DNA of 64,000 nucleotides from an uncultured Ruficoccus sp. (GTDB lineage: Bacteria > Verrucomicrobiota > Verrucomicrobiia > Opitutales > Cerasicoccaceae). The position numbers and the translations under genes were made by a program. Below are positions 1 to 64,000 of the stretch, piece by piece (the stretch's first letter is position 1; each line of letters begins with the position of its first letter). Where the stretch lies: contig OZ223496.1 in assembly GCA_965140785.1 (NCBI GenBank), forward strand, positions 32,001 to 96,000, in the 5' to 3' direction. Below the pieces are notes generated by a model that was given only the letters and a program-made list of their open reading frames with translations, was not told the DNA's origin and ran no database searches.

Positions 1-352
1 CGTCGAAGCTGAGGTTGCGCCCGTCGGTGTCCACCTCCAGGATGCGGTGCAGGCCCAGATTGCGGACCAGTTCGAGGTTGCGCTCACTCAGACGGACCAG
101 GGTGAGCTTGCCCGGGGGCTTCTGCTTGCGGAAGTCCATCGCGGCCCCGGCTAGGATGCCGAGGAAGGTGCTGTCCATCGCCGTGCACCCCGCGAAGTCC
201 ACCACCACATGCGTCCGGCCTTCGGCCAGCATGTGCTTGAAGAAGTCGCTCACGGGTGCGCAATTGAGGTAACTGGCGCGGCCCTGAATACGCAGGAGCG
301 CCGGATCGGAATATCCGTCGACGAGGAAAACGGGTGTGTCGTTATCTGCCAT
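1..352 (-). CDS. STAS-domain anti-sigma factor antagonist (runs off left edge)
   Basis: Not in the ORF track. Manual translation from ATG at 352 gives MADNDTPVFLVDG...RIQGRASYLN...VVVDFAGCTAMDSTFLGIL, which carries the STAS 'D-S-x-x-LG' phosphoserine motif. Confidence 0.85.
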   Translation of the reverse strand, partial: MADNDTPVFLVDGYSDPALLRIQGRASYLNCAPVSDFFKHMLAEGRTHVVVDFAGCTAMDSTFLGILAGAAMDFRKQKPPGKLTLVRLSERNLELVRNLGLHRILEVDTDGRNLSFD

Positions 353-394
353 AACGCCTAGGTTACGCAGGGAGTACATACTCCCTTATCGGCA

Positions 395-3151
<2,757 letters not shown>

Positions 3152-3212
3152 TTTCCAGAATTCAAGTCATGTTAATCCAGCCCACCGGCGAAGTCGGAAA
3201 CCATGGACGCCC

Positions 3213-3683
3213 CTATTGCAGGGCGGCCTGGACCTCGTCGAAGGGGGGCAAATCGTGCGGGTCTTCGCTGGACCAGCTGTAGGCGATGGTGCCGTCCTTA
3301 TCGACGACGAAGGCGGAGCGCTTGGCCACGCCCTTGAGCCCGAGTAGGTCCTCGTAGAGCACGTCGTAGGCGGCGGCGACTTCCTTGTTAAAGTCGCTCA
3401 GCAGCGGGACGGTGATCTTGTTGGCCTTGGCCCAGCCTTCCTGGGCGAAGGGACTGTCCACGCTGATGCCGTAAACGGCGGCTTCGAGCTTTTCATAGGC
3501 GTCGATACCGGAGGAGATGCTGCACATCTCGTTCTGGCAGACACTGGTGAAAGCGAAGGGGAAAAAGAGCAGAACGGTCTTCTTTTTGCCGAAATTGTCG
3601 CTGAGGGTAACTTCCTCCAGGCCTTCGGACGTTTTCGTATTCAGCTTAAAATCAGGCGCTTGGGTGCCTTTTTCGAGTGCCAT
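3213..3683 (-). CDS. Peroxiredoxin (AhpC/TSA, AhpE-like)
   Basis: FFPFAFTSVC peroxidatic motif, GISVDS, LLSDFN, RSAFVVDKDG. Confidence 0.92.
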   Translation of the reverse strand: MALEKGTQAPDFKLNTKTSEGLEEVTLSDNFGKKKTVLLFFPFAFTSVCQNEMCSISSGIDAYEKLEAAVYGISVDSPFAQEGWAKANKITVPLLSDFNKEVAAAYDVLYEDLLGLKGVAKRSAFVVDKDGTIAYSWSSEDPHDLPPFDEVQAALQ

Positions 3684-3923
3684 AAAGTTCGGGTGTTGAC
3701 GTTAGAAAAGTGTGAACGGGCAAGCTACGCCGCCCCTAGGAGCAGTGCAAGCACAACCTCGATTATTCTGGCCGGTTTCGACAGGGGGAAAAGTCTGGTG
3801 GTGAGAAAGTTGCGCCAGCCTCGGAGCAAGTCCAATGCCGTCTGGCCACCAAAATTGCCCGCCGCCCCAACCAAGTTTAAAAATCGGATTCATCCGGATT
3901 TAATTGGACCATCCTTTTATATC

Positions 3924-4130
3924 TTAACGCTTTCTTTTCTGAATTTGGTCATAGAGCACCCCGCCCAAACAACAAAGCGCCGGCGCAGCCAAAAAGAATA
4001 TGAGCGTCAAGACGTCTTCATATAACTCATGGGCCCTCAATAAATCAGCAAAGAGAAGAGAGATGACCGAGAGCACAAATATACCAATAACAGTATAGGC
4101 CAAGGCACTTCCTAACGCTTCAACCTTCAT
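3924..4130 (-). CDS. Small two-TM hypothetical membrane protein (AT-rich)
   Basis: 68 aa, two hydrophobic stretches and a basic C-terminus, in a locally AT-rich segment. Confidence 0.45.
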   Translation of the reverse strand: MKVEALGSALAYTVIGIFVLSVISLLFADLLRAHELYEDVLTLIFFLAAPALCCLGGVLYDQIQKRKR

Positions 4131-4193
4131 GACTTTTATCGATTCTAAGTATAAATAGGCATACTTTGCAACCGCGGGCAGGATTTCTCCTCA

Positions 4194-5522
4194 TCACCCA
4201 CCCGCCGGAGCCAGTCGACGCTGGGGGTTGTCCGCAAAAATCGCGGCTACGAAAAGCGCCACACAGCAGGCCGCGTACAGCCAGCTCGCCGGGGCGTAGC
4301 TGCCTGTAAAGTCCTCGGAGAGGCTCCAGATCAGCGGTGCCACCGCGCTACAGATGACCAGCGAGAGCATGGCCCAGCCGCTGATCGCCCCCAGATGGAC
4401 CCGTCCGAAAAAGCGCGGATAAACCACCGCCATCAGCGTCCCGAAAAAGGCCGCGGAGAACCCGCCCGTAATCACGTACAGCACCACTCCCCACGCGGTG
4501 GACAGGTAAACCATCCCCACGGCGGTCAGGGTCATCCCCGCCGCCATTGCCATCAGCAGGGGCTTGAGGCGCATGCGCCCACTGAGCCAGCCGATGAGCA
4601 GCCCGGTCGGGATATTCACACAGACCGTCCAGAGATAAAGTTGGTAAAAAGCCTCCGTCGAACGCCCGGCCTCGCGGGCAATATCCACCGCATGAAATCC
4701 GATCGCCGTCATAAAAATACCCATCAGGCTGAAAGCCGCGGTAAAAACCCAAAAGGAGTAGGTCCGGATCGCCTCGGGCGCGGTAAACTCCTTGCGCACA
4801 TTGAACTCCGGGTCAGTTGGACCGGTCGGCTCCGGGGGCGGCGGCTCGCCGTCCATCATCAGCCCGCACTCTTCGGGATTGTCGCGGTACAGCAACCAGC
4901 ACAGCGAAGAAACCCCGAGCATCAGCGCCAGCCCCATGGCCAGCCAGGCCTCCCGCCAGCCCAGCGCATCCACCAGCATATAGAGAACAAGCGGGGCCGC
5001 TGAGAAGAACAGACCACAGATGCTGCCGGAGACCGCGCTGGCCAGCCCGCGCTTGCGATTGAACCACTTCCCCAGCATGGCACGTGCGGTCATGGCGATC
5101 ACCCCCTGCCCCAGGAAGCGGATGAGGAAAAAACCGAACATGACCAGCCCCAAAGCCAGGTAGGGCAAGGGCTTGTCCCCCGGCGTCAGCCAGTGATAAA
5201 TCGTTGAACAGGCGGCCATGTAAAACAGGCTCAGCCCGAAGGCCACCTCGACCAGCGTCCCGGTCAGGCGCGCCCCGAAGCGGTCGAAAAACCGCCCGAT
5301 GCGCGGCAGAATCAGTCCGCTCAGCGCCGTGCCGCCGAAGTAGGCGAAGCTCAACTGCAAGCGCGAAAGGTCCAGGTTGGCCATCAGGTCCTCGGCAAAG
5401 GGCCCCACCCCGGCCGTCTGCCCCGGCATACTGGAGACGATGCCCATGACCGAAGCCCCAGCCACTACCCAGCCGTAAAAGAACGGCGACCGGTCCGGCC
5501 GAAACGGCACATCCGATTGCAT
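4194..5522 (-). CDS. MFS transporter
   Basis: About 12 TM segments, GRFFDRFGAR motif A, KWFNRKRGLAS. Start placed at MQSDVPF. Confidence 0.9.
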   Translation of the reverse strand: MQSDVPFRPDRSPFFYGWVVAGASVMGIVSSMPGQTAGVGPFAEDLMANLDLSRLQLSFAYFGGTALSGLILPRIGRFFDRFGARLTGTLVEVAFGLSLFYMAACSTIYHWLTPGDKPLPYLALGLVMFGFFLIRFLGQGVIAMTARAMLGKWFNRKRGLASAVSGSICGLFFSAAPLVLYMLVDALGWREAWLAMGLALMLGVSSLCWLLYRDNPEECGLMMDGEPPPPEPTGPTDPEFNVRKEFTAPEAIRTYSFWVFTAAFSLMGIFMTAIGFHAVDIAREAGRSTEAFYQLYLWTVCVNIPTGLLIGWLSGRMRLKPLLMAMAAGMTLTAVGMVYLSTAWGVVLYVITGGFSAAFFGTLMAVVYPRFFGRVHLGAISGWAMLSLVICSAVAPLIWSLSEDFTGSYAPASWLYAACCVALFVAAIFADNPQRRLAPAGG

Positions 5523-5696
5523 CCACTTACCCCTGGCATTGCCCATAAGCAGCCGAGTTTGCGTCCGCGCCCCGCCCGCGCCAAGCGTCGAATGCATTTT
5601 TCCCATTCTTGACCCCGTTCGTCCCTTATGGAAAAATCCCGAACACGTTCGGACAGGAAGCACGCCTTCCAAGCCGCTTCAAAAAAAGCCCCCTCC

Positions 5697-5954
5697 ATGA
5701 AACTCCCCCGTCAACCCAAAACCTACCCGATCGACGAGCTGTTGCAGGCACTGGCCGAGGACGGGGAGAGCCGACGGGTGGTGGCGTGGATCTGCCGTCA
5801 GAACGACTTCCAGCGGCGCTCACTCATCCGCACGCAGTTGGACACGATGCGCCTGAAGGGCGCGCCCGCCGAGTTGATGGCCCTGCTGAAAGCGTTGGAA
5901 GACCCGGCGTTGGCAGCGCGGACCGCGCGTTTTCTCGACGGCGAAGAAACCTGA
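5697..5954 (+). CDS. Hypothetical protein
   Basis: 85 aa helical-looking ORF with host-like codon usage, upstream of tyrS. Confidence 0.6.
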   Translation: MKLPRQPKTYPIDELLQALAEDGESRRVVAWICRQNDFQRRSLIRTQLDTMRLKGAPAELMALLKALEDPALAARTARFLDGEET

Positions 5955-6053
5955 GCGAGCGCTAACGACGTGTGCGCGTTTTCCCCTTGTCGGGAGGGCC
6001 CGCGGTGGCCTTAATCCCCGCAGACACCTTTTATCATCAAGACACCTACCCAC

Positions 6054-7235
6054 ATGAGCAGGCTGGACATTCTGAAAGCAAATGCCGAAAGCATCATCGG
6101 CGACGAGAACATGATGGAGCGCATCCGCGCCGGCAAGAAACTCAAGATCAAGCTGGGCGTCGATCCGACACGGCCCGACCTGACCTTTGGCCACATGGTC
6201 GTCTTCAACAAGATGAAGCAGTTCCAGGTCATGGGGCACGAGTGTATCCTGCTTATCGGCGACTACACCGCCACCATCGGCGACCCCTCCGGCCGCTCCG
6301 AGACCCGCCCCGTCCTGACCGACGAGGAAGTCGCGGCCAACGCCGACACTTACCTCGACCAGGCCTTTAAGATCCTCGACCCCCACCTCACCACCGTGCG
6401 CTACAACAGCGAGTGGTTCCGTGAGATGGACTTCTCCGAGGCGCTCAACCTGACCCGGCAGATGACCGTCGCCCGCATGCTCGAGCGCGACGACTTCGCC
6501 AAGCGCTACGCCTCGCAGACGCCGATCTCCATTGTCGAGTTTCTCTACCCGCTGATCCAGGGCCACGACTCGGTTATGCTGGAGGCCGATGTCGAGCTGG
6601 GCGGCTCCGATCAGCTCTTTAACATGCTGGTGGGCCGCGCGCTCCAGAAAAACGCCGGGCAGCCCGAGCAGACCGTCATCACCATGCCGCTGCTGGTCGG
6701 CCTCGACGGGGCAAAAAAAATGTCCAAGAGCGCGGACAACTACATCTCTTTCAACGACGCGCCCAAGGACATGTTCGGCAAGATCATGTCGATCAACGAC
6801 GAGACCATGTGGGACTACTACCGGCTGCTGCTGGAGGTGGACGGCGAGGCCCTCGCCCGTCACAAGCAGGAGCACCCCATGGAGGCCAAAAAGCACCTGG
6901 CCGTGTCGCTGACGGCGATGTTCCACTCGCTCGACTCGGCCAACCGCGAACGTCAGCAGTTCGAGCAGGTCTTTTCCAAAAACAAGCTGCCCGACGACAT
7001 GCCGGTCTTCTCCTGGCGCGAAATCGCCGGCGACGAACACCAGCTCGCCCTGGCCGAAGTCCTCTCCCGCACCAAGCTCTTCCCCAGCAAAAAGGAAATC
7101 CGCCGCCTGATCGAGCAGGGCGCGGTCAAGCTCAACGAGGAAAAAGCCGCCGACCCCTTCCAGCCGATCGAAAAGCCCGAGGACCAGCACATCCTCCAGT
7201 CCGGCAAACGCACCTTCGTCAAGATCGTGGGGTGA
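6054..7235 (+). CDS. tyrS: Tyrosine--tRNA ligase
   Basis: LGVDPT..DLTFGH (HIGH-like), KMSKS, GGSDQ and a C-terminal S4 domain. Confidence 0.97.
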   Translation: MSRLDILKANAESIIGDENMMERIRAGKKLKIKLGVDPTRPDLTFGHMVVFNKMKQFQVMGHECILLIGDYTATIGDPSGRSETRPVLTDEEVAANADTYLDQAFKILDPHLTTVRYNSEWFREMDFSEALNLTRQMTVARMLERDDFAKRYASQTPISIVEFLYPLIQGHDSVMLEADVELGGSDQLFNMLVGRALQKNAGQPEQTVITMPLLVGLDGAKKMSKSADNYISFNDAPKDMFGKIMSINDETMWDYYRLLLEVDGEALARHKQEHPMEAKKHLAVSLTAMFHSLDSANRERQQFEQVFSKNKLPDDMPVFSWREIAGDEHQLALAEVLSRTKLFPSKKEIRRLIEQGAVKLNEEKAADPFQPIEKPEDQHILQSGKRTFVKIVG

Positions 7236-7529
7236 GCCAGCGCATGCCCAGGCCCCTGGATACTCCGCATCTGGATGGAGCTCTGGACCAGTGGCGTGAG
7301 GGCTCGCACAGCGATGCCAGGGGCACTTATCCACGCCAAACGCCACCGGCTATTCCGCCCGAAAATCCCCTGACCTCCTCACCCAACAAAAAGGTGGCGA
7401 CCCAGTTTTGATGATTTCGCTCTGCGATGCTGCAAGCATCGAAAGTGCAGGCTAAAAGGCTGGTCCAGCCGGACCTGCTGCGGGTCTGGGCTGCATAAGC
7501 CCAGAAAAAACGTCCTCCCCTACGCCTCC

Positions 7530-8261
7530 CTACAGGAGCGCGGCGGCGGCTTCGTCCACGAGCCAGACGGTCTTGTCGGCGTGGGCGCGGAGGAGTTGGA
7601 TCGGTTTGTGGGTGGGGTCGAAGTCGCCTTTCAGGGCGGCCTTGAGGGCCTCGGCCTTGCCCGCGCCGGGGCAGGAGACAACGATCCGCTTGCACTGGGA
7701 GAGGCCGTGCGGGGTCAGGGTGACGCGCCAGCCGCGTTCGGGCCAGAGGGTGGCCGCGAAGTTCTCGATCAGCCCCGCGCCGATCAGCGGGCACTGCGGA
7801 AAGAGCGACAGGGTGTGGTTGTCCCCGCCCATGCCGACGAAGCACACGTCATAGGCACGGTCTTTGCCCACGCGCTCGTCCCAAGCCTTGGTGTAGGCGT
7901 CGGCACAGGCGGCGGGCTCCAATTCGGTCGGCCAGGGGAGCTTGTTCGCGTCCGGCACACCGAGGGGGGCGAGCATCTCGCGGTCGGCGTGGCCGAAGTT
8001 GCTGTCGTCGTCGTCGAGGGGGACGCAGCGCTCGTCGCTGGTGGTCCAGAGAATCTTTTTCGCCGTTTCCAGTGAGAGGGCCTTATGAGCCGTCACCCAT
8101 TGATAAAAAGCCTTCGGGGTGGAGCCGCCGGTCAGGCCGATGGGGGCGAGCCCCTCGCCCGCGGCCTCGGCGGCCTGCTTGATGTAGCGGAGGGTTTCGG
8201 CGTAGAGTTCTTCTTCGCCCACGATGTGGACTTGGCCGTAGTCGGTGGGGATGCTCTTCAT
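7530..8261 (-). CDS. pgl: 6-phosphogluconolactonase
   Basis: LTGGSTP, DERCVP...SNF, GMGGDNHTLSLFP; downstream of zwf/opcA. Confidence 0.93.
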   Translation of the reverse strand: MKSIPTDYGQVHIVGEEELYAETLRYIKQAAEAAGEGLAPIGLTGGSTPKAFYQWVTAHKALSLETAKKILWTTSDERCVPLDDDDSNFGHADREMLAPLGVPDANKLPWPTELEPAACADAYTKAWDERVGKDRAYDVCFVGMGGDNHTLSLFPQCPLIGAGLIENFAATLWPERGWRVTLTPHGLSQCKRIVVSCPGAGKAEALKAALKGDFDPTHKPIQLLRAHADKTVWLVDEAAAALL

Positions 8262-8268
8262 GAAAACA

Positions 8269-8303
8269 GTTTGAGAGTTTCGGGTTTGAGAGTTTGAGAG
8301 TTC
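8269..8303. repeat. Short tandem 7-8-mer repeat (GTTTGAGA)n
   Basis: gtttgaga gtttcgg gtttgaga gtttgaga gtt, in the opcA-pgl spacer. Confidence 0.7.
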
Positions 8304-8347
8304 GATGCGAATGGGGGGGCGGAACACCGCCTCAAGCCCTCCGTCGC

Positions 8348-9346
8348 TCAGCTGAAAAACAGCGCCTCGGCGAGGGCGTTGACCGGTTCGAGGAAGCCGA
8401 CCTGCATGGGTGTGCTGACGCGGCCCGAGCCAAAGTCGGCCGTGACCTTGGCGTCGAGCCCCTTGACCTCGTGGGTCCAGAGAAAATGACGGTCGTCGTC
8501 GTACTTCCACTCGATCTCCAGGCAGTGGCCGCAGTCGATCTTATGGCAGGTGAACCCGGCGTTGAGGTCGAGCTTGGCGTCCTGGGCGCAAGCCTTCAAA
8601 CAGGACTCGGTCCACTTGAGCAAGTTGCGGGCCTCGCCCTCGCGCCCGTCGGTGTAGCGGACCTGCACCGAGAGCAGCCCGCCGGCGAGCTTGGCCGTCT
8701 CGTAGCGGCTGAGGAACTGCCCGAGCGACTGGCGGATGGGCAGGATGCGCGCGTGCGCCAGGTCGATGGCGGCCTCCGGACGCGGCCACTTCACCTTTAA
8801 AATGTCCTCCTCCTCGATGTCCGAGTCGTAGATGACGCGGCGGCAGCGCTTGACGAATTCCAGGTGCATGCCGGTGATGCGCTCAGCCGGGATGCGGTTG
8901 AACCAGTGATAGGTGGGCAGGTCGTTCTCCAGCCAGATCGAGACCTGGTTGACGAGGAAGCCCGCCTCGCGCGTCGGATACCCGAGGATGAGCGCCTCGC
9001 AGCAGCACATCTCGCGGATGCTCGAGCCGACGTAGCACTGGGCAAAGAGCTTGCCCTGGAGCAGGCGGTCGCTGGGCTCACGCCCCATCGGGCAGAGCAC
9101 GACGATGCGGCACGGGTAGCGCTGGGCAAAGGCGATCGCGGTGTTGAACCGGTCAAAAGCCTCGTCGGGCGAGGTTTTCAGGCCGAAGTGCAGCACGATA
9201 TTCATCTGCGAGGCCCGGAACTCGGAGGGTGCCGTCTGATCGGGACTGGGGGTGCCCGTCCACATCTGCGTGAGCGAATGGGTCACCTCCGAGACATCCA
9301 TGAGCTGGCCCGGCAGCGCGTCGAAAATGGTCATATCTTCTGTCAT
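8348..9346 (-). CDS. opcA: Glucose-6-phosphate dehydrogenase assembly protein OpcA
   Basis: RASQMNIV, YPCRIVVL, CCEALIL, DLPTYHW, DLAHARILP; zwf-pgl context. Confidence 0.85.
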   Translation of the reverse strand: MTEDMTIFDALPGQLMDVSEVTHSLTQMWTGTPSPDQTAPSEFRASQMNIVLHFGLKTSPDEAFDRFNTAIAFAQRYPCRIVVLCPMGREPSDRLLQGKLFAQCYVGSSIREMCCCEALILGYPTREAGFLVNQVSIWLENDLPTYHWFNRIPAERITGMHLEFVKRCRRVIYDSDIEEEDILKVKWPRPEAAIDLAHARILPIRQSLGQFLSRYETAKLAGGLLSVQVRYTDGREGEARNLLKWTESCLKACAQDAKLDLNAGFTCHKIDCGHCLEIEWKYDDDRHFLWTHEVKGLDAKVTADFGSGRVSTPMQVGFLEPVNALAEALFFS

Positions 9347-9356
9347 GGCAGGTTCC

Positions 9357-9662
9357 TTATTGGACAGTGGTAGTGATGGTGTAGTTTCCCAAACCATATA
9401 ACATCAAGAGGTGCAAAGCCACGAGGCCGACAGCGAGTACCAAGCCCAAGATGGACAGGACCAGACCGGCGGTGGCCATCTCGCGAGCAGCGGAGGTGCG
9501 CCCTTTCACGCCCAGCACCAGGCCGACCACCGTCACCGGCAACGCCACTAACGGCATCACCCAGACGAGTATCAGGCCGACAATCCCGAGTACGAGCGAG
9601 GCGACGGTTTTCCCGTCAACCGGCGTTGCCGCTTTGTCGATGGTTACGGTTGGGTTGTTCAT
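9357..9662 (-). CDS. DUF4190-like small membrane protein
   Basis: ASLVLGIVGL...GLVLGVKG...MATAGLVLSILG pattern. Confidence 0.75.
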   Translation of the reverse strand: MNNPTVTIDKAATPVDGKTVASLVLGIVGLILVWVMPLVALPVTVVGLVLGVKGRTSAAREMATAGLVLSILGLVLAVGLVALHLLMLYGLGNYTITTTVQ

Positions 9663-9676
9663 ACTGAAGCTCCATA

Positions 9677-11221
9677 TCAGGGGCCGGCGCGGCGCCATTC
9701 ATGATTGCTCTCCCACAGCAGGCGGTCCGCCGAGAGCGGGCCCCAGGAGCCGCAGGCGTAGGAGTCGAGCCCCTTGCGCCCGCACTTTTCCCAGTACTCG
9801 AGCAGCGGGGTGTAGAGCTTCCACGAGGTCTCGGTCTCGTCACCGCGGATGAAGAGCGTGGAGTCGCCCACCATGGCGTCGAGGATGAGTCGCTCGTAGG
9901 CCTCGGGCGTGTTCGAGCCGAAGGTCGTGGCGTAGCGGAAGTGCATCTTGACCGGCTGGGTGCGTGTTTCCAGGCCGGGGATTTTCGAGTTCATGAGCAG
10001 GGTGATGCCCTCGTCCGGCTGGATCTGGATGACCAGCGTGTTCGCGGCCATGTCGAAGCGCGACGGATCGGTGAAGAGGCTGCCCGAGGGCTGCTTGAAC
10101 TGGATCGCGATCTCGGAAACGCGCCGCGCCAGGCGCTTGCCCGAGCGCAGGTAGAAGGGCACGCCCTGCCAGCGCCAGTTGTTGATGTGGAAGCGCAGCG
10201 CGGCAAAGGTCTCGGTCGAGGAATCCTGCGGGATGTCCTTCTCCTGAAGGTAGCCGGGCACCTTTTCGCCACCGATCAGGCCCTCGGCGTACTGGGCGCG
10301 AACGGCGTCGCCGTCTTTCGGGTCGAGCTTGAGGGGCTGAATGGACTTGAGCAGCTTGACCTTCTCGTCGCGGATGTCCTCGGCCCCGAGCGAAACAGGG
10401 GCCTCCATCGCGGTCAGGGCGAGCAGCTGCATGGTGTGGTTCTGGAGCATGTCGCGGGTGGCGCCACTGGTGTCATAGTAGCCGCCGCGCGTGCCCACGC
10501 CGAGGTCCTCGGCCACGGTGATCTGCACGCAGTCCACGTAGTTGCGGTTCCAGATCGGCTCGAAGATGGTGTTGGCGAAGCGCAGCACCATGAGGTCCTG
10601 CACGGTTTCCTTGCCCAGGTAGTGGTCGATGCGGAAGACCTGATGCTCGTCAAACTGGTTGGCGATGATCCGGTTAAGCTCCTGGGCGGTGGCCAGGTCC
10701 CGCCCGAAGGGCTTCTCGATGATCATCTTGGAGGCCAGCGGCGTGCCCTTGCCGTGGGCGGCCAAGCCACTGGAACCGAGGTTTTCCAGGATCGGCTTAA
10801 ACACCGACGGCGGGGTGGAAATATAAAAGACGAACTGGAGGTCGCGCCCGGACTTTTTCTCGATCTCCAGGCACTTCTCGCGCAGGGACTCGAAGGCCTT
10901 GGGGTCGTCGTAGCCGCCGGCGTGGTAGTGGATGTTGCTCTTGAGCTGCGGCCAGATGTCGGGATTAAGCGGACGGCGCGAGAACTCCTTGATGTCCTTT
11001 TCGGCGTCCGCCTGAAAGTCATCGTCGGGAATTTCCTTGCGCCCGTAGCCGATCAGGTGGAAGTCGCCCGGCAGCAGGTTGTCCAGGCCGAGGTTATAGA
11101 GGGCGGGGATGAGCTTGCGGGCGGTCAAATCGCCGGAAGCCCCGAAGATCACAACGATCGTGGGCGGCGCACCGCGGTGCTTACTCAGTCCCTGCAGGAA
11201 CGGGTGACGGTCTTCGCTCAT
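9677..11221 (-). CDS. zwf: Glucose-6-phosphate 1-dehydrogenase
   Basis: GASGDLTARKL, EKPFGRD, RIDHYLGKETVQ, RWQGVPFYLRSGKRL. Confidence 0.98.
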   Translation of the reverse strand: MSEDRHPFLQGLSKHRGAPPTIVVIFGASGDLTARKLIPALYNLGLDNLLPGDFHLIGYGRKEIPDDDFQADAEKDIKEFSRRPLNPDIWPQLKSNIHYHAGGYDDPKAFESLREKCLEIEKKSGRDLQFVFYISTPPSVFKPILENLGSSGLAAHGKGTPLASKMIIEKPFGRDLATAQELNRIIANQFDEHQVFRIDHYLGKETVQDLMVLRFANTIFEPIWNRNYVDCVQITVAEDLGVGTRGGYYDTSGATRDMLQNHTMQLLALTAMEAPVSLGAEDIRDEKVKLLKSIQPLKLDPKDGDAVRAQYAEGLIGGEKVPGYLQEKDIPQDSSTETFAALRFHINNWRWQGVPFYLRSGKRLARRVSEIAIQFKQPSGSLFTDPSRFDMAANTLVIQIQPDEGITLLMNSKIPGLETRTQPVKMHFRYATTFGSNTPEAYERLILDAMVGDSTLFIRGDETETSWKLYTPLLEYWEKCGRKGLDSYACGSWGPLSADRLLWESNHEWRRAGP

Positions 11222-11322
11222 AAAGTCAGTGCTGAGGTTGGTCCGCAAACAGGCCACATCTCTACCCCTGCGGACACAGCCGGGTGGAGCAGTAGAGGCA
11301 ACCTTGCGAACATGTGAGAGAG

Positions 11323-11739
11323 TTAGGTCTGATTAAACAGAGATACGTTCGGGTGATGGTATAAAGCGAAATCCCCGTCCTGGCCAAGCCTAAGTTCGAC
11401 AATATCGAAACGCGTGTGGGCCGGGGGCCGCCGCAGCTGCTTCAAATACGCCCGGCAGGCCCGGCGCAGGCGCGTCTTTTTTTCCTCCGTAACCGAATGG
11501 AAGCCGCCCACCAGTGCCTCCTCCCCCCGTGAGCGCACCTCGACAAAGACCAGCACTTCGCCATCCTGACAGACCAGATCGATCTCGTCGTGGCCGGCCC
11601 GCCAGTTGCGCGCCAGCACGCGATAACCCTGCTTGCGCAAATGCGCCGCAGCCCGCCGCTCACCGAAGCGCCCCCGCCCGGCCCGGTCCTCCGGCGCCCG
11701 ACGACCGAGCTTTTCCATCAAAATGCGCCGCCAGTCCAT
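11323..11739 (-). CDS. yraN: YraN/UPF0102 family putative endonuclease
   Basis: GERRAAAHL..GYRVLARNWR...EIDLV...LVFVEVRSR...RFDIV. Confidence 0.9.
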   Translation of the reverse strand: MDWRRILMEKLGRRAPEDRAGRGRFGERRAAAHLRKQGYRVLARNWRAGHDEIDLVCQDGEVLVFVEVRSRGEEALVGGFHSVTEEKKTRLRRACRAYLKQLRRPPAHTRFDIVELRLGQDGDFALYHHPNVSLFNQT

Positions 11740-11814
11740 GGGTGGGATAAATGCTAGTTGATTTCCGGCCTGCACAGCCAGGGGCGGGCCGAACACGGTG
11801 GAGACTCTCCCAAC

Positions 11815-11846
11815 GCTCAAACCCTCAAACTTTCAAACCTGAAACT
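11815..11846. repeat. Short tandem 7-8-mer repeat (CTCAAAC)n, reverse complement of the 8269 repeat
   Basis: ctcaaacc ctcaaact ttcaaacc tgaaact, in the rsfS-yraN spacer. Confidence 0.65.
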
Positions 11847-11849
11847 GCC

Positions 11850-12224
11850 CTACACCTCGACCTCGACGGCGTCCTTCCAGAGGGATTCGAGGCGATAGTT
11901 GCCGCGCTGCTCGGCGGTGAAGAGATGGACCATGATGTCGTAGGCGTCCACCACGAGCCAGCCGCTTTCGGGGACATTGTCCGTCCCGAGCACGTCGGTG
12001 CCCTGCTCTTTGAAGGCCTTTTCGGCCGCAGTGCGCAGGGCGCGCAGGTGGGGGGCGGAGTTCGCCGTGGCCAGGATCAGGTAGTCGGTGACGGTGGACT
12101 GACCGCGCACGTCCAGTACCTTCAGGGACTCCGCCTTGCGGTCTTCGAGCGCTTCCAGGCATTGCCGGATGCGCGTTTTGTCCTGTGTGGGAATCGAGGA
12201 GGTGTCGGAGATGGATTCAGTCAC
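11850..12224 (-). CDS. rsfS: Ribosomal silencing factor RsfS (Iojap)
   Basis: EDRKAESLKVLDV, TDYLILATANS, WLVVD, RGNYRLESLW; follows nadD. GTG start inferred. Confidence 0.93.
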   Translation of the reverse strand: MTESISDTSSIPTQDKTRIRQCLEALEDRKAESLKVLDVRGQSTVTDYLILATANSAPHLRALRTAAEKAFKEQGTDVLGTDNVPESGWLVVDAYDIMVHLFTAEQRGNYRLESLWKDAVEVEV

Positions 12225-12825
12225 AATAAAGTCTATGGGTTTCGATATAGGCCTCAACCGCCGGCGGCAAGAAAAACCGCGCGCCCCTGCCCTCGGCAAA
12301 ACGCTGGCGTAATTCGCTCGAACTGACCGCGAAGGGATGCCCGCTGACCAGGTGGAAGCGCTCGGGCGGAAAACCGGCGGGCACGGTCAGGGACTTCCCC
12401 GGTCGCCCGACGACGATGAGTTCGGCCAGTTCCAGCAGCCGCCGGGGCTGGTGCCAGCGGGAAAACTTCGCCACATGATCGGCCCCCACGATCCAGAACA
12501 GGCGGGCCGAGGGGTGCTTGCGGCGCAGGCGCTCCAGGGTATCGACGGTGTAGGCGGGCTCGGCCTTGCGCATTTCGCAATCCTCCACCCGCATCTCATC
12601 GTCGCCCTCCAGGGCCAAGTCGAGCATGGCCAGGCGATGAACGCCGTCCACGCTCGGCGCTTCCTCCCGCAGGGGGGTGTGTGGCGAGGGCACAAAGTAA
12701 ACCGTGTCCAGTTCCAGTTGTTCCCGCGCGTCCTGGGCAATCAACAGATGCCCATAATGCACGGGGTCGAAACTGCCACCGAGAAAACCGAGCCGGGGAG
12801 ATGCGGGGGCTTGCGCCTCAATCAT
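12217..12825 (-). CDS. nadD: Nicotinate-nucleotide adenylyltransferase
   Basis: GGSFDPVHYGHL, YTVDTL, WIVGAD, VSSSELR. Confidence 0.95.
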   Translation of the reverse strand: MIEAQAPASPRLGFLGGSFDPVHYGHLLIAQDAREQLELDTVYFVPSPHTPLREEAPSVDGVHRLAMLDLALEGDDEMRVEDCEMRKAEPAYTVDTLERLRRKHPSARLFWIVGADHVAKFSRWHQPRRLLELAELIVVGRPGKSLTVPAGFPPERFHLVSGHPFAVSSSELRQRFAEGRGARFFLPPAVEAYIETHRLYCD

Positions 12826-13936
12826 AGATCTCCTGATAGACCGGCTTGAGGGCGGATTCAAGCTTCTGGAGTGCCCGTTTTTCGCGCATGCTCACCTGCT
12901 GGTGCGAGATCCCGACCTCGGAGGCGATGCTGGCCAGCGTGCGCGGGTCCGTCCCCGGTTCCAGCCCAAAGCGCAGGGCGAGCACTTCGCGCTGCTTGTC
13001 GGTCAGTCCGTCGAGTACCTCCAGCAGCGTGCGGTAGAGATCCTTTTCGGTCAGCGAATCCGAGGGGGGCACGGCCTCCTCGTCGCTCAGGTGGCGGGGC
13101 GCGTTGCCGTCCGAGTCATCCGCCATATCGTCCAGCGAAAGCCGCGGCTTGAGCAGGCCCTCGTACTTGGAGGGCTCCTTCTGCTTGTTCTGCCCGGGGG
13201 CGGTCTCGCCCTTGCTGGATTCGGTGAGGATGCGGGAGGCCAGATTGATCGGCACGTGTACCGGGAAATGCTCCTCCATCAAATAGTTACGAATGTGCCG
13301 GGAAATCCAGGTGCGGGCGTAGCTACCAAAGGAAGCCTTATTGTCCTCGACCTTGTCGATGGCGTGAATGAGGCCGATGCTCGCCTCCTGAAAGGCGTCG
13401 GGCCGTAGGTTCGGGTCGAACACCTGGCGGTTGACCAGCTTGTGAGTCAGCGACTGGTAGCGGCGGTACAGCACCGTCTGCGCCCGCTTATAGCGGCGGT
13501 GGCGCATGGCCATGGCGAAGGCGATCTTGTCCTTGAACTCCACCCAGTGGTCCTGGCTCAAGTTGATGTCCAACTCCCGGCTGCTCCACAGGTCCAGCCC
13601 GAAGCGGTCCCCAAAGGCGAGCGCGGTCTTCGACGGAAAACGTCCCTCGAAATGCTCCAGCAGCCAGACGATCAGTCCGTTCTTGTTCTCCAGCAGCAGC
13701 GAATCCACCACCGAACGCAGGTTGATGCCCCGGCGCGGCTGGGGCAGCCCCAGCTCCCGAAGGCCTTCTTCATCAAGCCCTTCCCACATGGAAAGGTGTA
13801 AAACCCAATCAAGGCTGCGCCGATAAGCCGCGATAATCCCCCGGCAGGCTCTTTCGCTCAGCACACGATCTTTCCCCGTGATTCGAGGCATGGCCGAATC
13901 ATGCGGTGGGGAAGAAACTGGGGTGGCCCGAGCCAT
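12818..13936 (-). CDS. Sigma-70 family RNA polymerase sigma factor (RpoD/RpoS-like regions 2-4)
   Basis: Region 2 DAFQEASIGLIHAIDK..FGSYARTWI and region 4 LTDKQREVLALRFGL..TLASIASEVGISHQQVSMREKRALQKL. Start uncertain (13936 or 13891). Confidence 0.88.
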   Translation of the reverse strand: MARATPVSSPPHDSAMPRITGKDRVLSERACRGIIAAYRRSLDWVLHLSMWEGLDEEGLRELGLPQPRRGINLRSVVDSLLLENKNGLIVWLLEHFEGRFPSKTALAFGDRFGLDLWSSRELDINLSQDHWVEFKDKIAFAMAMRHRRYKRAQTVLYRRYQSLTHKLVNRQVFDPNLRPDAFQEASIGLIHAIDKVEDNKASFGSYARTWISRHIRNYLMEEHFPVHVPINLASRILTESSKGETAPGQNKQKEPSKYEGLLKPRLSLDDMADDSDGNAPRHLSDEEAVPPSDSLTEKDLYRTLLEVLDGLTDKQREVLALRFGLEPGTDPRTLASIASEVGISHQQVSMREKRALQKLESALKPVYQEIYD

Positions 13937-14147
13937 AAAAAATTTTTATGCCATTTGAGGATTAAGACATAAAACGTTAAGGTTTTTTTGCGTCTGCGCA
14001 AAGAAAAAGTTAAGCCTATTGGCACAAATATGCACGCAAAAGCTCTTCCATGCGCTCGTATCATGGAGTTTAGCGCCTTTTTTACGGGGGTAGAACGCCA
14101 CTGTCTTGTAATTATCCCTTTTTTCGGCATTTTTCAACGCCATCACT

Positions 14148-14810
14148 ATGCCTCCCCCCCATGCCGAACGCCACAGCCTCTCTGAAAACCTCCAGTCTAT
14201 CGTCGCTGGTCAGAGCGAGAAGGTCACGCTGGGCGAAATCGTGGATGCGATTAACGACAAGCAGTTCGGTATGTTGCTGGTCCTTCTATCCATCCCCAGC
14301 GCCCTGCCCATCCCCGCCGCCGGCTACAGCACGCCTTTCGGGGTCGCCATCCTCATCCTGGGCCTGCAGATGCTCAAAGGCCGCCGCACCCCCTGGCTGC
14401 CCCGCAAGATGCGCCAGAAGACCTTCACCCGCCAGAAACTGGTCGGCATGGTCAACAAGACCGGCGGCTTTTTCCGCTGGGTGGAAAAGTTCGTGCGCCC
14501 GCGCCTGCACTGGATCAACAGCCGCGGCGGCTACCGCCTGATGGCACTGCTGGTCATCTTCATGAGCCTGCTCATGTGCCTGCCCATTCCCAGCACCAAT
14601 ACCGCTCCGGCCATGGTCATCTTTCTGATCGGAATCGGCCTGTGCGAGGACGACGGCCTCTTCGCCCTCGGAGCCTGCGCCCTGGGCATCGTGGCCGCGC
14701 TGGTCTATGTCGTGGTCATCTACTTCGCCGTGCAGCTTATCCGTGAGCACGGCTGGGACGGCGTCCACCAGCTCACCAGCTTTATCAAGCAGCAGCTCGG
14801 TCTGGAGTAG
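14148..14810 (+). CDS. exoD: Exopolysaccharide synthesis ExoD family protein
   Basis: VTLGEIVD, FGMLLVLLSIPSALPIP, PWLP, LPIPSTNTAPA..EDDG. Confidence 0.9.
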   Translation: MPPPHAERHSLSENLQSIVAGQSEKVTLGEIVDAINDKQFGMLLVLLSIPSALPIPAAGYSTPFGVAILILGLQMLKGRRTPWLPRKMRQKTFTRQKLVGMVNKTGGFFRWVEKFVRPRLHWINSRGGYRLMALLVIFMSLLMCLPIPSTNTAPAMVIFLIGIGLCEDDGLFALGACALGIVAALVYVVVIYFAVQLIREHGWDGVHQLTSFIKQQLGLE

Positions 14811-14895
14811 CACCCCGCCAAAAAAGGAAAAATCGCGGGCGAAGCTAACCTCTGCCCTCCCCACCTACGAAATCCTCCGCAGCTATTTTTAAGGA

Positions 14896-14923
14896 TTGCC
14901 CGCCGCCCGCAAAGACCTAGGCT
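14896..14923 (+). promoter_or_regulatory. Candidate native tRNA promoter
   Basis: TTGCCC-N16-TAGGCT, 17 nt upstream of the 5' tRNA fragment. Pattern match only. Confidence 0.35.
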
Positions 14924-14939
14924 CCCTTGCTTTCGCACG

Positions 14940-14982
<43 letters not shown>

Positions 14983-15106
14983 AAATAAAGCATTTTTGCC
15001 CGAATTTCCCTGAGTCATCCTGAGCTCCCTAGACTTTGACGGCCAACAATTTACAAAACAGGACGTTCGTCTCGAGTTTTCCCGAATATTCCCATTTCAC
15101 AAACTC

Positions 15107-15128
15107 GGGTTACAAATTGGGTTACAAA
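15107..15128 (+). promoter_or_regulatory. Putative integrase arm-type sites, left (GGGTTACAAA x2)
   Basis: GGGTTACAAA at 15107 and 15119; the same motif occurs at 44859 with a variant at 44872. Confidence 0.7.
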
Positions 15129-15338
15129 AATAGGACGAATTAAGATTTCCTCATACACCCATTGGACCGCCAAGACCTCAGCTCGTTTTCCTCTTTTTCA
15201 CGGAACAGATTCAGAGTTTCGACGAAACGTTTCAGGCATTCAACCGGATCAGCGTCACCCCACATTTTGACAGAACTGGCTTAACTTCCTGAACATTCAA
15301 CGAGAGCCCGGCTAAACAATCTGAGATGGGCCTCTCGC

Positions 15339-15497
15339 TTACCAACAGGATTGTTCACACTGCCTAGCCTCATTCAAGCTGGCCTGAAGATCGCGCAGGA
15401 ATTCGCTGGGCGTGGAATATAGCCCACTATCACCAGAATTACCGTTGATAAACGAGCGAAGCTCGTCTGTCAGAGAAAGATTAATCGAGCTAGCCAT
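15339..15497 (-). pseudogene. Truncated ribbon-helix-helix (ParD/CopG-like) antitoxin
   Basis: MASSINLSLTDELRSFI...GLYSTPSEFLRDL matches the ParD-type RHH pattern, then degenerates. No toxin gene seen. Confidence 0.6.
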
Positions 15498-15504
15498 CGG
15501 TCTG

Positions 15505-16873
15505 TCACACTTCCGACTTAGGCTTAAGCCGGAAGACTTCAGCGGACTGAGTGCGATTGATCTCGATCTCGACAAGAAGAGTCTGATTCGGAAAAAAGAA
15601 GCTTTTATTTTTTTGACTCAGGACGGGAACCCCTCCTGTTTCCGGCACATCCGGCGGGTTGGCATAGCCGATAAGTTCTGAAACACGGGCCGCCACCAAG
15701 CTCAGACTCACTTCACCTGCGTGCGTCTCAATCAAGTCCTTCATGTCGTCCATGTCGAAGTACAGGCTTCTCCATGCGCCACTGCTTCGGTTGACATGCA
15801 CATCCTCCAGTATCTCGCGGTTGATCTTTTCAAACACCGTATCCTCATCATCGTCCTCCTGATAGAGCTCAATGAAATAATCGTCCACAGGGTTACCGAA
15901 CTGATCATGGACATAAAACACGACATTCATGTACTGGTGGAATTTCTCTTTATCGCTATTACTCCTCGACTTCAGACCGGCGGCATAAGTCTCCGCCGTA
16001 AGTTCCCTGCAATATTCACGATGCTCTGGATAACCGCTCTTCGTCACGCGAAGGGCCTTGAGCAACAGCTCTCCAACTTGATCATCAATGGCAGTCGGTT
16101 CGGTGATGTTGCCATGGTTCCGCTTGAACACAGCGAAGGGAATTTCCGGACAATTGGCAGAAACCACTTTCATGTCTGGCGTCAACTCAGGGTCTCGGAA
16201 ATAGGCTTTCACATACTTGGCGTTAAGGTTAGCCGTGGATACGCGCACTGTTCCGTCTGAACCGTTTTCATGAAGTATGCGTTTGAAGCGATCGTCATAA
16301 CCCACCGTCCCCACCATCACCGTGGCCAGCGTATTGCAGGGATCAAAGATCGGGAAGCCAGGGTCGAACAAATCCGTCATGGCCAACTGCGCACTGTAGG
16401 GCGAAGCCAGTTCCAGCGCATTGAGCACCCCTGTCCCGGTCTCCATAAATCCGTCCCATTTCCAGCCCTTGAATAATCGTCCGAACATGGACTTGCCAAC
16501 ATGCGCCAAAGGGGAACCAAAGTTCGCTGGGGCCAAGAACACAAAATGACGAACTGGAGTCAGTGAAGCATCCAAATGACCTTCCTCGCTATAACAGACT
16601 TGGCGCAAATACTCACGCCCAACGAGCCCCCCTGTGCTATGTACAATCAGGTCAAACGAATGCCTCTCTTGAGGGATGTCAGCATCGTTAAGAGCAACGA
16701 TCATCGCATTGCCCAAGTCGGGCAGTGTGATCTCGTCCTGCATCGAAATGTAATCCCCCAGGGAAAATACTCTTGGTTTCGAAATTATTATCTTCCAGGA
16801 ATTGCGCGAGGGGCTCGAAGCTGGAGGAGTTGTCGCTCCATCCGTGCAGGATAACAACTGGTAGTTTAGACAT
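15505..16873 (-). CDS. Alpha/beta hydrolase (lipase/esterase-like), +1 frameshift near 16762
   Basis: N-terminal VILHGWSD (ORF 16688-16873) joins HSTGGLV and LAPANFGSPLA (ORF 15505-16857) after removing one C. Confidence 0.8.
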
Positions 16874-17191
16874 CGGTTGTAGGTTAGGAATAGATTTTAA
16901 CTAATAAAATAACCTATGATTTGTCCAGTTAAACAAAACATGGGCGGCCGAAGACACGAAATGCCGTAGTGTTATCCTAGATCAGTTGCTTCGCGCCACA
17001 ACCCAAACAAACTGCACGATCAGCGCCGATTTTGAACGAACCCAATGCAGTCCTAGTGATTTCATCCCGACATCCTTCTTGCTTCGGCAGAGTAATGTGG
17101 TCAGCTTGCTCGGCCCTTTGTTATTGCATGCGGAACGGACGCGCCATATCTGGATACAGTATATTCAGTTGGCTCCCCCTACCCGTCCGCC

Positions 17192-19236
17192 ATGAAAGCC
17201 ATCACCCTGCCGCTCTTAGCTGCCGCACTGCCCCTAACCCTCCAGGCTGAATCCGAAACAGACTCAGTCTGCGCAACAGAACCCACTGCCGATGAGTCCT
17301 ATTATGAGGACCACTCCTCGCTCGGGTACACGCTGCCGAACCTTCCACTTGAGTGGTACAGTGAACCCTTTGACCTAAAAGGCAAATGGCTCCTGCTGGC
17401 CTATACCTCGGAGTGCTGCGGCGGGCTCCATTACCCAGACACACAGGACATCGAACGGCTCAGTGAGATTTACACGCACTACGGGAAGCAGATCAACGTT
17501 CTCGCCCTCACCTGGGCAAGTGCCGAGCGGTTAAAGATCGTCACCCAAGGCATTGAGATGACTTATCCGCTCGCCTACGACCCCGATCACCGCTGGGGCA
17601 AAGTGTTGGGCAACGCCTACGAGCCGAGCTATCTGCTGTTCAATCCAGAGGGCCAATGCGTCTGGGAAGGAAATCTAGCTCAGATCAGCGATGCGTTGTT
17701 GGCTGCGCTGCCCCAAGGAAGAACCGCTCTGTACGAAATGGGGTTTTATCTGGCGAACGACGATGGCAATCAACTTTTGCTGCCAATCCTTACTGACAAC
17801 CCGATGGCCGGTTCCTTCTGGAGTATAGATTCCGTGGAAAATGCTCATTACCTATACGACGCCGGAGTTTTTGATGAGGCCGAGAGCGGCAAAGATGCCA
17901 CGCTCAAAAGGTTTCTGGAGGCCTTTCCGCCTTCGCTCTACAATGTGTATATTGATGACTCTTGGATCAACACCGTCGGAACAGAAGGGGAAGACACGCT
18001 CCGCATGCGTGCCCGGTATTTCCCAATCAGCCGCACCGATAAATCCATTACTCTGCTTTTACGTAGCGACAAACTTTCCGGAAAACCGGGGAAAACTCAA
18101 ATACGGTTATTGGACATTTTATCCGGAAGCTGAAAAGGCGATTATTTATAGTAAAAAATTTATGGCATGCGCCGGAAACCCTTCCCAGCATCTGGCACCG
18201 CACCCCCAGCGACGCCTATACGGAGGCAGAGGAACGACTGGATTTAGCGGAAGGGTACGACGGGCCCTTCGACGAGTATTCACGCCTGGGGCACACACTG
18301 CCGGACGCATCGTTGGAGTGGCTCAGCGAACCGACTGAGTTGAAAAACAAATGGCTGCTGCTGGAGTTCTGGGGCACCTATTGCGGCCCCTGCATCCGGC
18401 AGATTCCCCGTCTCAACGAAATCCACCAGATGGTTGGGCCAGACCTCGTCGTGGTCGGCATCACTTCAGAGGCTCCGGCCAAAGTCGTCGCCCGCATGCG
18501 CAAATCCCACATCGCCTATCCCGTGGCCAACGATCCCAACGGAAAGTGGCAGGAGCATTTCAACATTTTCGGCGTCCCCTCCACCATTCTCGTCAATCCT
18601 CAAGGTCAATGCGTGTGGGAGGGCGAGCTGGATGCATTACCCGATGTCCTGCTGAACGCGTTCGGTAAAGGCGACGATGCGCTCAAGGCCGCCGGTTACC
18701 GTCTCGTCACCAACAAGGACGACGGCCTCCAGCTCATGCTCCCCATCATCGAAGCTGATCCGCTGGAGGGCACCTGCTGGCGTTTCAACAGCCATGAATC
18801 CATTCGCTTCGCCGACAAGATGGGCTGGCTTAAGCAGATGGGCTGCGACGACACCTTTGTCGAACGCTTCTGCCAACACCCCGAAAGCATCCTGTACTGG
18901 CGCTTCGCGAACGGACGTGTCCAGAGATTGGGCGAGGGTTCCGGCCTTGGCTACACCATCGACAGCGAATACTTTCTGTTCGAGAGAAATGGCAATACCT
19001 TTACCATCGTTTTCCGGGGCCCGACAAACGAACGCGACAGCCTGCGCTACAAGTATCTGACCATCACGCAAACGCCGGAGTACACGGCCACCTATCCCCA
19101 ATGGGTACGCCGCGACGGCCCTCCCCGCGCACTTTGGCACTCCATCGCCCCCGAAGAATATACCGCCGCCGAAGAACGATTAGCCTCGGCGACCTCCACC
19201 GTGGACAATGAACGAACGTTGCCCCCATCCCGATAA
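17192..19236 (+). CDS. Secreted tandem TlpA/thioredoxin-like protein split by two +1 frameshifts (~18092, ~18153)
   Basis: Signal peptide; repeat 1 LKGKWLLLAYTSECCGG, repeat 2 LKNKWLLLEFWGTYCGPC. The intervening frames give the homologous C-terminal tail of repeat 1. Confidence 0.7.
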
Positions 19237-19272
19237 TGCCCCAATGGTAAATCGCAGTACAAATACATCGAG

Positions 19273-19330
19273 ATGAAACCACACCGGCAGCAGCGCATAC
19301 TCTGGCTCGCGGCTTGGGGGCTATCCGTAG
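19273..19330 (+). pseudogene. N-terminal stub of a secreted protein interrupted by the IS
   Basis: MKPHRQQRILWLAAWGLSV continues in frame after IS copy 2 as VVGKSQAQTVG. Confidence 0.45.
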
Positions 19331-20699
19331 TGTCTGAGCCTCCCGAAATTGGTCCATTGCTGATGAGATGATTTTCTGTCAAATGACAGATAATCGAGTA
19401 TGAAACGAGGAAGACGAAGCACCGAAGAGATCATCCGCATCCTTCGCGCGAGCGAAGGTCTAAACGTCGAGGATGCCTGCCGCGAGCACGGTATCAGCCC
19501 GGCGACGTACCATCGCTACAAGCGCCAGTATGGGGGGGTTGGATGTGAAGGAGGCACAGCGGCTACGGGACTTGGAGAAGGAGTTCACGAGCGTAGCGAG
19601 AAGGCCTGACACTCCGAGCTAAAGAAGCTGCTTGCCGACCATTTGCTCAAGACCAAAGCCCTTGAGATTGCGTTGGAAAAAAACGCCTGAGCCCGGATCA
19701 CCAGCGCGGGGCGGCCGCCAAGGTCGTCGCCGCGCTTCGGTGCTCCGGGAGACAAGTGTGCCGGTGGCTGGGCATTCATCGCTCAACCTATCGTTACCAA
19801 CCCAAGCCGCTACCCGAGAAGAAGCGGCTGCTGGAAGCCGAGATCGTGAAGATGAGCCAGCGTCATCCGACCTTGGGCTATCGCAAGATCACGCGCAAGC
19901 TTCGCGAGGCCGGTTGGAATGTGGGCAAGAAACTGGTGCAACGCGTACGTCGGCAGGAGGGCCTGCAAGTGCCTGCTCCTAAACCACGCACACGTCGTCA
20001 GGGCTTGTCGACAGGATTGCCGCAGCAGGCCACGCCCCGTAACCACGTCTGGGCCTGGGACTTGTTTTCTTGTGATCATGTCGCGCTTCGCGCTCGGTAG
20101 TCTCCGACCATACTCAGCGTGGCGGCGCCCTGCGCTGTTTTAACCTCATTGATGAGTTTACGCGTGAGTGTCATTGCATCCATGCGGATCGCTCCATCAA
20201 GGCCGATGATGTGCTCGCCGTGCTCAAGCAGGCGATCACCACCCACGGAGTTCCCGCGTATATCCGCTCCGATAACGGGCCCGAGTTTATCGCCAGACCG
20301 ATCAAGCGCTGGCTGGCCGACAATCAGATCAAGACCCTCTACATTGATCCGGGTTGCCCCTGGCACAATGGCGGACGGTGCGACCAGCCCGCCCGGCTAC
20401 GTCGAGTCCTTCAACAGCCGCTTCAGGCAGGAGTGCCTGGATCGTGAACTGCTCTACACCCTCAGCGAATCACGCGTCGTCTTTAATGATTGGCGCAGCT
20501 ACTACAACAACGAACGCCCTCATCGCTCTCTGGGCTTGCTCACACCGACCCAGTTTGCCAAACAACTAAACTCAGGTTCCGGCTCCGTTCGGCCTACGGC
20601 CTCTCTACGCCAGAACCTCCAAAAACAAACAAACCAACAACACAACCACCAGACCGGAAATCTCTCATAACATCCGGACCAAAACGTGGGACTCAGACA
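19331..20699 (+). mobile_element. IS3-family insertion sequence, copy 1 (1369 bp, inactivated)
   Basis: TGTCTGAG...CTCAGACA imperfect terminal inverted repeats; orfA HTH (EEIIRILR..CREHGIS.ATYHRYK); A7C frameshift site; orfB DDE fragments (WAWD, IRSDNGPEF, ESFNSRFRQECL, YNNERPHRSLG). Confidence 0.93.
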
Positions 20700-20704
20700 C
20701 AAGC

Positions 20705-20884
20705 TCAACCTGGCTCAGGTATAGCGTGGCCGCCGGACGGGAAATCCCTAAAATTTTCCTTGAACAGGATGGCGTCCCTCGTGTTGGCCAGTCGGTCGAT
20801 ACTGGGCGTTCGCACGGCCGGATTTTCGCAGCAGCCGACAAAGCTATCGTGCATTATATCGGGGTTGACGAAAATGAAGTTCAT
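20705..20884 (-). pseudogene. Sulfatase N-terminal remnant
   Basis: MNFIFVNPD...VGCCENPAVRTPSIDRLA resembles a sulfatase N-terminus and ends next to the IS. Confidence 0.6.
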
Positions 20885-23109
20885 TGTTGTTTCTCCGCTG
20901 TGAAAAAGGAGCCGACTTGCACCGTTGATCCGGCGTACGGAGCCTGCGGCAGTTCGACCGTTCGCTTGAGTGTCTCGTTCTGCCATGTCATTTCAAGAAT
21001 CAGTCGCTTTTGCCGCTGCGAGGGATCGGCAACCCAGAGGTGAACGTTCTCGTTTTCATCAATCCTGGCGATGATCGCGCAAGCGATATCGGTTTTAATC
21101 CTGAGCGGAAAATCAGCCGCTTCCAGCTCCCCAGGCTCGTAGAAGGCGGCACCCACCCACCGCTTCTGGGAGAGCCATACCGCCTGCAAGGCGGGTGTGT
21201 TAGCGATGATGTCCACTTGCTCGTCAAAAAGGTTTTCGGCTGCGGTGCCCGGCCCCGAGGGACGGACGGCGTAGGCATACTGACTGTTACCAGGGTGGGA
21301 GCCGTGATCGATCCAGAGCGTGAATATTTCGCCCGAAACAGGTGTATCGCTCTGGACCTGGGAAATCTCCCGCCAACTCGAGGAGCGCTGCTCACTGAAA
21401 TAACGAACCGGGTCATTCTCCGGTAACAAGCTATAGCTCAAGGCACCCTGCTCGATGACACCGCCTTGCGGCAGAGTCACTGGCTCTGCGGCCTCCACCG
21501 TTTCCGTGTCGACGGTTACGTCCCCGTTGGCGTAGCACTGGTTGATCGTCGTGTAGACGGGATCATCTCCGGTATAGTTGATACCGGTGCCGAGTGCAAC
21601 CATGAGCCCGTCCGGAAAAAACCAGCCTTTGCGGGCGGACAGATCTCCGCGCTTGAAATCCGCTGCGAAGAGGCCGCTCTCGCCAGTGCTAACACCCCCG
21701 ACGAAGCGGGTTTTGCCCTTGCGTGAGATCACTTTGTTATCCAGCGGAAGTTTCCCGTCCTGAACAATCGTTGTGCCCGGCAACTGCTGCCAGTTCCAAA
21801 GGGGGGCGATACTGACGCTGTTCGTGAAGTACTCCGTGCCGTCGCGCATAAGCATTGTCATGCCGTCTCCCAGGTGGTGTCCCTTGGTGCTCTCCCCGTT
21901 GTGAGCCTTGTCGGTGCTCAGGGTACGGCTGGAGTTCAGGCGGACGGAGGCGTACCAGTCCTGCTCGCGGTTCACCATGATATCGCTGACCCAAAACATG
22001 CGGTTGCCGACCAGCGCGGGCTCGTTGGGCGAGGCTTCGTTGTTCATGCGTTTCCTAAAGTCCACCAGCTCGCCGTGCCGGGGAGTCTCCACCTGGAGCA
22101 TGAAGTTCAGGGGGGCGTCCATCAGGGCCGCTCCGGTATTGCGAGCGATGGAACGTCCCCGCGCATTCAGGTCCACCGCGCCGCCCCAGATCAGCCATTG
22201 CTGGTGGTTGAGCATATAGTCCTCGATCAGGCTCACGCTGGCGTCTGGAAAAGCGTACCTCGTCCCCTGCGTCCAGACGAACCACATCCCGGACCATCGC
22301 GGAAGGCCCTGTCCATAGGAAAGGGTCGCGAGCAGAGGGCCGTGCATCTGGAAACTGTAATCGTGTTGCACCCCTTCCCTGGTCGTCATCCGCATTTCCT
22401 GACTAAAAGTTCGTAGCATGTAGTTAACCAGATCCAGATCATCAAGGAGCAGGCCGAGCATAATCATCGCCTCACACCGCCATATCTTGTTCTGGGAGGT
22501 GTTCATGACCCTTTCCACCCGGAAGTCGGCGGGCCGAACCATCTCCTCGACCAGGCGGATGTCCTCGGCAGTCAGGCCGTCCTGTAGAATAAGTGCCACC
22601 GCCGCCGTATCCCGGGGCTGCTTGATTAGCTTCACATACTTATGCTGGATATCGGGGTGTTTGCGAATCCAGTACCGCAGAGCGCGCAGGCTGGCCTCCC
22701 GTAGCGCGCGTGCTTTTTCCTCGTCCCCCTGCCGACGTGCTGCCAGGGAGGAGACGGCCATCTTGCGCACGCGCTCCATGTGCACGGCTGATTGGCGGAC
22801 GGCTGTGGGGGAAAATGTGTAGTCATTCCAGTTACCTTGCTCGTCCAGGCGGGAGGCCAGGTCCACCGCAGTTGCGATGTCGGCTTCCCGCTCGACCAAG
22901 GTGTTCAGGATGCGATTGATAACCACCTGCTCGTCGTCGAGGTTTTTGCCTGAACCCCGTATCGAATAATTCGGTACAGGGGCGGAATTTTCCGTTGGTG
23001 GTGATGTCGTCTCCGTGACTGAGCGCTCCTGCTTGCATCCGAACAGAAGGCAAAAAGCGAGTAAGATCAGAATTCCTGGCACGTTTGCGCCTATGGTATG
23101 TTTATTCAT
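20881..23109 (-). CDS. Polysaccharide lyase family 8 (chondroitin/hyaluronate lyase-like) lipoprotein
   Basis: Lipobox LFGC; QNKIW, EGVQHDYSFQMHGP..SYG, GRSIAR, WNWQQLPGTT, FVGGVS, WIDHGSHP..YAY. Confidence 0.9.
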   Translation of the reverse strand: MNKHTIGANVPGILILLAFCLLFGCKQERSVTETTSPPTENSAPVPNYSIRGSGKNLDDEQVVINRILNTLVEREADIATAVDLASRLDEQGNWNDYTFSPTAVRQSAVHMERVRKMAVSSLAARRQGDEEKARALREASLRALRYWIRKHPDIQHKYVKLIKQPRDTAAVALILQDGLTAEDIRLVEEMVRPADFRVERVMNTSQNKIWRCEAMIMLGLLLDDLDLVNYMLRTFSQEMRMTTREGVQHDYSFQMHGPLLATLSYGQGLPRWSGMWFVWTQGTRYAFPDASVSLIEDYMLNHQQWLIWGGAVDLNARGRSIARNTGAALMDAPLNFMLQVETPRHGELVDFRKRMNNEASPNEPALVGNRMFWVSDIMVNREQDWYASVRLNSSRTLSTDKAHNGESTKGHHLGDGMTMLMRDGTEYFTNSVSIAPLWNWQQLPGTTIVQDGKLPLDNKVISRKGKTRFVGGVSTGESGLFAADFKRGDLSARKGWFFPDGLMVALGTGINYTGDDPVYTTINQCYANGDVTVDTETVEAAEPVTLPQGGVIEQGALSYSLLPENDPVRYFSEQRSSSWREISQVQSDTPVSGEIFTLWIDHGSHPGNSQYAYAVRPSGPGTAAENLFDEQVDIIANTPALQAVWLSQKRWVGAAFYEPGELEAADFPLRIKTDIACAIIARIDENENVHLWVADPSQRQKRLILEMTWQNETLKRTVELPQAPYAGSTVQVGSFFTAEKQQ

Positions 23110-24842
23110 GATCGGTCCCTTTTTCTTTTTTCAACCCCCAAGAGAACAAGCCCCCGCAGATACCCGCGACTAAAACGATGAGTACGCTAAGGGATATGAT
23201 TGAACGGGCGTCTTTGCAGATAAAAAAGAGCGGCGTCATGCAAAGCCCCAGTGCCAGTCCGAAGCCACCAATGACTCGGGCCTGTTGTCTGTCGTTGCCC
23301 TGCCCGACCTCCCGAGCGAAATCAATCGGTGTTCGCAGCATCGTGAAGAAAGCGTTGATACGTGCGCGCTCCTTGTCGGGACTTTTATTCCAGAATATCC
23401 GCCCCACGAAAAATCCTGTCACACTCATAACGCTGACCCCCAACGCACGCTCTTGGTAGTTCAAGGATTCCTGGCCGAGAAAGGGTGCCAACAGCGAATA
23501 GAGACTGACGGCAAAGCCCAGGCCCATACTGCTGAAAGCCGCCCAGCTTGGTGTCTTGCGATAGATCATCCCCAGCAGCAAGGGGATCGCCAGTGGGAGA
23601 TGAAGCAAAGTAGAGATGATCAAAAGCAGTTCGAAAACGCCGAACGTCCCGAGATTATGATAAAGGAGTGCCAGCAGAATAGAGAAGATCCCGAACAGCA
23701 GGGAAAATATCCGTCCGACACGAACCTCCTCATGGGCACCCAGGCGTTTTTTTTCCGCGCAGGTCGATGATGAAGGGAATGATATTTCTCACGACGATCC
23801 CCGCCGAACGATTGATGCCCGTGTCCATCGAGCTCATGGTAGCTGCCAGCATAGCGACACCCATCAGGCCAAGAAGCTGTGGCGGCAGCCAATGTCTGGC
23901 TGCGACGGCATAGGCGGACTCGGCCGGCGTCACACCGCCGGCGGCTTGCACTTCGTTCCCCAACGCCAGGGCCGACCCCCAGGCCGGGATAAAGATGATG
24001 ACCGGAAAGAGCAGCATCAGCACCAATACCAGACAAGCTGATTTGACCGCTGTCCTGTCGTCCTTCACGGCCAGGAAGCGGACAGACCCTTCGACCGAAC
24101 ATAGCATAATCACCGTGATGGTCATCTGGGCCATCGCCCAGCCAAGGGTGAATTTATCGTCCACGAACGCGCCTGCCGGTTTAAAAAAAGAGTAATCGCT
24201 GGTCGCCGAATGCGTGCTCAGTTCATGGAAAAAACTGGAGGGCCCACCGAAATCGATAAGCACCAGGCTCGAGAGTAGAATCACAATGGAGAAAATGATC
24301 AGGCTCTGGACAAAGTCACTCGCCATGACAGCCCAACTCCCCCCCGAGCAGGCCATCAGCGTGACCACCGCCCCCACCACGACGATGACCAGATTGATGT
24401 CCAGGTCGAAAGCCGATGCGGTAAAGATCCCCATCCCCCACAGCCAGATCCCGGCATGCAGGACGGCGGAGGGTACTTTTATCCATGAATAGACCTGTTG
24501 TGCACCCGTGCCGAATCGCTCTTGAATAATTTCCGGAAGCGTAGCTTTGCGGGTACGCCGGTAACGCTTGGCAAAGTAGATAATCTGACAAAAGGCCCCC
24601 AGCGCGCCAGCCCAGTACACCAGCAGCACAGTCCAGCCCGCGCGGTAGGCCACTCCGCCATTAGCGGTGAAGGTATTGGCACTGAGTCCGGCCATGAAAA
24701 CGCTCATGCCCACCAGCCACCAACTACCCTTGGCCCCGCTTTTGAAAAAATCGTCACCACTTTTGTTCAGGCGAGAGAACGCCAGGCCGATGGCAACCAT
24801 GATGATGAGATAAGCAAGTACGATGAAGATTTCTATGCGCAT
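23102..24842 (-). CDS. Sodium:solute symporter (SSS), +1 frameshift in an A8 run near 23750
   Basis: WWLVGMSVF, LAATMSSMDTGIN; removing one A joins ORFs 23730-24842 and 23102-23623. Paralog of 56406-58133. Confidence 0.88.
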
Positions 24843-25125
24843 GAACGAACTGTGAGATTAAAAGGGTGGATGTTGAAATGACCGGCTGCGCAGATGCTCC
24901 GCCTGAGCGGATGGCGTATGAGAACCAGGACCGGAAACGCTAAGTCGTGTACGCAAACCTCGGAGCGAGTCGCTGACGCTGAATTTGAAGCGATCATTTC
25001 GGGCTCTGAGCCGAGGCAATCTTGAGAATTGTCGAGGTGAAGACACGAAATTAGCGCCCAAATCGCAGCGAAGAGACGACGTGAGTAGGTTTGCGTACAC
25101 GACCTAGAGCCTAAATGGGCATTCA

Positions 25126-26124
25126 TCAGGCGAGGATCAGGGATGCTTCGTGGTTGATCGACCAGCGTAGCCTTTCCCCGGCGACGTAACGCTGTAATTC
25201 CTCACTCATATACTGTCCCAAGCGGCGGCGCTCCCCGTGCTTGGCACCGGCGATATGCGGGGTCAGAAAGACGTTCGGAAGATGGAAAAGGGCTGAATGC
25301 GGATCCGGGGGTTCCGGGTCAACGACATCCAGCACAACCGTCAAATCGGGACGGCCTTTCAAAACCTCGATCATTTCATCCTGTTGCACGATCGCCCCGC
25401 GCGCCGTGTTAATAAAGCTGGCGCCGTGCTTCATCATGGCGAAGTGTTCACCGCGGATCATTCCTGTTGTTTGCGACAATAAGGGGGCATGAAGGGAAAC
25501 GCAATCGCAAGTGCGGAAGATCGTCTCGACCGAGGCCGGAGTGACGCCCTGCTCCTGTTCGACCGCTGTAAAAGGACGAATGTCGTAGGCCAGGACCTCC
25601 AGATCAAAGCCCCGCAGCAGATGGCAAACCCGCCGACCAATCATCCCGAGCGAGATGAGCCCCACCTTACTGCCGTAGGCACCGATGCCCTGCCGTTTGC
25701 CTCGCCACAGACCGACATCCCCAGTCATGCATTGGCGTGAGAGCTGCCAGCCGTTTTTCAGGCAAAACAATATCTGTGAGAGCGTGAATTCGGCCACCGG
25801 GATGGCATTGGCCGCGTAGGCGCTGGATACGCCGATGCCACGCTGCCAGGCGGCATCCGTCATCATATCTTTCACTGATCCGGCTGCGTGAAAAATGTAC
25901 TTCAGGCGCGGGGCCGCCGCGAGAAATTCCTCGTCGAGATACGGCGGTCCCCAACTGGAGAAGATGACTTCCACCTCAGCCAGTCGGTCTTTATGCTGTC
26001 GCCAGGTATTGCGTTCCAACCGCTCACCGGTCAACTCCACGTATCGGGTGATTGCTTCGATTTCGACTTCGCCGTAAACAAGCCCCTCCACTTTGGAAGT
26101 ATAAAAAAACAGTCCTTTCAGCAT
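25126..26124 (-). CDS. D-isomer-specific 2-hydroxyacid dehydrogenase
   Basis: HAAGSVK, SLGMIG, INTARG, LDVVDPEP, TPHIAG. Confidence 0.92.
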   Translation of the reverse strand: MLKGLFFYTSKVEGLVYGEVEIEAITRYVELTGERLERNTWRQHKDRLAEVEVIFSSWGPPYLDEEFLAAAPRLKYIFHAAGSVKDMMTDAAWQRGIGVSSAYAANAIPVAEFTLSQILFCLKNGWQLSRQCMTGDVGLWRGKRQGIGAYGSKVGLISLGMIGRRVCHLLRGFDLEVLAYDIRPFTAVEQEQGVTPASVETIFRTCDCVSLHAPLLSQTTGMIRGEHFAMMKHGASFINTARGAIVQQDEMIEVLKGRPDLTVVLDVVDPEPPDPHSALFHLPNVFLTPHIAGAKHGERRRLGQYMSEELQRYVAGERLRWSINHEASLILA

Positions 26125-26259
26125 TTTCTAAATTCTTAATTCTCTGTTCCGTAAAAATTCGACCAGGTGATGCTTATCCTATCCGCCAATCCCAGAAAGC
26201 ATTGCAACCTGGACGAGTGGCATGACGGTAACATAGGGGTGCTCACTGCGGTCCGCTCC

Positions 26260-26985
26260 TTATTCATTTCCATCCACCGTCCAGTTTTTGCGATCAGGAA
26301 AAACGTCGGAGCTGAAGGCGGAGCCATCGAAGCGGATGAAGTTCGCGCTCCCGTCATAGGAAGCCCTGATCGGTATACCCGGATAACCTTCCCCGAGCAT
26401 TGGTTGGCCGCCGAAATCGGCGACGCTTGTGCCGAGGTGCCAGTTGGTTCCATCGGCGCTGGCAAAGACGATGGAAGTGCTGGTGATGTCGCTTAGTTTG
26501 GGGTTACCTATGCGGCTGCCATCCCCTTTCAGGGGGCCCCGGTAGCCGCTGGAGAAATAGGTACCAGCCACCAGATAGTTGATGGCGTAGCCAATCTTTT
26601 TTCTGTCCTCGACATAGACATCATAGCTGGGTCCGGGTGACAGCACCGTATTTTCTGGAAGTGTATCGTAGTCCAGAAACATTGAATACTGATTCTCCGG
26701 AAAAGTGAGCGAAAGATATTTCGAAAGCTTGCCAGGCCAATGGCGTTGATAACGCTGGCCCTCATTGGTCGAGCCCGGCACCGGTTCGTTGTTGTTGTCT
26801 TGAGAGGCGAGCATCCAGGCCGAGTGAATTTGACGAAGATTGGCGACGTCGCGGGAGGAGGCGAGCCGAACGCGCACACCGCTCAAGGCGGGTATAACTA
26901 TCGCAAGCAGTATCGCGATGACGGCAACAACAACAAGCAATTCAGTAAGACTGAATGCCGGTTTGCGGGGAGGGCTTGGCAACAT
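26260..26985 (-). CDS. Prepilin-type N-terminal cleavage/methylation protein (DUF1559/H-X9-DG-like)
   Basis: A|FSLTELLVVVAVIAILLAIVIP, NLRQI, C-terminal Y-X9-DG. Confidence 0.88.
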   Translation of the reverse strand: MLPSPPRKPAFSLTELLVVVAVIAILLAIVIPALSGVRVRLASSRDVANLRQIHSAWMLASQDNNNEPVPGSTNEGQRYQRHWPGKLSKYLSLTFPENQYSMFLDYDTLPENTVLSPGPSYDVYVEDRKKIGYAINYLVAGTYFSSGYRGPLKGDGSRIGNPKLSDITSTSIVFASADGTNWHLGTSVADFGGQPMLGEGYPGIPIRASYDGSANFIRFDGSAFSSDVFPDRKNWTVDGNE

Positions 26986-27030
26986 GAACAGCAATCTGAT
27001 TTATAGCTTTCAGACCTGCAATCCCGGTGG

Positions 27031-27160
27031 CGTGCAAAGGTTGCGCAGAAACGTACGTGCCTGCTTTTCAATCCGTTTTATTACCAGGTTTTCTGAGGCA
27101 GCGATGCGAAAGACCTTAGCGGCCACGACTTTACGCATTGCGACGTGCAACCTTTGCGCA
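27031..27160. promoter_or_regulatory. Pair of palindromic operators in the divergent prepilin/PEP-CTERM promoter region
   Basis: cgtgcaa-agg-ttgcgca (27031-27047) and cgtgcaa-cct-ttgcgca (27144-27160). Confidence 0.6.
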
Positions 27161-27257
27161 CCGGCACTCTTGATGGTACTATCGCCCTGACCTACCGTTT
27201 CGATTGGATGCAACTTATCCGCTCACCCTCGAACACAATCATTACTAATAATCATTA

Positions 27258-28148
27258 ATGACAATGAGAACCACTACCCTCACCGCTATCGTATTTACCG
27301 TGGCCTGTGCCACACAGGCTGACACCGTTACTCAAATTGGTGATAACGATACAACCGGCCAGAATTGGAACGACACCGGAGCCGACTGGAGTAATGAAGA
27401 GCCAGCCAGCCCTGGCAACGACTATATCTCCTCCGGAGGCTTCATCCTGCGTACGACCTATCTGGTCAACTCAACCTTCGCCGGCGATTCCCTGACTGTC
27501 GAGAATGGAAGCACGTTGCAGTTGCGTCAGGGCGTGGGTAACACTTCCACCGTTTCAAATCTCATTCTTAACGACGGAGCGATAATTGCCCAGGCCAGCG
27601 GCAACGGTGTCCTCACCCTGGATGGAGGAACCCTCACCGTTGGTACCGGAACCGCAGATCTCACCGTCGACAACAACCGTGGCATCATGCTTGAGTTCGA
27701 CTCACTCGCGGGGGACGGATTACTAAAATTCAACCGCAGCGGCACAGGCGCAGACATCTCCGACAATTCAATCAGTATCGATGACGCTTCCTCTTTTACC
27801 GGCACGATACAAGTTTCCTTCGGAGATCTCGAGTTTTCCGCTTCGGGCACGGGCGATTACAACCAGGCGGAATTTATTATTAATAATAGCGCCTATGCAA
27901 CAGCCACGATAACGCTCAGTCGTAGCATTACTGTCAGTTCACTGTATTTCACCGACACCGAAACATACGTGGACCCGGGAACATATACCACGACCGAGTT
28001 GAATGCTATTTCCGGCGAAAGCACTTTCAGCGGAGTGGGAACCCTGACGCTCATTCCTGAACCGCGTGAGATGTCTCTTTGGTGCGGCGGGCTGGTTTTG
28101 GGAATGATCGTGCTTCAGGTGCGCCGCCGCATGCATCCGAAGGGATAG
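27258..28148 (+). CDS. PEP-CTERM sorting-domain surface protein
   Basis: Signal peptide, Thr/Gly/Ser-rich beta-type body, IPEP + TM + RRR tail. Confidence 0.88.
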   Translation: MTMRTTTLTAIVFTVACATQADTVTQIGDNDTTGQNWNDTGADWSNEEPASPGNDYISSGGFILRTTYLVNSTFAGDSLTVENGSTLQLRQGVGNTSTVSNLILNDGAIIAQASGNGVLTLDGGTLTVGTGTADLTVDNNRGIMLEFDSLAGDGLLKFNRSGTGADISDNSISIDDASSFTGTIQVSFGDLEFSASGTGDYNQAEFIINNSAYATATITLSRSITVSSLYFTDTETYVDPGTYTTTELNAISGESTFSGVGTLTLIPEPREMSLWCGGLVLGMIVLQVRRRMHPKG

Positions 28149-28173
28149 CCCGGCTTGCATCCGGTATTTAACG

Positions 28174-28200
28174 AGCCTGCCCGTTTGGGCGGGCTTTTTT
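28174..28200 (+). terminator. Rho-independent terminator
   Basis: agcctgccc-gttt-gggcgggct followed by a T run. Confidence 0.75.
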
Positions 28201-29269
28201 ATTTTCCGGATTTCCTCGAAGACGTTTTTCTCCCGGATAGGGCAGGCATCGTATCCCCTTCCTTCCAAACGGGCTTGATCCGGACGACTTTCTCGGAAGA
28301 CAAAGTCGGTTTGATGCCCTCAATTTGATCGATCACTGCCAGTACGGATTCATAGGCGATCCTTTCGACATCGATCTGGGGAGCAGTGATGCGCTTCTCC
28401 AAAAAAGTGAAGTTTGTTCCGACGTAGGCGATGTCCGCGGGGATTTTCAGACCGAGATTTTCTTTCAGTACCCACAGAATCCTGTGGTACGGCGAAATAA
28501 TGATATCTGGTTTGTAGCGCCTGATCCATTGCTGGAGTTTTCGGGCCAGATAGGTGCTGTCCATGCTGTCGGGTTCCAGCATCGGGATTTTGTCAAAGGC
28601 CTTCAGGTATGACATGTAGTAGTAGTAGCATCCGATGTAGCGGGGCTCATAATGGCTTTCACGGTCGACACGGACGATTACGCCGGGTCGCTTGTACCCC
28701 CGGTTTTTGGCTTGCTCGAAAATTTGGTGATAAGCGCTGGAGTAGTCGGAGTCGATGACTGTCACCGCATTGTCCAACGGTGTGGCCCGAACGCTGACAA
28801 GGGGGAATGAAAAGAGGCTCTGAGGGATGGCGTAGGGGATATGAGCCATATCACCCGCTCCCAGCATCAAACCGCTGACTCCCCGGGCCTTGAGAACCCG
28901 TATGAGCGCGGGAATGCTGTCAGGCAAGCGGTCGGTGTGCTTGAAGAGGCAGGATATATGCATCTCCTTGCAGATACGGGAAATCGCCTGCACTAGGCAG
29001 TCCCCTTCGGGGTTTTCAAAACGGCTTCCGGATATACCGAGTTCGCCGGGCCACCAGTAGGCGATGTTGTAGTGGATGGAGTTTGCACCGCTACGGAGGC
29101 TGCGCATGGCCTGGGAGAGCAGATGGTCGGGTCGGTAGCCGATCTTGCGGGCCTCGGCCAAGACCTTCTCCCTCATGGCCAAGCTGATCCGGGGATTGTT
29201 TTTGAGCGCGCGCGACACCGTAGAAACGGAAACCGCAAGCGTCGTGGCAATTTGCTGAATCTTGCTCAT
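28199..29269 (-). CDS. LacI-family transcriptional regulator
   Basis: IQQIATTLAVSVSTVSRALKNNPRIS...IGYRPD. Confidence 0.9.
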   Translation of the reverse strand: MSKIQQIATTLAVSVSTVSRALKNNPRISLAMREKVLAEARKIGYRPDHLLSQAMRSLRSGANSIHYNIAYWWPGELGISGSRFENPEGDCLVQAISRICKEMHISCLFKHTDRLPDSIPALIRVLKARGVSGLMLGAGDMAHIPYAIPQSLFSFPLVSVRATPLDNAVTVIDSDYSSAYHQIFEQAKNRGYKRPGVIVRVDRESHYEPRYIGCYYYYMSYLKAFDKIPMLEPDSMDSTYLARKLQQWIRRYKPDIIISPYHRILWVLKENLGLKIPADIAYVGTNFTFLEKRITAPQIDVERIAYESVLAVIDQIEGIKPTLSSEKVVRIKPVWKEGDTMPALSGRKTSSRKSGK

Positions 29270-29362
29270 GTGCTGGGCAGGGAATTATCTACTGCAATCC
29301 CCTTGAAATCAATGGCCTTTCCGAGGATAGCACACGAGAGCCGTCTCGTTTTAACTTCCCTG

Positions 29363-30655
29363 TTATTGCTCCTCGATCTCTTCTGGATTCAGGCCCCATA
29401 AAAGCATCGTGTGGGGTATGAGCTTAACGGGTTCGTAGGGGCGCTCCCGGATCTCGCGCACACAGGCCAGAAGCTTCTCGTTATCAGGATAACGGTAGGC
29501 GGCTAACTCAAAGATGCCCGGTGAGTCGCCAGCCTTGCCGATGCGCTCGTCTTCCCCGATATAATAACCACCTTGGATAGAACTGTCTCCGGTGCGGTAG
29601 AATTCGCAATAAAAGGCATGCGAGAGCTCAAGGTTTTCTCCGCCCGGAGCCGTGTAATGATAGAGATCGATGCCGTTATTATAAAGCGCCTCGGCCGCAA
29701 TAGTCAAGAGCTTGAGGCTGAGATTCGTGTATTGGAGTCCTTTTCCTCCCGGATGGGGGGGATTTGTTCGGGCCGTATCGTGACGATAGCGATCATAAAT
29801 TTCACCGGGGCTGACCGGGTAATTACCCCTCTCCCGGTGATGTCGCTCATCCCCCGGCATGAGAATAGTGCCGCTATAGAGTTCCATGATGTCCCGGTCA
29901 TTATCCGGATGGTCGAGGGCGTATTGCGCCATCTCCCGGTCACCGATAGCGAGGCCGGCGATGAGTATCCCCATGCTTTTGGCGACCTCATGATTTTGGT
30001 AGTCCTGCTGATTGAAATAGTCATTGTCCTTCCAGACTTGCTGGCTGGCCTTAATTTCCTCGACGATCTCACGCGTCCATTCCTCAAAGCGTTCCCGATC
30101 CCCCTCGGTCATCATCTCGTGATTGTACAGTAAATCATAGCCGATGGCGACCGGCACATAGCCACGTGCCAGAACCATGCCCTGACCGGGGCCGTTAATG
30201 GTCCCACGCAGGTCCAGTGCAATCATTTCGCGCAGCAACTCGATTGCCTGACGCGCATAGGCATCATTGCCATCGAGCTGATAACCGAGCGCCAAACTAT
30301 AGATCAAGTGCCCATCGGCACTCATTGGCTTGAAGAGCTTTTCATTGTTCGCCAGCGGCTTCGTTTGAACATCCAGCACGATACCGTCGCGCTTCATGCC
30401 ATTTGCGATGAAAATATCGAGGCGAGTTTTCGCTGCCTGCCAGGCAGGATCACCGGATTGATAACGTTGCCGGGCGCGCTCCAGTGTTTCCGAGGTAATC
30501 AACAGGCGCGGGTGTGGTGTGTCGATCGGCCCGATTAGAACCGGACGCGTCTCGGGCACCACGGGCGTTTCGGCCGGGGCTGCCAAGAGTGCAGAGCAAT
30601 TAAAAGCAAAAATCAGGCATGTGCTGAGCACGGTTTTACGGATTGGGTTTCTCAT
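29363..30655 (-). CDS. Secreted alginate-lyase-domain (alpha/alpha toroid) protein
   Basis: Signal peptide, HPRLL, YQNHE, GEIYDRYRH, GLQY. Start placed at MRNPIRK. Confidence 0.7.
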   Translation of the reverse strand: MRNPIRKTVLSTCLIFAFNCSALLAAPAETPVVPETRPVLIGPIDTPHPRLLITSETLERARQRYQSGDPAWQAAKTRLDIFIANGMKRDGIVLDVQTKPLANNEKLFKPMSADGHLIYSLALGYQLDGNDAYARQAIELLREMIALDLRGTINGPGQGMVLARGYVPVAIGYDLLYNHEMMTEGDRERFEEWTREIVEEIKASQQVWKDNDYFNQQDYQNHEVAKSMGILIAGLAIGDREMAQYALDHPDNDRDIMELYSGTILMPGDERHHRERGNYPVSPGEIYDRYRHDTARTNPPHPGGKGLQYTNLSLKLLTIAAEALYNNGIDLYHYTAPGGENLELSHAFYCEFYRTGDSSIQGGYYIGEDERIGKAGDSPGIFELAAYRYPDNEKLLACVREIRERPYEPVKLIPHTMLLWGLNPEEIEEQ

Positions 30656-30684
30656 GTGGGCAAAGGATTTTATGGATGCAGCTT

Positions 30685-33600
30685 CTATGGGTTCGTAATC
30701 GTCAGCTCGCGGGCACTCAGCAGCCTGACAGGCCCCAGCAAGCCAGCTGGTTGCAATGGACTTCGGGCAGACCAATGCTTCCAGGTTGTGAGTGTTTGCC
30801 GGTCTGTGGGGCGTTTTATAGATGGATTCGTGAGCCATTCCGGCCATTGTGTAATATCCTTGTCACGGTTGCGCGGAAGATCGTCCGGGTAGAGGCGCTC
30901 ATCGCCAATCATACGGTTCGGCAGCGTATTGGTTACGTCGACTTCCAGCTCATTCAGGCCGGGCCTTGCAAAATCTGTGATATCCAAACGATACGGAGGC
31001 ATCCACACGAGCCCGGCGTCCTGGCCGTTGACGCGTACTCTGCCCATCACTGCGAGGTCGCCCAAATCCAGCCACAGCCGCTGACCCGGCGCCAGTCTTT
31101 CGGCGGGAATTTCTATGTTGGCTTGATAGGTAGCCGTCCCCGAGAAATACCGAACCGCATCATCCGGATGGTCGGATAGGGAAATCAGTTGGTCCAACTC
31201 AATGCTATGCGCATCGTCTTCATGGGTGGGTAAGATAACTGTCCAGCCTCCTTCATGGCTGATGGGCTCGGGAACGCGGATATCTGCGACGCGCACTTCG
31301 TCACTGCCCAAGAATTGCAGCTGGTACTTTCCCGATTGGAAGAGCGTCGCGAGCGCATTGCCGTCGACCGCACGCTCAAGACTGAACGGTGGCAAGTCAA
31401 AGCCTGTCGTGACAGATGGACCATCAGCCAGTTGCAATGGCCCCCCAACGAGACCGAAGGTTTCAAGAACCGGAGCCGAAACCTCGGCCTCGGTCTGAGG
31501 ACGGAAAACAATGAAAGTGGATTCCCCCGGCCCAAGCGAAAGTGGCAAATGCGTCACTCCGCCAGCACTATGATACTGAACCAACTTGACTCGCTCCCCA
31601 GTGACCGGATTCCATTGCTCCGGAGTACCATTGGCCCGAAAGCCAACCTGCGCCGTCAGTTCCTGGTCGGCTGTATTCGCCAGGAAATAAACGTCCAGTC
31701 CGGGCTCCTCAACGAATACATGCCGCCAGAGCACTCTGCGCGCATCCTTCAGCCCTTCGGCTTCGATCTGGAAATCAGGAACCACGCCCTCATCCTCAAG
31801 GATTTTTGCCATGTTATCCGCCACGGTCACAGGCGCATTCACCGATTGATCCTCCAGCAGGTAGACGCGCCCCTTTCCATAGTGATGCGGTTTTTCCAGA
31901 GTAGCCTCTCCCCACAATTCTTTTGCCATTTCGGCGACGCGTTCGTTGGCCGCGGGGCCTCCGCTGAGGCTCGGCGTCGCCAGAGGTGGAACTCCCATAA
32001 TAGTAGCCCCATCGCGAACCAACGCCGCCAGTTTATCGAGTACTTCAGGCCGCATACTGAGATCCGGAGCTATATAGAGAACGCGGAACCGCTGACCACT
32101 CTTGGGCATCACCATGTAGCCTTCTTCATCCACCTCCACGTGATTGAGCAAACCATCGCTATTGAGGAAGCTGAAATCGTAGCCTTCAGGGAAACGGCTC
32201 GTATGCACGCTCTGCCAGCGGGAAAAATCCGGTGGGGCATCATCGCCCAGGTAGTGCAAAACGTCCTGGATGGGCGTACCTTCGCGCAATAGATTTTGGG
32301 AGCGCGTCAGATAGTCCGTCCAGGCTCGCGCTTCATGCCACCAGGCCCGGGTCCGCTCAAAGTGCATACCCCAGTACTCCAGGGTCAGCCCCGGGGTGAC
32401 CTCGGGAAATGGTTGCATGACATAGACGTGATGCATGGTACGGGTGATCCCTGCGGCTATCTCCAGGTCTCCCACGGGCTTAATTCCGTAAGGGTGGGAA
32501 AGCCAGTTGGCCCCGTCCCGCTTCCCGGTGAACGATTCGGAAGCCGAAATAGGCTGGCCATAAATGGCGGCAGCGGCGGCGGCAACTTTGGTGCGGTAAA
32601 AGCGCAACTCCGGCTGAGACATTTGCGTGCCCTCTTCTTCGCGCAGAACCGTATTGGCAGCCGCGATGTCGGCATTTCCCATGGCACGCAAATTATCCAC
32701 CCAGGCTTTAAGCGATTGGGCCGAAAGGGAAATCCCGTATTTATTGCAAACATCCCGGAGACCCCCATAAAAATTCTCTGTCACCAAGTCGGAGATGGTC
32801 AGGCGCACATCCCAGAGAAAGCGTTCGGTCTCCGCCGGGCTGCCCACAATATAGCCGACCATGGCGGGAAGGTAGCTCTGCGGATCGTACCCCCGCCGCT
32901 GCTCGAAGATACTCTCGAAGCCCTCAGTCCAGTTCTGGCTCCCCGCTTCCCAACTGTCGGCATGAGCACCGACCAAGGTCGTGCCCGCCAAAGGCCCGGC
33001 CTGCTCGATAATCTTGCCCAGCATGCCGTTTTCAACGTGATGCCGCACGGCTTCGCGGTTGAATTTATCCACTTCCAGACCTGTACCGGCGACGCTGCCC
33101 GGGCGGTTGGTAGCCTCAGTCGTGGTGAAACCGAGGCGCAAGATTGTCCAGTTCCCCGGTGGTACTTCCCAGCGCAGGCGCCCTTCCCGGGTCATATGGC
33201 TGCTGATGTCCACGACCTGCCCGGGCTCGATGGCATCGGCGTCACTGAAATCGGAAAAGGGCTTCATGGACCACTCGCGATCAACGATCCATTGCGGCAA
33301 CATGTGCGCGGCCTTCAGGTTCCAATCGGGCAGGCGCGGTTCGGGCCCCAGCGTGATTTCGGCGATAGAGAGTTCGCCGCGGGGATTGCTCAATTCCACC
33401 CGGAAATATTTAGCCGTGACCGGCGCAAAAGTCAGGGCAACCGGCTTGAGTGTATTCGGAGGGCTCCAACGGATGCGCCGGGGATACGTCGCAACCGGTC
33501 GATAGTCCACCCCGTCATCAGAAGCCAGCACCCGCCATTTGGGTTGCGTTATACCGCGAAACATCACGGTCGCATTCCGGGCGGTAAATGGCTCCTCAAA

Positions 33601-34296
33601 CTCGAGGTCGAAATTAACCGTTTTCTTGCCATTACCATCTACAGGCAGCTCCGTGGCCCAATCATTATCAACCAACAACTCGAGATCGCTTCCATCCGGA
33701 ACCGGCGCGCTACGGACCCGGCAAGCCACGTCAGACATGGCCTTGCCCGGTTCGCCGGGAGTCGGAAACGCCAGCAAAGCGATATCCTCGTAATAACCCA
33801 TCGCCGCGTAGGGGCGCTGAAACTCAACATCAATGGCTCCCGGGCCTCTGACCTGAGTCGTGGTCCAGGAAAGCCGCTTCATGCTTTGGGCGGGCTCGAT
33901 CCACGGCCCCCCGGCTTCAGACCAGCCTTCGCTATTGAGCAAGCTTATCTGAATACCCAGTTCGGCAGCCTTCCTCAAGGCGTACTGCATCATATCCAGG
34001 TATTCCGGTGACATGAAAGCAACCGGCCCCGCGGGAATTTGATCATGCGGATTTACATGCCCAATGACGGCGCCGCCAATGCCAGCCTCAGCCATTGCCT
34101 GCAAATCCGCGTCAATGCCCACCCGCGTTATATTGCCGTTCATCCAGTACCAGATGACCCATGGGCGCTCCTCAGATTCCGCACGAGAAAAGGAGGCTTC
34201 AACACGCGACTCGCCGTGGCAAAGCGGAAGCGTCGCAAATAAAAGCTCACAAGTAAGTGCGCACATTCTCCGGGAGAAAGCTCTTGGGTAAGGCAT
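30685..34296 (-). CDS. Glycoside hydrolase family 106 (alpha-L-rhamnosidase-like)
   Basis: RPWVIWYWMNGNIT..DLQAMAEAGIGG, GLEVDKF, DSWEAG, C-terminal LDLGDL..PPYRLDIT..GLLGPV. Confidence 0.88.
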   Translation of the reverse strand: MPYPRAFSRRMCALTCELLFATLPLCHGESRVEASFSRAESEERPWVIWYWMNGNITRVGIDADLQAMAEAGIGGAVIGHVNPHDQIPAGPVAFMSPEYLDMMQYALRKAAELGIQISLLNSEGWSEAGGPWIEPAQSMKRLSWTTTQVRGPGAIDVEFQRPYAAMGYYEDIALLAFPTPGEPGKAMSDVACRVRSAPVPDGSDLELLVDNDWATELPVDGNGKKTVNFDLEFEEPFTARNATVMFRGITQPKWRVLASDDGVDYRPVATYPRRIRWSPPNTLKPVALTFAPVTAKYFRVELSNPRGELSIAEITLGPEPRLPDWNLKAAHMLPQWIVDREWSMKPFSDFSDADAIEPGQVVDISSHMTREGRLRWEVPPGNWTILRLGFTTTEATNRPGSVAGTGLEVDKFNREAVRHHVENGMLGKIIEQAGPLAGTTLVGAHADSWEAGSQNWTEGFESIFEQRRGYDPQSYLPAMVGYIVGSPAETERFLWDVRLTISDLVTENFYGGLRDVCNKYGISLSAQSLKAWVDNLRAMGNADIAAANTVLREEEGTQMSQPELRFYRTKVAAAAAAIYGQPISASESFTGKRDGANWLSHPYGIKPVGDLEIAAGITRTMHHVYVMQPFPEVTPGLTLEYWGMHFERTRAWWHEARAWTDYLTRSQNLLREGTPIQDVLHYLGDDAPPDFSRWQSVHTSRFPEGYDFSFLNSDGLLNHVEVDEEGYMVMPKSGQRFRVLYIAPDLSMRPEVLDKLAALVRDGATIMGVPPLATPSLSGGPAANERVAEMAKELWGEATLEKPHHYGKGRVYLLEDQSVNAPVTVADNMAKILEDEGVVPDFQIEAEGLKDARRVLWRHVFVEEPGLDVYFLANTADQELTAQVGFRANGTPEQWNPVTGERVKLVQYHSAGGVTHLPLSLGPGESTFIVFRPQTEAEVSAPVLETFGLVGGPLQLADGPSVTTGFDLPPFSLERAVDGNALATLFQSGKYQLQFLGSDEVRVADIRVPEPISHEGGWTVILPTHEDDAHSIELDQLISLSDHPDDAVRYFSGTATYQANIEIPAERLAPGQRLWLDLGDLAVMGRVRVNGQDAGLVWMPPYRLDITDFARPGLNELEVDVTNTLPNRMIGDERLYPDDLPRNRDKDITQWPEWLTNPSIKRPTDRQTLTTWKHWSARSPLQPAGLLGPVRLLSARELTITNP

Positions 34297-34319
34297 GGGG
34301 CGGGAGCTACTGCAAAAGG

Positions 34320-35720
34320 CTATGTCGCTTTTGTACCGGGCGGCAGTACCGGGCGTTTAAAATAGCGTTGGCTTTGATTCCACGCTTCGACATGCCCATA
34401 GCGCTCCAGTAATTCCGGCCAGGGCAACAAAGCATCGTATTCCTGCGCAAAGCGGCGGGTTTGCTCATGCAGTTGACTGCGCAGGGAGGCGTATTGTTTG
34501 TCCTCAATGAGGTTGTGCAACTGAAGAGGGTCGTTCTTGTTATCGAAGAGAAGCCAGGGGGTGCCATCGGCATGACAGGCATAGGTGTGCCCGTCCGTGC
34601 GCACGCCCCGCCAGGCATCGGTGCCCCGGTCCATCGACTGATGACAGGGCACAAGGTCAAAGATGTAGCAGGCTTCTTGTCCGCGAGTCTTTTCCCCACG
34701 GAATAAAGCCTGTAAATCATGACCATCCGGGGCAGAAAGGGGACACCCCAGCAACCCCATTAAACTAACCGGTAAATCAACCAGCCCGATCAGTTCCTCG
34801 CAGATGCCTGTCGAAATAACGCCGGGCAGGCGGGCCAGGAGAGGCACTCCGATAGATTCCTCGAAGGGCAGCTGTTTGTTGCTCCATCCCTGGCTGCCGA
34901 GCATGTCGCCATGGTCGCTGGTGTAGACAATCAGCGTATTGTCCAATTGCCCGGTTTCTTCAAGAGCCGCCAGCAAACGACCAAATTGCTCATCCAAAGC
35001 GGTGATGTGCGCGTAATAGCCTTTCAGCTTCTCTTCGACCTGCTCCCGCGTCCATTCCGGCTCCTCAAGTTTATCAATGATTCGCTCCGGGACATTATCA
35101 CGCAGCCCGACAGACCGGTTACGGTAGAGCTCAAGGTAGCGCTCGGGAACGTCGAAATACGGGTCGTGCGGAGGCCCCCAGGATAACCAGAGCCCCCAGG
35201 GCGCGGTGCCGTTTCTGCGGATGAAATCAACGGCCAGCGAAGTGTAGGTTTCCGCATCGTAGCCCGAGATATCATGACGTGTATTTTGTTCGTCATAATA
35301 ATAGGAGTCCAGGTAGCTGTGGTCGCAGTTACAGACTTTCCATTCCTTGAAGCCCAGACGTCGGCCTTCCTCAATTGCCTGATCGCGGGGTATGCCTCCC
35401 AGATGCCATTTGCCGATATAGCCCGTATGATACCCGGCTCGGTTCAACACGCAGGCTACACTTTCCAGGTCTGTGCGTACGGGCAGGTCATTGGTAATGG
35501 CTCCGTGGTTCAAGGCATATAATCCCGACATGAGCGTGCCCCGGGCGGGCACGCAGACCGGCGCATTCGATATACACTGCGAAAACTGCAAAGCATCGGT
35601 AGCAAAGCGATCCAAATGGGGAGAGATGACATCGGGATTTCCGTAACACCCCAGATCGCACCGGCGATGCTGGTCTGAAAATACGAAGAGAATGTTGTAG
35701 TCGGGGCGTGGCGTGCTCAT
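34320..35720 (-). CDS. Sulfatase (S1, Cys-type), no signal peptide
   Basis: NILFVFSDQHR, CVPARGTLMSG (CxPxR), GKWHL, PPHDP, YTSDHGD. Confidence 0.93.
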   Translation of the reverse strand: MSTPRPDYNILFVFSDQHRRCDLGCYGNPDVISPHLDRFATDALQFSQCISNAPVCVPARGTLMSGLYALNHGAITNDLPVRTDLESVACVLNRAGYHTGYIGKWHLGGIPRDQAIEEGRRLGFKEWKVCNCDHSYLDSYYYDEQNTRHDISGYDAETYTSLAVDFIRRNGTAPWGLWLSWGPPHDPYFDVPERYLELYRNRSVGLRDNVPERIIDKLEEPEWTREQVEEKLKGYYAHITALDEQFGRLLAALEETGQLDNTLIVYTSDHGDMLGSQGWSNKQLPFEESIGVPLLARLPGVISTGICEELIGLVDLPVSLMGLLGCPLSAPDGHDLQALFRGEKTRGQEACYIFDLVPCHQSMDRGTDAWRGVRTDGHTYACHADGTPWLLFDNKNDPLQLHNLIEDKQYASLRSQLHEQTRRFAQEYDALLPWPELLERYGHVEAWNQSQRYFKRPVLPPGTKAT

Positions 35721-35805
35721 ATTATTTCAAGTGCTGTGTCCTGGTTTATAGTTCGGTCTTCGAACAGACCAAGACAACGTAATGAAGCCTGAAAGCCGTA
35801 CATCC

Positions 35806-36801
35806 TCAGGCCATTTGCAGCGAGCTTTTATGGTTAACGGACCACTTAAGGGGCTTACCCTCGACATACCGCTCCGCCTCCTCTAACATGTATTGCCCAA
35901 GCCGGTGGCATTCCCGATGCCGGGCTCCGGCAATGTGCGGCGTGAGGATGATGTTCGGCACTCCGAACAGCGGTGAATCCGGTTTCGGAGGCTCTGGATC
36001 GACAACGTCCAAAACGGCGGTCAAATCGGGACGCTCCTTGAGCACCTCGATCATTTCGTTCTGCCGCACGACCCCTCCACGGGCCGTATTAATGAAGCTG
36101 GCCCTTTTCTTCATCATGCGGAAATGCTCCCCCCGGATCATCCCCTCGGTCTGGGGAAGCAGCGGAGTATGCAGGGAAACACAGTCGCAGTCCCGAAAGA
36201 TGTCCTCAATCGACGCGGGGCGCACGCCACACTCACTCTCAAGGTCGGGAAAGGGCTGAATATCGTAGGCCCAGATTTCCAGGTCGAAATGACGCAGGAG
36301 CCGGCAGACCCTTCTCCCGATCATGCCGAGAGAGACCAAGCCGACCTTGCTGCCGTAAGTGCCAATGCACGGTCGCTCCCCGCGCCACACAGCCACGTCC
36401 CCGCCCATACACTGGTTCGCCAGTTGCCAGCCGTTTTTCAGGCAGAAGAGGATCTGTGAGAGCGTATACTCCGTCACCGGGATAGCGTTGGCCGCATAGG
36501 CACTGGAAACCCCGATTCCCCGCTGCCAGGCGGCATCCGTCATCATATGCTTAACCGATCCGGCCGCGTGAAAAACATGCTTGAGCCGGGGAGCGGCCCG
36601 CAGGAATTCCTCGTCCAGCACAGGATAGCCCCAACTGGTAAAGAGGACATCGGCCTCGGCCAGAGAAGTCGCGCAGGTGCGCCACTCAGCTCCTTTGACG
36701 GGCTCACCGAGAATGTTCACACAATGGGCGATCGCCCTTCTTTCGTCCTCGCCATAGGCGGGGCCATTTACGTTGGTATCATAAAAAAACAGTCCGTTCA
36801 T
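35806..36801 (-). CDS. D-isomer-specific 2-hydroxyacid dehydrogenase (paralog of 25126-26124)
   Basis: Same motifs and long identical stretches (MMTDAAWQRGIGVSSAYAANAIPV). Confidence 0.92.
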   Translation of the reverse strand: MNGLFFYDTNVNGPAYGEDERRAIAHCVNILGEPVKGAEWRTCATSLAEADVLFTSWGYPVLDEEFLRAAPRLKHVFHAAGSVKHMMTDAAWQRGIGVSSAYAANAIPVTEYTLSQILFCLKNGWQLANQCMGGDVAVWRGERPCIGTYGSKVGLVSLGMIGRRVCRLLRHFDLEIWAYDIQPFPDLESECGVRPASIEDIFRDCDCVSLHTPLLPQTEGMIRGEHFRMMKKRASFINTARGGVVRQNEMIEVLKERPDLTAVLDVVDPEPPKPDSPLFGVPNIILTPHIAGARHRECHRLGQYMLEEAERYVEGKPLKWSVNHKSSLQMA

Positions 36802-36851
36802 ATGTGTTCTCTCCAAAAATCGATCCGCTCCGCCAAAAGCCAGAGGCGACT

Positions 36852-37614
36852 TTAATCTTCTCCCTGACCATCAATCGTCCAGTTCTCCTTACCGGGTACG
36901 GTCTCAGTCGTAAATGCCGACCCGTCGAAGCGCACAAAATTCGCCTGTCCGTTATAGGGCGCCCGCACTCTGACATTGGCATCCTCAATGTCTGTCCAGA
37001 ATTCGCCTGCATGGCTGTAAACCGCCGGCCCCAAGTGATAAGCGGTTCCTCCCGTGCCAAAGATAATCGCCTGGTTGTGTATGTCGCTCAACCGGGGGGT
37101 GAATCCCACCCCCGTTACTATCCGCCAGAATATCTCCGTTACCTTTTTCGGCGGGGCGTATGGCCCCGTTTGAGGTCTTTGTGCCGACGGCCACAATATT
37201 GATTCCGTAAGCGACTTTCTTGCGGCCAGTATTATCATAGTAATCATAGCCGCCACCGGGGGAAAAAACCGTGCTCTCGGGGATTTCGGGATAGTCCAAA
37301 TAGACGGAATACTCATCTCCCGGGAACGAGAAGTTGAATTGATCGGCTAACCAACCGGGCCAGTGCCGCCTGTACGCTTCCGGACTTGGCATGCGCCCCA
37401 TGATCACGTAGCCACCGTTTTCATTGGAAGCCATAATCCAGGCACCGTGAAGCTGACGCAAGTGGGCGACATCACGCGAGGAGGCGGCCCGGACGCGTAT
37501 GGAAGATACGGTCGGGATGATAATGGCAGCCAGCACAGCAATGACGGCGATGACAACGAGTAATTCGACAAGACTGAATCCGGCATTGTCGGGGAGTATT
37601 CTTTTCTCGCGCAT
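36852..37614 (-). CDS. Prepilin-type N-terminal cleavage/methylation protein, +1 frameshift in a C6 run near 37095
   Basis: G|FSLVELLVVIAVIAVLAAIIIP; the C-terminus YNGQANFVRFDG lies in the adjacent frame and is homologous to 26260-26985. Confidence 0.85.
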
Positions 37615-37638
37615 GAAGGGAGGGGTTGGGGGGTGGTA

Positions 37639-38913
37639 TCAGGGAGATATTCCGTGGGTCAGCACGGGCCAGCCAATCGCCTCGCTCGTGCTTTGATTAC
37701 CACGGTCAATAGTTGAGATCAGCCGGTGCAGGCTGTCGTTCTCGGGGTAACGGGCATAGGCCAGTTCAAAAAAAGTAATCGAGTCCCCGGCCTTGCCCAA
37801 TCGCTCGCTTTCGCCAGTATAGAAACCGCCCTTAAGCGTGCTGTCTTTCAGGCGGTAGAAGTCGGACAGAAAGTCATAGGCAAGCTCCAGGTTTTCGCCT
37901 CCCGGAGCCGTGTAGGTATACATATCCAGCCCGTTCTGCCGGCAGATTTCGGCTGCCAGTGTCAACTGACGCAGCGTAAGGTGCGAGTACTGAAGCCCGC
38001 GGTCGGGCTTGGTCACGTTGTCTTTGTAGTGTCCGCCCAGGGCGAAATGCCGGTAGCGGTCGTAGATCTCGCCCGTGTGCACCGGGAACTCGCCCGGTTC
38101 GCCTCCATAGGGGCTGTCCCCGGACATGAGAATCGCCCCAGTAATCATTTCCCGGAAATCACGCGGATTTAGCGGGCAGTCGAGCGCGTACTGCGCCAGT
38201 TCCTGATCTCCGGTCGCATAAGCAATCGCCAACAGGCCGAGCACTTCGGAGGCAATGTGGTTCTGGTAATACTGCTGGCCAAAAAAGTCGTTATCCACCC
38301 AGCGTTGCGTTCCTTCCTTGATCCGCTCCACCAGCACCCCAAACCACTCCTGCACCTGCGCTTTGTCGGCCTCGGTCATGCCCGGATAATCGTGCAACAG
38401 GTCGTAAGTCCACACCAGTGGCAGCGTCCCGCGAGCAACCAGCATGCCCATGTTAGGATAGCGGATTTCCTCGTCGAAATACGATCCGGGCCGGGGCTTC
38501 GCCGAGGCCCACTCCATTAATATCGCCACGGCCTTGTCCGCGTAGGCTTTATTACCCGAGATCGCATAAGCGAGGCTCAAATCCCGGGCACGCCACCCTG
38601 CCGCCTGAACGCGTTTATAAAAGACAAAGGGGTCCTCACCCTGATAGGGCTTGGGTACGGGGGCTTTGAGGGCGGCCTCGGCACTCGCCCGCAGGCGTTC
38701 CCAGGCCCGGGCAAAAGGCTCGCGCCCGCTAAGAGCCCGGCCCCGCATATCCGCGAGCCCCTCCTGATCGATAAAGAGTCGCGGGTGGGGCTTGTTCATG
38801 GATGGTGCCTGAAGGACAGGAGCAGCCCCCGAAGCGGCGGGCTGAACGCCACGGGCACCTCCCGCTCCAACGAGCGAAACGAACAGCACTGTAAAAATGA
38901 CCCTGAAGTACAT
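37639..38913 (-). CDS. Secreted alginate-lyase-domain protein (paralog of 29363-30655)
   Basis: HPRLF, YYQNHI, GEIYDRYRH, RGLQYSHL, YTAPGGENLEL. Confidence 0.7.
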   Translation of the reverse strand: MYFRVIFTVLFVSLVGAGGARGVQPAASGAAPVLQAPSMNKPHPRLFIDQEGLADMRGRALSGREPFARAWERLRASAEAALKAPVPKPYQGEDPFVFYKRVQAAGWRARDLSLAYAISGNKAYADKAVAILMEWASAKPRPGSYFDEEIRYPNMGMLVARGTLPLVWTYDLLHDYPGMTEADKAQVQEWFGVLVERIKEGTQRWVDNDFFGQQYYQNHIASEVLGLLAIAYATGDQELAQYALDCPLNPRDFREMITGAILMSGDSPYGGEPGEFPVHTGEIYDRYRHFALGGHYKDNVTKPDRGLQYSHLTLRQLTLAAEICRQNGLDMYTYTAPGGENLELAYDFLSDFYRLKDSTLKGGFYTGESERLGKAGDSITFFELAYARYPENDSLHRLISTIDRGNQSTSEAIGWPVLTHGISP

Positions 38914-38930
38914 GGGAAGACGGGGCGAGA

Positions 38931-40022
38931 TTACGGTTGTGAATCCACGCGCTGGTGCTCCCGCATAAGCGTTTCTCCGTAAATGACGCGAGGCTCGGAC
39001 TTGACTACACCGACGGACGATCCTGGCTCGTCAACGAGCGATCGGGCCAACTCCGGTGTAATGTCAGCCAGGGCTTCCATCGACTGGCAAATCGTGGTGA
39101 TGCGGGGCTGATGGTTAAGTGCTTCTGAGGCCCCGTCAAAACCCACCAAGCCGACATCTTCGGGGATACGCTTGCCCTTGTATGCGAGGATATCCGCAAC
39201 GAGCCCGGCCACTTGGTCGTTAAAGCAAAAATAATAATCGCAATCGGAGTGTTGGTCGATCTCGGCCACGATCTGGTCCACGCGGCTAAGCATATTCGCA
39301 GCATTGAGCTGTACGATCTGAATGTCGCCGAGCGATTTACCCGCCTCGATCCAGCGCTTCTTGAAGCCGAGGATACGCAGTTCAAACGAACTCCACAAGA
39401 CCCCGTCGTAAGCCCAGGTAATCAGCATCGGCCGTTTGTACCGGGACTTCAACATGAGCTCCGCAGCCAACTCGCCCCCACGAAAATAGTCACAGGTAAG
39501 TGTGTTCGGGTATGCCTGCCCCGGGTGGGTCTGCACGGCAATGGTCCGTGTTAACTCGACCTCAGGGAAGCCCGACGGGATTCCCGCGTCACCCAGGACA
39601 ATCGCTACGTCGGTCTTGGAAGCCTTATCCAGGTCCATATTTCCAAGGGGCGCATGAGTAAGGAAAAGCTGGGTCGTATAGCCGCCCCCCGGGGCATTCA
39701 TAGCGAGCTGGCAGTAATAGCGCTCCATCAGGGGCTTCATTACATAGCTATCTCCCTCCGCAAACACCGAAAAGTGTAGCGGCCGACGGCTGCCCTTTTT
39801 CAGGCAGTGCTCCGAAAAACGATAACGGCCATTCGTAAGAGTCTCGACCGAGCCATCCTCACGCAGGCTGTGCAGGGCGCGCCAGACCGTATCGCGACTG
39901 ACGCCGATTTTCTCAGACAAATGGCGAATGGCAGGAAGCCTATCCTCGACGCCAGAACCCACCTCCCGGGAGAGATCCAGGATACGCTCCTTAGCCGTTT
40001 CTAACGCTGATACAAATGCCAT
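38931..40022 (-). CDS. GntR-HTH / LacI-type sensor transcriptional regulator
   Basis: RLPAIRHLSEKIGVSRDTVWRAL (GntR HTH); FCFNDQVA..RIPEDVGLVGFDG..ITTICQ (LacI sensor). Confidence 0.88.
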   Translation of the reverse strand: MAFVSALETAKERILDLSREVGSGVEDRLPAIRHLSEKIGVSRDTVWRALHSLREDGSVETLTNGRYRFSEHCLKKGSRRPLHFSVFAEGDSYVMKPLMERYYCQLAMNAPGGGYTTQLFLTHAPLGNMDLDKASKTDVAIVLGDAGIPSGFPEVELTRTIAVQTHPGQAYPNTLTCDYFRGGELAAELMLKSRYKRPMLITWAYDGVLWSSFELRILGFKKRWIEAGKSLGDIQIVQLNAANMLSRVDQIVAEIDQHSDCDYYFCFNDQVAGLVADILAYKGKRIPEDVGLVGFDGASEALNHQPRITTICQSMEALADITPELARSLVDEPGSSVGVVKSEPRVIYGETLMREHQRVDSQP

Positions 40023-40156
40023 GTCCGTTTTGTCAGATTTCTGTCAGAGGAATAAACACCGATTATATCTATATGTAAAGGTAATTTTCAGTAATATCAT
40101 CCTTGAAATATAAAACAAATAAGACAAAGATCAGACATAACAGACAACTGCTGACA
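40022..40156. promoter_or_regulatory. Helically phased (A/T)GACA arrays in the divergent promoter
   Basis: TGTC at 40022/40031/40042 and the inverse WGACA at 40122/40133/40142/40152. Confidence 0.55.
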
Positions 40157-40273
40157 AACAATTTTGACCCAAACTATTTTACCCCAACAGTTACGTTTTC
40201 TGATTTCCCCTACCCCTCTTGGTAACCGATCAGCCCCTGCCAACTTCCTCATAACCCCTGACTAAACACAGCT

Positions 40274-41051
40274 ATGAAAAGCAAAAATCTCGTCTCACGT
40301 GCAGTAACCCTGGGAGCCTTCAGCATCGCCACGCTCTGCGCCACCTCTCTCTCGGCAGCAACCTTCAGCGATGACTTCAACCGGACCGATACCGCATGGA
40401 CCCAAGACGGTTCGATTATCGGAACCGACTGGGTGATCGGTAACGGAACCAATTGGAGAATCGTTAACAACGAGCTCGAATCCGAACCTTACACAGCGGG
40501 CAAACAGGTCATCTGGAATACAGCCGTTTCCTTCGCCCCCGGCGACACCACGCTGAACTTCTCCGGAACTCTCACCTCACATAATGGCGGTTGGAACGGA
40601 ATTGTGTTTAATCTCCAGGACGACGGAAACTATTACACAGTCCGGCTGAATGGCGGTGGCAACAGCAACGACTTCCAATTTCTCGTCTTTGGAGACGGCG
40701 GTCTCAAAACACAAATCGATCCGGAAAGCGGCAGTAAAACAGCAAGCGCCTACTTTAACCAAAGCGTTCCCTACACGGTCACAGTCACCCTCGTTTCCCA
40801 AAACCTTTACGGCGTTTCGATCAGCGGCAGCAATATTGACGACATCTATCGTGAATACGACGTCAGCTCTTACGCCTCGTACCTGTACTCCTCCGGCTAT
40901 ACGGGCTTCTACTCCAGCTCGGTTGGTACCCTCTACGACGATTACTCCATGACCACCAACGCCCCGGAGTCTTCCACCACCGCATTACTGATGGGGCTAC
41001 TGGTTCTTTCCAGCATTCTGGGCACCCGCCCGCCTGAAACAGCGCGGCTAA
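40274..41051 (+). CDS. PEP-CTERM surface protein (lectin/LamG-like body), +1 frameshift in the tail
   Basis: Signal peptide, FSDDFNR, APES + TM; removing one C near 41029 restores the basic tail GTRRLKQRG*. Confidence 0.8.
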
Positions 41052-41105
41052 ATGGCCAAGCATGCGAAATACGCTGATGGCTAAAGCCGTTAAGGCTCGC
41101 CCGGG

Positions 41106-41206
41106 TTATTGTTTGAGCTTGAGAAAGCGGACGTGCCAGAATTTTCCGTCCTGCGTCGGATAGACGATCAGAAACAACGGACGCGGGTTGCGGTACGCCA
41201 GGCGTG
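41106..41206 (-). pseudogene. C-terminal stub of a gene truncated by IS copy 2
   Basis: RLAYRNPRPLFLIVYPTQDGKFWHVRFLKLKQ* resembles the C-terminus of 61708-62496. Confidence 0.45.
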
Positions 41207-42575
41207 TGTCTGAGCCTCCCGAAATTGGTCCATTGCTGATGAGATGATTTTCTGTCAAATGACAGATAATCGAGTATGAAACGAGGAAGACGAAGCACCG
41301 AAGAGATCATCCGCATCCTTCGCTCGCGCGAAGGTCTAAACGTCGAGGATGCCTGCCGCGAGCACGGTATCAGCCCGGCGACGTACCATCGCTACAAGCG
41401 CCAGTATGGGGGGGTTGGATGTGAAGGAGGCACAGCGGCTACGGGACTTGGAGAAGGAGTTCACGAGCGTAGCGAGAAGGCCTGACACTCCGAGCTAAAG
41501 AAGCTGCTTGCCGACCATTTGCTCAAGACCAAAGCCCTTGAGATTGCGTTGGAAAAAAACGCCTGAGCCCGGATCACCAGCGCGGGGCGGCCGCCAAGGT
41601 CGTCGCCGCGCTTCGGTGCTCCGGGAGACAAGTGTGCCGGTGGCTGGGCATTCATCGCTCAACCTATCGTTACCAACCCAAGCCGCTACCCGAGAAGAAG
41701 CGGCTGCTGGAAGCCGAGATCGTGAAGATGAGCCAGCGTCATCCGACCTTGGGCTATCGCAAGATCACGCGCAAGCTTCGCGAGGCCGGTTGGAATGTGG
41801 GCAAGAAACTGGTGCAACGCGTACGTCGGCAGGAGGGCCTGCAAGTGCCTGCTCCTAAACCACGCACACGTCGTCAGGGCTTGTCGACAGGATTGCCGCA
41901 GCAGGCCACGCCCCGTAACCACGTCTGGGCCTGGGACTTGTTTTCTTGTGATCATGTCGCGCTTCGCGCTCGGTAGTCTCCGACCATACTCAGCGTGGCG
42001 GCGCCCTGCGCTGTTTTAACCTCATTGATGAGTTTACGCGTGAGTGTCATTGCATCCATGCGGATCGCTCCATCAAGGCCGATGATGTGCTCGCCGTGCT
42101 CAAGCAGGCGATCACCACCCACGGAGTTCCCGCGTATATCCGCTCCGATAACGGGCCCGAGTTTATCGCCAGACCGATCAAGCGCTGGCTGGCCGACAAT
42201 CAGATCAAGACCCTCTACATTGATCCGGGTTGCCCCTGGCACAATGGCGGACGGTGCGACCAGCCCGCCCGGCTACGTCGAGTCCTTCAACAGCCGCTTC
42301 AGGCAGGAGTGCCTGGATCGTGAACTGCTCTACACCCTCAGCGAATCACGCGTCGTCTTTAATGATTGGCGCAGCTACTACAACAACGAACGCCCTCATC
42401 GCTCTCTGGGCTTGCTCACACCGACCCAGTTTGCCAAACAACTAAACTCAGGTTCCGGCTCCGTTCGGCCTACGGCCTCTCTACGCCAGAACCTCCAAAA
42501 ACAAACAAACCAACAACACAACCACCAGACCGGAAATCTCTCATAACATCCGGACCAAAACGTGGGACTCAGACA
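41207..42575 (+). mobile_element. IS3-family insertion sequence, copy 2 (1369 bp, inactivated)
   Basis: Same length, orientation, ends and lesions as copy 1. Confidence 0.93.
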
Positions 42576-42644
42576 TGGTGGGCAAAAGCCAAGCGCAGAC
42601 GGTAGGCCGACCAGGCAAGCTTCACTTGCCCTTCCCGGCTTCGC

Positions 42645-43423
42645 TCACAGCTCTGATTTTTTGGGTGCGCCGGGGGTAGCGTCCAGAGTGATCCCATTGG
42701 AATGGCAGAAGACGCGTAGAGTTTTGGCAGTGGGCATGGCATTCGCCCCTACCTCTGTCTCAAAATAGCGGATGAACTCGCGCATACGGTATTTGTCCTT
42801 GGGGTGCTCCAAGACGTAGAGCAAAAGGTGAAACTGCCACCACTGGCCCGGATCGTGATCCCATTGGCCGTCGGTTTGGAATTCCTCCCCTTCTAGGAAT
42901 TCCAAGGTGGCGGCAATCTGCCGGAAAAAGTCCGTCCGGTTCTGCGTGATAGCCTGGCTTACGCAATCGAGGGTCAATCGCTTTAGAACAGGATCTGAGG
43001 ATTGGGCAGTACCGGCGGCATGTTGCTTCCACTCCCGGACAAAAAGGTAGGCCCCGGTGTCTCGGTTACCCGCCTTGTATTTTTCTAGGAGAACCAGCAA
43101 TTCCCGGCGGCTTAGTCCACCGTAAGACTGGCTCAGGCGTTTCTCTACATCGGTGACCGGGAGCGGTCCGGTGTTGGGCGGTCCGTCCTGACTCGAACTG
43201 CCAAAGGAGGCAGTTTTCTCGTTAACAGATTCCGGTTTTTGTCGGTCGTCGGCATCCTTGGGGCATATTCGACAAATTGGCGAATACGCAGCCGCAAGCT
43301 GTCGGAAAACTGCCACAGACTCAGAAAGTCCGCGAACCCCGCATCGGCCTCGCTCCCCATCGACTTCTTTAAAAAGTCCTCAAAAGAAAGTACCGGGTCC
43401 TTTGTATGCTCTTTCATGGTCAT
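42645..43423 (-). CDS. Hypothetical element protein, possibly frameshifted near 43260
   Basis: Overlapping ORFs 43145-43423 and 42645-43316 downstream of the excisionase. No family recognised. Confidence 0.5.
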
Positions 43424-43497
43424 TGCATTGAGCGGGTTTAGTCTCGCATCGCTGACTCCAACAGGTCAACGCACGGCCGCATCAACGAAATGTAAAA

Positions 43498-43698
43498 CTA
43501 CGCGACCCATTCGGAGGTTTCTGCCAGAAAGCGTTCGATCTCGGTTTTCGAGTAGAGCGGACGGCGCGTGGCCCGCGAGGGGCGCAGCAGTCCCCGCTTG
43601 GTCAAGCGGTCAACAGTCGGAGCGGAAACTCCGAGAATTTTGGCGGTTTCGACGCGTGAATACGCCAGGCGTAATTGGGTGCTTGCTGATAGATTCAT
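43498..43698 (-). CDS. Helix-turn-helix excisionase / recombination directionality factor
   Basis: 66 aa, basic, YSRVETAKILGVSAPTVDRL...PLYSKTEIERFL; adjacent to the integrase. Confidence 0.8.
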   Translation of the reverse strand: MNLSASTQLRLAYSRVETAKILGVSAPTVDRLTKRGLLRPSRATRRPLYSKTEIERFLAETSEWVA

Positions 43699-43783
43699 GA
43701 TGCCAACAGCATACCTGAGAACACCGGCTTTGTATTGGGGAATTAAGTACAGGAGAGTTTCCCAATTTGCGGACCTGTTCCCA

Positions 43784-44845
43784 TCACGTCATGAGTTTGG
43801 CCATCTCGAAAGAATGCGTGTCGCGCAGGTGCCCGTAGGTTTTCGCGACAAGCAGGCCGCCGTCATTGTGACCGACCCAAGCCGAGATCGTCTTGAAATC
43901 GACTCCTCTTTCGATCGCATTGCTGACAAAAAAGTGCCGCATACTATGATGCGTGAAGTGCGGGAGACTGGCACTTTTACAGGCATTAGCGATTGCCGTC
44001 TTAGCCGTACGAATCTCTACGACCCGGGCTGTAGCCTCTGGGATTCTCTCGGCCCGCAACTCCTCCAGAAACGCCCGCAAAGCCGGGAATAGGGGCACAA
44101 CGCGTGGCTCCCCGCTTTTGGTCCCTACTTCGCCACCGGTGACGATAAACGTCTCCCGCTCAAAATCGACTTCACGCCATGTCAGTTGAGTCGCCTCCGT
44201 TAAGCGCATCCCTGAAAAGGCCAAGAGCTTGACCAGGCGCTCGGCTTCACGGGCACGAATATTCTGGGCTTCGATTGCCGCCACCAGCCGCTGGAAGTCG
44301 TCCTTGGATGGGATGATGATTTCCTTATTTGTCACCTTTCTTCGGCGGATACCCTTCGCCGGGTTCGCGAGAATCACACCGGAGCGCACCGCATAATCGA
44401 TAACCGCTTTGAGCACTTCCGCGTCCTTGTTAAACGTGGAGGCTGCGAGCCCCTTCCCCCGGCGGGCTGCCCAAGTCTCGCAGTCCCGCGTCGTGATCTC
44501 GGCAATCGGCACTCCGGCGAACGTGCTTCGAAGCTCTTTTAAGCAAAGCTGCACACGCTTGGCCGACGACGGCTTGAGATGGCCCTGGTACATATCGAAC
44601 CATCGCTGCGCGTAGACCTCGAACGGCAATTTACGCTCGGACCGGTCCGCCTTGAGTTGGCCGACTTTTCCCCGAAATTCCTTAAGTCGTCGTTCCGCTA
44701 ATTTGCGGTCTTGCGTTTTGAGCGATTTTCTAATTTGCTTCCCGTTCTTCTTGACCAACGCATAGTAGGTTCCTGATGACGAATTACGGTACAGACACTC
44801 TCCAACCTTCACAAAAGGCGTCCCAGATGGTGGCGTTGCAGGCAT
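43784..44845 (-). CDS. Tyrosine recombinase / integrase
   Basis: SGMRLTEA (R), TKSG (K), HSMRH (HxxR), VGH, TYGH (Y); N-terminal arm-binding-like region. Confidence 0.95.
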   Translation of the reverse strand: MPATPPSGTPFVKVGECLYRNSSSGTYYALVKKNGKQIRKSLKTQDRKLAERRLKEFRGKVGQLKADRSERKLPFEVYAQRWFDMYQGHLKPSSAKRVQLCLKELRSTFAGVPIAEITTRDCETWAARRGKGLAASTFNKDAEVLKAVIDYAVRSGVILANPAKGIRRRKVTNKEIIIPSKDDFQRLVAAIEAQNIRAREAERLVKLLAFSGMRLTEATQLTWREVDFERETFIVTGGEVGTKSGEPRVVPLFPALRAFLEELRAERIPEATARVVEIRTAKTAIANACKSASLPHFTHHSMRHFFVSNAIERGVDFKTISAWVGHNDGGLLVAKTYGHLRDTHSFEMAKLMT

Positions 44846-44858
44846 GTACATTATTATC

Positions 44859-44881
44859 GGGTTACAAAAACGGGTGTCAAA
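44859..44881 (+). promoter_or_regulatory. Putative integrase arm-type sites, right
   Basis: GGGTTACAAA (44859) and GGGTGTCAAA (44872), immediately upstream of the int start. Confidence 0.65.
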
Positions 44882-44935
44882 TGCTAAAAATCGAACATCC
44901 AGGCGGCCTATTAAGTGATTGATCAACAACACTTT

Positions 44936-45020
<85 letters not shown>

Positions 45021-45095
45021 TGCTAATCAGGATTGCAGGTCTATTTCCAAAGTGAAATGACTATCCATGTGCTGAAGACTGCCTGTCGGCCTGGA

Positions 45096-45700
45096 TTAGT
45101 ACCTCCGATCCTTTGTTATCTCCGGGAAATCATCCGTCCGAAAAGGTGAGGCGGGAAGTCCTGCTTCGTTATACAGATTGCCGGTAGGGTTATCCGCCCA
45201 AGCAGAACGCACGGCGATGGGATGTGCGACAGCCGGGGAGGAAACAACAACGGATCCTCCATCAATGCGGGCATCCGCCCACACCCATGTCCGGTCTTCT
45301 CCGCAAATAGCGGACCCCTCCAGCTCACTGTTGGGACTATTGCGGACCAGGGGTGTGGTGATGCCCCCAGGGTCTCCACATCCACCGTTTCAGGCAACGG
45401 TTGTGCCCGCAGAGGCGATTGGCTGGTAAATTTTAACCGGATAGAGTCGCCTTCACGGGACATGGACTCATAGCGGGGACCGGTATACACCATGGAGACA
45501 TCATAATCGCGGCCAGGGCGATTCGGACCAGGCGTTCGCCCGCTTCGTTCTTTCGCCGGGGGTGGATATCATTGATGCCCCCCAGGTCGATCAACACCGC
45601 TTGTCCCGTCTCAGGGAGTCCCAGTGCCGCCGCCTGCGTCGATCTGGTCATCTCCTTTATGAGCACCAGCAAGCGGGGTATCCCCGAAGTTCCTACCACG
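45096..45700 (-). pseudogene. Sialate O-acetylesterase remnant
   Basis: Fragments in different frames: AVLIDLG..DIHPRRKNEAGERL, GPRYESM, AVRSAWADNP..NLYNEAGLPASPFRTD. Confidence 0.85.
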
Positions 45701-46036
45701 ACAATGGTCGATGGGACTTTTTTTCAGGGCGCAACCACCTACGCCAAGCCCCGCGCAAAGTAAGCAGCGGGGGTTTAGAACGGAGCAGGCTGCGGCACAA
45801 ACACTTCACCGTTTTACGGTAAAACAAAAACCGTCATTTGAGCCGCTGTGTTTGCCGTCCCCTTCACCCTTAGGATAATGGGGACAAACGCATGTATGGG
45901 ATGACTCAGCAGAGACGACCGGCTCCAGGGGAACCACCTCTTCCAGCCAGTGTAAGCACGCCCCTCATAACCTCCTGGATGCGCCAAGACTCACCGCACT
46001 AACCCGCCGGTAACGCTTCTATTTTGGCGACGCACG

Positions 46037-47419
46037 TTATCGCCGCAGGGCGGGATTATCGCGGATGATTTTCTGGTAAGTGTAGAATGAACCTTTCGGG
46101 GTGCGTTCCAGGGTTTGAAAGTCTGTGAAAACCAGGCCAAACCGCGTGTCGTAACCACGGCACCATTCGAAGTTGTCCAATAAGGACCACAGGCAATACC
46201 CGCGCACATCGACGCCGTCGGTCTCCACGGCATCCATGAGTGCCTGTGTATAGGCAGTGATAAAGGCGGAGCGGTCCTCGTCCTTCACGGCTACCTCACG
46301 ATCATCAGCCGCTTGGGAGCAGCCATTCTCGGTGACGTAGATGGGCAGCCCGCCATAGCGATGATGTATCCAGCTAAGCATACGGCGAAAGCCTGAGGGA
46401 ACGACAAACCAGCCCATGCTGGTACGCTCCCAAGCGGGGTCACAGCTTAGATGCACATGCTGGTCGCCGGCCATGCCGCCGTTGCCGTCAGCGGGGGCCA
46501 CCCGATGGCCCGGAGCGGGCTGCCGGGAGGCGTAGTGAGTCGTATAATGATTGAGCCCCAGAAAATCCGTCGAGCCCTTCATCAAGGCCCGCTCGGTTTC
46601 CGTGAAGTCCGGCAAACGGCGTCCCAGGCGTTCACGCATGATAGCGGGATAGTCGCCGAATACCACCGGATCGGTGAACCAGCCATAAAAGAACTCCAGG
46701 CTTTCCTGCGCAGCCGCCCGATCCTCTTCGCAGGAAGACAGCGGTTCGCGCCAGTCGCAGTTGTTGGCAATGCCTATGATTCCACCCTTACCCATCTGGC
46801 GAAAGCGCTCGACCGCCAGCCCGTGCGCCAAAAGCAGATGATGCCCCACCCGGTACGGCTCGTCGGGCGACGTACGCCCGGGAGCAAAGTAACCGATGCC
46901 GTTACCCAGCACGGCCGTGCACCAGCTTTCGTTAAAGGTGATCCAGTGCTTGACCCGATCACCGAAAGCACGGAAGCACGTTTCGGCATACTGGGCGAAA
47001 CACTCGACCGTGCGGTAGCCCAGCCAACCGTCGTACCGCATCTGAAGCGCCAGCGGAAGGTCCCAATGATAGAGCGTCACAAAGGGGGTGATGCCCCGGG
47101 AAACCAGCGCGTCGATGAGCCGGTTATAAAAGGCCACGCCTTCGGGGTTAACCTCCTTTTCGCCATCCGGAAAAATGCGGCTCCAGGCAATGGAAAACCG
47201 GTAGGCCCGGACACCGAGGCGAGCCATCAGCTCCACGTCCTGCTCGAAACGGTGGTAGTGGTCGCAGGCAATGTCGCCGTTCTCATCATTATGGACAACG
47301 CCGGGTGTATGCGCATGGGCGTCCCAGATGCTCAGCCCCTTGCCCGCTTCCAGCCAGGCGCCCTCGATTTGATAGGCGGAGGTGGCCACCCCCCACAGAA
47401 AAGATGCGTTATGATCCAT
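46037..47419 (-). CDS. Glycoside hydrolase family 1 beta-glucosidase
   Basis: FLWGVATSAYQIEG, TFNE and VTENG catalytic motifs, WSLLDNFEW. Confidence 0.95.
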   Translation of the reverse strand: MDHNASFLWGVATSAYQIEGAWLEAGKGLSIWDAHAHTPGVVHNDENGDIACDHYHRFEQDVELMARLGVRAYRFSIAWSRIFPDGEKEVNPEGVAFYNRLIDALVSRGITPFVTLYHWDLPLALQMRYDGWLGYRTVECFAQYAETCFRAFGDRVKHWITFNESWCTAVLGNGIGYFAPGRTSPDEPYRVGHHLLLAHGLAVERFRQMGKGGIIGIANNCDWREPLSSCEEDRAAAQESLEFFYGWFTDPVVFGDYPAIMRERLGRRLPDFTETERALMKGSTDFLGLNHYTTHYASRQPAPGHRVAPADGNGGMAGDQHVHLSCDPAWERTSMGWFVVPSGFRRMLSWIHHRYGGLPIYVTENGCSQAADDREVAVKDEDRSAFITAYTQALMDAVETDGVDVRGYCLWSLLDNFEWCRGYDTRFGLVFTDFQTLERTPKGSFYTYQKIIRDNPALRR

Positions 47420-47476
47420 ACGTATACTGACTAGATGAAGAAAAATACCAAACGCTCAGCAGGTTAGCAATGCTGT

Positions 47477-48550
47477 TCAGGTGGAGCGGTCATAGTCTTC
47501 TTTGGACATGAGCGCTTCCAGCGGTTGCCGGTTCACATAACGCTGGAGGTTCCGCATGGCCAAGGCCCCACAATAGGCATAACGGTCCGCCGTCGGCCCG
47601 CCGATATGCGGCGAGAGCAACGCGCTTTCGAGGGAGAAAACGCCGGACTTGGGCGTCATCGGCTCTTCGTGAACGACATCCAGAGCAATCCGAAATTTAC
47701 CCGTCTCAGCGAAGCTCTTCAGCGCCGTTTCGTCGACCACGCGTCCGCGCCCGACATTCACGAACACCGCGTCCTGAGGCAAGCGCGAGAGAATCTCTTC
47801 CGTGACACTGAGCTGCGTCAGTGGATTGAGCGCTTCGCACTCGAAGAGCACATCACTGTTGCTGAAAAGTTCTTCCAGTGAGCCTTGGGGTGTCACCCCG
47901 TTCGCCCGCATGTACTCATGAGGCACGCCCTCGGAGTATGCACAGATCTCCACCCGGAAGGGCTGCAACAATCTGACCAGCGAGCGGGCGATCCTGCCGA
48001 AACCATGCAAACCGACGCGGCGGTCGTAGAGCGTCGACGTCCCCAGAGTCTGGATCGGGTCCATCTGGTGCGACGCCTTCTCGGCGATATAAGAGCGCCA
48101 GCCGGGCATGTTGCGCAGCGCGCCAAGGGCGAGCAGGAGCGCATGCTCGGCCACTTGTTCACCGACCGCGTCCCCCCAATTGGTCACCAGCCCGCCGCTT
48201 TCGATAAAAGCCCGGTCAATGACATGGCGGACCGAACCGGTCAGGTGGCAAAGGTATTTCAGCCGCCCGCCTGGCAACGATGCATCCGGCTTGGGCAAGT
48301 GCGGCGTGGACCAGCAGCTGACCAGCACCGTCGGCTGAAGGCGATTCAGGCAGTCCAGCCAAGTCTTGGGAGACTCCCGGTTGGCATCAAAGAAGCGTAC
48401 GTCGTGATGCCGTAAAAAAGCCTCGGGCAATTCCGGCAGGAAGGTCGCCCGCTCTCTTTCTGAAATCGCGAACAGGATAGACTCCTGCGTATTTGAGGAC
48501 GGTTGCGACTCGGCATGCCCGGATACGGTGCTGAACGTTGTTCGATTCAC
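47477..48550 (-). CDS. D-isomer-specific 2-hydroxyacid dehydrogenase (third copy)
   Basis: HLTGSVR, GFGRIA, VNVGRG, LDVVHEEP, SPHIGG. Confidence 0.88.
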   Translation of the reverse strand: MNRTTFSTVSGHAESQPSSNTQESILFAISERERATFLPELPEAFLRHHDVRFFDANRESPKTWLDCLNRLQPTVLVSCWSTPHLPKPDASLPGGRLKYLCHLTGSVRHVIDRAFIESGGLVTNWGDAVGEQVAEHALLLALGALRNMPGWRSYIAEKASHQMDPIQTLGTSTLYDRRVGLHGFGRIARSLVRLLQPFRVEICAYSEGVPHEYMRANGVTPQGSLEELFSNSDVLFECEALNPLTQLSVTEEILSRLPQDAVFVNVGRGRVVDETALKSFAETGKFRIALDVVHEEPMTPKSGVFSLESALLSPHIGGPTADRYAYCGALAMRNLQRYVNRQPLEALMSKEDYDRST

Positions 48551-48571
48551 AAGGCGTAAGAAAGTCTCTGG

Positions 48572-49177
48572 CTAATCCTGATAGATACGTTCGATCTGGA
48601 AATCGTCGATGTAGAGCCTGCCGATGGCGCGCCAGAAGAAGATGCTGGCGCGCATCTGGTAGGCGCCCTCCGGGACGGTGAATTCCGTCTCGATCTGGGT
48701 CCAAACCTTGGGCATCGACGGCGTGACAAAGGCAGCGACAGACTCGCCGGCCTGAAGTAACTCCGTCTTCCCTTGCCAGTTGGCGGTGACGACCCCCACA
48801 CTCGGGTTCTCGCCGAGCATATCGACCCGGACGAGTATACCGGGTTGTCCGCTCTCGACCTGAAAGTCGTCGCCGGCTTTGACCCAGACCGTGAGTTTAT
48901 ACCTGTCCCCAGGTTGCACAGGCAGCGGCATTCCCCGGGGCGAGATGGACATGCGGCCATAATCCTCGCTTTTTAAAATGGCGTAGAACTTGCCCGCATG
49001 CGGATCTTCTGTACCCAGCGAAAACTGACAGCCCTTGTCCGTGCTGTCACTGGGGATATAGAGGTCTTTCCAGCCGCTGGCGCCATTCTCAAAGCCCGGC
49101 TCCACGACCAAGGGCTGCGCATGCAGCGCACTGACCAGCGCCAGGGGCAGGATATATTTCAACAGATGAATTCTCAT
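48572..49177 (-). CDS. Secreted carbohydrate-binding-like (galactose-binding fold) protein
   Basis: Signal peptide ALHA|Q, EPGFENG, YKLTVWVK, FTVPEGA, LYIDDF. Confidence 0.7.
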   Translation of the reverse strand: MRIHLLKYILPLALVSALHAQPLVVEPGFENGASGWKDLYIPSDSTDKGCQFSLGTEDPHAGKFYAILKSEDYGRMSISPRGMPLPVQPGDRYKLTVWVKAGDDFQVESGQPGILVRVDMLGENPSVGVVTANWQGKTELLQAGESVAAFVTPSMPKVWTQIETEFTVPEGAYQMRASIFFWRAIGRLYIDDFQIERIYQD

Positions 49178-49214
49178 AGTCGGTCTCCTTGCGGCTGTGG
49201 ACACGGCAACTGAA

Positions 49215-50672
49215 CTAGCGCCTCTGATAACGGCGCCGGCCGATGAATACGGCCAATCCACCCAACCCTGCCAGCAGTGCGCCCACCGTGGAAGGCTCCG
49301 GGATGGCGCTGACCGTGAACTGCAGCAGGTTGCCGTCACCGCCATAGCTGAAGGTCCCGTCCCAACCGGCCAGGCTGCTGTCCTCGGACAAGGTAAAGGA
49401 ACTCAACGCGATGCCCTGCTCGGTGCCGCCAAAGCTGATCAGGTCGTAAGTCTCGCCGATCACAATGCCGCCCGTGTTGGTGAAGGTAAAGGCGATGCTC
49501 TCCGCTCCTCCCGAGGCTGCCCCCGTCATGGACGCGCTGGAGAGAACGATGTTATCCTGATCGGTGCCCAGGCGGAACTGGATGGTGGCCTGCCCTGCAA
49601 AGACCAGCCCCGTGGAGGTTCCGTCACCACCGGCGAGCGTCATCGTACCCGTCGAATTAGCCGTCCCGGCCTGGAGGATGCCCCCGTCCTGAATCGTGAC
49701 GTTGCTCAATGCCGTGGTGGACAGGGTGATGGTTCCGTTAACGCCGAGCAGTGCACCGTCGCCCACCAGATAATTCCCTTGCCCGGAGACGCCCGAGAAG
49801 CCCGTGCCGTAAGTACCGTCAAAATAGAGCTTCCCGCCCTCGACGGTGGTGGCTCCGGTGTAGCCGCCGTTGCCACTAATGGCCAGCGTACCCGTTCCCG
49901 CCTTGGTAAAGGCCAGGATATGGTCCGAGCGGAGCACGTTTTCCCCCAGTGTGCCGCTGAAGGTCGTGTTGGTGGCCTGATCGACCTTCAAGGTCCGCGT
50001 GCCACCCGTGACCGAATACTGTCCCTGGAATTTCCAGATGCCGTTACCAGAGAGCTCCCCGATGGTAACGGTCCCATTGGCCGTTCCGCTACCCATTTCC
50101 AGCAGACCGCCGCTGGCCAGGTGAACCTTGGTCTGCGTGCCGGTCATGTTCGTCCCCCCCGAGATATTACCGTTGATGGTGAGAGCCACGGTGGATGTTT
50201 CTGAACCGTTCACGGTCAGCGTGCCGTCCCAGGGAGTCGTGCCATTGAGGAAAAGTCGCAGCGAGGTGCCCCCCTGCGTGCGATCGTCGCGCAGCGTGAT
50301 GTCCCCACTTCCACCCGTGCCGATACTCAGGCCGCGACCCGTACTGGTGGTGCCCGAGGCATAAAGTGTCACACCATTTTGCACGGTGACCGTGCCGGCG
50401 CTCACATTCCAAGTCTGTATCTCAGGGGAGACGGACTCGATAATCGCATTGCTGCCGTTCGACCAGGGAGTGTCGGTCGGGCCGCCTGAGGTGGCAGCCC
50501 AGGGAGTGGAGGAGGTGGCCGTTGTCCAGTCTCCCGTGCCTCCCGTCCAGTAGAGATCAGCCGCCTGCGAGGCGATCGTGCAGGTTAAGACAAACGTCGC
50601 GAATATGCCAACGCAACGGCTGAGGTTTCCAATCCGAGTGAGCTTATGGTGAGTCGGGGTATTCATGTTCAT
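49215..50672 (-). CDS. PEP-CTERM protein with autotransporter-associated beta-strand repeat
   Basis: FTKAGTGTLAISGNGGYTGATTVEGGKL repeat; IPEPST + TM + RRRYQRR. Confidence 0.9.
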   Translation of the reverse strand: MNMNTPTHHKLTRIGNLSRCVGIFATFVLTCTIASQAADLYWTGGTGDWTTATSSTPWAATSGGPTDTPWSNGSNAIIESVSPEIQTWNVSAGTVTVQNGVTLYASGTTSTGRGLSIGTGGSGDITLRDDRTQGGTSLRLFLNGTTPWDGTLTVNGSETSTVALTINGNISGGTNMTGTQTKVHLASGGLLEMGSGTANGTVTIGELSGNGIWKFQGQYSVTGGTRTLKVDQATNTTFSGTLGENVLRSDHILAFTKAGTGTLAISGNGGYTGATTVEGGKLYFDGTYGTGFSGVSGQGNYLVGDGALLGVNGTITLSTTALSNVTIQDGGILQAGTANSTGTMTLAGGDGTSTGLVFAGQATIQFRLGTDQDNIVLSSASMTGAASGGAESIAFTFTNTGGIVIGETYDLISFGGTEQGIALSSFTLSEDSSLAGWDGTFSYGGDGNLLQFTVSAIPEPSTVGALLAGLGGLAVFIGRRRYQRR

Positions 50673-50773
50673 GGCTGCATTATTCGCCACGTGGGCTGAA
50701 AAACAAACTCACCGCTAGTAACACAGTTTTCCTCGTTCGAGGTATTCTTCCCGGGGATGGAATAACTGCTTAG

Positions 50774-51856
50774 TCACCGCTTAGCGGCTTTACGGACTGT
50801 CCGGGATGATCCCCGCGTTTTTTGTCGGGAGAGAGCGGGCAGCGTGCTGCCGGGGATCCATTTACCCTCGATTAATATCCGCTGCGGAACTTCTGGCACG
50901 CCACATTCCCCCCGCTGCATCATGGCCACCAAAAAATCGACTGCCGCCTCGCCCACCTCCCGGGAGTTCTCATAGACTCCGGATAGGGGCTGGCCGAGGG
51001 TCCCAAGAAGCGGGCAGGCCACACTAATGTCCTCAGGGATACGCACATGCGCGTCCTTCATCATGTCATAGACATCCTCGCTGACGATCACGGCATCAGC
51101 CTTCGTTGCGGTGATCCAGCCCAGAAACTCCTCCCGCTTCCACTGCGTCAGGCTGAGGGGCATGACGAGCGCCTCCTCCTCGTGCAGCAGCGTATCGGCC
51201 AGGTAGGCCGCCAGCGCATTGTGATTGATCCGCGCATCCTGAAACCGGGTCGTGGCAAAGCCAATCCGGCGATACCCCAGGCGTCGCACCTGCTCGATCG
51301 TCTTCAACGTCGCGCGGTACTGCGTAGCGGTCACACAATGCAACTCAGGACTGGTGAGGGTGTAGCCAAAGGTTACCGCGGAAAATCCCTCCCAGGGGAA
51401 GTCGATACTTGTATCCGGCTGGGCCTGCGGCGCCACCAGCAGGCCGCGGATATTGCGCGCGCGCAAGATGCCCGACAGTCGACGGGGAGACATCTTGGGC
51501 GTCTGCAATTCGAAGGTTTCAAGGGCGTAGCCATAGCTTTTGGCGCAAGCGGCGGCGCCCTCGTAGTAGCTCTGAAAGGTCGGGTAGTCCTGCCAGTCAA
51601 AGGGAGTGATGTTATTTGAGAGCCAGGCCAGCACTCCCTGAAAGGAACGCGTACGCTTCTGGTTGCGGTAGGCGGCCAGCGCCGACAGCATCGGATCGGG
51701 CGTGTAGCCGAGCCTTGTCGCAATCTTATGAATGCGCTTTCGTGTCTTTTCTGGAATCTTGGGGTGATTCTGCAGGGCCAGACAGACCGTGGTCCGGTGA
51801 ACCCCGGCGATCTCGGATATCTCCTGCTGGGTGACGCGACGCGGTTGCTGGTTCAC
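50774..51856 (-). CDS. LacI-family transcriptional regulator
   Basis: VTQQEISEIAGVHRTTVCLALQNHPKI...LGYTPDP. GTG start inferred. Confidence 0.9.
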   Translation of the reverse strand: MNQQPRRVTQQEISEIAGVHRTTVCLALQNHPKIPEKTRKRIHKIATRLGYTPDPMLSALAAYRNQKRTRSFQGVLAWLSNNITPFDWQDYPTFQSYYEGAAACAKSYGYALETFELQTPKMSPRRLSGILRARNIRGLLVAPQAQPDTSIDFPWEGFSAVTFGYTLTSPELHCVTATQYRATLKTIEQVRRLGYRRIGFATTRFQDARINHNALAAYLADTLLHEEEALVMPLSLTQWKREEFLGWITATKADAVIVSEDVYDMMKDAHVRIPEDISVACPLLGTLGQPLSGVYENSREVGEAAVDFLVAMMQRGECGVPEVPQRILIEGKWIPGSTLPALSRQKTRGSSRTVRKAAKR

Positions 51857-51948
51857 ATGTGTTACCCATCGCCGGATTGAAAGCCTGTCAAGAATATCTA
51901 GCTTTGTGACAGATAACCGATATTCTCTCCCTACCCCCAAACGTTAAG

Positions 51949-52664
51949 ATGTTGTCCACCCCCCTCCCTCTTTCCGGCGTCCCTCAGCACAGTCCCGGCG
52001 ACCGCCATCGGGCGCTTGCCACCTGTGCGCCCCGACCCGCCTTTACCCTGGTCGAATTGCTGACCGCCCTGGCGCTTATCGCCATTCTGGCCGCGATCCT
52101 CATTCCGGCCATCAGCACGATACATTCGCGCGCAGCACAGGTTAAGTGTGCTGCCAAGATGCGCAACCTGTACCAGGCGGTGAACATTTACCAGACGAAG
52201 AACCGCGGCCAACTGCCTCCCAATCACGCCCACTCGGGAGGGTCTTCCGACGTGGTCTGGAGTATCGTGCTGCGGCCTTATCTGGAGATTGAAGACATGA
52301 ATGCCTACGGGCCACAGACAGAGCAGATGCTGGAGCAGCTGACCTGCCCGGCGGTGGAAGAATCGGAACGCCCGGACAAGTGGTGGGATCCAACTACGCC
52401 GCGGGGACTTGTTTCGGGACGGACGGTGTCGCCCGCAACATCAATGACCTCTATATAAATCCCGGCAATGTTCTCATGTTTGTTGAAAGCAGCCAGCAAA
52501 GCCGCTCCCTCTACCGCACGCCACGCCCCTGGACAACCATCGGCTATCACCATGACGGAAAAGCCAATCTCATTTTTCTCGATGGTCATTTGGAGCAGCG
52601 CTCCGCAGCGGAGATTCCGGAGTCGCTGGACGCTGAACTCTGGGGCCTGAACGAGGCCCAGTGA
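51949..52664 (+). CDS. Prepilin-type / H-X9-DG protein, -1 frameshift near 52386
   Basis: A|FTLVELLTALALIAILAAILIP, LTCPA; C-terminal HDGKANLIFLDGH in the adjacent frame. Confidence 0.85.
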
Positions 52665-52688
52665 CCTCCCATCCACTTCCCTTTTTTT

Positions 52689-53960
52689 ATGTCAATGAAC
52701 TGCGGCAAAAATAACCTGTGCCTGCTTTTAGCGATTCTCGGCGCGATCTGTTTACAGACGCTGCCGAGTGCAGCCCGAAACATCGTTGGCAATCCGGATT
52801 TTGAAAACATACGCCCCGATGGAGCACCGGCAGACTGGATCTTCTTTTTCCCGTCCGCCTCCAGCGGCCTGTCGCGGGCCGGTGAATCCGATTTTACCAT
52901 CGAACAGGGAGATGCTCCCGAACGCGCACATACACTCCGTATTTCCTCGGTTCAGCCCGTGCGGGCCTCCTTGCAACAGTCAGACCTGCCGCTGAAGCCG
53001 GGGCAGACGCTGCGGTTCTCCGTCTGGATGAAAGGCGAGGGGCTGGAGGTATCGTCCCGTCAGGGAGGCTGGGCACGCCTGATCTTCAGCAACCGTCACC
53101 ACCGCGACTGGCAGTCCGAACTGGACGCCTCCACCGTTTACTTAAAATCTCCGCAGAGTGATTTCGACTGGACGCTTTTGGAAGCCGAAGTATCCGTGCC
53201 GGACAAGGCCGATCGCATGACCCTCGATCTGTTCCTGTGGAAAACAAGCGGCACCGTCTGGTACGCCCAGCCGTCCGTGACAGTTCTCGCGGGTCCGCCC
53301 AACCCCCCGGACGCCACCGGAGACAGCAGCGGGTTGGACACCTTCGCGGCGGCCAACAAAGCTTTGTTGGAGAAAGCGACGAAAGAGCCGGAGGTCGTGT
53401 TTATGGGTGACTCCATCACGCACCGCTGGAATCTGCGCGAATACTTTCCGGGAAAAGATTGGGTCAACCGCGGTATCAGCGGACAGGCAACCTCCCAAAT
53501 GCTAGATCGTTTCGCGGACGATGTTCTCCAGCTAAAGCCCCGCGCAGTGGTTATCCTGGCGGGCACCAACGATATCGCCAACGGCATCTCCAACGAAGCC
53601 ATCACCGCCAACATCGCGGCCATGATCTCGCAGGCGCAGGCTGAGGGAATCCAGCCCGTTGTCTTGGCCGTCCTTCCGGTTTCTGATTATCACGCCGCCG
53701 ATAATCCCTACTTCCGGGCCTCTGACCGACGTCCCCGGGCCGTCATCCTGGACCTTAACCGGCGATTGGAGTCCCTCTGCCGGACAAAAGACGTCCCCTT
53801 CGTGGACCTCTATACAATCGCGGCGGATAACAGCGGACAAATCCCGGCTGACTGGGCCGACGATGGCCTCCACCCGAACGCCCTCGGTTACGCAGCGATT
53901 TCACCCACGGTCGGCGAGGCTGTGGAAGCGGCCCTCTCCGGCAGATCGACGAACCTGTAA
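52689..53960 (+). CDS. Secreted CBM-like + SGNH/GDSL esterase
   Basis: NPDFE jelly-roll N-terminus; FMGDSIT, NRGISG, GTND, DGLHPN. Confidence 0.88.
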   Translation: MSMNCGKNNLCLLLAILGAICLQTLPSAARNIVGNPDFENIRPDGAPADWIFFFPSASSGLSRAGESDFTIEQGDAPERAHTLRISSVQPVRASLQQSDLPLKPGQTLRFSVWMKGEGLEVSSRQGGWARLIFSNRHHRDWQSELDASTVYLKSPQSDFDWTLLEAEVSVPDKADRMTLDLFLWKTSGTVWYAQPSVTVLAGPPNPPDATGDSSGLDTFAAANKALLEKATKEPEVVFMGDSITHRWNLREYFPGKDWVNRGISGQATSQMLDRFADDVLQLKPRAVVILAGTNDIANGISNEAITANIAAMISQAQAEGIQPVVLAVLPVSDYHAADNPYFRASDRRPRAVILDLNRRLESLCRTKDVPFVDLYTIAADNSGQIPADWADDGLHPNALGYAAISPTVGEAVEAALSGRSTNL

Positions 53961-53981
53961 AACAGAATCCAAACTTTGAAG

Positions 53982-56396
53982 ATGATGCTCCCATTTATCC
54001 CCCAGTCGCTCCGGGCCAGTGGCCGACGTGCTCACCTGTGCGCCGCCATCCTGGCGCTCACGGTTAGCGGCACGGCACATGCGCAGGAACATGCGGCGAC
54101 GCCGGTTATCCAACGCGATGAGGTCAAAGCCTACCGCGCCGCCCACGAGCCCGCCTGGCGGGAAAAGATTCGGAACCATGAAAGCTGGCTCTTCTATACG
54201 GATGAGGAATGGCCGAACGTCATCCAACGGGTTCAGGAGCTAGACGGCCAGGGCGCACATTGGCGCGAAGTTTTTTTCGAAGCGGCGGACACCATTGTGG
54301 ATAATGAAATCCGTTCCTTCGAGGAGTATTACAAGCCCGACGACATTAAACAGGAATGGCAACGGGAAGTGGGAGATGACCTGTGCTCCATAGCGGTTGC
54401 CGCCAAACTGAGCGATGATCCCAGCTACCGTGAAAAGCTGCGCGAGCTCGTGCTGGCGGTCTGCGACTACCCCAGTTGGGGCCAGCACAATAACGACCTC
54501 GCCGCGGGGCATGTCGCCAGCGGTCTGGCCGTGGCCTACGACTGGCATAAGGACTTGTTCTCCGATGAGGAAAGGGAGCAAATCCGTCAGGTCGTCAGCC
54601 AGCGAGTCCCGGCCATTCTGCGCGCGCTGCTCGGTCAGATGTATTGGCAAAACACCTACACCTGGAATCATAACCAGATCAGCGTCGCCGGAATGGGACT
54701 GGCGGGCCTGGCTTTCCTTGACGAAATTCCCGAAGCGGGCGACTGGCTGGCCGGTGCCTTGCTGGACTATGAAAGGGTCGGCAAGTATTCCTCCCCCGAC
54801 GGGAGCTCCTGCGAGGGGCTCGGCTACTGGACCTATGGCCGGAGCTTTATCTTAAAATTTATCGAAGGCACCAAAGGTGTCACCGATTCGGGGAATTTGT
54901 ACGAGCTGCCTTTCCTGCGCAACGCCATCCGCTTCCGCCTGGCTTCCTCCACCCCGGGCTATCACCTCGTGCTCAAATGGGCCGACGGCCAGGGCTATGA
55001 CTTTCGCGGCCCGCAGCAGATCCTCTATCGCCTCGCCGCCGAGTACCGCGACGGCCAAGGGCAATACCTGGCCGACCACCTGCCTTTCCCGCCCCATCAC
55101 GGCCCGACCTCCGAAGCCTTTGCCTGGACGCTCCTGTGGTACGACCCCAGCGTTCCGGAAACACCGCCGGATTTCCTCAACTACCGCGCGCCGGACTGGG
55201 AGATCATCACCAGCCGCAGCGGTTGGGGCGAGGGTGATTACATGCTTTCCATCAAAGCCGGGCTGAATAACGACGCCCACAGCCATCTGGACGCCGGCGC
55301 GATCGCTTTCATCATGGGTCAGCGCTGGATGCTCTCGACCCCGGGCTACGGACTGGGAGACGGACGGCCCGGGTTCTGGGACCGCGACGGCGGGCGGTGG
55401 AAATTTTTCTCCAACAGCAGCGAGTCGCACTCGACACTACTCATCAACGGCAAAAACCAACGCTACCTGCCCTATGATGAAGCCGGTAGCCAGGTGGATA
55501 CCTATCTGGCCAGTCCGCGCACCCTCTGGGCCGAAGTGGATCTGAATAACGCCTATGATGATGTGACGAATATCCGCCGCACGGTCTTTCACCGCATCGA
55601 CAAGTACGTACTCGTGCTCGACCAGATCGACGCCGAAGATATCTTCTCGGTGGAGTGGCTGGCCCAGGTAGATCCCTACGCGCACATTCGCGCCTCCGAC
55701 GGCGAGCTCCACGTCAGCGATGCAGTTGGCAGCATGCGCCTGACCCTGCTCAACCCCGATATGCCCTTCCAGGAACGCGCTCCCAAGAGTCCCTATTACG
55801 ATTTGAAACCGCCCCGCCTCATCCGCACCTATGCCGCCGAGGCCGAGGGTATGTCCGTGCGCCTGGCGGCTTTGCTTCAGCCGACCTTTCGCGATGCGGA
55901 TGGCACGCCCATCGACGCCGAGCTCAGCGACACGGATGGAGTCGTGCATGTCGAACTGTCCGGCCCCGACTGGCAGGACGCCATCTGGCAATCCGATGAC
56001 AGCCGCCAACTGGGGACGGAGACCGTGTCCGCGCAGGCACGTGCGCTGGCTGTGTTTGACGAAGAGGACATGGGGGAAGGGCTGGTCGCCACCGGGGCCA
56101 CCCGGATAGTGAGCCCCACTCTCCAACTGCACTCGGAAGCGCCCGTTGATGCGATGGTCACGGCTGCGCCAGATGGCAGCGCGTTGCTGACCATTTCGAA
56201 AAACACGACGGTCACTCTTCAACTCCGGCCAGGGCTTCGCCTATATCGCCTTGATGGTGAACCCATCGATACGAATAAGGCGGTGCCCGGCGGGGAGTAT
56301 CTGGTGGCTGCTGATGCCGCCGCCCTGGCCTCGACCAAGGCATGGGTACGCTCCCTCGTCGAAACCGCCCGCAGTATCCCCGGTAAAAACCAATAG
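53982..56396 (+). CDS. Heparinase II/III-like oligosaccharide lyase
   Basis: Signal peptide, YDW, WNHNQ, DGSSCEGLGYWTYG, HSHLDAG, HSTLLING. Confidence 0.82.
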   Translation: MMLPFIPQSLRASGRRAHLCAAILALTVSGTAHAQEHAATPVIQRDEVKAYRAAHEPAWREKIRNHESWLFYTDEEWPNVIQRVQELDGQGAHWREVFFEAADTIVDNEIRSFEEYYKPDDIKQEWQREVGDDLCSIAVAAKLSDDPSYREKLRELVLAVCDYPSWGQHNNDLAAGHVASGLAVAYDWHKDLFSDEEREQIRQVVSQRVPAILRALLGQMYWQNTYTWNHNQISVAGMGLAGLAFLDEIPEAGDWLAGALLDYERVGKYSSPDGSSCEGLGYWTYGRSFILKFIEGTKGVTDSGNLYELPFLRNAIRFRLASSTPGYHLVLKWADGQGYDFRGPQQILYRLAAEYRDGQGQYLADHLPFPPHHGPTSEAFAWTLLWYDPSVPETPPDFLNYRAPDWEIITSRSGWGEGDYMLSIKAGLNNDAHSHLDAGAIAFIMGQRWMLSTPGYGLGDGRPGFWDRDGGRWKFFSNSSESHSTLLINGKNQRYLPYDEAGSQVDTYLASPRTLWAEVDLNNAYDDVTNIRRTVFHRIDKYVLVLDQIDAEDIFSVEWLAQVDPYAHIRASDGELHVSDAVGSMRLTLLNPDMPFQERAPKSPYYDLKPPRLIRTYAAEAEGMSVRLAALLQPTFRDADGTPIDAELSDTDGVVHVELSGPDWQDAIWQSDDSRQLGTETVSAQARALAVFDEEDMGEGLVATGATRIVSPTLQLHSEAPVDAMVTAAPDGSALLTISKNTTVTLQLRPGLRLYRLDGEPIDTNKAVPGGEYLVAADAAALASTKAWVRSLVETARSIPGKNQ

Positions 56397-56405
56397 CTCA
56401 ACCAC

Positions 56406-58133
56406 ATGAATTGGACGGACTGGCTAACCCTGGCCATATACTTTGTTTTCCTCATCGGGCTCGGGCTCTACTTTCGCGGCAAAAACAAGAACGTCAGTGA
56501 CTACTTCCGGGGCGGCTGTCAGGCCACATGGTGGATGGTCGGTTCGAGTATCTTCATGTCGTCCTTCAGTGCCTGGACTTTCACGGGCGCAGCCGGAGTG
56601 GCTTACGAGGCGGGCTTGAGCGTGGCCATTATCTTTCTGGCCAACGCCACCGGCTTCTTCATCCACTTCCTCTTTATGGGGCCCTGGATGCGGCAACTGC
56701 GGGCCATCACGGCTCCTGAAGTTATCCGGGACCGCTTCGGCCCGGTCACGCAGCAGTTAATCGCTTACCTGTCCGTCCCGCTTTTCCTGCTCTTTGCCGC
56801 CCTGGCCCTGTACGGGCTGGCCGTTTTCTGTTCGACGATTTTCGGCCTGCCCATCATCCCGGTCATTGTCACGGTCGGGATCGTCGTGCTCTTCTACGCC
56901 TCGCTGGGTGGCGTATGGGGGGTGCTCTCGACCGACTTTCTGCAGGGGCTGGTGCTCTTTCCGCTCACCATTCTGATGGCGGCGCTATGCCTGTACAAAC
57001 TCGGTGGCCTCGATGGCTTCCTCGCGGCGATTCACGATCAGGGCTTGAGCAGTGACTTCCGGATTTTCAAAGCCCCCGGCGAATTCCCCCACAACGCCTA
57101 CACGCACGCCTGGGCGGCCGGTATTTTCATCCAAATGCTCATCGGCTATAACACAATGGATTCGGCGGTACGCTACTTCTCAGTCAAGGACGGACGGTCC
57201 GCCCGCCTGGCCGGTATGCTGGCCTGCGTTCTCACGCTCATCGGGGCCGCCGTATGGTTCATCCCGCCCATGACCGGACGCCTGATCTTCGCCGGACAAA
57301 TCGATGCCATGTCCATTGCCAAGCCCGCCGAGGCGTCCTATGCACTCACGAGCATGGCCCTGCTGCCCAACGGCCTGACCGGACTGATGATGGTCGCGGT
57401 GTTCGCCGCCACCATGAGCAGCATGGACACCGGTTTGAACAAGAACGCCGCCATCTTCACCCAGGACATCTACCCGGCGCTCTGCCGACTGTTCAATAAA
57501 AAGCCGCTGGAGAACAAAGCCCGCCTGCTGCTGGGCGAGTGCTTCACGGTATTTCTCGGTATCGTCATCATCGGGATGGCCCTCTACTTCAGCCAAAGGA
57601 ATGGAGCGGGCATGTTTGAGGCCATGCTATCCATTCTCACGCTGCTGGTTCTGCCCATGGCTGTCCCCACCTTCCTCGGTTTCTTTTTCCGCAAGGTCCC
57701 CGCGTATACCGCCATCGTCTCCATGATCGGGGGCCTGACCGTCTCCACGCTGTCCTTTTTCAGTGAAACGCTGGGCATGGAGCCCTGGTCGACCCAGAAA
57801 AACGTCTTGTGGGTCAGCCTGAGCGCCAGCGTGTTCTTCTTTGCCTGTCGATTAGGCTGGCGAGGGACCAGTGCCGCATATCGTGAGCAAGTCGACCGGT
57901 TCTTCATCCGCATGCACAAGCCGGTCAACTACGCCGAAGAAGTCGGGGAGGACAGCGATAAAAGCCAGTTGGGCGTCATGGGCGGCATCTCGTGTATCCT
58001 GGCTGGCCTGATCGCCCTGACCCTGCTCTACCCGAATCCGCCGGCCAATCGTCTGGCGATTCTTTTCCTGAGCGCTTTCATCGCCGCGATTGGCGCACTG
58101 ATGCTGTGGCGTTCGCGTGTAGACAGCCAGTGA
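56406..58133 (+). CDS. Sodium:solute symporter (SSS)
   Basis: DYFRGG..WWMVGSSIFMSSFSAWTFTG, FAATMSSMDTGLN; multi-TM. Confidence 0.92.
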   Translation: MNWTDWLTLAIYFVFLIGLGLYFRGKNKNVSDYFRGGCQATWWMVGSSIFMSSFSAWTFTGAAGVAYEAGLSVAIIFLANATGFFIHFLFMGPWMRQLRAITAPEVIRDRFGPVTQQLIAYLSVPLFLLFAALALYGLAVFCSTIFGLPIIPVIVTVGIVVLFYASLGGVWGVLSTDFLQGLVLFPLTILMAALCLYKLGGLDGFLAAIHDQGLSSDFRIFKAPGEFPHNAYTHAWAAGIFIQMLIGYNTMDSAVRYFSVKDGRSARLAGMLACVLTLIGAAVWFIPPMTGRLIFAGQIDAMSIAKPAEASYALTSMALLPNGLTGLMMVAVFAATMSSMDTGLNKNAAIFTQDIYPALCRLFNKKPLENKARLLLGECFTVFLGIVIIGMALYFSQRNGAGMFEAMLSILTLLVLPMAVPTFLGFFFRKVPAYTAIVSMIGGLTVSTLSFFSETLGMEPWSTQKNVLWVSLSASVFFFACRLGWRGTSAAYREQVDRFFIRMHKPVNYAEEVGEDSDKSQLGVMGGISCILAGLIALTLLYPNPPANRLAILFLSAFIAAIGALMLWRSRVDSQ

Positions 58134-58414
58134 CTGCGCGGGTCAAATAATCCGGCGAAACCGTTGACGATGCTCCGGGGTCGGGCTGCGACTCAACCAG
58201 CAAGACCTGCGGCCTGCCGCAGAGAGGGCGGCCTGAGCAAAGGCCCCGGCGGCGTAAAAGGATATACGGCCTCCGGGCACATTATACGCGGACTTTACGA
58301 ACATGAAGACCAGCTGCTCTTTGTCATATATTTTTGGATACAGCCCAGTGAGTACGCATCATCGCACAGCGGGACGACATTGCCCTTCCGGCGCCCGACT
58401 ATTAGCTTGATCGA

Positions 58415-61400
58415 CTATCTCCTAACAAAGACCTCCAAGTCAGCGACACGCGCCATATTGTATTGGCGGCCTTCTTCGATCTTGGCCTGGGTCACGTCCT
58501 TGGTGATCACAAACGCTACATAGCGGATGCCGGGCAGGTAACAGTCCTGGGAAGCGACACCACTAGTATCCACTTCTCCCTCCCCGAAGGCATCCACCCT
58601 GTTCTCATCTTCGAAGAGCGTGCCGAGGTCTGCACCGGCATAAAAACGCACCGCTCCCACCCGGTAGGCACCGGGGATCCCAGTGAAGCGCATCCCATTG
58701 AGATCACAGGATTCACCCAGATCATAAATGAGTACGAGGCACTTGCCCGCCTGCTGATCGCTGGCGCGGTAGAACAGCTTAAACTCCTCGTCCGAACCAT
58801 CCGTCAGTTGCCCCAGTAACTCGTCGGTCGCGGGAATGCGGGCATTGTTGATGTTGAAGTCTCCGTCGGCCCCACGCACGTACAGGTACTGCGAATCCGT
58901 CGCCGCACCAGGCCCCGATACATAGTAGTCCAGCGGAAGGGCTTCAGCAATCGCGCTCAGCCGTCCACTGACCTCGAACTCGGAGACACGTGCCATATTG
59001 TACTGGCGGCCCTCGTCGATCTTGGCCTGAGTTACATCCTTGGGAATCACCAGCGCCACATAGCGGGCAGTGGGCAGGTATAGCTCCTGGGAGGCGGCAC
59101 CACTGGCATCCACCTCGCCCGACCCGAAAGTATCGACCCGGTTAGCATCCTCGAATAAGGTAGCCAGTTCAACACCCGCATAGAAGCGCACCGCCCCCAC
59201 CCGGTAGGCACCCGCGATCCCGGTAAAATCGATACGGTTGAGCTCATAAGGAAGGCCCAGATCATAAATGAGCACCAGGCACTTGCCCGCCTGCTGATCG
59301 CTGGCGCGGTAGAACAGTTTAAACTCCTCGTCCAAGCCATCCGTCAGCTGCCCCAGCAACTCGTCGGTCGCCGGAATGCTCAGGTTGTCAATGTTGAGCT
59401 TGCCGTCGGCATCGCGCACGTACAGGTACTGCGAATCCGTGGCCGCACCCGCGCCCGACACGTAGTAGTCCAGCGGGAGCGCATTGGCCAGCAGGCTCCG
59501 CCGTCCCGTCACTTCCAGCTCGGCCACGCGCGCCATGTTATACTGGCGGTTCTGGTCGATCTGGTCCTGGATAACATCCTGGGTGATGACCAGCGCGAGA
59601 TAGCGAGCGCTGACCGCGGGCGCTTCACAAAAGTAGCGGCCGCTCAGCTCAAGCTCGGACGCCCCGAGATCATCGATCCGGTTCACATCCTCGAAGAGCA
59701 GATCCGGGTCGTTGGCAGCATAGAGACGGATCGCCCCCACCCGATAAGTGCCATACGCGCCGGTAAACCTCACCCGATCGATCGGACACGGAATGCCCAA
59801 GTCGTAGATCAAAACCAGACACTTGCCCGCCTGCTGATCGCTGGCCCGATAGAACAACCTAAAGGGTTCATCCGAGCCGTCCGTGATCTGCCTCAGCAAC
59901 TCCTCGGTGGCAGGAATGCTCAGGTTGTCGATGTTGAACTTGCCGTCGGCATCGCGCACATACAGGTACTGCGAGTCCGTGGCCGCGCCCGCGCCCGACA
60001 CGTAGTAGTCCAGCGGCACGGCTTGGCTGATCAGGTTGACCGGGGCAAGCTCCCGGGTCACCTTGACCGACTGGGCTGAGAGGAGCCCCAGCCCGCTGGC
60101 ATCCGGAATATCCGCCGTATAGGTCCAGGCAGTCCCGGTGCTGTTCAGGCCACTGTAAAAGGTCACGGTCACATAAGGGTCCAGAGAAAGAGAGCCGACG
60201 TCGCCCATCCACGGCAGATTGTATTCACCCACTTCGGGCAACTCCATCAGCGGCGCGTCCCGGTAATACGTCTGCGGGTAGGTATGCACGAGTCCCGGCG
60301 AGGGGAAGGTGAAGGTCTTGAAATCCGGCAACTCATCCGCTGTAATCGCATGAGGGCTGTTGAGGAACAGGTCCCCATTGTAGTTTCCCCCTCTACTGGC
60401 ATCCGGAGGAAGCAGACTGTACACCCCCGCCCACGTATTAACCCAAGTGATCTCGGGATAGTCTTCCACCAGACTCTCCAGCGCTTCACTCCAGTCCGCC
60501 GGGTCCTCGGTCAAAGCCACTGTCCAGTCGCCGGAACGCACGCCGAATTCGGAAAAGCCCACCGGCTTACCGATTTTCACCATCCACGAGTAATTGGAGT
60601 CATTGGATTTTTTCCCGGACTGATAAAAAGTCGGTGCAAGAATATCCACATACGGGTTTCCGGGGTAAAACACTTCGGCACTCTCACTGACGAAGTTGAA
60701 GTCCGCCGGACAGAAAGCCAGCAGGCAGCCATTGAGCTGCCGTACGTTGTAGAAATAATCGTACATCTGCCGCCAGACGTTTTTAAAGGCCTGACGACCC
60801 GCCTCAGTCTTTCCATAAAAGCTGCGCACGTTCATCTCGATATTCGTGCGCAGGATGTACGCGCCAACGCCCCGCTGCTCGAGATCCTCCAGCGCGTCGG
60901 CCCACTGCCGGACAAAGTCCCAGTAGGCGCCGCCAACTTCGGCATCGTAGAGAGGGCTGGTCTGGTCGATGTACAGGATAGCATCGTCGTAGTCTCCCGA
61001 ATGAACCGGCGGATCAACCAGCCCCTTGGCCACGAGCATGTCGCCGATGTATGTTTCGCAGTTGACCTGGATGAGCAGAATCGCGCCCCCCTGATAATGA
61101 TTGTAGAGCACGTCGTTGATGTAGCTCGTACCGGGCTTGCCGTTAGTGGAGTCCGCGCTGTCGAAGGCAAACCCCTCGCCGGTCCAGTAATAGGGCGCCG
61201 AGTACAGACCCGGGTACACGCCAAAGGTCTGCACGATCGGATCGTAGTTACTCCCGTTCGGGTAGGAAGTGGTATTGATCAGATTGTCGAACGCACCGAC
61301 CACGAAGCTCGGCGTTTTGCTGCGTCCTTGCAGATAGTAGAAGAGGTTTTTAGCTTCATCGGTTGCATGGGGGTTGGCGGGGGCGGCCCCCGAAGAGGCC

Positions 61401-61480
61401 TCCGCGCTGGTGCAGACGAACACCAGTAAACAGAAAAGAGTAAGCACGAGAGGTGAGAGTTTTTTCATCGATGAATTCAT
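58415..61480 (-). CDS. Secreted GH26-like hydrolase with a beta/gamma-crystallin-like domain and three discoidin-like repeats
   Basis: PANPHATDEAKNLFYYL, LRTNIEMN, YPGNPYVDI, KPVGFSEFG; three ~180-aa repeats. Confidence 0.75.
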   Translation of the reverse strand: MNSSMKKLSPLVLTLFCLLVFVCTSAEASSGAAPANPHATDEAKNLFYYLQGRSKTPSFVVGAFDNLINTTSYPNGSNYDPIVQTFGVYPGLYSAPYYWTGEGFAFDSADSTNGKPGTSYINDVLYNHYQGGAILLIQVNCETYIGDMLVAKGLVDPPVHSGDYDDAILYIDQTSPLYDAEVGGAYWDFVRQWADALEDLEQRGVGAYILRTNIEMNVRSFYGKTEAGRQAFKNVWRQMYDYFYNVRQLNGCLLAFCPADFNFVSESAEVFYPGNPYVDILAPTFYQSGKKSNDSNYSWMVKIGKPVGFSEFGVRSGDWTVALTEDPADWSEALESLVEDYPEITWVNTWAGVYSLLPPDASRGGNYNGDLFLNSPHAITADELPDFKTFTFPSPGLVHTYPQTYYRDAPLMELPEVGEYNLPWMGDVGSLSLDPYVTVTFYSGLNSTGTAWTYTADIPDASGLGLLSAQSVKVTRELAPVNLISQAVPLDYYVSGAGAATDSQYLYVRDADGKFNIDNLSIPATEELLRQITDGSDEPFRLFYRASDQQAGKCLVLIYDLGIPCPIDRVRFTGAYGTYRVGAIRLYAANDPDLLFEDVNRIDDLGASELELSGRYFCEAPAVSARYLALVITQDVIQDQIDQNRQYNMARVAELEVTGRRSLLANALPLDYYVSGAGAATDSQYLYVRDADGKLNIDNLSIPATDELLGQLTDGLDEEFKLFYRASDQQAGKCLVLIYDLGLPYELNRIDFTGIAGAYRVGAVRFYAGVELATLFEDANRVDTFGSGEVDASGAASQELYLPTARYVALVIPKDVTQAKIDEGRQYNMARVSEFEVSGRLSAIAEALPLDYYVSGPGAATDSQYLYVRGADGDFNINNARIPATDELLGQLTDGSDEEFKLFYRASDQQAGKCLVLIYDLGESCDLNGMRFTGIPGAYRVGAVRFYAGADLGTLFEDENRVDAFGEGEVDTSGVASQDCYLPGIRYVAFVITKDVTQAKIEEGRQYNMARVADLEVFVRR
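58430..60017 (-). repeat. Three tandem ~540-bp intragenic repeats
   Basis: PLDYYVSG starts at about 60017, 59477 and 58937, with long identical DNA blocks (cacttgcccgcctgctgatcgctggc). Confidence 0.9.
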
Positions 61481-61707
61481 GGGGTATTCCTTTTCACCGA
61501 GGGGGTGTTGGGTTAATAAGATAAACGATAGCCGATTTTTACGCCGCCCCCTGAAGATCATCAATCCGCAGGCTTTCGAACAGTTCGCAGCCCTCTCGAT
61601 ATTGCCCGATGGGCCCACACAAGCGACCATCCTTACCCGTGGCCCACGATCGGCCCCTTCGCATGCTTACGACTCTCGCCACCCCCGACTAAAACGCAGA
61701 CGTCTGC

Positions 61708-62496
61708 TTACCGGGAAACTTCGTCCAAGTTGAGTTTCTCGACCTTGAAGTGCGAGGTGTGCCCAGAGGGATGGTAGATAATAAACAAGAGGCGGTCCTG
61801 CGCACCCACCGAGTACTTTTTGAAATGCTGACGACGCCAGTTACCGTTGCGGTCGCGGGAGGCCAGCAGCATCATCTGCAAGTGTGCGTCTGTGAGGACC
61901 AGCGACTCGAGACTGCGCTCGCCCTTGCCCAATTCAAAGACCTCACCTCCCAACGAACATCCAACCGGAGTCGGTGTTAAATTCATGATCATCGCGTGCC
62001 CCGGCGGCACCGCCTCAGCCTCGGCCCGGATGGGGAATATCTTGTACGTTTCGTCCGCCTGCGGAAAGAAGAGGAGGAGCACTCGCGTTTCCCCATCGGG
62101 TAACTTCACCCTGCCCAACGGCGTGCGTGTGCCGGGCTCTTGCCCTTCCGGGGCGGGCCGGAAAAACGTGAGCGTTGGCGGACCACGGTAGCGGTACTCA
62201 CGCGAGAGTCGGCCTTCCTGCAGGTCCATGTCAGTCGCATTGAGTTGGCCCTCCCCCGCAAACGCAATGGCAGGCGGCTCGTAAGGAGTTTCATCGGGCA
62301 CCAGTTCCGCCGCTTCCTCGGGCGTCAGCCGCTTGGGTGTCGGGCTGAAACCGGCCACCGGATCGTCCTGCGGCCAGAGGTAAACCTGAAAGGAAACCGG
62401 CTCGGGCTCACCGGGCGTCGCCGTCCCCTGCTCCGTCGCGGCGAAGCAGCTCGCCGCGCTCATCAGGATCAGCCAGCCTGCCCACAAAAGCTTCAT
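61708..62496 (-). CDS. Secreted hypothetical protein (accessory of the pilus-like cassette)
   Basis: Signal peptide MKLLWAG...SCFA; overlaps the stop of the upstream large gene by 4 nt. Confidence 0.7.
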   Translation of the reverse strand: MKLLWAGWLILMSAASCFAATEQGTATPGEPEPVSFQVYLWPQDDPVAGFSPTPKRLTPEEAAELVPDETPYEPPAIAFAGEGQLNATDMDLQEGRLSREYRYRGPPTLTFFRPAPEGQEPGTRTPLGRVKLPDGETRVLLLFFPQADETYKIFPIRAEAEAVPPGHAMIMNLTPTPVGCSLGGEVFELGKGERSLESLVLTDAHLQMMLLASRDRNGNWRRQHFKKYSVGAQDRLLFIIYHPSGHTSHFKVEKLNLDEVSR

Positions 62497-64000
62497 ATTT
62501 CCTCGTCGCTGAGCCATTGGAAATCCACCACCACGAAACGCCGCCCCAGAAGCTCGTTGGTTCCCGAGAGGACAGCCAAGCCCGCGGCAGCGGCCTCGTC
62601 GGCCTGCACGGGGGTATGGGCCACGTTGGTCTCACTGTCAACAAATTCGGGCACGCGCTGCAGGACCGCTTCGCACATCGCGCTGACCGTTTCGCCGGTC
62701 ACCGGATTGATCGATTCGCCATAGGCGCGAATGCGGAACGTGTCGGAACGGGCGCTGAGCACGCTGCCCAACCGCGCCAGCAGATCCGCCTGACTGAGCC
62801 AGCCAGGGATATTTTCCGTGCGCCAACCGGCCTCAGCCTCGGGCACCACCCCGGCGATACCGCTGGGCACCACTGCCATCGAGCCTTCTTGCAGGCCCGC
62901 ATTGATACCGGCCTTGTCGATGGCCGCGGCCAAGGCCCCGCGCAGGCGGAACGCATTTTCGGAGTCTTCGCTCGCGGGCGCGTCACGCCCGGGCATCCGG
63001 TTGACAAATTGCGCCAGACTGCCGAAGGGACCGCGAAGTTTGATCTCTTCAACGATGCTCTCGGCCAAGTCCTCGATCTGATCGGCATCCAGCCGCCGGT
63101 AGCCCCGGAAGGCATCGGCGTCGGCAACCGTAGGGTCGCTCAAAGGGCCGGCGACGGGAACATCCGTGCGCAAATAGGGCGAGTGCTGCCCGCCCACGCC
63201 GGCATCGTCCACCATACCGTCACGGCGCGTCACATCATCCTCGTAAAAGGAAGCCAGCAGCGCCCGCCAAGCCTCCACCGACGTGCTGTTAATGTTAAAG
63301 GCGCCCTCCACCAATAAGTCCGCCGCCGCCTGGTCGATATCCGAGCGTGGCTCGTCTCCAGTCGCTGGGGCGGCGACCAAGCGCGGATTTTCCGGCGAGT
63401 TGTCCGCAGCCGTCCCCGGCAAGGTAGAGAAGAAGTACCGGTCCCACAACGCAGCGTTGAGCTTGTAGGAGAAGTCATGATGGACCCCGTCGAAGGCGTA
63501 GTCCGCGTTCGTGGTACCGGGGCCGTCCGCCCACCGCATGTCCACCGCATCCAGCGGAATGTACGGGTCGGCGCGGCTGTTGCCGATGACGTAGGCCGGA
63601 ATGAGATTTCCGAAATAGGCGTTCTTCATCTGCGTATGCAAGTCCCCGCCGTCATAGAAGAGCGGCGCGTGCATCAACTGCCCGATGCTGCGCAGGTCGG
63701 CTCGCCCGGGCGCGGGCTGAAACAACACCGTCTCGTCGATGGTGTTTTCAGAGTAGCCCACCGGCACCCGGCTCACGGGCGCATCGAAGCCAAGCGCTCG
63801 CTCATCCCCACCGATATGCATCATGGTCCCATAGGAGGGATTGGTTGTCACCTCATAGTAGGAGGCCCCGGCGAAGCTATAGGGAAGCGGGCCATGCATC
63901 CGGGCGCGCGGGTTATTCTGCCCGAGCCAGCAGCGTGTGTCGGGCCAGACGATCGCCTTCTCGACCTTCCAGCAGGGCACGTTGTCGATATAGGTATGCA
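62493..64000 (-). CDS. C-terminal part of a large verrucomicrobial PilX/GspK-like (Verru_Chthon cassette A-type) protein
   Basis: GAFNINSTSVEAWRALL, RGPFGSLAQFVNR, QADLL..LSARSDTFRIRAYG, CEAVLQR, GRRFVVVDFQWL; open at the right edge. Confidence 0.7.
   Translation of the reverse strand, partial: HTYIDNVPCWKVEKAIVWPDTRCWLGQNNPRARMHGPLPYSFAGASYYEVTTNPSYGTMMHIGGDERALGFDAPVSRVPVGYSENTIDETVLFQPAPGRADLRSIGQLMHAPLFYDGGDLHTQMKNAYFGNLIPAYVIGNSRADPYIPLDAVDMRWADGPGTTNADYAFDGVHHDFSYKLNAALWDRYFFSTLPGTAADNSPENPRLVAAPATGDEPRSDIDQAAADLLVEGAFNINSTSVEAWRALLASFYEDDVTRRDGMVDDAGVGGQHSPYLRTDVPVAGPLSDPTVADADAFRGYRRLDADQIEDLAESIVEEIKLRGPFGSLAQFVNRMPGRDAPASEDSENAFRLRGALAAAIDKAGINAGLQEGSMAVVPSGIAGVVPEAEAGWRTENIPGWLSQADLLARLGSVLSARSDTFRIRAYGESINPVTGETVSAMCEAVLQRVPEFVDSETNVAHTPVQADEAAAAGLAVLSGTNELLGRRFVVVDFQWLSDEEI

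Follow-up and report, generated by a model that had tools for sequence, protein, structure and literature searches.

SusC/D-free glycan-utilisation loci with prepilin-type and PEP-CTERM genes recur across the genome of an uncultured Ruficoccus sp.

Introduction

In the accessible part of a study of Verrucomicrobiota metagenome-assembled genomes, SusCD was not found and the outer-membrane route was posed as an open question (PMC8857213). An alginate-induced cluster in another bacterium embeds a pulG-like pseudopilin, with induction documented by proteomics (PMC13274419, 2026); according to the accessible sections of that report, this pseudopilin has 67 paralogues in its own genome, a second pseudopilin is likewise induced, and the authors prefer enzyme export by the type II secretion system (T2SS) over import. 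Tapirin genes adjoin a type IV pilus locus, as far as the accessible text of bioRxiv 10.1101/359786 goes.

The window, which is the whole 64-kb stretch of DNA analysed here, contains three glycan-utilisation loci that lack SusC/D and are under LacI/GntR control; loci of this type abound throughout the genome. Each locus has one paralogue from a greatly expanded prepilin-type family and one PEP-CTERM-anchored protein, the body of which resembles a glycan binder. These recurring loci hint at how large sugars are dealt with when the usual outer-membrane importers are lacking.

Methods

Thirty-one ORFs of the window were searched against Pfam and NCBIfam, and leaders were read by eye. For the context count, 45 solo-prepilin loci outside the window were compared with 20 random loci using one-sided Fisher tests. 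The first 15 solo-prepilin loci were scanned over +/-4 genes at E<=1e-8 and the later batches over +/-3 genes at E<=1e-10, and the loci were sorted by manual reading of the Pfam tables. Distances between gene families were compared with 1000 random placements.

Results

Modules A, B and C each carry CAZymes, a LacI/GntR regulator, a 2-hydroxyacid dehydrogenase, a prepilin-type gene and a PEP-CTERM-type gene, and the parts list given for them in the initial annotation was borne out with corrections by the searches of the 31 ORFs. None of these ORFs (0/31) matched a TonB-receptor or SusD family, in agreement with the earlier SusC/D-free description. Sec or lipoprotein leaders were read on most of the module lyases and esterases.

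Module A
20881-23109, minus strand: PL8 polysaccharide lyase with a lipoprotein-type leader, ...LLFGC by eye (Lyase_8 9.4e-63 plus N- and C-terminal domains)
23102-24842, minus strand: sodium:solute symporter (SSS) in at least three frames in this assembly (SSF 2.3e-29, only 23730-24842)
25126-26124, minus strand: D-2-hydroxyacid dehydrogenase (2-Hacid_dh_C 4.4e-44)
26260-26994, minus strand: prepilin-type protein (prepilin A) with a variant H-X9-DG-like tail (N_methyl 1.8e-05 and TIGR02532)
27258-28148, plus strand: PEP-CTERM-type protein (PEP-A) whose body is a parallel beta-helix (219 relatives at E<=1e-3)
28199-29269, minus strand: LacI-family regulator (LacI HTH 1.3e-10)

Module B
29363-30847, minus strand: lyase-like protein 1 (PF05426, Alginate_lyase, 5.2e-20)
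30685-34296, minus strand: GH106 alpha-L-rhamnosidase (1.7e-174)
34320-35720, minus strand: sulfatase with no leader visible by eye at the N-terminus (Sulfatase 1.3e-51)
35806-36816, minus strand: D-2-hydroxyacid dehydrogenase (4.8e-44)
36852-37614, minus strand: frameshifted prepilin-type gene (N_methyl 1.2e-07), N-part 36985-37614, C-part in frame 36852-37316
37639-38913, minus strand: lyase-like protein 2, Sec leader by eye (PF05426 1.2e-22)
38931-40022, minus strand: regulator with GntR-HTH and Peripla_BP_3 (Pfam)
40274-41077, plus strand: secreted orphan protein with a degenerate PEP-CTERM-like tail, read by eye

Module C
46037-47419, minus strand: GH1 without a leader (1e-167)
47477-48550, minus strand: D-2-hydroxyacid dehydrogenase (5.4e-33)
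48572-49345, minus strand: small secreted protein, weakly similar to CBM4_9 (CBM_4_9 1.7e-4, which misses the cut-off)
49215-50690, minus strand: PEP-CTERM protein with a PATR beta-strand repeat (PF07589 5.2e-05, PATR, TIGR02595, TIGR02601)
50774-51940, minus strand: LacI-family regulator (LacI 2.3e-09 and Peripla_BP_3)
51949-52664, plus strand: H-X9-DG prepilin-type gene, two frames in the assembly (N_methyl 7.3e-06), C-part 52380-52664
52689-53960, plus strand: GDSL esterase with a weak CBM-like N-terminus (Lipase_GDSL_2 4.9e-32)
53976-56396, plus strand: heparinase II/III-like lyase (Hepar_II_III_C 1.9e-09 and DUF4962)
56406-58133, plus strand: intact SSS (SSF 6.5e-39)

In each of the three modules the coordinates place the PEP gene divergently from the prepilin operon, as first described, but genome-wide this is a minority form: 3 of the 15 adjacent pairs are divergent, and 10 have the PEP gene followed by the prepilin gene on the same strand, with gaps down to 3-4 nt. 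A PilX/GspK-like cassette previously placed at 61.7-64 kb found no support in the family searches. The ORF at 61708-62517 has no Pfam or NCBIfam match, and the 1090-aa ORF from 62493 onward has as its sole match Verru_Chthon cassette protein A, scoring 26 bits where the cut-off is 332 and confined to the first 59 positions.

Modules A and B are paralogous to each other and share a 30-kb tRNA-Leu integrative island flanked by two IS3 copies, and their decay has already begun; both the mobile location and the partial decay were overlooked in the earlier reading.

14940-14982, plus strand: attL-like 43-nt direct repeat at the island's left end, an exact repeat of 44935-44977 that copies the 5' part of tRNA-Leu
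19330-20699, plus strand: IS3-family insertion sequence, copy 1 (1370 nt; transposase fragment matches NF033516)
41206-42575, plus strand: IS3-family insertion sequence, copy 2, a repeat of copy 1
43784-44932, minus strand: island tyrosine integrase (Phage_integrase 1.6e-17)
44936-45020, plus strand: tRNA-Leu(CAA), found by ARAGORN, its first 42 nt (44936-44977) lying within the attR-like repeat 44935-44977

Two congeners (G002 and G004) have an intact tRNA-Leu(CAA) directly after their orthologue of 14148-14810. The IS3 copies differ by 2 mismatches over 1370 nt and have the ends TGTCTGAG...CTCAGACA. Each enzyme set on the island has one pilin and one PEP gene. The dehydrogenase genes of modules A and B share 69% nucleotide identity across 300 nt, and their prepilins share 50% over 153 aa, the C-part of the module B copy ('RAPYNGQANFVRFDGSAF') resembling module A.

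An independent contig from run X1 equals the assembly across 36500-41235, including the frameshifted module B prepilin. The tail of the PEP-like protein of module B consists of 'APES', a hydrophobic stretch and few basic residues; the protein has no Pfam or NCBIfam match, does not reach PF07589/TIGR02595, and in a word-indexed homologue search had no relatives besides itself. In this assembly the module A SSS has stops in its continuation beyond the SSF-matching part. With the pilin gene broken and the PEP tail degenerate in module B, and the SSS broken in module A, two or more of the three modules may fail to function as proposed below. In module C, contigs of two public runs (X1 and X2) have an extra A behind 52387 that places the prepilin, with its C-part 'HHDGKANLIFLDGH', in a single frame.

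The prepilin-type proteins are short, distant kin of the H-X9-DG/DUF1559 family with a pilin-like fold. Glu at mature-pilin position 5 is invariant in a 40-sequence family alignment. The model of prepilin A has a long N-terminal helix and a small sheet; its top 15 VIA rows are all pilins or pseudopilins, at modest Z of 3.4-5.4 (<8), and Foldseek with the pilin model gave no match at E<=1e-3.

PEP-A itself falls below the PF07589/TIGR02595 thresholds; in its family, 15 of 50 relatives match TIGR02595, with VPEPS...RRRR as the consensus tail. The PEP-CTERM body is a parallel beta-helix for module A and is built of PATR repeats for module C, with LamG or CBM4_9 found elsewhere in the genome. The PEP-A body was modelled as a beta-helix (pLDDT 90), with the tapirin-type adhesin 4wa0 as top VIA match (Z 12.3). 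Its best matches are cellulose-binding tapirin-type adhesins (Z 12.3/11.4/10.7), followed by other adhesins, from yeast and bacteria, and polysaccharide lyases; this fold is common to 93 chains at Z>=8 and alone is no proof of glycan binding.

The module A gene set, pilin and PEP-CTERM included, is kept on metagenome contigs L109/L110, with identities of 53% for PEP-A, 63% for the dehydrogenase, 73% for the SSS (an intact 584-aa homologue in L109) and 47% for PL8. L110 holds the closest known relative of prepilin A (38% over 232 aa), with another PEP-CTERM gene directly after it. Among nine fetched regions of relatives with a homologue of the module C lyase (40-46% identity), three have an H-X9-DG prepilin directly upstream of that homologue and six include a PEP-CTERM gene. 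Genus g6 (L074-L076) keeps the lyase homologue and the PEP-CTERM gene, with no prepilin detected by motif search.

The module was initially described as thrice-repeated; three modules are indeed present in the window, but the count is too low because the same architecture recurs across the genome, at ~45-48 loci with the window's three included. The genome has 66 matches to N_methyl (the N-methyl pilin motif), at least 42 PEP-CTERM tails and 55 LacI matches. There are 3 matches to Plug (the TonB-receptor plug) and one to SusD; two of the Plug matches and the sole SusD lie on a contaminant-like contig (C9) with a GC of 0.39 vs ~0.60 for the genome. The genome has the expected shared pilus/T2SS machinery (1 prepilin peptidase, 7 T2SSE-type ATPases and 5 secretins) as well as 3 exosortase loci.

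LacI matches lie within 10 kb of an N_methyl match in 29/55 cases (12.7 +/- 3.2 expected, maximum 23), and N_methyl matches lie within 3 kb of a PEP-CTERM match in 11/66 (3.7 +/- 1.8 expected, maximum 10). Of 60 prepilin genes, 15 directly adjoin a PEP-type gene, where ~3 are expected by arithmetic (93 PEP genes among 3463 genes); such a gene is within three genes for 28 and absent from that range for 32. LacI/GntR-PBP-type regulators were found at 21/45 solo-prepilin loci vs 2/20 random loci (p=0.0035). CAZymes or sulfatases were found at 29/45 vs 8/20 (p=0.059), or vs 6/18 (p=0.025) after removal of two control loci adjoining prepilins. The CAZyme enrichment near prepilins is therefore ~1.6- to 2-fold and borderline with the unfiltered control; the high random background within three genes (8/20) reflects the CAZyme density of the genome. 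A sugar context is lacking at nine of the 45 loci: L015, L016, L034, L035, L042, L045, L051, L052 and, ambiguously, L014. At L016, a prepilin and PEP pair adjoins a HemS/ChuX haem-degrading gene with no evident secreted enzyme, which favours uptake over secretion.

Discussion

The data support a SusC/D-free glycan-utilisation architecture in which prepilin-type and PEP-CTERM genes recur beside CAZymes, LacI-type regulators and SSS, as had been anticipated. This recurring architecture is the part of the earlier proposal of a PVC-type alternative to the PUL that stands; a capture or import role for the pilin and PEP-CTERM protein is what we infer. Our tentative choice, held at somewhat short of even confidence, is that the pair is a portable substrate-specific plug-in in place of SusC/D or TonB-dependent uptake, as would follow from surface binding and pilin-coupled passage. 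Exosortase would sort the PEP-CTERM protein to the cell surface, where the protein would bind the polysaccharide of its own locus. The locus-specific pilin-like protein would be cleaved by the single prepilin peptidase, become a substrate-specific subunit of a shared type IV pilus or type II secretion-like apparatus, and link the bound glycan, or the initial products of its cleavage, to passage by way of a secretin into the periplasm. Further cutting of the glycan would fall to secreted hydrolases, lyases and esterases, the SSS symporter would carry products into the cytoplasm, GH1, sulfatase and 2-hydroxyacid dehydrogenase would perform the final steps there, and the LacI/GntR repressor would sense a product.

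It is unlikely, in our estimate, that the locus pilins are instead cargo-specific pseudopilins, co-expressed for lyase and hydrolase export via a shared T2SS, with the PEP-CTERM protein as an exported surface protein and product import through porins. The GspG model (TIGR01710) is best or near-best for the N-terminal 50-60 residues of several paralogues, yet none reaches a whole-protein GspG-K model (21-40 bits vs 88.85). Secretins and GspE-type ATPases, the leaders on most lyases and esterases, and the same proposal in the accessible part of PMC13274419 also fit export, whereas the L016 pair does not. TonB-dependent receptors are nearly absent from the genome, so the missing element is a route for oligomer import.

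Adhesion only, in which the pilin-like and PEP-CTERM beta-helix or lectin-like proteins fix the cell to a polysaccharide or particle with no role in translocation, is quite improbable. Generally, PEP-CTERM proteins are associated with surface functions and exopolysaccharide. The best structural matches of PEP-A fit this reading, which likens the pair to the tapirins and type IV pili of Caldicellulosiruptor, as does the tapirin gene neighbourhood cited above, but it leaves unexplained the one pilin paralogue per locus for soluble substrates, the 3-4 nt PEP-then-prepilin coupling and the pair beside the haem-degradation gene, and gives no account of the missing outer-membrane import route.

That there is no functional link, the parts list being a by-product of gene density as numerous fast-duplicating prepilin-type and PEP-CTERM accessory genes pile up in variable, CAZyme-rich, horizontally exchanged regions, would suit the high CAZyme background and borderline enrichment, the differing gene order and orientation between loci, the broken copies in the window and the 9/45 loci without sugar context, but is very unlikely given the strong regulator enrichment, the strong placement tests, the immediate PEP/prepilin adjacency, an arrangement kept at 38-73% protein identity in another organism and also in relatives, and the substrate-induced expression in the accessible part of PMC13274419.

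In the plug-in reading that we prefer, the PEP-CTERM protein would take the role that surface glycan-binding proteins have in Bacteroidota, and the loci described here are comparable, as far as the accessible sections of PMC13274419 go, to its alginate-induced pseudopilin cluster.

Sequence analysis

Gene content was assigned by Pfam and NCBIfam scans of 31 window ORFs, and contigs from public sequencing runs were compared with the stretch 36500-56400. The genome that holds the window is a 4.36-Mb draft of 50 contigs, in which the co-location of gene families was compared with 1000 random placements as the null. Our own codon-based gene calls gave 3463 genes, among them 60 prepilin genes, with 10 more HMM matches lacking a called gene; PEP-type genes (n = 93) came from HMM matches (41) or from a tail regular expression alone (52). 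For 45 solo-prepilin loci elsewhere in the genome, neighbouring genes were classed by reading Pfam tables, with eight loci excluded as tandem pilin operons (L019, L020, L024, L025, L039, and L044) or as single short pilins without the H-X9-DG tail (L010 and L043). The first 15 loci were read at +/-4 genes and E <= 1e-8, and later batches at +/-3 genes and E <= 1e-10. Twenty seeded genes with their +/-3 neighbours were used as the random control, with one-sided Fisher tests. Alignment A1 of the pilin-like proteins holds 40 sequences (prepilin A, 36 paralogues from the same genome, and three from relatives), and its profile was run on 41 genomes of the order.

Gene content of the three modules

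The initial annotation gave three modules a common parts list, which the family scans bore out.

Modules and pilin-like/PEP-type genes of the window
20.9-29.3 kb: module A, with PL8, SSS, D-2-hydroxyacid dehydrogenase, an N-methyl prepilin-type protein, a PEP-type protein (opposite strand), and LacI
26260-26994 (-): prepilin A
27258-28148 (+): PEP-A
29.4-41.1 kb: module B, with two PF05426 lyase-like proteins, GH106, sulfatase, dehydrogenase, a prepilin-type protein, and a GntR+PBP regulator; a divergent gene encodes a secreted protein with a PEP-like tail
36852-37614 (-): prepilin B
40274-41077 (+): PEP-B
46-58.1 kb: module C, with GH1, dehydrogenase, a weak CBM4_9 protein, a PEP-CTERM/PATR protein, and LacI on one strand, and a prepilin-type gene, GDSL esterase, heparinase II/III-like lyase, and SSS on the other
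49215-50690 (-): module C PEP-CTERM/PATR gene
51949-52664 (+): prepilin C

Read by eye, Sec or lipoprotein leaders were present on the lyases, the esterase, GH106, and GH26 and absent from GH1, the sulfatase, and all three dehydrogenases, a mixed outside/inside layout as expected for a utilisation locus. No Plug, TonB_dep_Rec, or SusD match was obtained among the 31 ORFs, in agreement with the absence of TonB receptors and SusD claimed from the sequence, and these ORFs lacked the hallmark of Sus-like PULs, an adjacent pair of SusC-like TonB-dependent transporter and SusD-like lipoprotein. A PilX/GspK-like cassette had been proposed at 61.7-64 kb and was unsupported, with no GspK/PilX or TIGR02600 model reached. 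The large ORF (1090 aa, running beyond the window) scored 26.1 bits against Verru_Chthon cassette protein A (TIGR02600; cut-off 332.3) over positions 1-59 only, and no Pfam or NCBIfam match was assigned to 61708-62517 or to the in-window part of this ORF. The initial annotation was confirmed in part as an observation, and its interpretation was partly supported.

The module A SSS gene is split over at least three frames in the deposited assembly, and an intact 584-aa homologue exists outside this genome. Prepilin B changes frame, with its C-terminal part, which resembles that of prepilin A, in the frame of 36852-37316; the break stands because a contig assembled independently from one public run (X1) is identical to the window over 36500-41235. 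Prepilin C lies in two frames in the assembly, and its C-terminal part is at 52380-52664. Contigs of two public runs carry one extra A behind 52387, which brings the two parts into one frame, so that the break is an assembly or strain difference and the gene probably intact. Since the deposited assembly thus has at least one single-base indel (the missing A at 52387), other apparent frameshifts, including several split SSS and LacI matches genome-wide, may be errors too. The maximal ORFs of the module C LacI and of prepilin C begin 8 nt apart on opposite strands (50774-51949); the true starts are probably internal, leaving a short shared divergent control region. In the C-terminal half of the GH26 protein (1071 aa, 58415-61630, minus strand), three 540-nt units lie in tandem (58430-60035), with 60-80% identity between copies and no family match for the repeat domain.

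An integrative island carries modules A and B

Modules A and B are held by an integrative island of about 30 kb at 14983-44934, as called from a tRNA gene, an exact repeat, an adjoining integrase, and a deviation in GC.

Features of the island
14940-14982: exact copy of the direct repeat
14983-44934: island
15505-19236: remaining cargo, two proteins without assigned function (450 and 313 aa, the latter with a signal peptide) and a thioredoxin/ResA-like protein
19330-20699 and 41206-42575: two IS3-family copies in direct orientation, with 2 mismatches, flanking modules A and B
43784-44932: tyrosine integrase, adjoining the tRNA gene
44935-44977: direct repeat, including the first 42 nt of the tRNA gene
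44936-45020: tRNA-Leu(CAA)

The GC content is 0.52-0.59 between the repeats, 0.61-0.64 in the left flank, and 0.59-0.64 in the right flank. Two congeners (G002 and G004) have an intact tRNA-Leu(CAA) directly after the orthologue of 14148-14810, which is the empty left junction; synteny with these congeners was found at the left junction alone and not in the right flank. An integrase beside a tRNA gene, a partial tRNA repeat at the far end, deviant composition, and an empty site, the features of a tRNA-integrated island, were all found. A composite transposon, considered for the two IS3 copies, describes the layout only, as the target-site duplications back neither composite transposition nor independent IS3 insertion. 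Modules A and B are paralogous, with 69% nucleotide identity over 300 nt between the dehydrogenases, 70% over 155 nt between lyase-like genes, and 50% amino acid identity between prepilins A and B; module C lies outside the island. One X1 contig (depth 14.7) has a junction near attR and the tRNA start, with 40078 and 44942 separated by 15 nt of other sequence, which could reflect the tRNA context of another organism or an alternative form of the island.

Prepilin and PEP-CTERM genes across the genome

Genome-wide scans gave 66 N_methyl, 42 PEP-CTERM, 55 LacI, and 30 SSF matches (about 23 SSF genes). TonB-dependent receptors are nearly absent: there were three Plug matches and one SusD match, and the sole SusD and two of the three Plug matches are on one contig (C9, 44 kb, GC 0.39). 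C9 and three further odd-GC contigs (C28, C41, and C44; GC 0.28-0.40) are probably contamination from a Bacteroidota-like organism and should therefore be left out of SusC/D counts for this assembly. Sorting and assembly machinery is present, with one prepilin peptidase (Peptidase_A24), seven T2SSE-type ATPases, five secretins, and four exosortase matches at three loci, one of them split.

The architecture of the window recurs genome-wide. LacI genes were within 10 kb of N_methyl genes in 29 of 55 cases (random 12.7 +/- 3.2, maximum 23), N_methyl within 3 kb of PEP-CTERM in 11 of 66 (3.7 +/- 1.8, maximum 10), and SSS within 6 kb of LacI in 12 of 23 (3.2, maximum 9). A PEP-type gene stood immediately beside 15 of the 60 called prepilin genes, vs about three expected by arithmetic (93 in 3463), and at most three genes away from 28 of 60. 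The coupling is tight; ten of the 15 adjacent pairs have the PEP gene and then the prepilin on the same strand (gaps of 3-230 nt); three pairs are divergent, including module A, one has the prepilin first, and one is convergent. The divergent arrangement read from the window is thus correct there and a minority form genome-wide (3/15 adjacent pairs).

Neighbours of prepilin loci and of random genes
CAZyme or sulfatase: prepilin loci 29/45 (31 including two with BNR/LamG only), random 8/20, p = 0.059
CAZyme or sulfatase, minus two control loci beside prepilins: prepilin loci 29/45, random 6/18, p = 0.025
LacI, GntR-PBP, or AraC-PBP regulator: prepilin loci 21/45, random 2/20, p = 0.0035
Any sugar context: prepilin loci 36/45, random 9/20, p = 0.006

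The co-occurrence check proposed in the initial annotation, run here in this one genome, found prepilin genes enriched beside LacI-type regulators; the CAZyme enrichment is modest because the genome is dense in CAZymes, and the regulator enrichment is the stronger signal. Two loci nearly repeat the window list: L037 (2-Hacid_dh, prepilin, PEP, PF05426 lyase, and PBP regulator) and L022 (heparinase-like lyase, sulfatase, prepilin, and 2-Hacid_dh). The latter (C20:39557-59555) is on a contig with a GC of 0.47, clearly below the genome, which may be another mobile element or plasmid with the same module type.

Nine of the 45 loci had no sugar context (L014, which is ambiguous, L015, L016, L034, L035, L042, L045, L051, and L052). 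At L016 (C13:22667-42665; genes 9560-14011), genes for a 293-aa prepilin-type protein, a 454-aa protein, and a 258-aa PEP-CTERM protein lie by a HemS/ChuX haem-degrading gene, a non-sugar setting for the pilin/PEP pair in a genome nearly without TonB-dependent receptors. Longer prepilin-type genes (293-300 aa) with a PEP-CTERM gene are also found in the non-sugar contexts of L052 (C48:350277-370275), beside a Fur regulator, and of L045 (C47:63614-83612), beside AhpC/thioredoxin reductase and a trypsin-like protease.

The pilin-like family

Prepilins A, B, and C all scored above the PF07963 and TIGR02532 cut-offs for the N-terminal class III signal. The A1 consensus is GFSLIELL.VIAVIA...SNLRQIG.A..LY..DH.G..P...CP...H....N.LF.DGHV, in which two residues are invariant, Glu5 of the pilin and Asp of the DG motif. 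It is the signature of the H-X9-DG/DUF1559 families, of which the proteins here are short and distant relatives. TIGR04294 was reached by one of eight and PF07596 by one of nine tested paralogues or relatives; neither model matched prepilins A and B, and the C-terminal fragment of prepilin C scored 12.8 bits vs 19. The C-terminal H-x9-DG motif was found in module C only (HHDGKANLIFLDGH), and prepilins A and B have a variant tail with Y replacing H plus 'FDGSAF' (Y/..FxRFDGSAF). Of the 57 prepilin genes called elsewhere in the genome, 33 have a [hydrophobic]2-D-[GW]-[SH] tail by regular expression, and four more were recognised by eye.

The T2SS GspG equivalog TIGR01710 gave 21-40 bits vs a cut-off of 88.85, over the N-terminal helix only, and the pilin-like proteins were below the GspH and GspI cut-offs too. 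AlphaFold modelled prepilin A (pLDDT 76.5) with an N-terminal helix of about 50 residues (13-63) and a small sheet of short strands. Foldseek against the PDB gave no match at E <= 1e-3, and in an exhaustive VIA search the top 15 rows were all type IV pilins or pseudopilins at weak Z scores of 3.4-5.4 (PilA4 5.4, EpsG 5.1, PulG 4.0), which is consistent with a pilin fold but weak. A word-indexed homologue search with prepilin A returned itself and one weak match. Profile A1 gave 1-69 matches per genome, with 61 in the genome of the window, 37-69 in four congeners, 7-59 in other genera of the family, and 1-22 in other families, where one genome stood out with 63; 1-8 were found in genomes of 0.8-2 Mb.

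The PEP-CTERM proteins

The PEP motif, TM helix, and basic cluster of the module C protein match PF07589/TIGR02595. PEP-A and PEP-B are below the thresholds of these models. The PEP-A tail ('IPEP..TM..RRR') fits the PEP-CTERM pattern. A search of 1.84 billion representatives gave 219 relatives of this protein at E <= 1e-3, with VPEPS...RRRR as the consensus tail; of 50 scanned, 15 match TIGR02595. At E <= 1e-25, no relative was found when 150 other genomes of the order were searched. PEP-B, whose 'APES' tail is degenerate and matches no model, is an orphan for which the word-indexed homologue search gave no relatives.

PEP-A was modelled as a right-handed parallel beta-helix (pLDDT 90). Its best structural matches were Caldicellulosiruptor tapirin-type cellulose-binding adhesin domains (Z 12.3, 11.4, and 10.7) and yeast adhesins, followed by tailspikes, pectate and alginate lyases, and autotransporter passengers; with 93 chains at Z >= 8, the fold class alone is established. 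Foldseek against the PDB gave no match for this model at E <= 1e-3. Other PEP-CTERM proteins beside prepilins have Laminin_G_3 or CBM4_9 domains. A 21-member PEP-CTERM family was considered as the dedicated pilin partner and dropped, as it is partly united by the common tail and its bodies are heterogeneous.

Conservation in other organisms

Eight of 41 genomes, that of the window among them, encode homologues of the module C lyase, the full-length ones at 40-46% identity. Nine lyase regions were fetched; an H-X9-DG prepilin is directly upstream in three (L070, L071, and L072) and elsewhere in the region in L069, and a PEP-CTERM gene is present in six of the nine. No prepilin was found by motif search in the regions from genus g6 (L074-L076). 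One-to-one co-evolution of pilin subfamily and enzyme family was rejected, as the tail type of prepilin C is, by eye, unlike that of the relatives' lyase-adjacent pilins.

Module A homologues lie on two overlapping metagenome contigs (L109 and L110), all in one direction.

Genes of the metagenome contigs compared with module A
SSS, intact: 73% identity
2-Hacid_dh: 63% identity
PEP-A homologue: 53% identity to the window copy
PL8: 47% identity
Sulfatase: no close copy of the window gene

About 6.8 kb upstream on these contigs is the closest relative known for prepilin A, which is 38% identical over 232 aa and keeps the variant tail; another PEP-CTERM gene directly follows it, so that the enzyme set and the pilin/PEP genes have been kept together across organisms.

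Discussion

Verrucomicrobiota and Planctomycetota play a major part in degrading recalcitrant glycans of algae and plants. The way in which large polysaccharides cross their outer membrane when SusC/D is lacking is acknowledged to be open, and is named so in the available text of PMC8857213, which reports no SusCD in Verrucomicrobiota MAGs. Our tentative reading, held at slightly less than even confidence, is that the PEP-CTERM protein would bind the glycan at the surface, that the locus-specific pilin-like protein, assembled by shared machinery, would couple capture to periplasmic passage, and that SSS would then import the products.

Cargo-specific secretion by the locus pilins is an unlikely alternative for which there is a published parallel. 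According to the available text of PMC13274419 (AEM 2026), a pulG-like pseudopilin from a family with 67 paralogues lies inside an alginate-induced cluster (pgaptmp_000047-60) of the Opitutales isolate Verruconatronum alginivorum and is over-expressed on the substrate, a second pseudopilin being induced too; the cluster block is horizontally exchanged, TonB components are reported, and the authors suggest T2SS export of alginases. The pilin-like proteins here share the N-terminal helix with GspG and stay below its cut-off. A role of both proteins in adhesion only, for which the adhesin domains among the best PEP-A matches speak, appears improbable. Least probable is that abundant accessory genes merely co-accumulate, given PEP-type neighbours and regulators in excess of random expectation.

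Two pairs travel with their enzymes on a mobile island, an argument for a pair that is specific to its substrate and needs nothing beyond the host machinery. A wider form of the capture-and-passage reading is possible and rather doubtful: an H-X9-DG-type pilin and a PEP-CTERM protein might form a portable, substrate-specific capture-and-translocation cassette on one shared prepilin-peptidase/secretin/ATPase apparatus, replacing TonB-dependent (SusC/D-type) outer-membrane uptake in PVC bacteria, serving dozens of glycans and haem, and moving with the matching enzymes, as on the tRNA-Leu island. The present data make concrete, testable candidates of two very large paralogue families of the 'unknown' kind, each locus having one pilin-like gene and one binder anchored at the surface. 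If the reading is true, Gram-negative bacteria would have a second general way of acquiring glycans, and possibly haem, and there would be an annotation rule for thousands of H-X9-DG/DUF1559 and PEP-CTERM genes. If wrong, the pattern remains a useful marker of PUL-like loci in Verrucomicrobiota and Planctomycetota.

PUL-like clusters that lack SusC/D have been published, and so has a pseudopilin induced as part of a cluster. The searched literature, which covered few subscription journals, held no paper tying prepilin-type and PEP-CTERM genes to glycan loci and no functional study of DUF1559 or H-X9-DG proteins, alone or with PEP-CTERM; also absent from it are the recurring PEP-CTERM partner, the statistics, and an integrative island bearing two modules of this kind.

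The modules resemble Bacteroidota PULs: for each glycan, one set brings together CAZymes that are secreted or stay inside the cell, a dedicated regulator, a transporter of the inner membrane, and a surface binder without catalytic activity, and some PULs are likewise on mobile elements. The modules differ in that the window and the genome proper lack a SusC-like TonB-dependent transporter and SusD, the regulators are LacI/GntR, and prepilin-type and PEP-CTERM proteins fill the 'envelope' slots. With the H-X9-DG/DUF1559 proteins (TIGR04294; PF07596, 'SBP_bac_10'), the pilin-like proteins share the N-terminal cleavage/methylation motif, the 'SNLRQIG...LY..DH.G..P' segment and C-terminal H..N.LF.DGHV of the family consensus, and a huge paralogue expansion, but they are shorter (about 210-300 aa), and the variant tail of A and B reaches neither model. 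The V. alginivorum cluster, by its description in PMC13274419, is likewise a CAZyme cluster holding one member of a big pseudopilin family, in a genome with an SSF symporter and PL8/PL-type lyases; the available text nowhere mentions PEP-CTERM partners and assigns the pseudopilin to enzyme export. The 'fishing-rod' hypothesis of Boedeker et al. 2017, by its summary in a review (PMC12078418), concerns how Planctomycetes take up polysaccharides; it likewise has dedicated pilin-like proteins bind intact polysaccharides and draw them into the periplasm of PVC bacteria that lack SusC/D. Its basis is cell-biological (dextran uptake, crateriform structures), and it is not tied, in the review text available, to locus-embedded pilin paralogues or PEP-CTERM partners. 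Tapirin genes adjoin the type IV pilus locus of Caldicellulosiruptor (bioRxiv 10.1101/359786, available text), and tapirins are, like PEP-A, pilin-linked beta-helix surface proteins of a polysaccharide degrader, non-catalytic and polysaccharide-binding. The tapirin host is Gram-positive and its protein has no PEP-CTERM anchor, the PEP-A fold match is not above the general beta-helix background, and one tapirin locus lies by one pilus operon, whereas here there is one pair per CAZyme locus.
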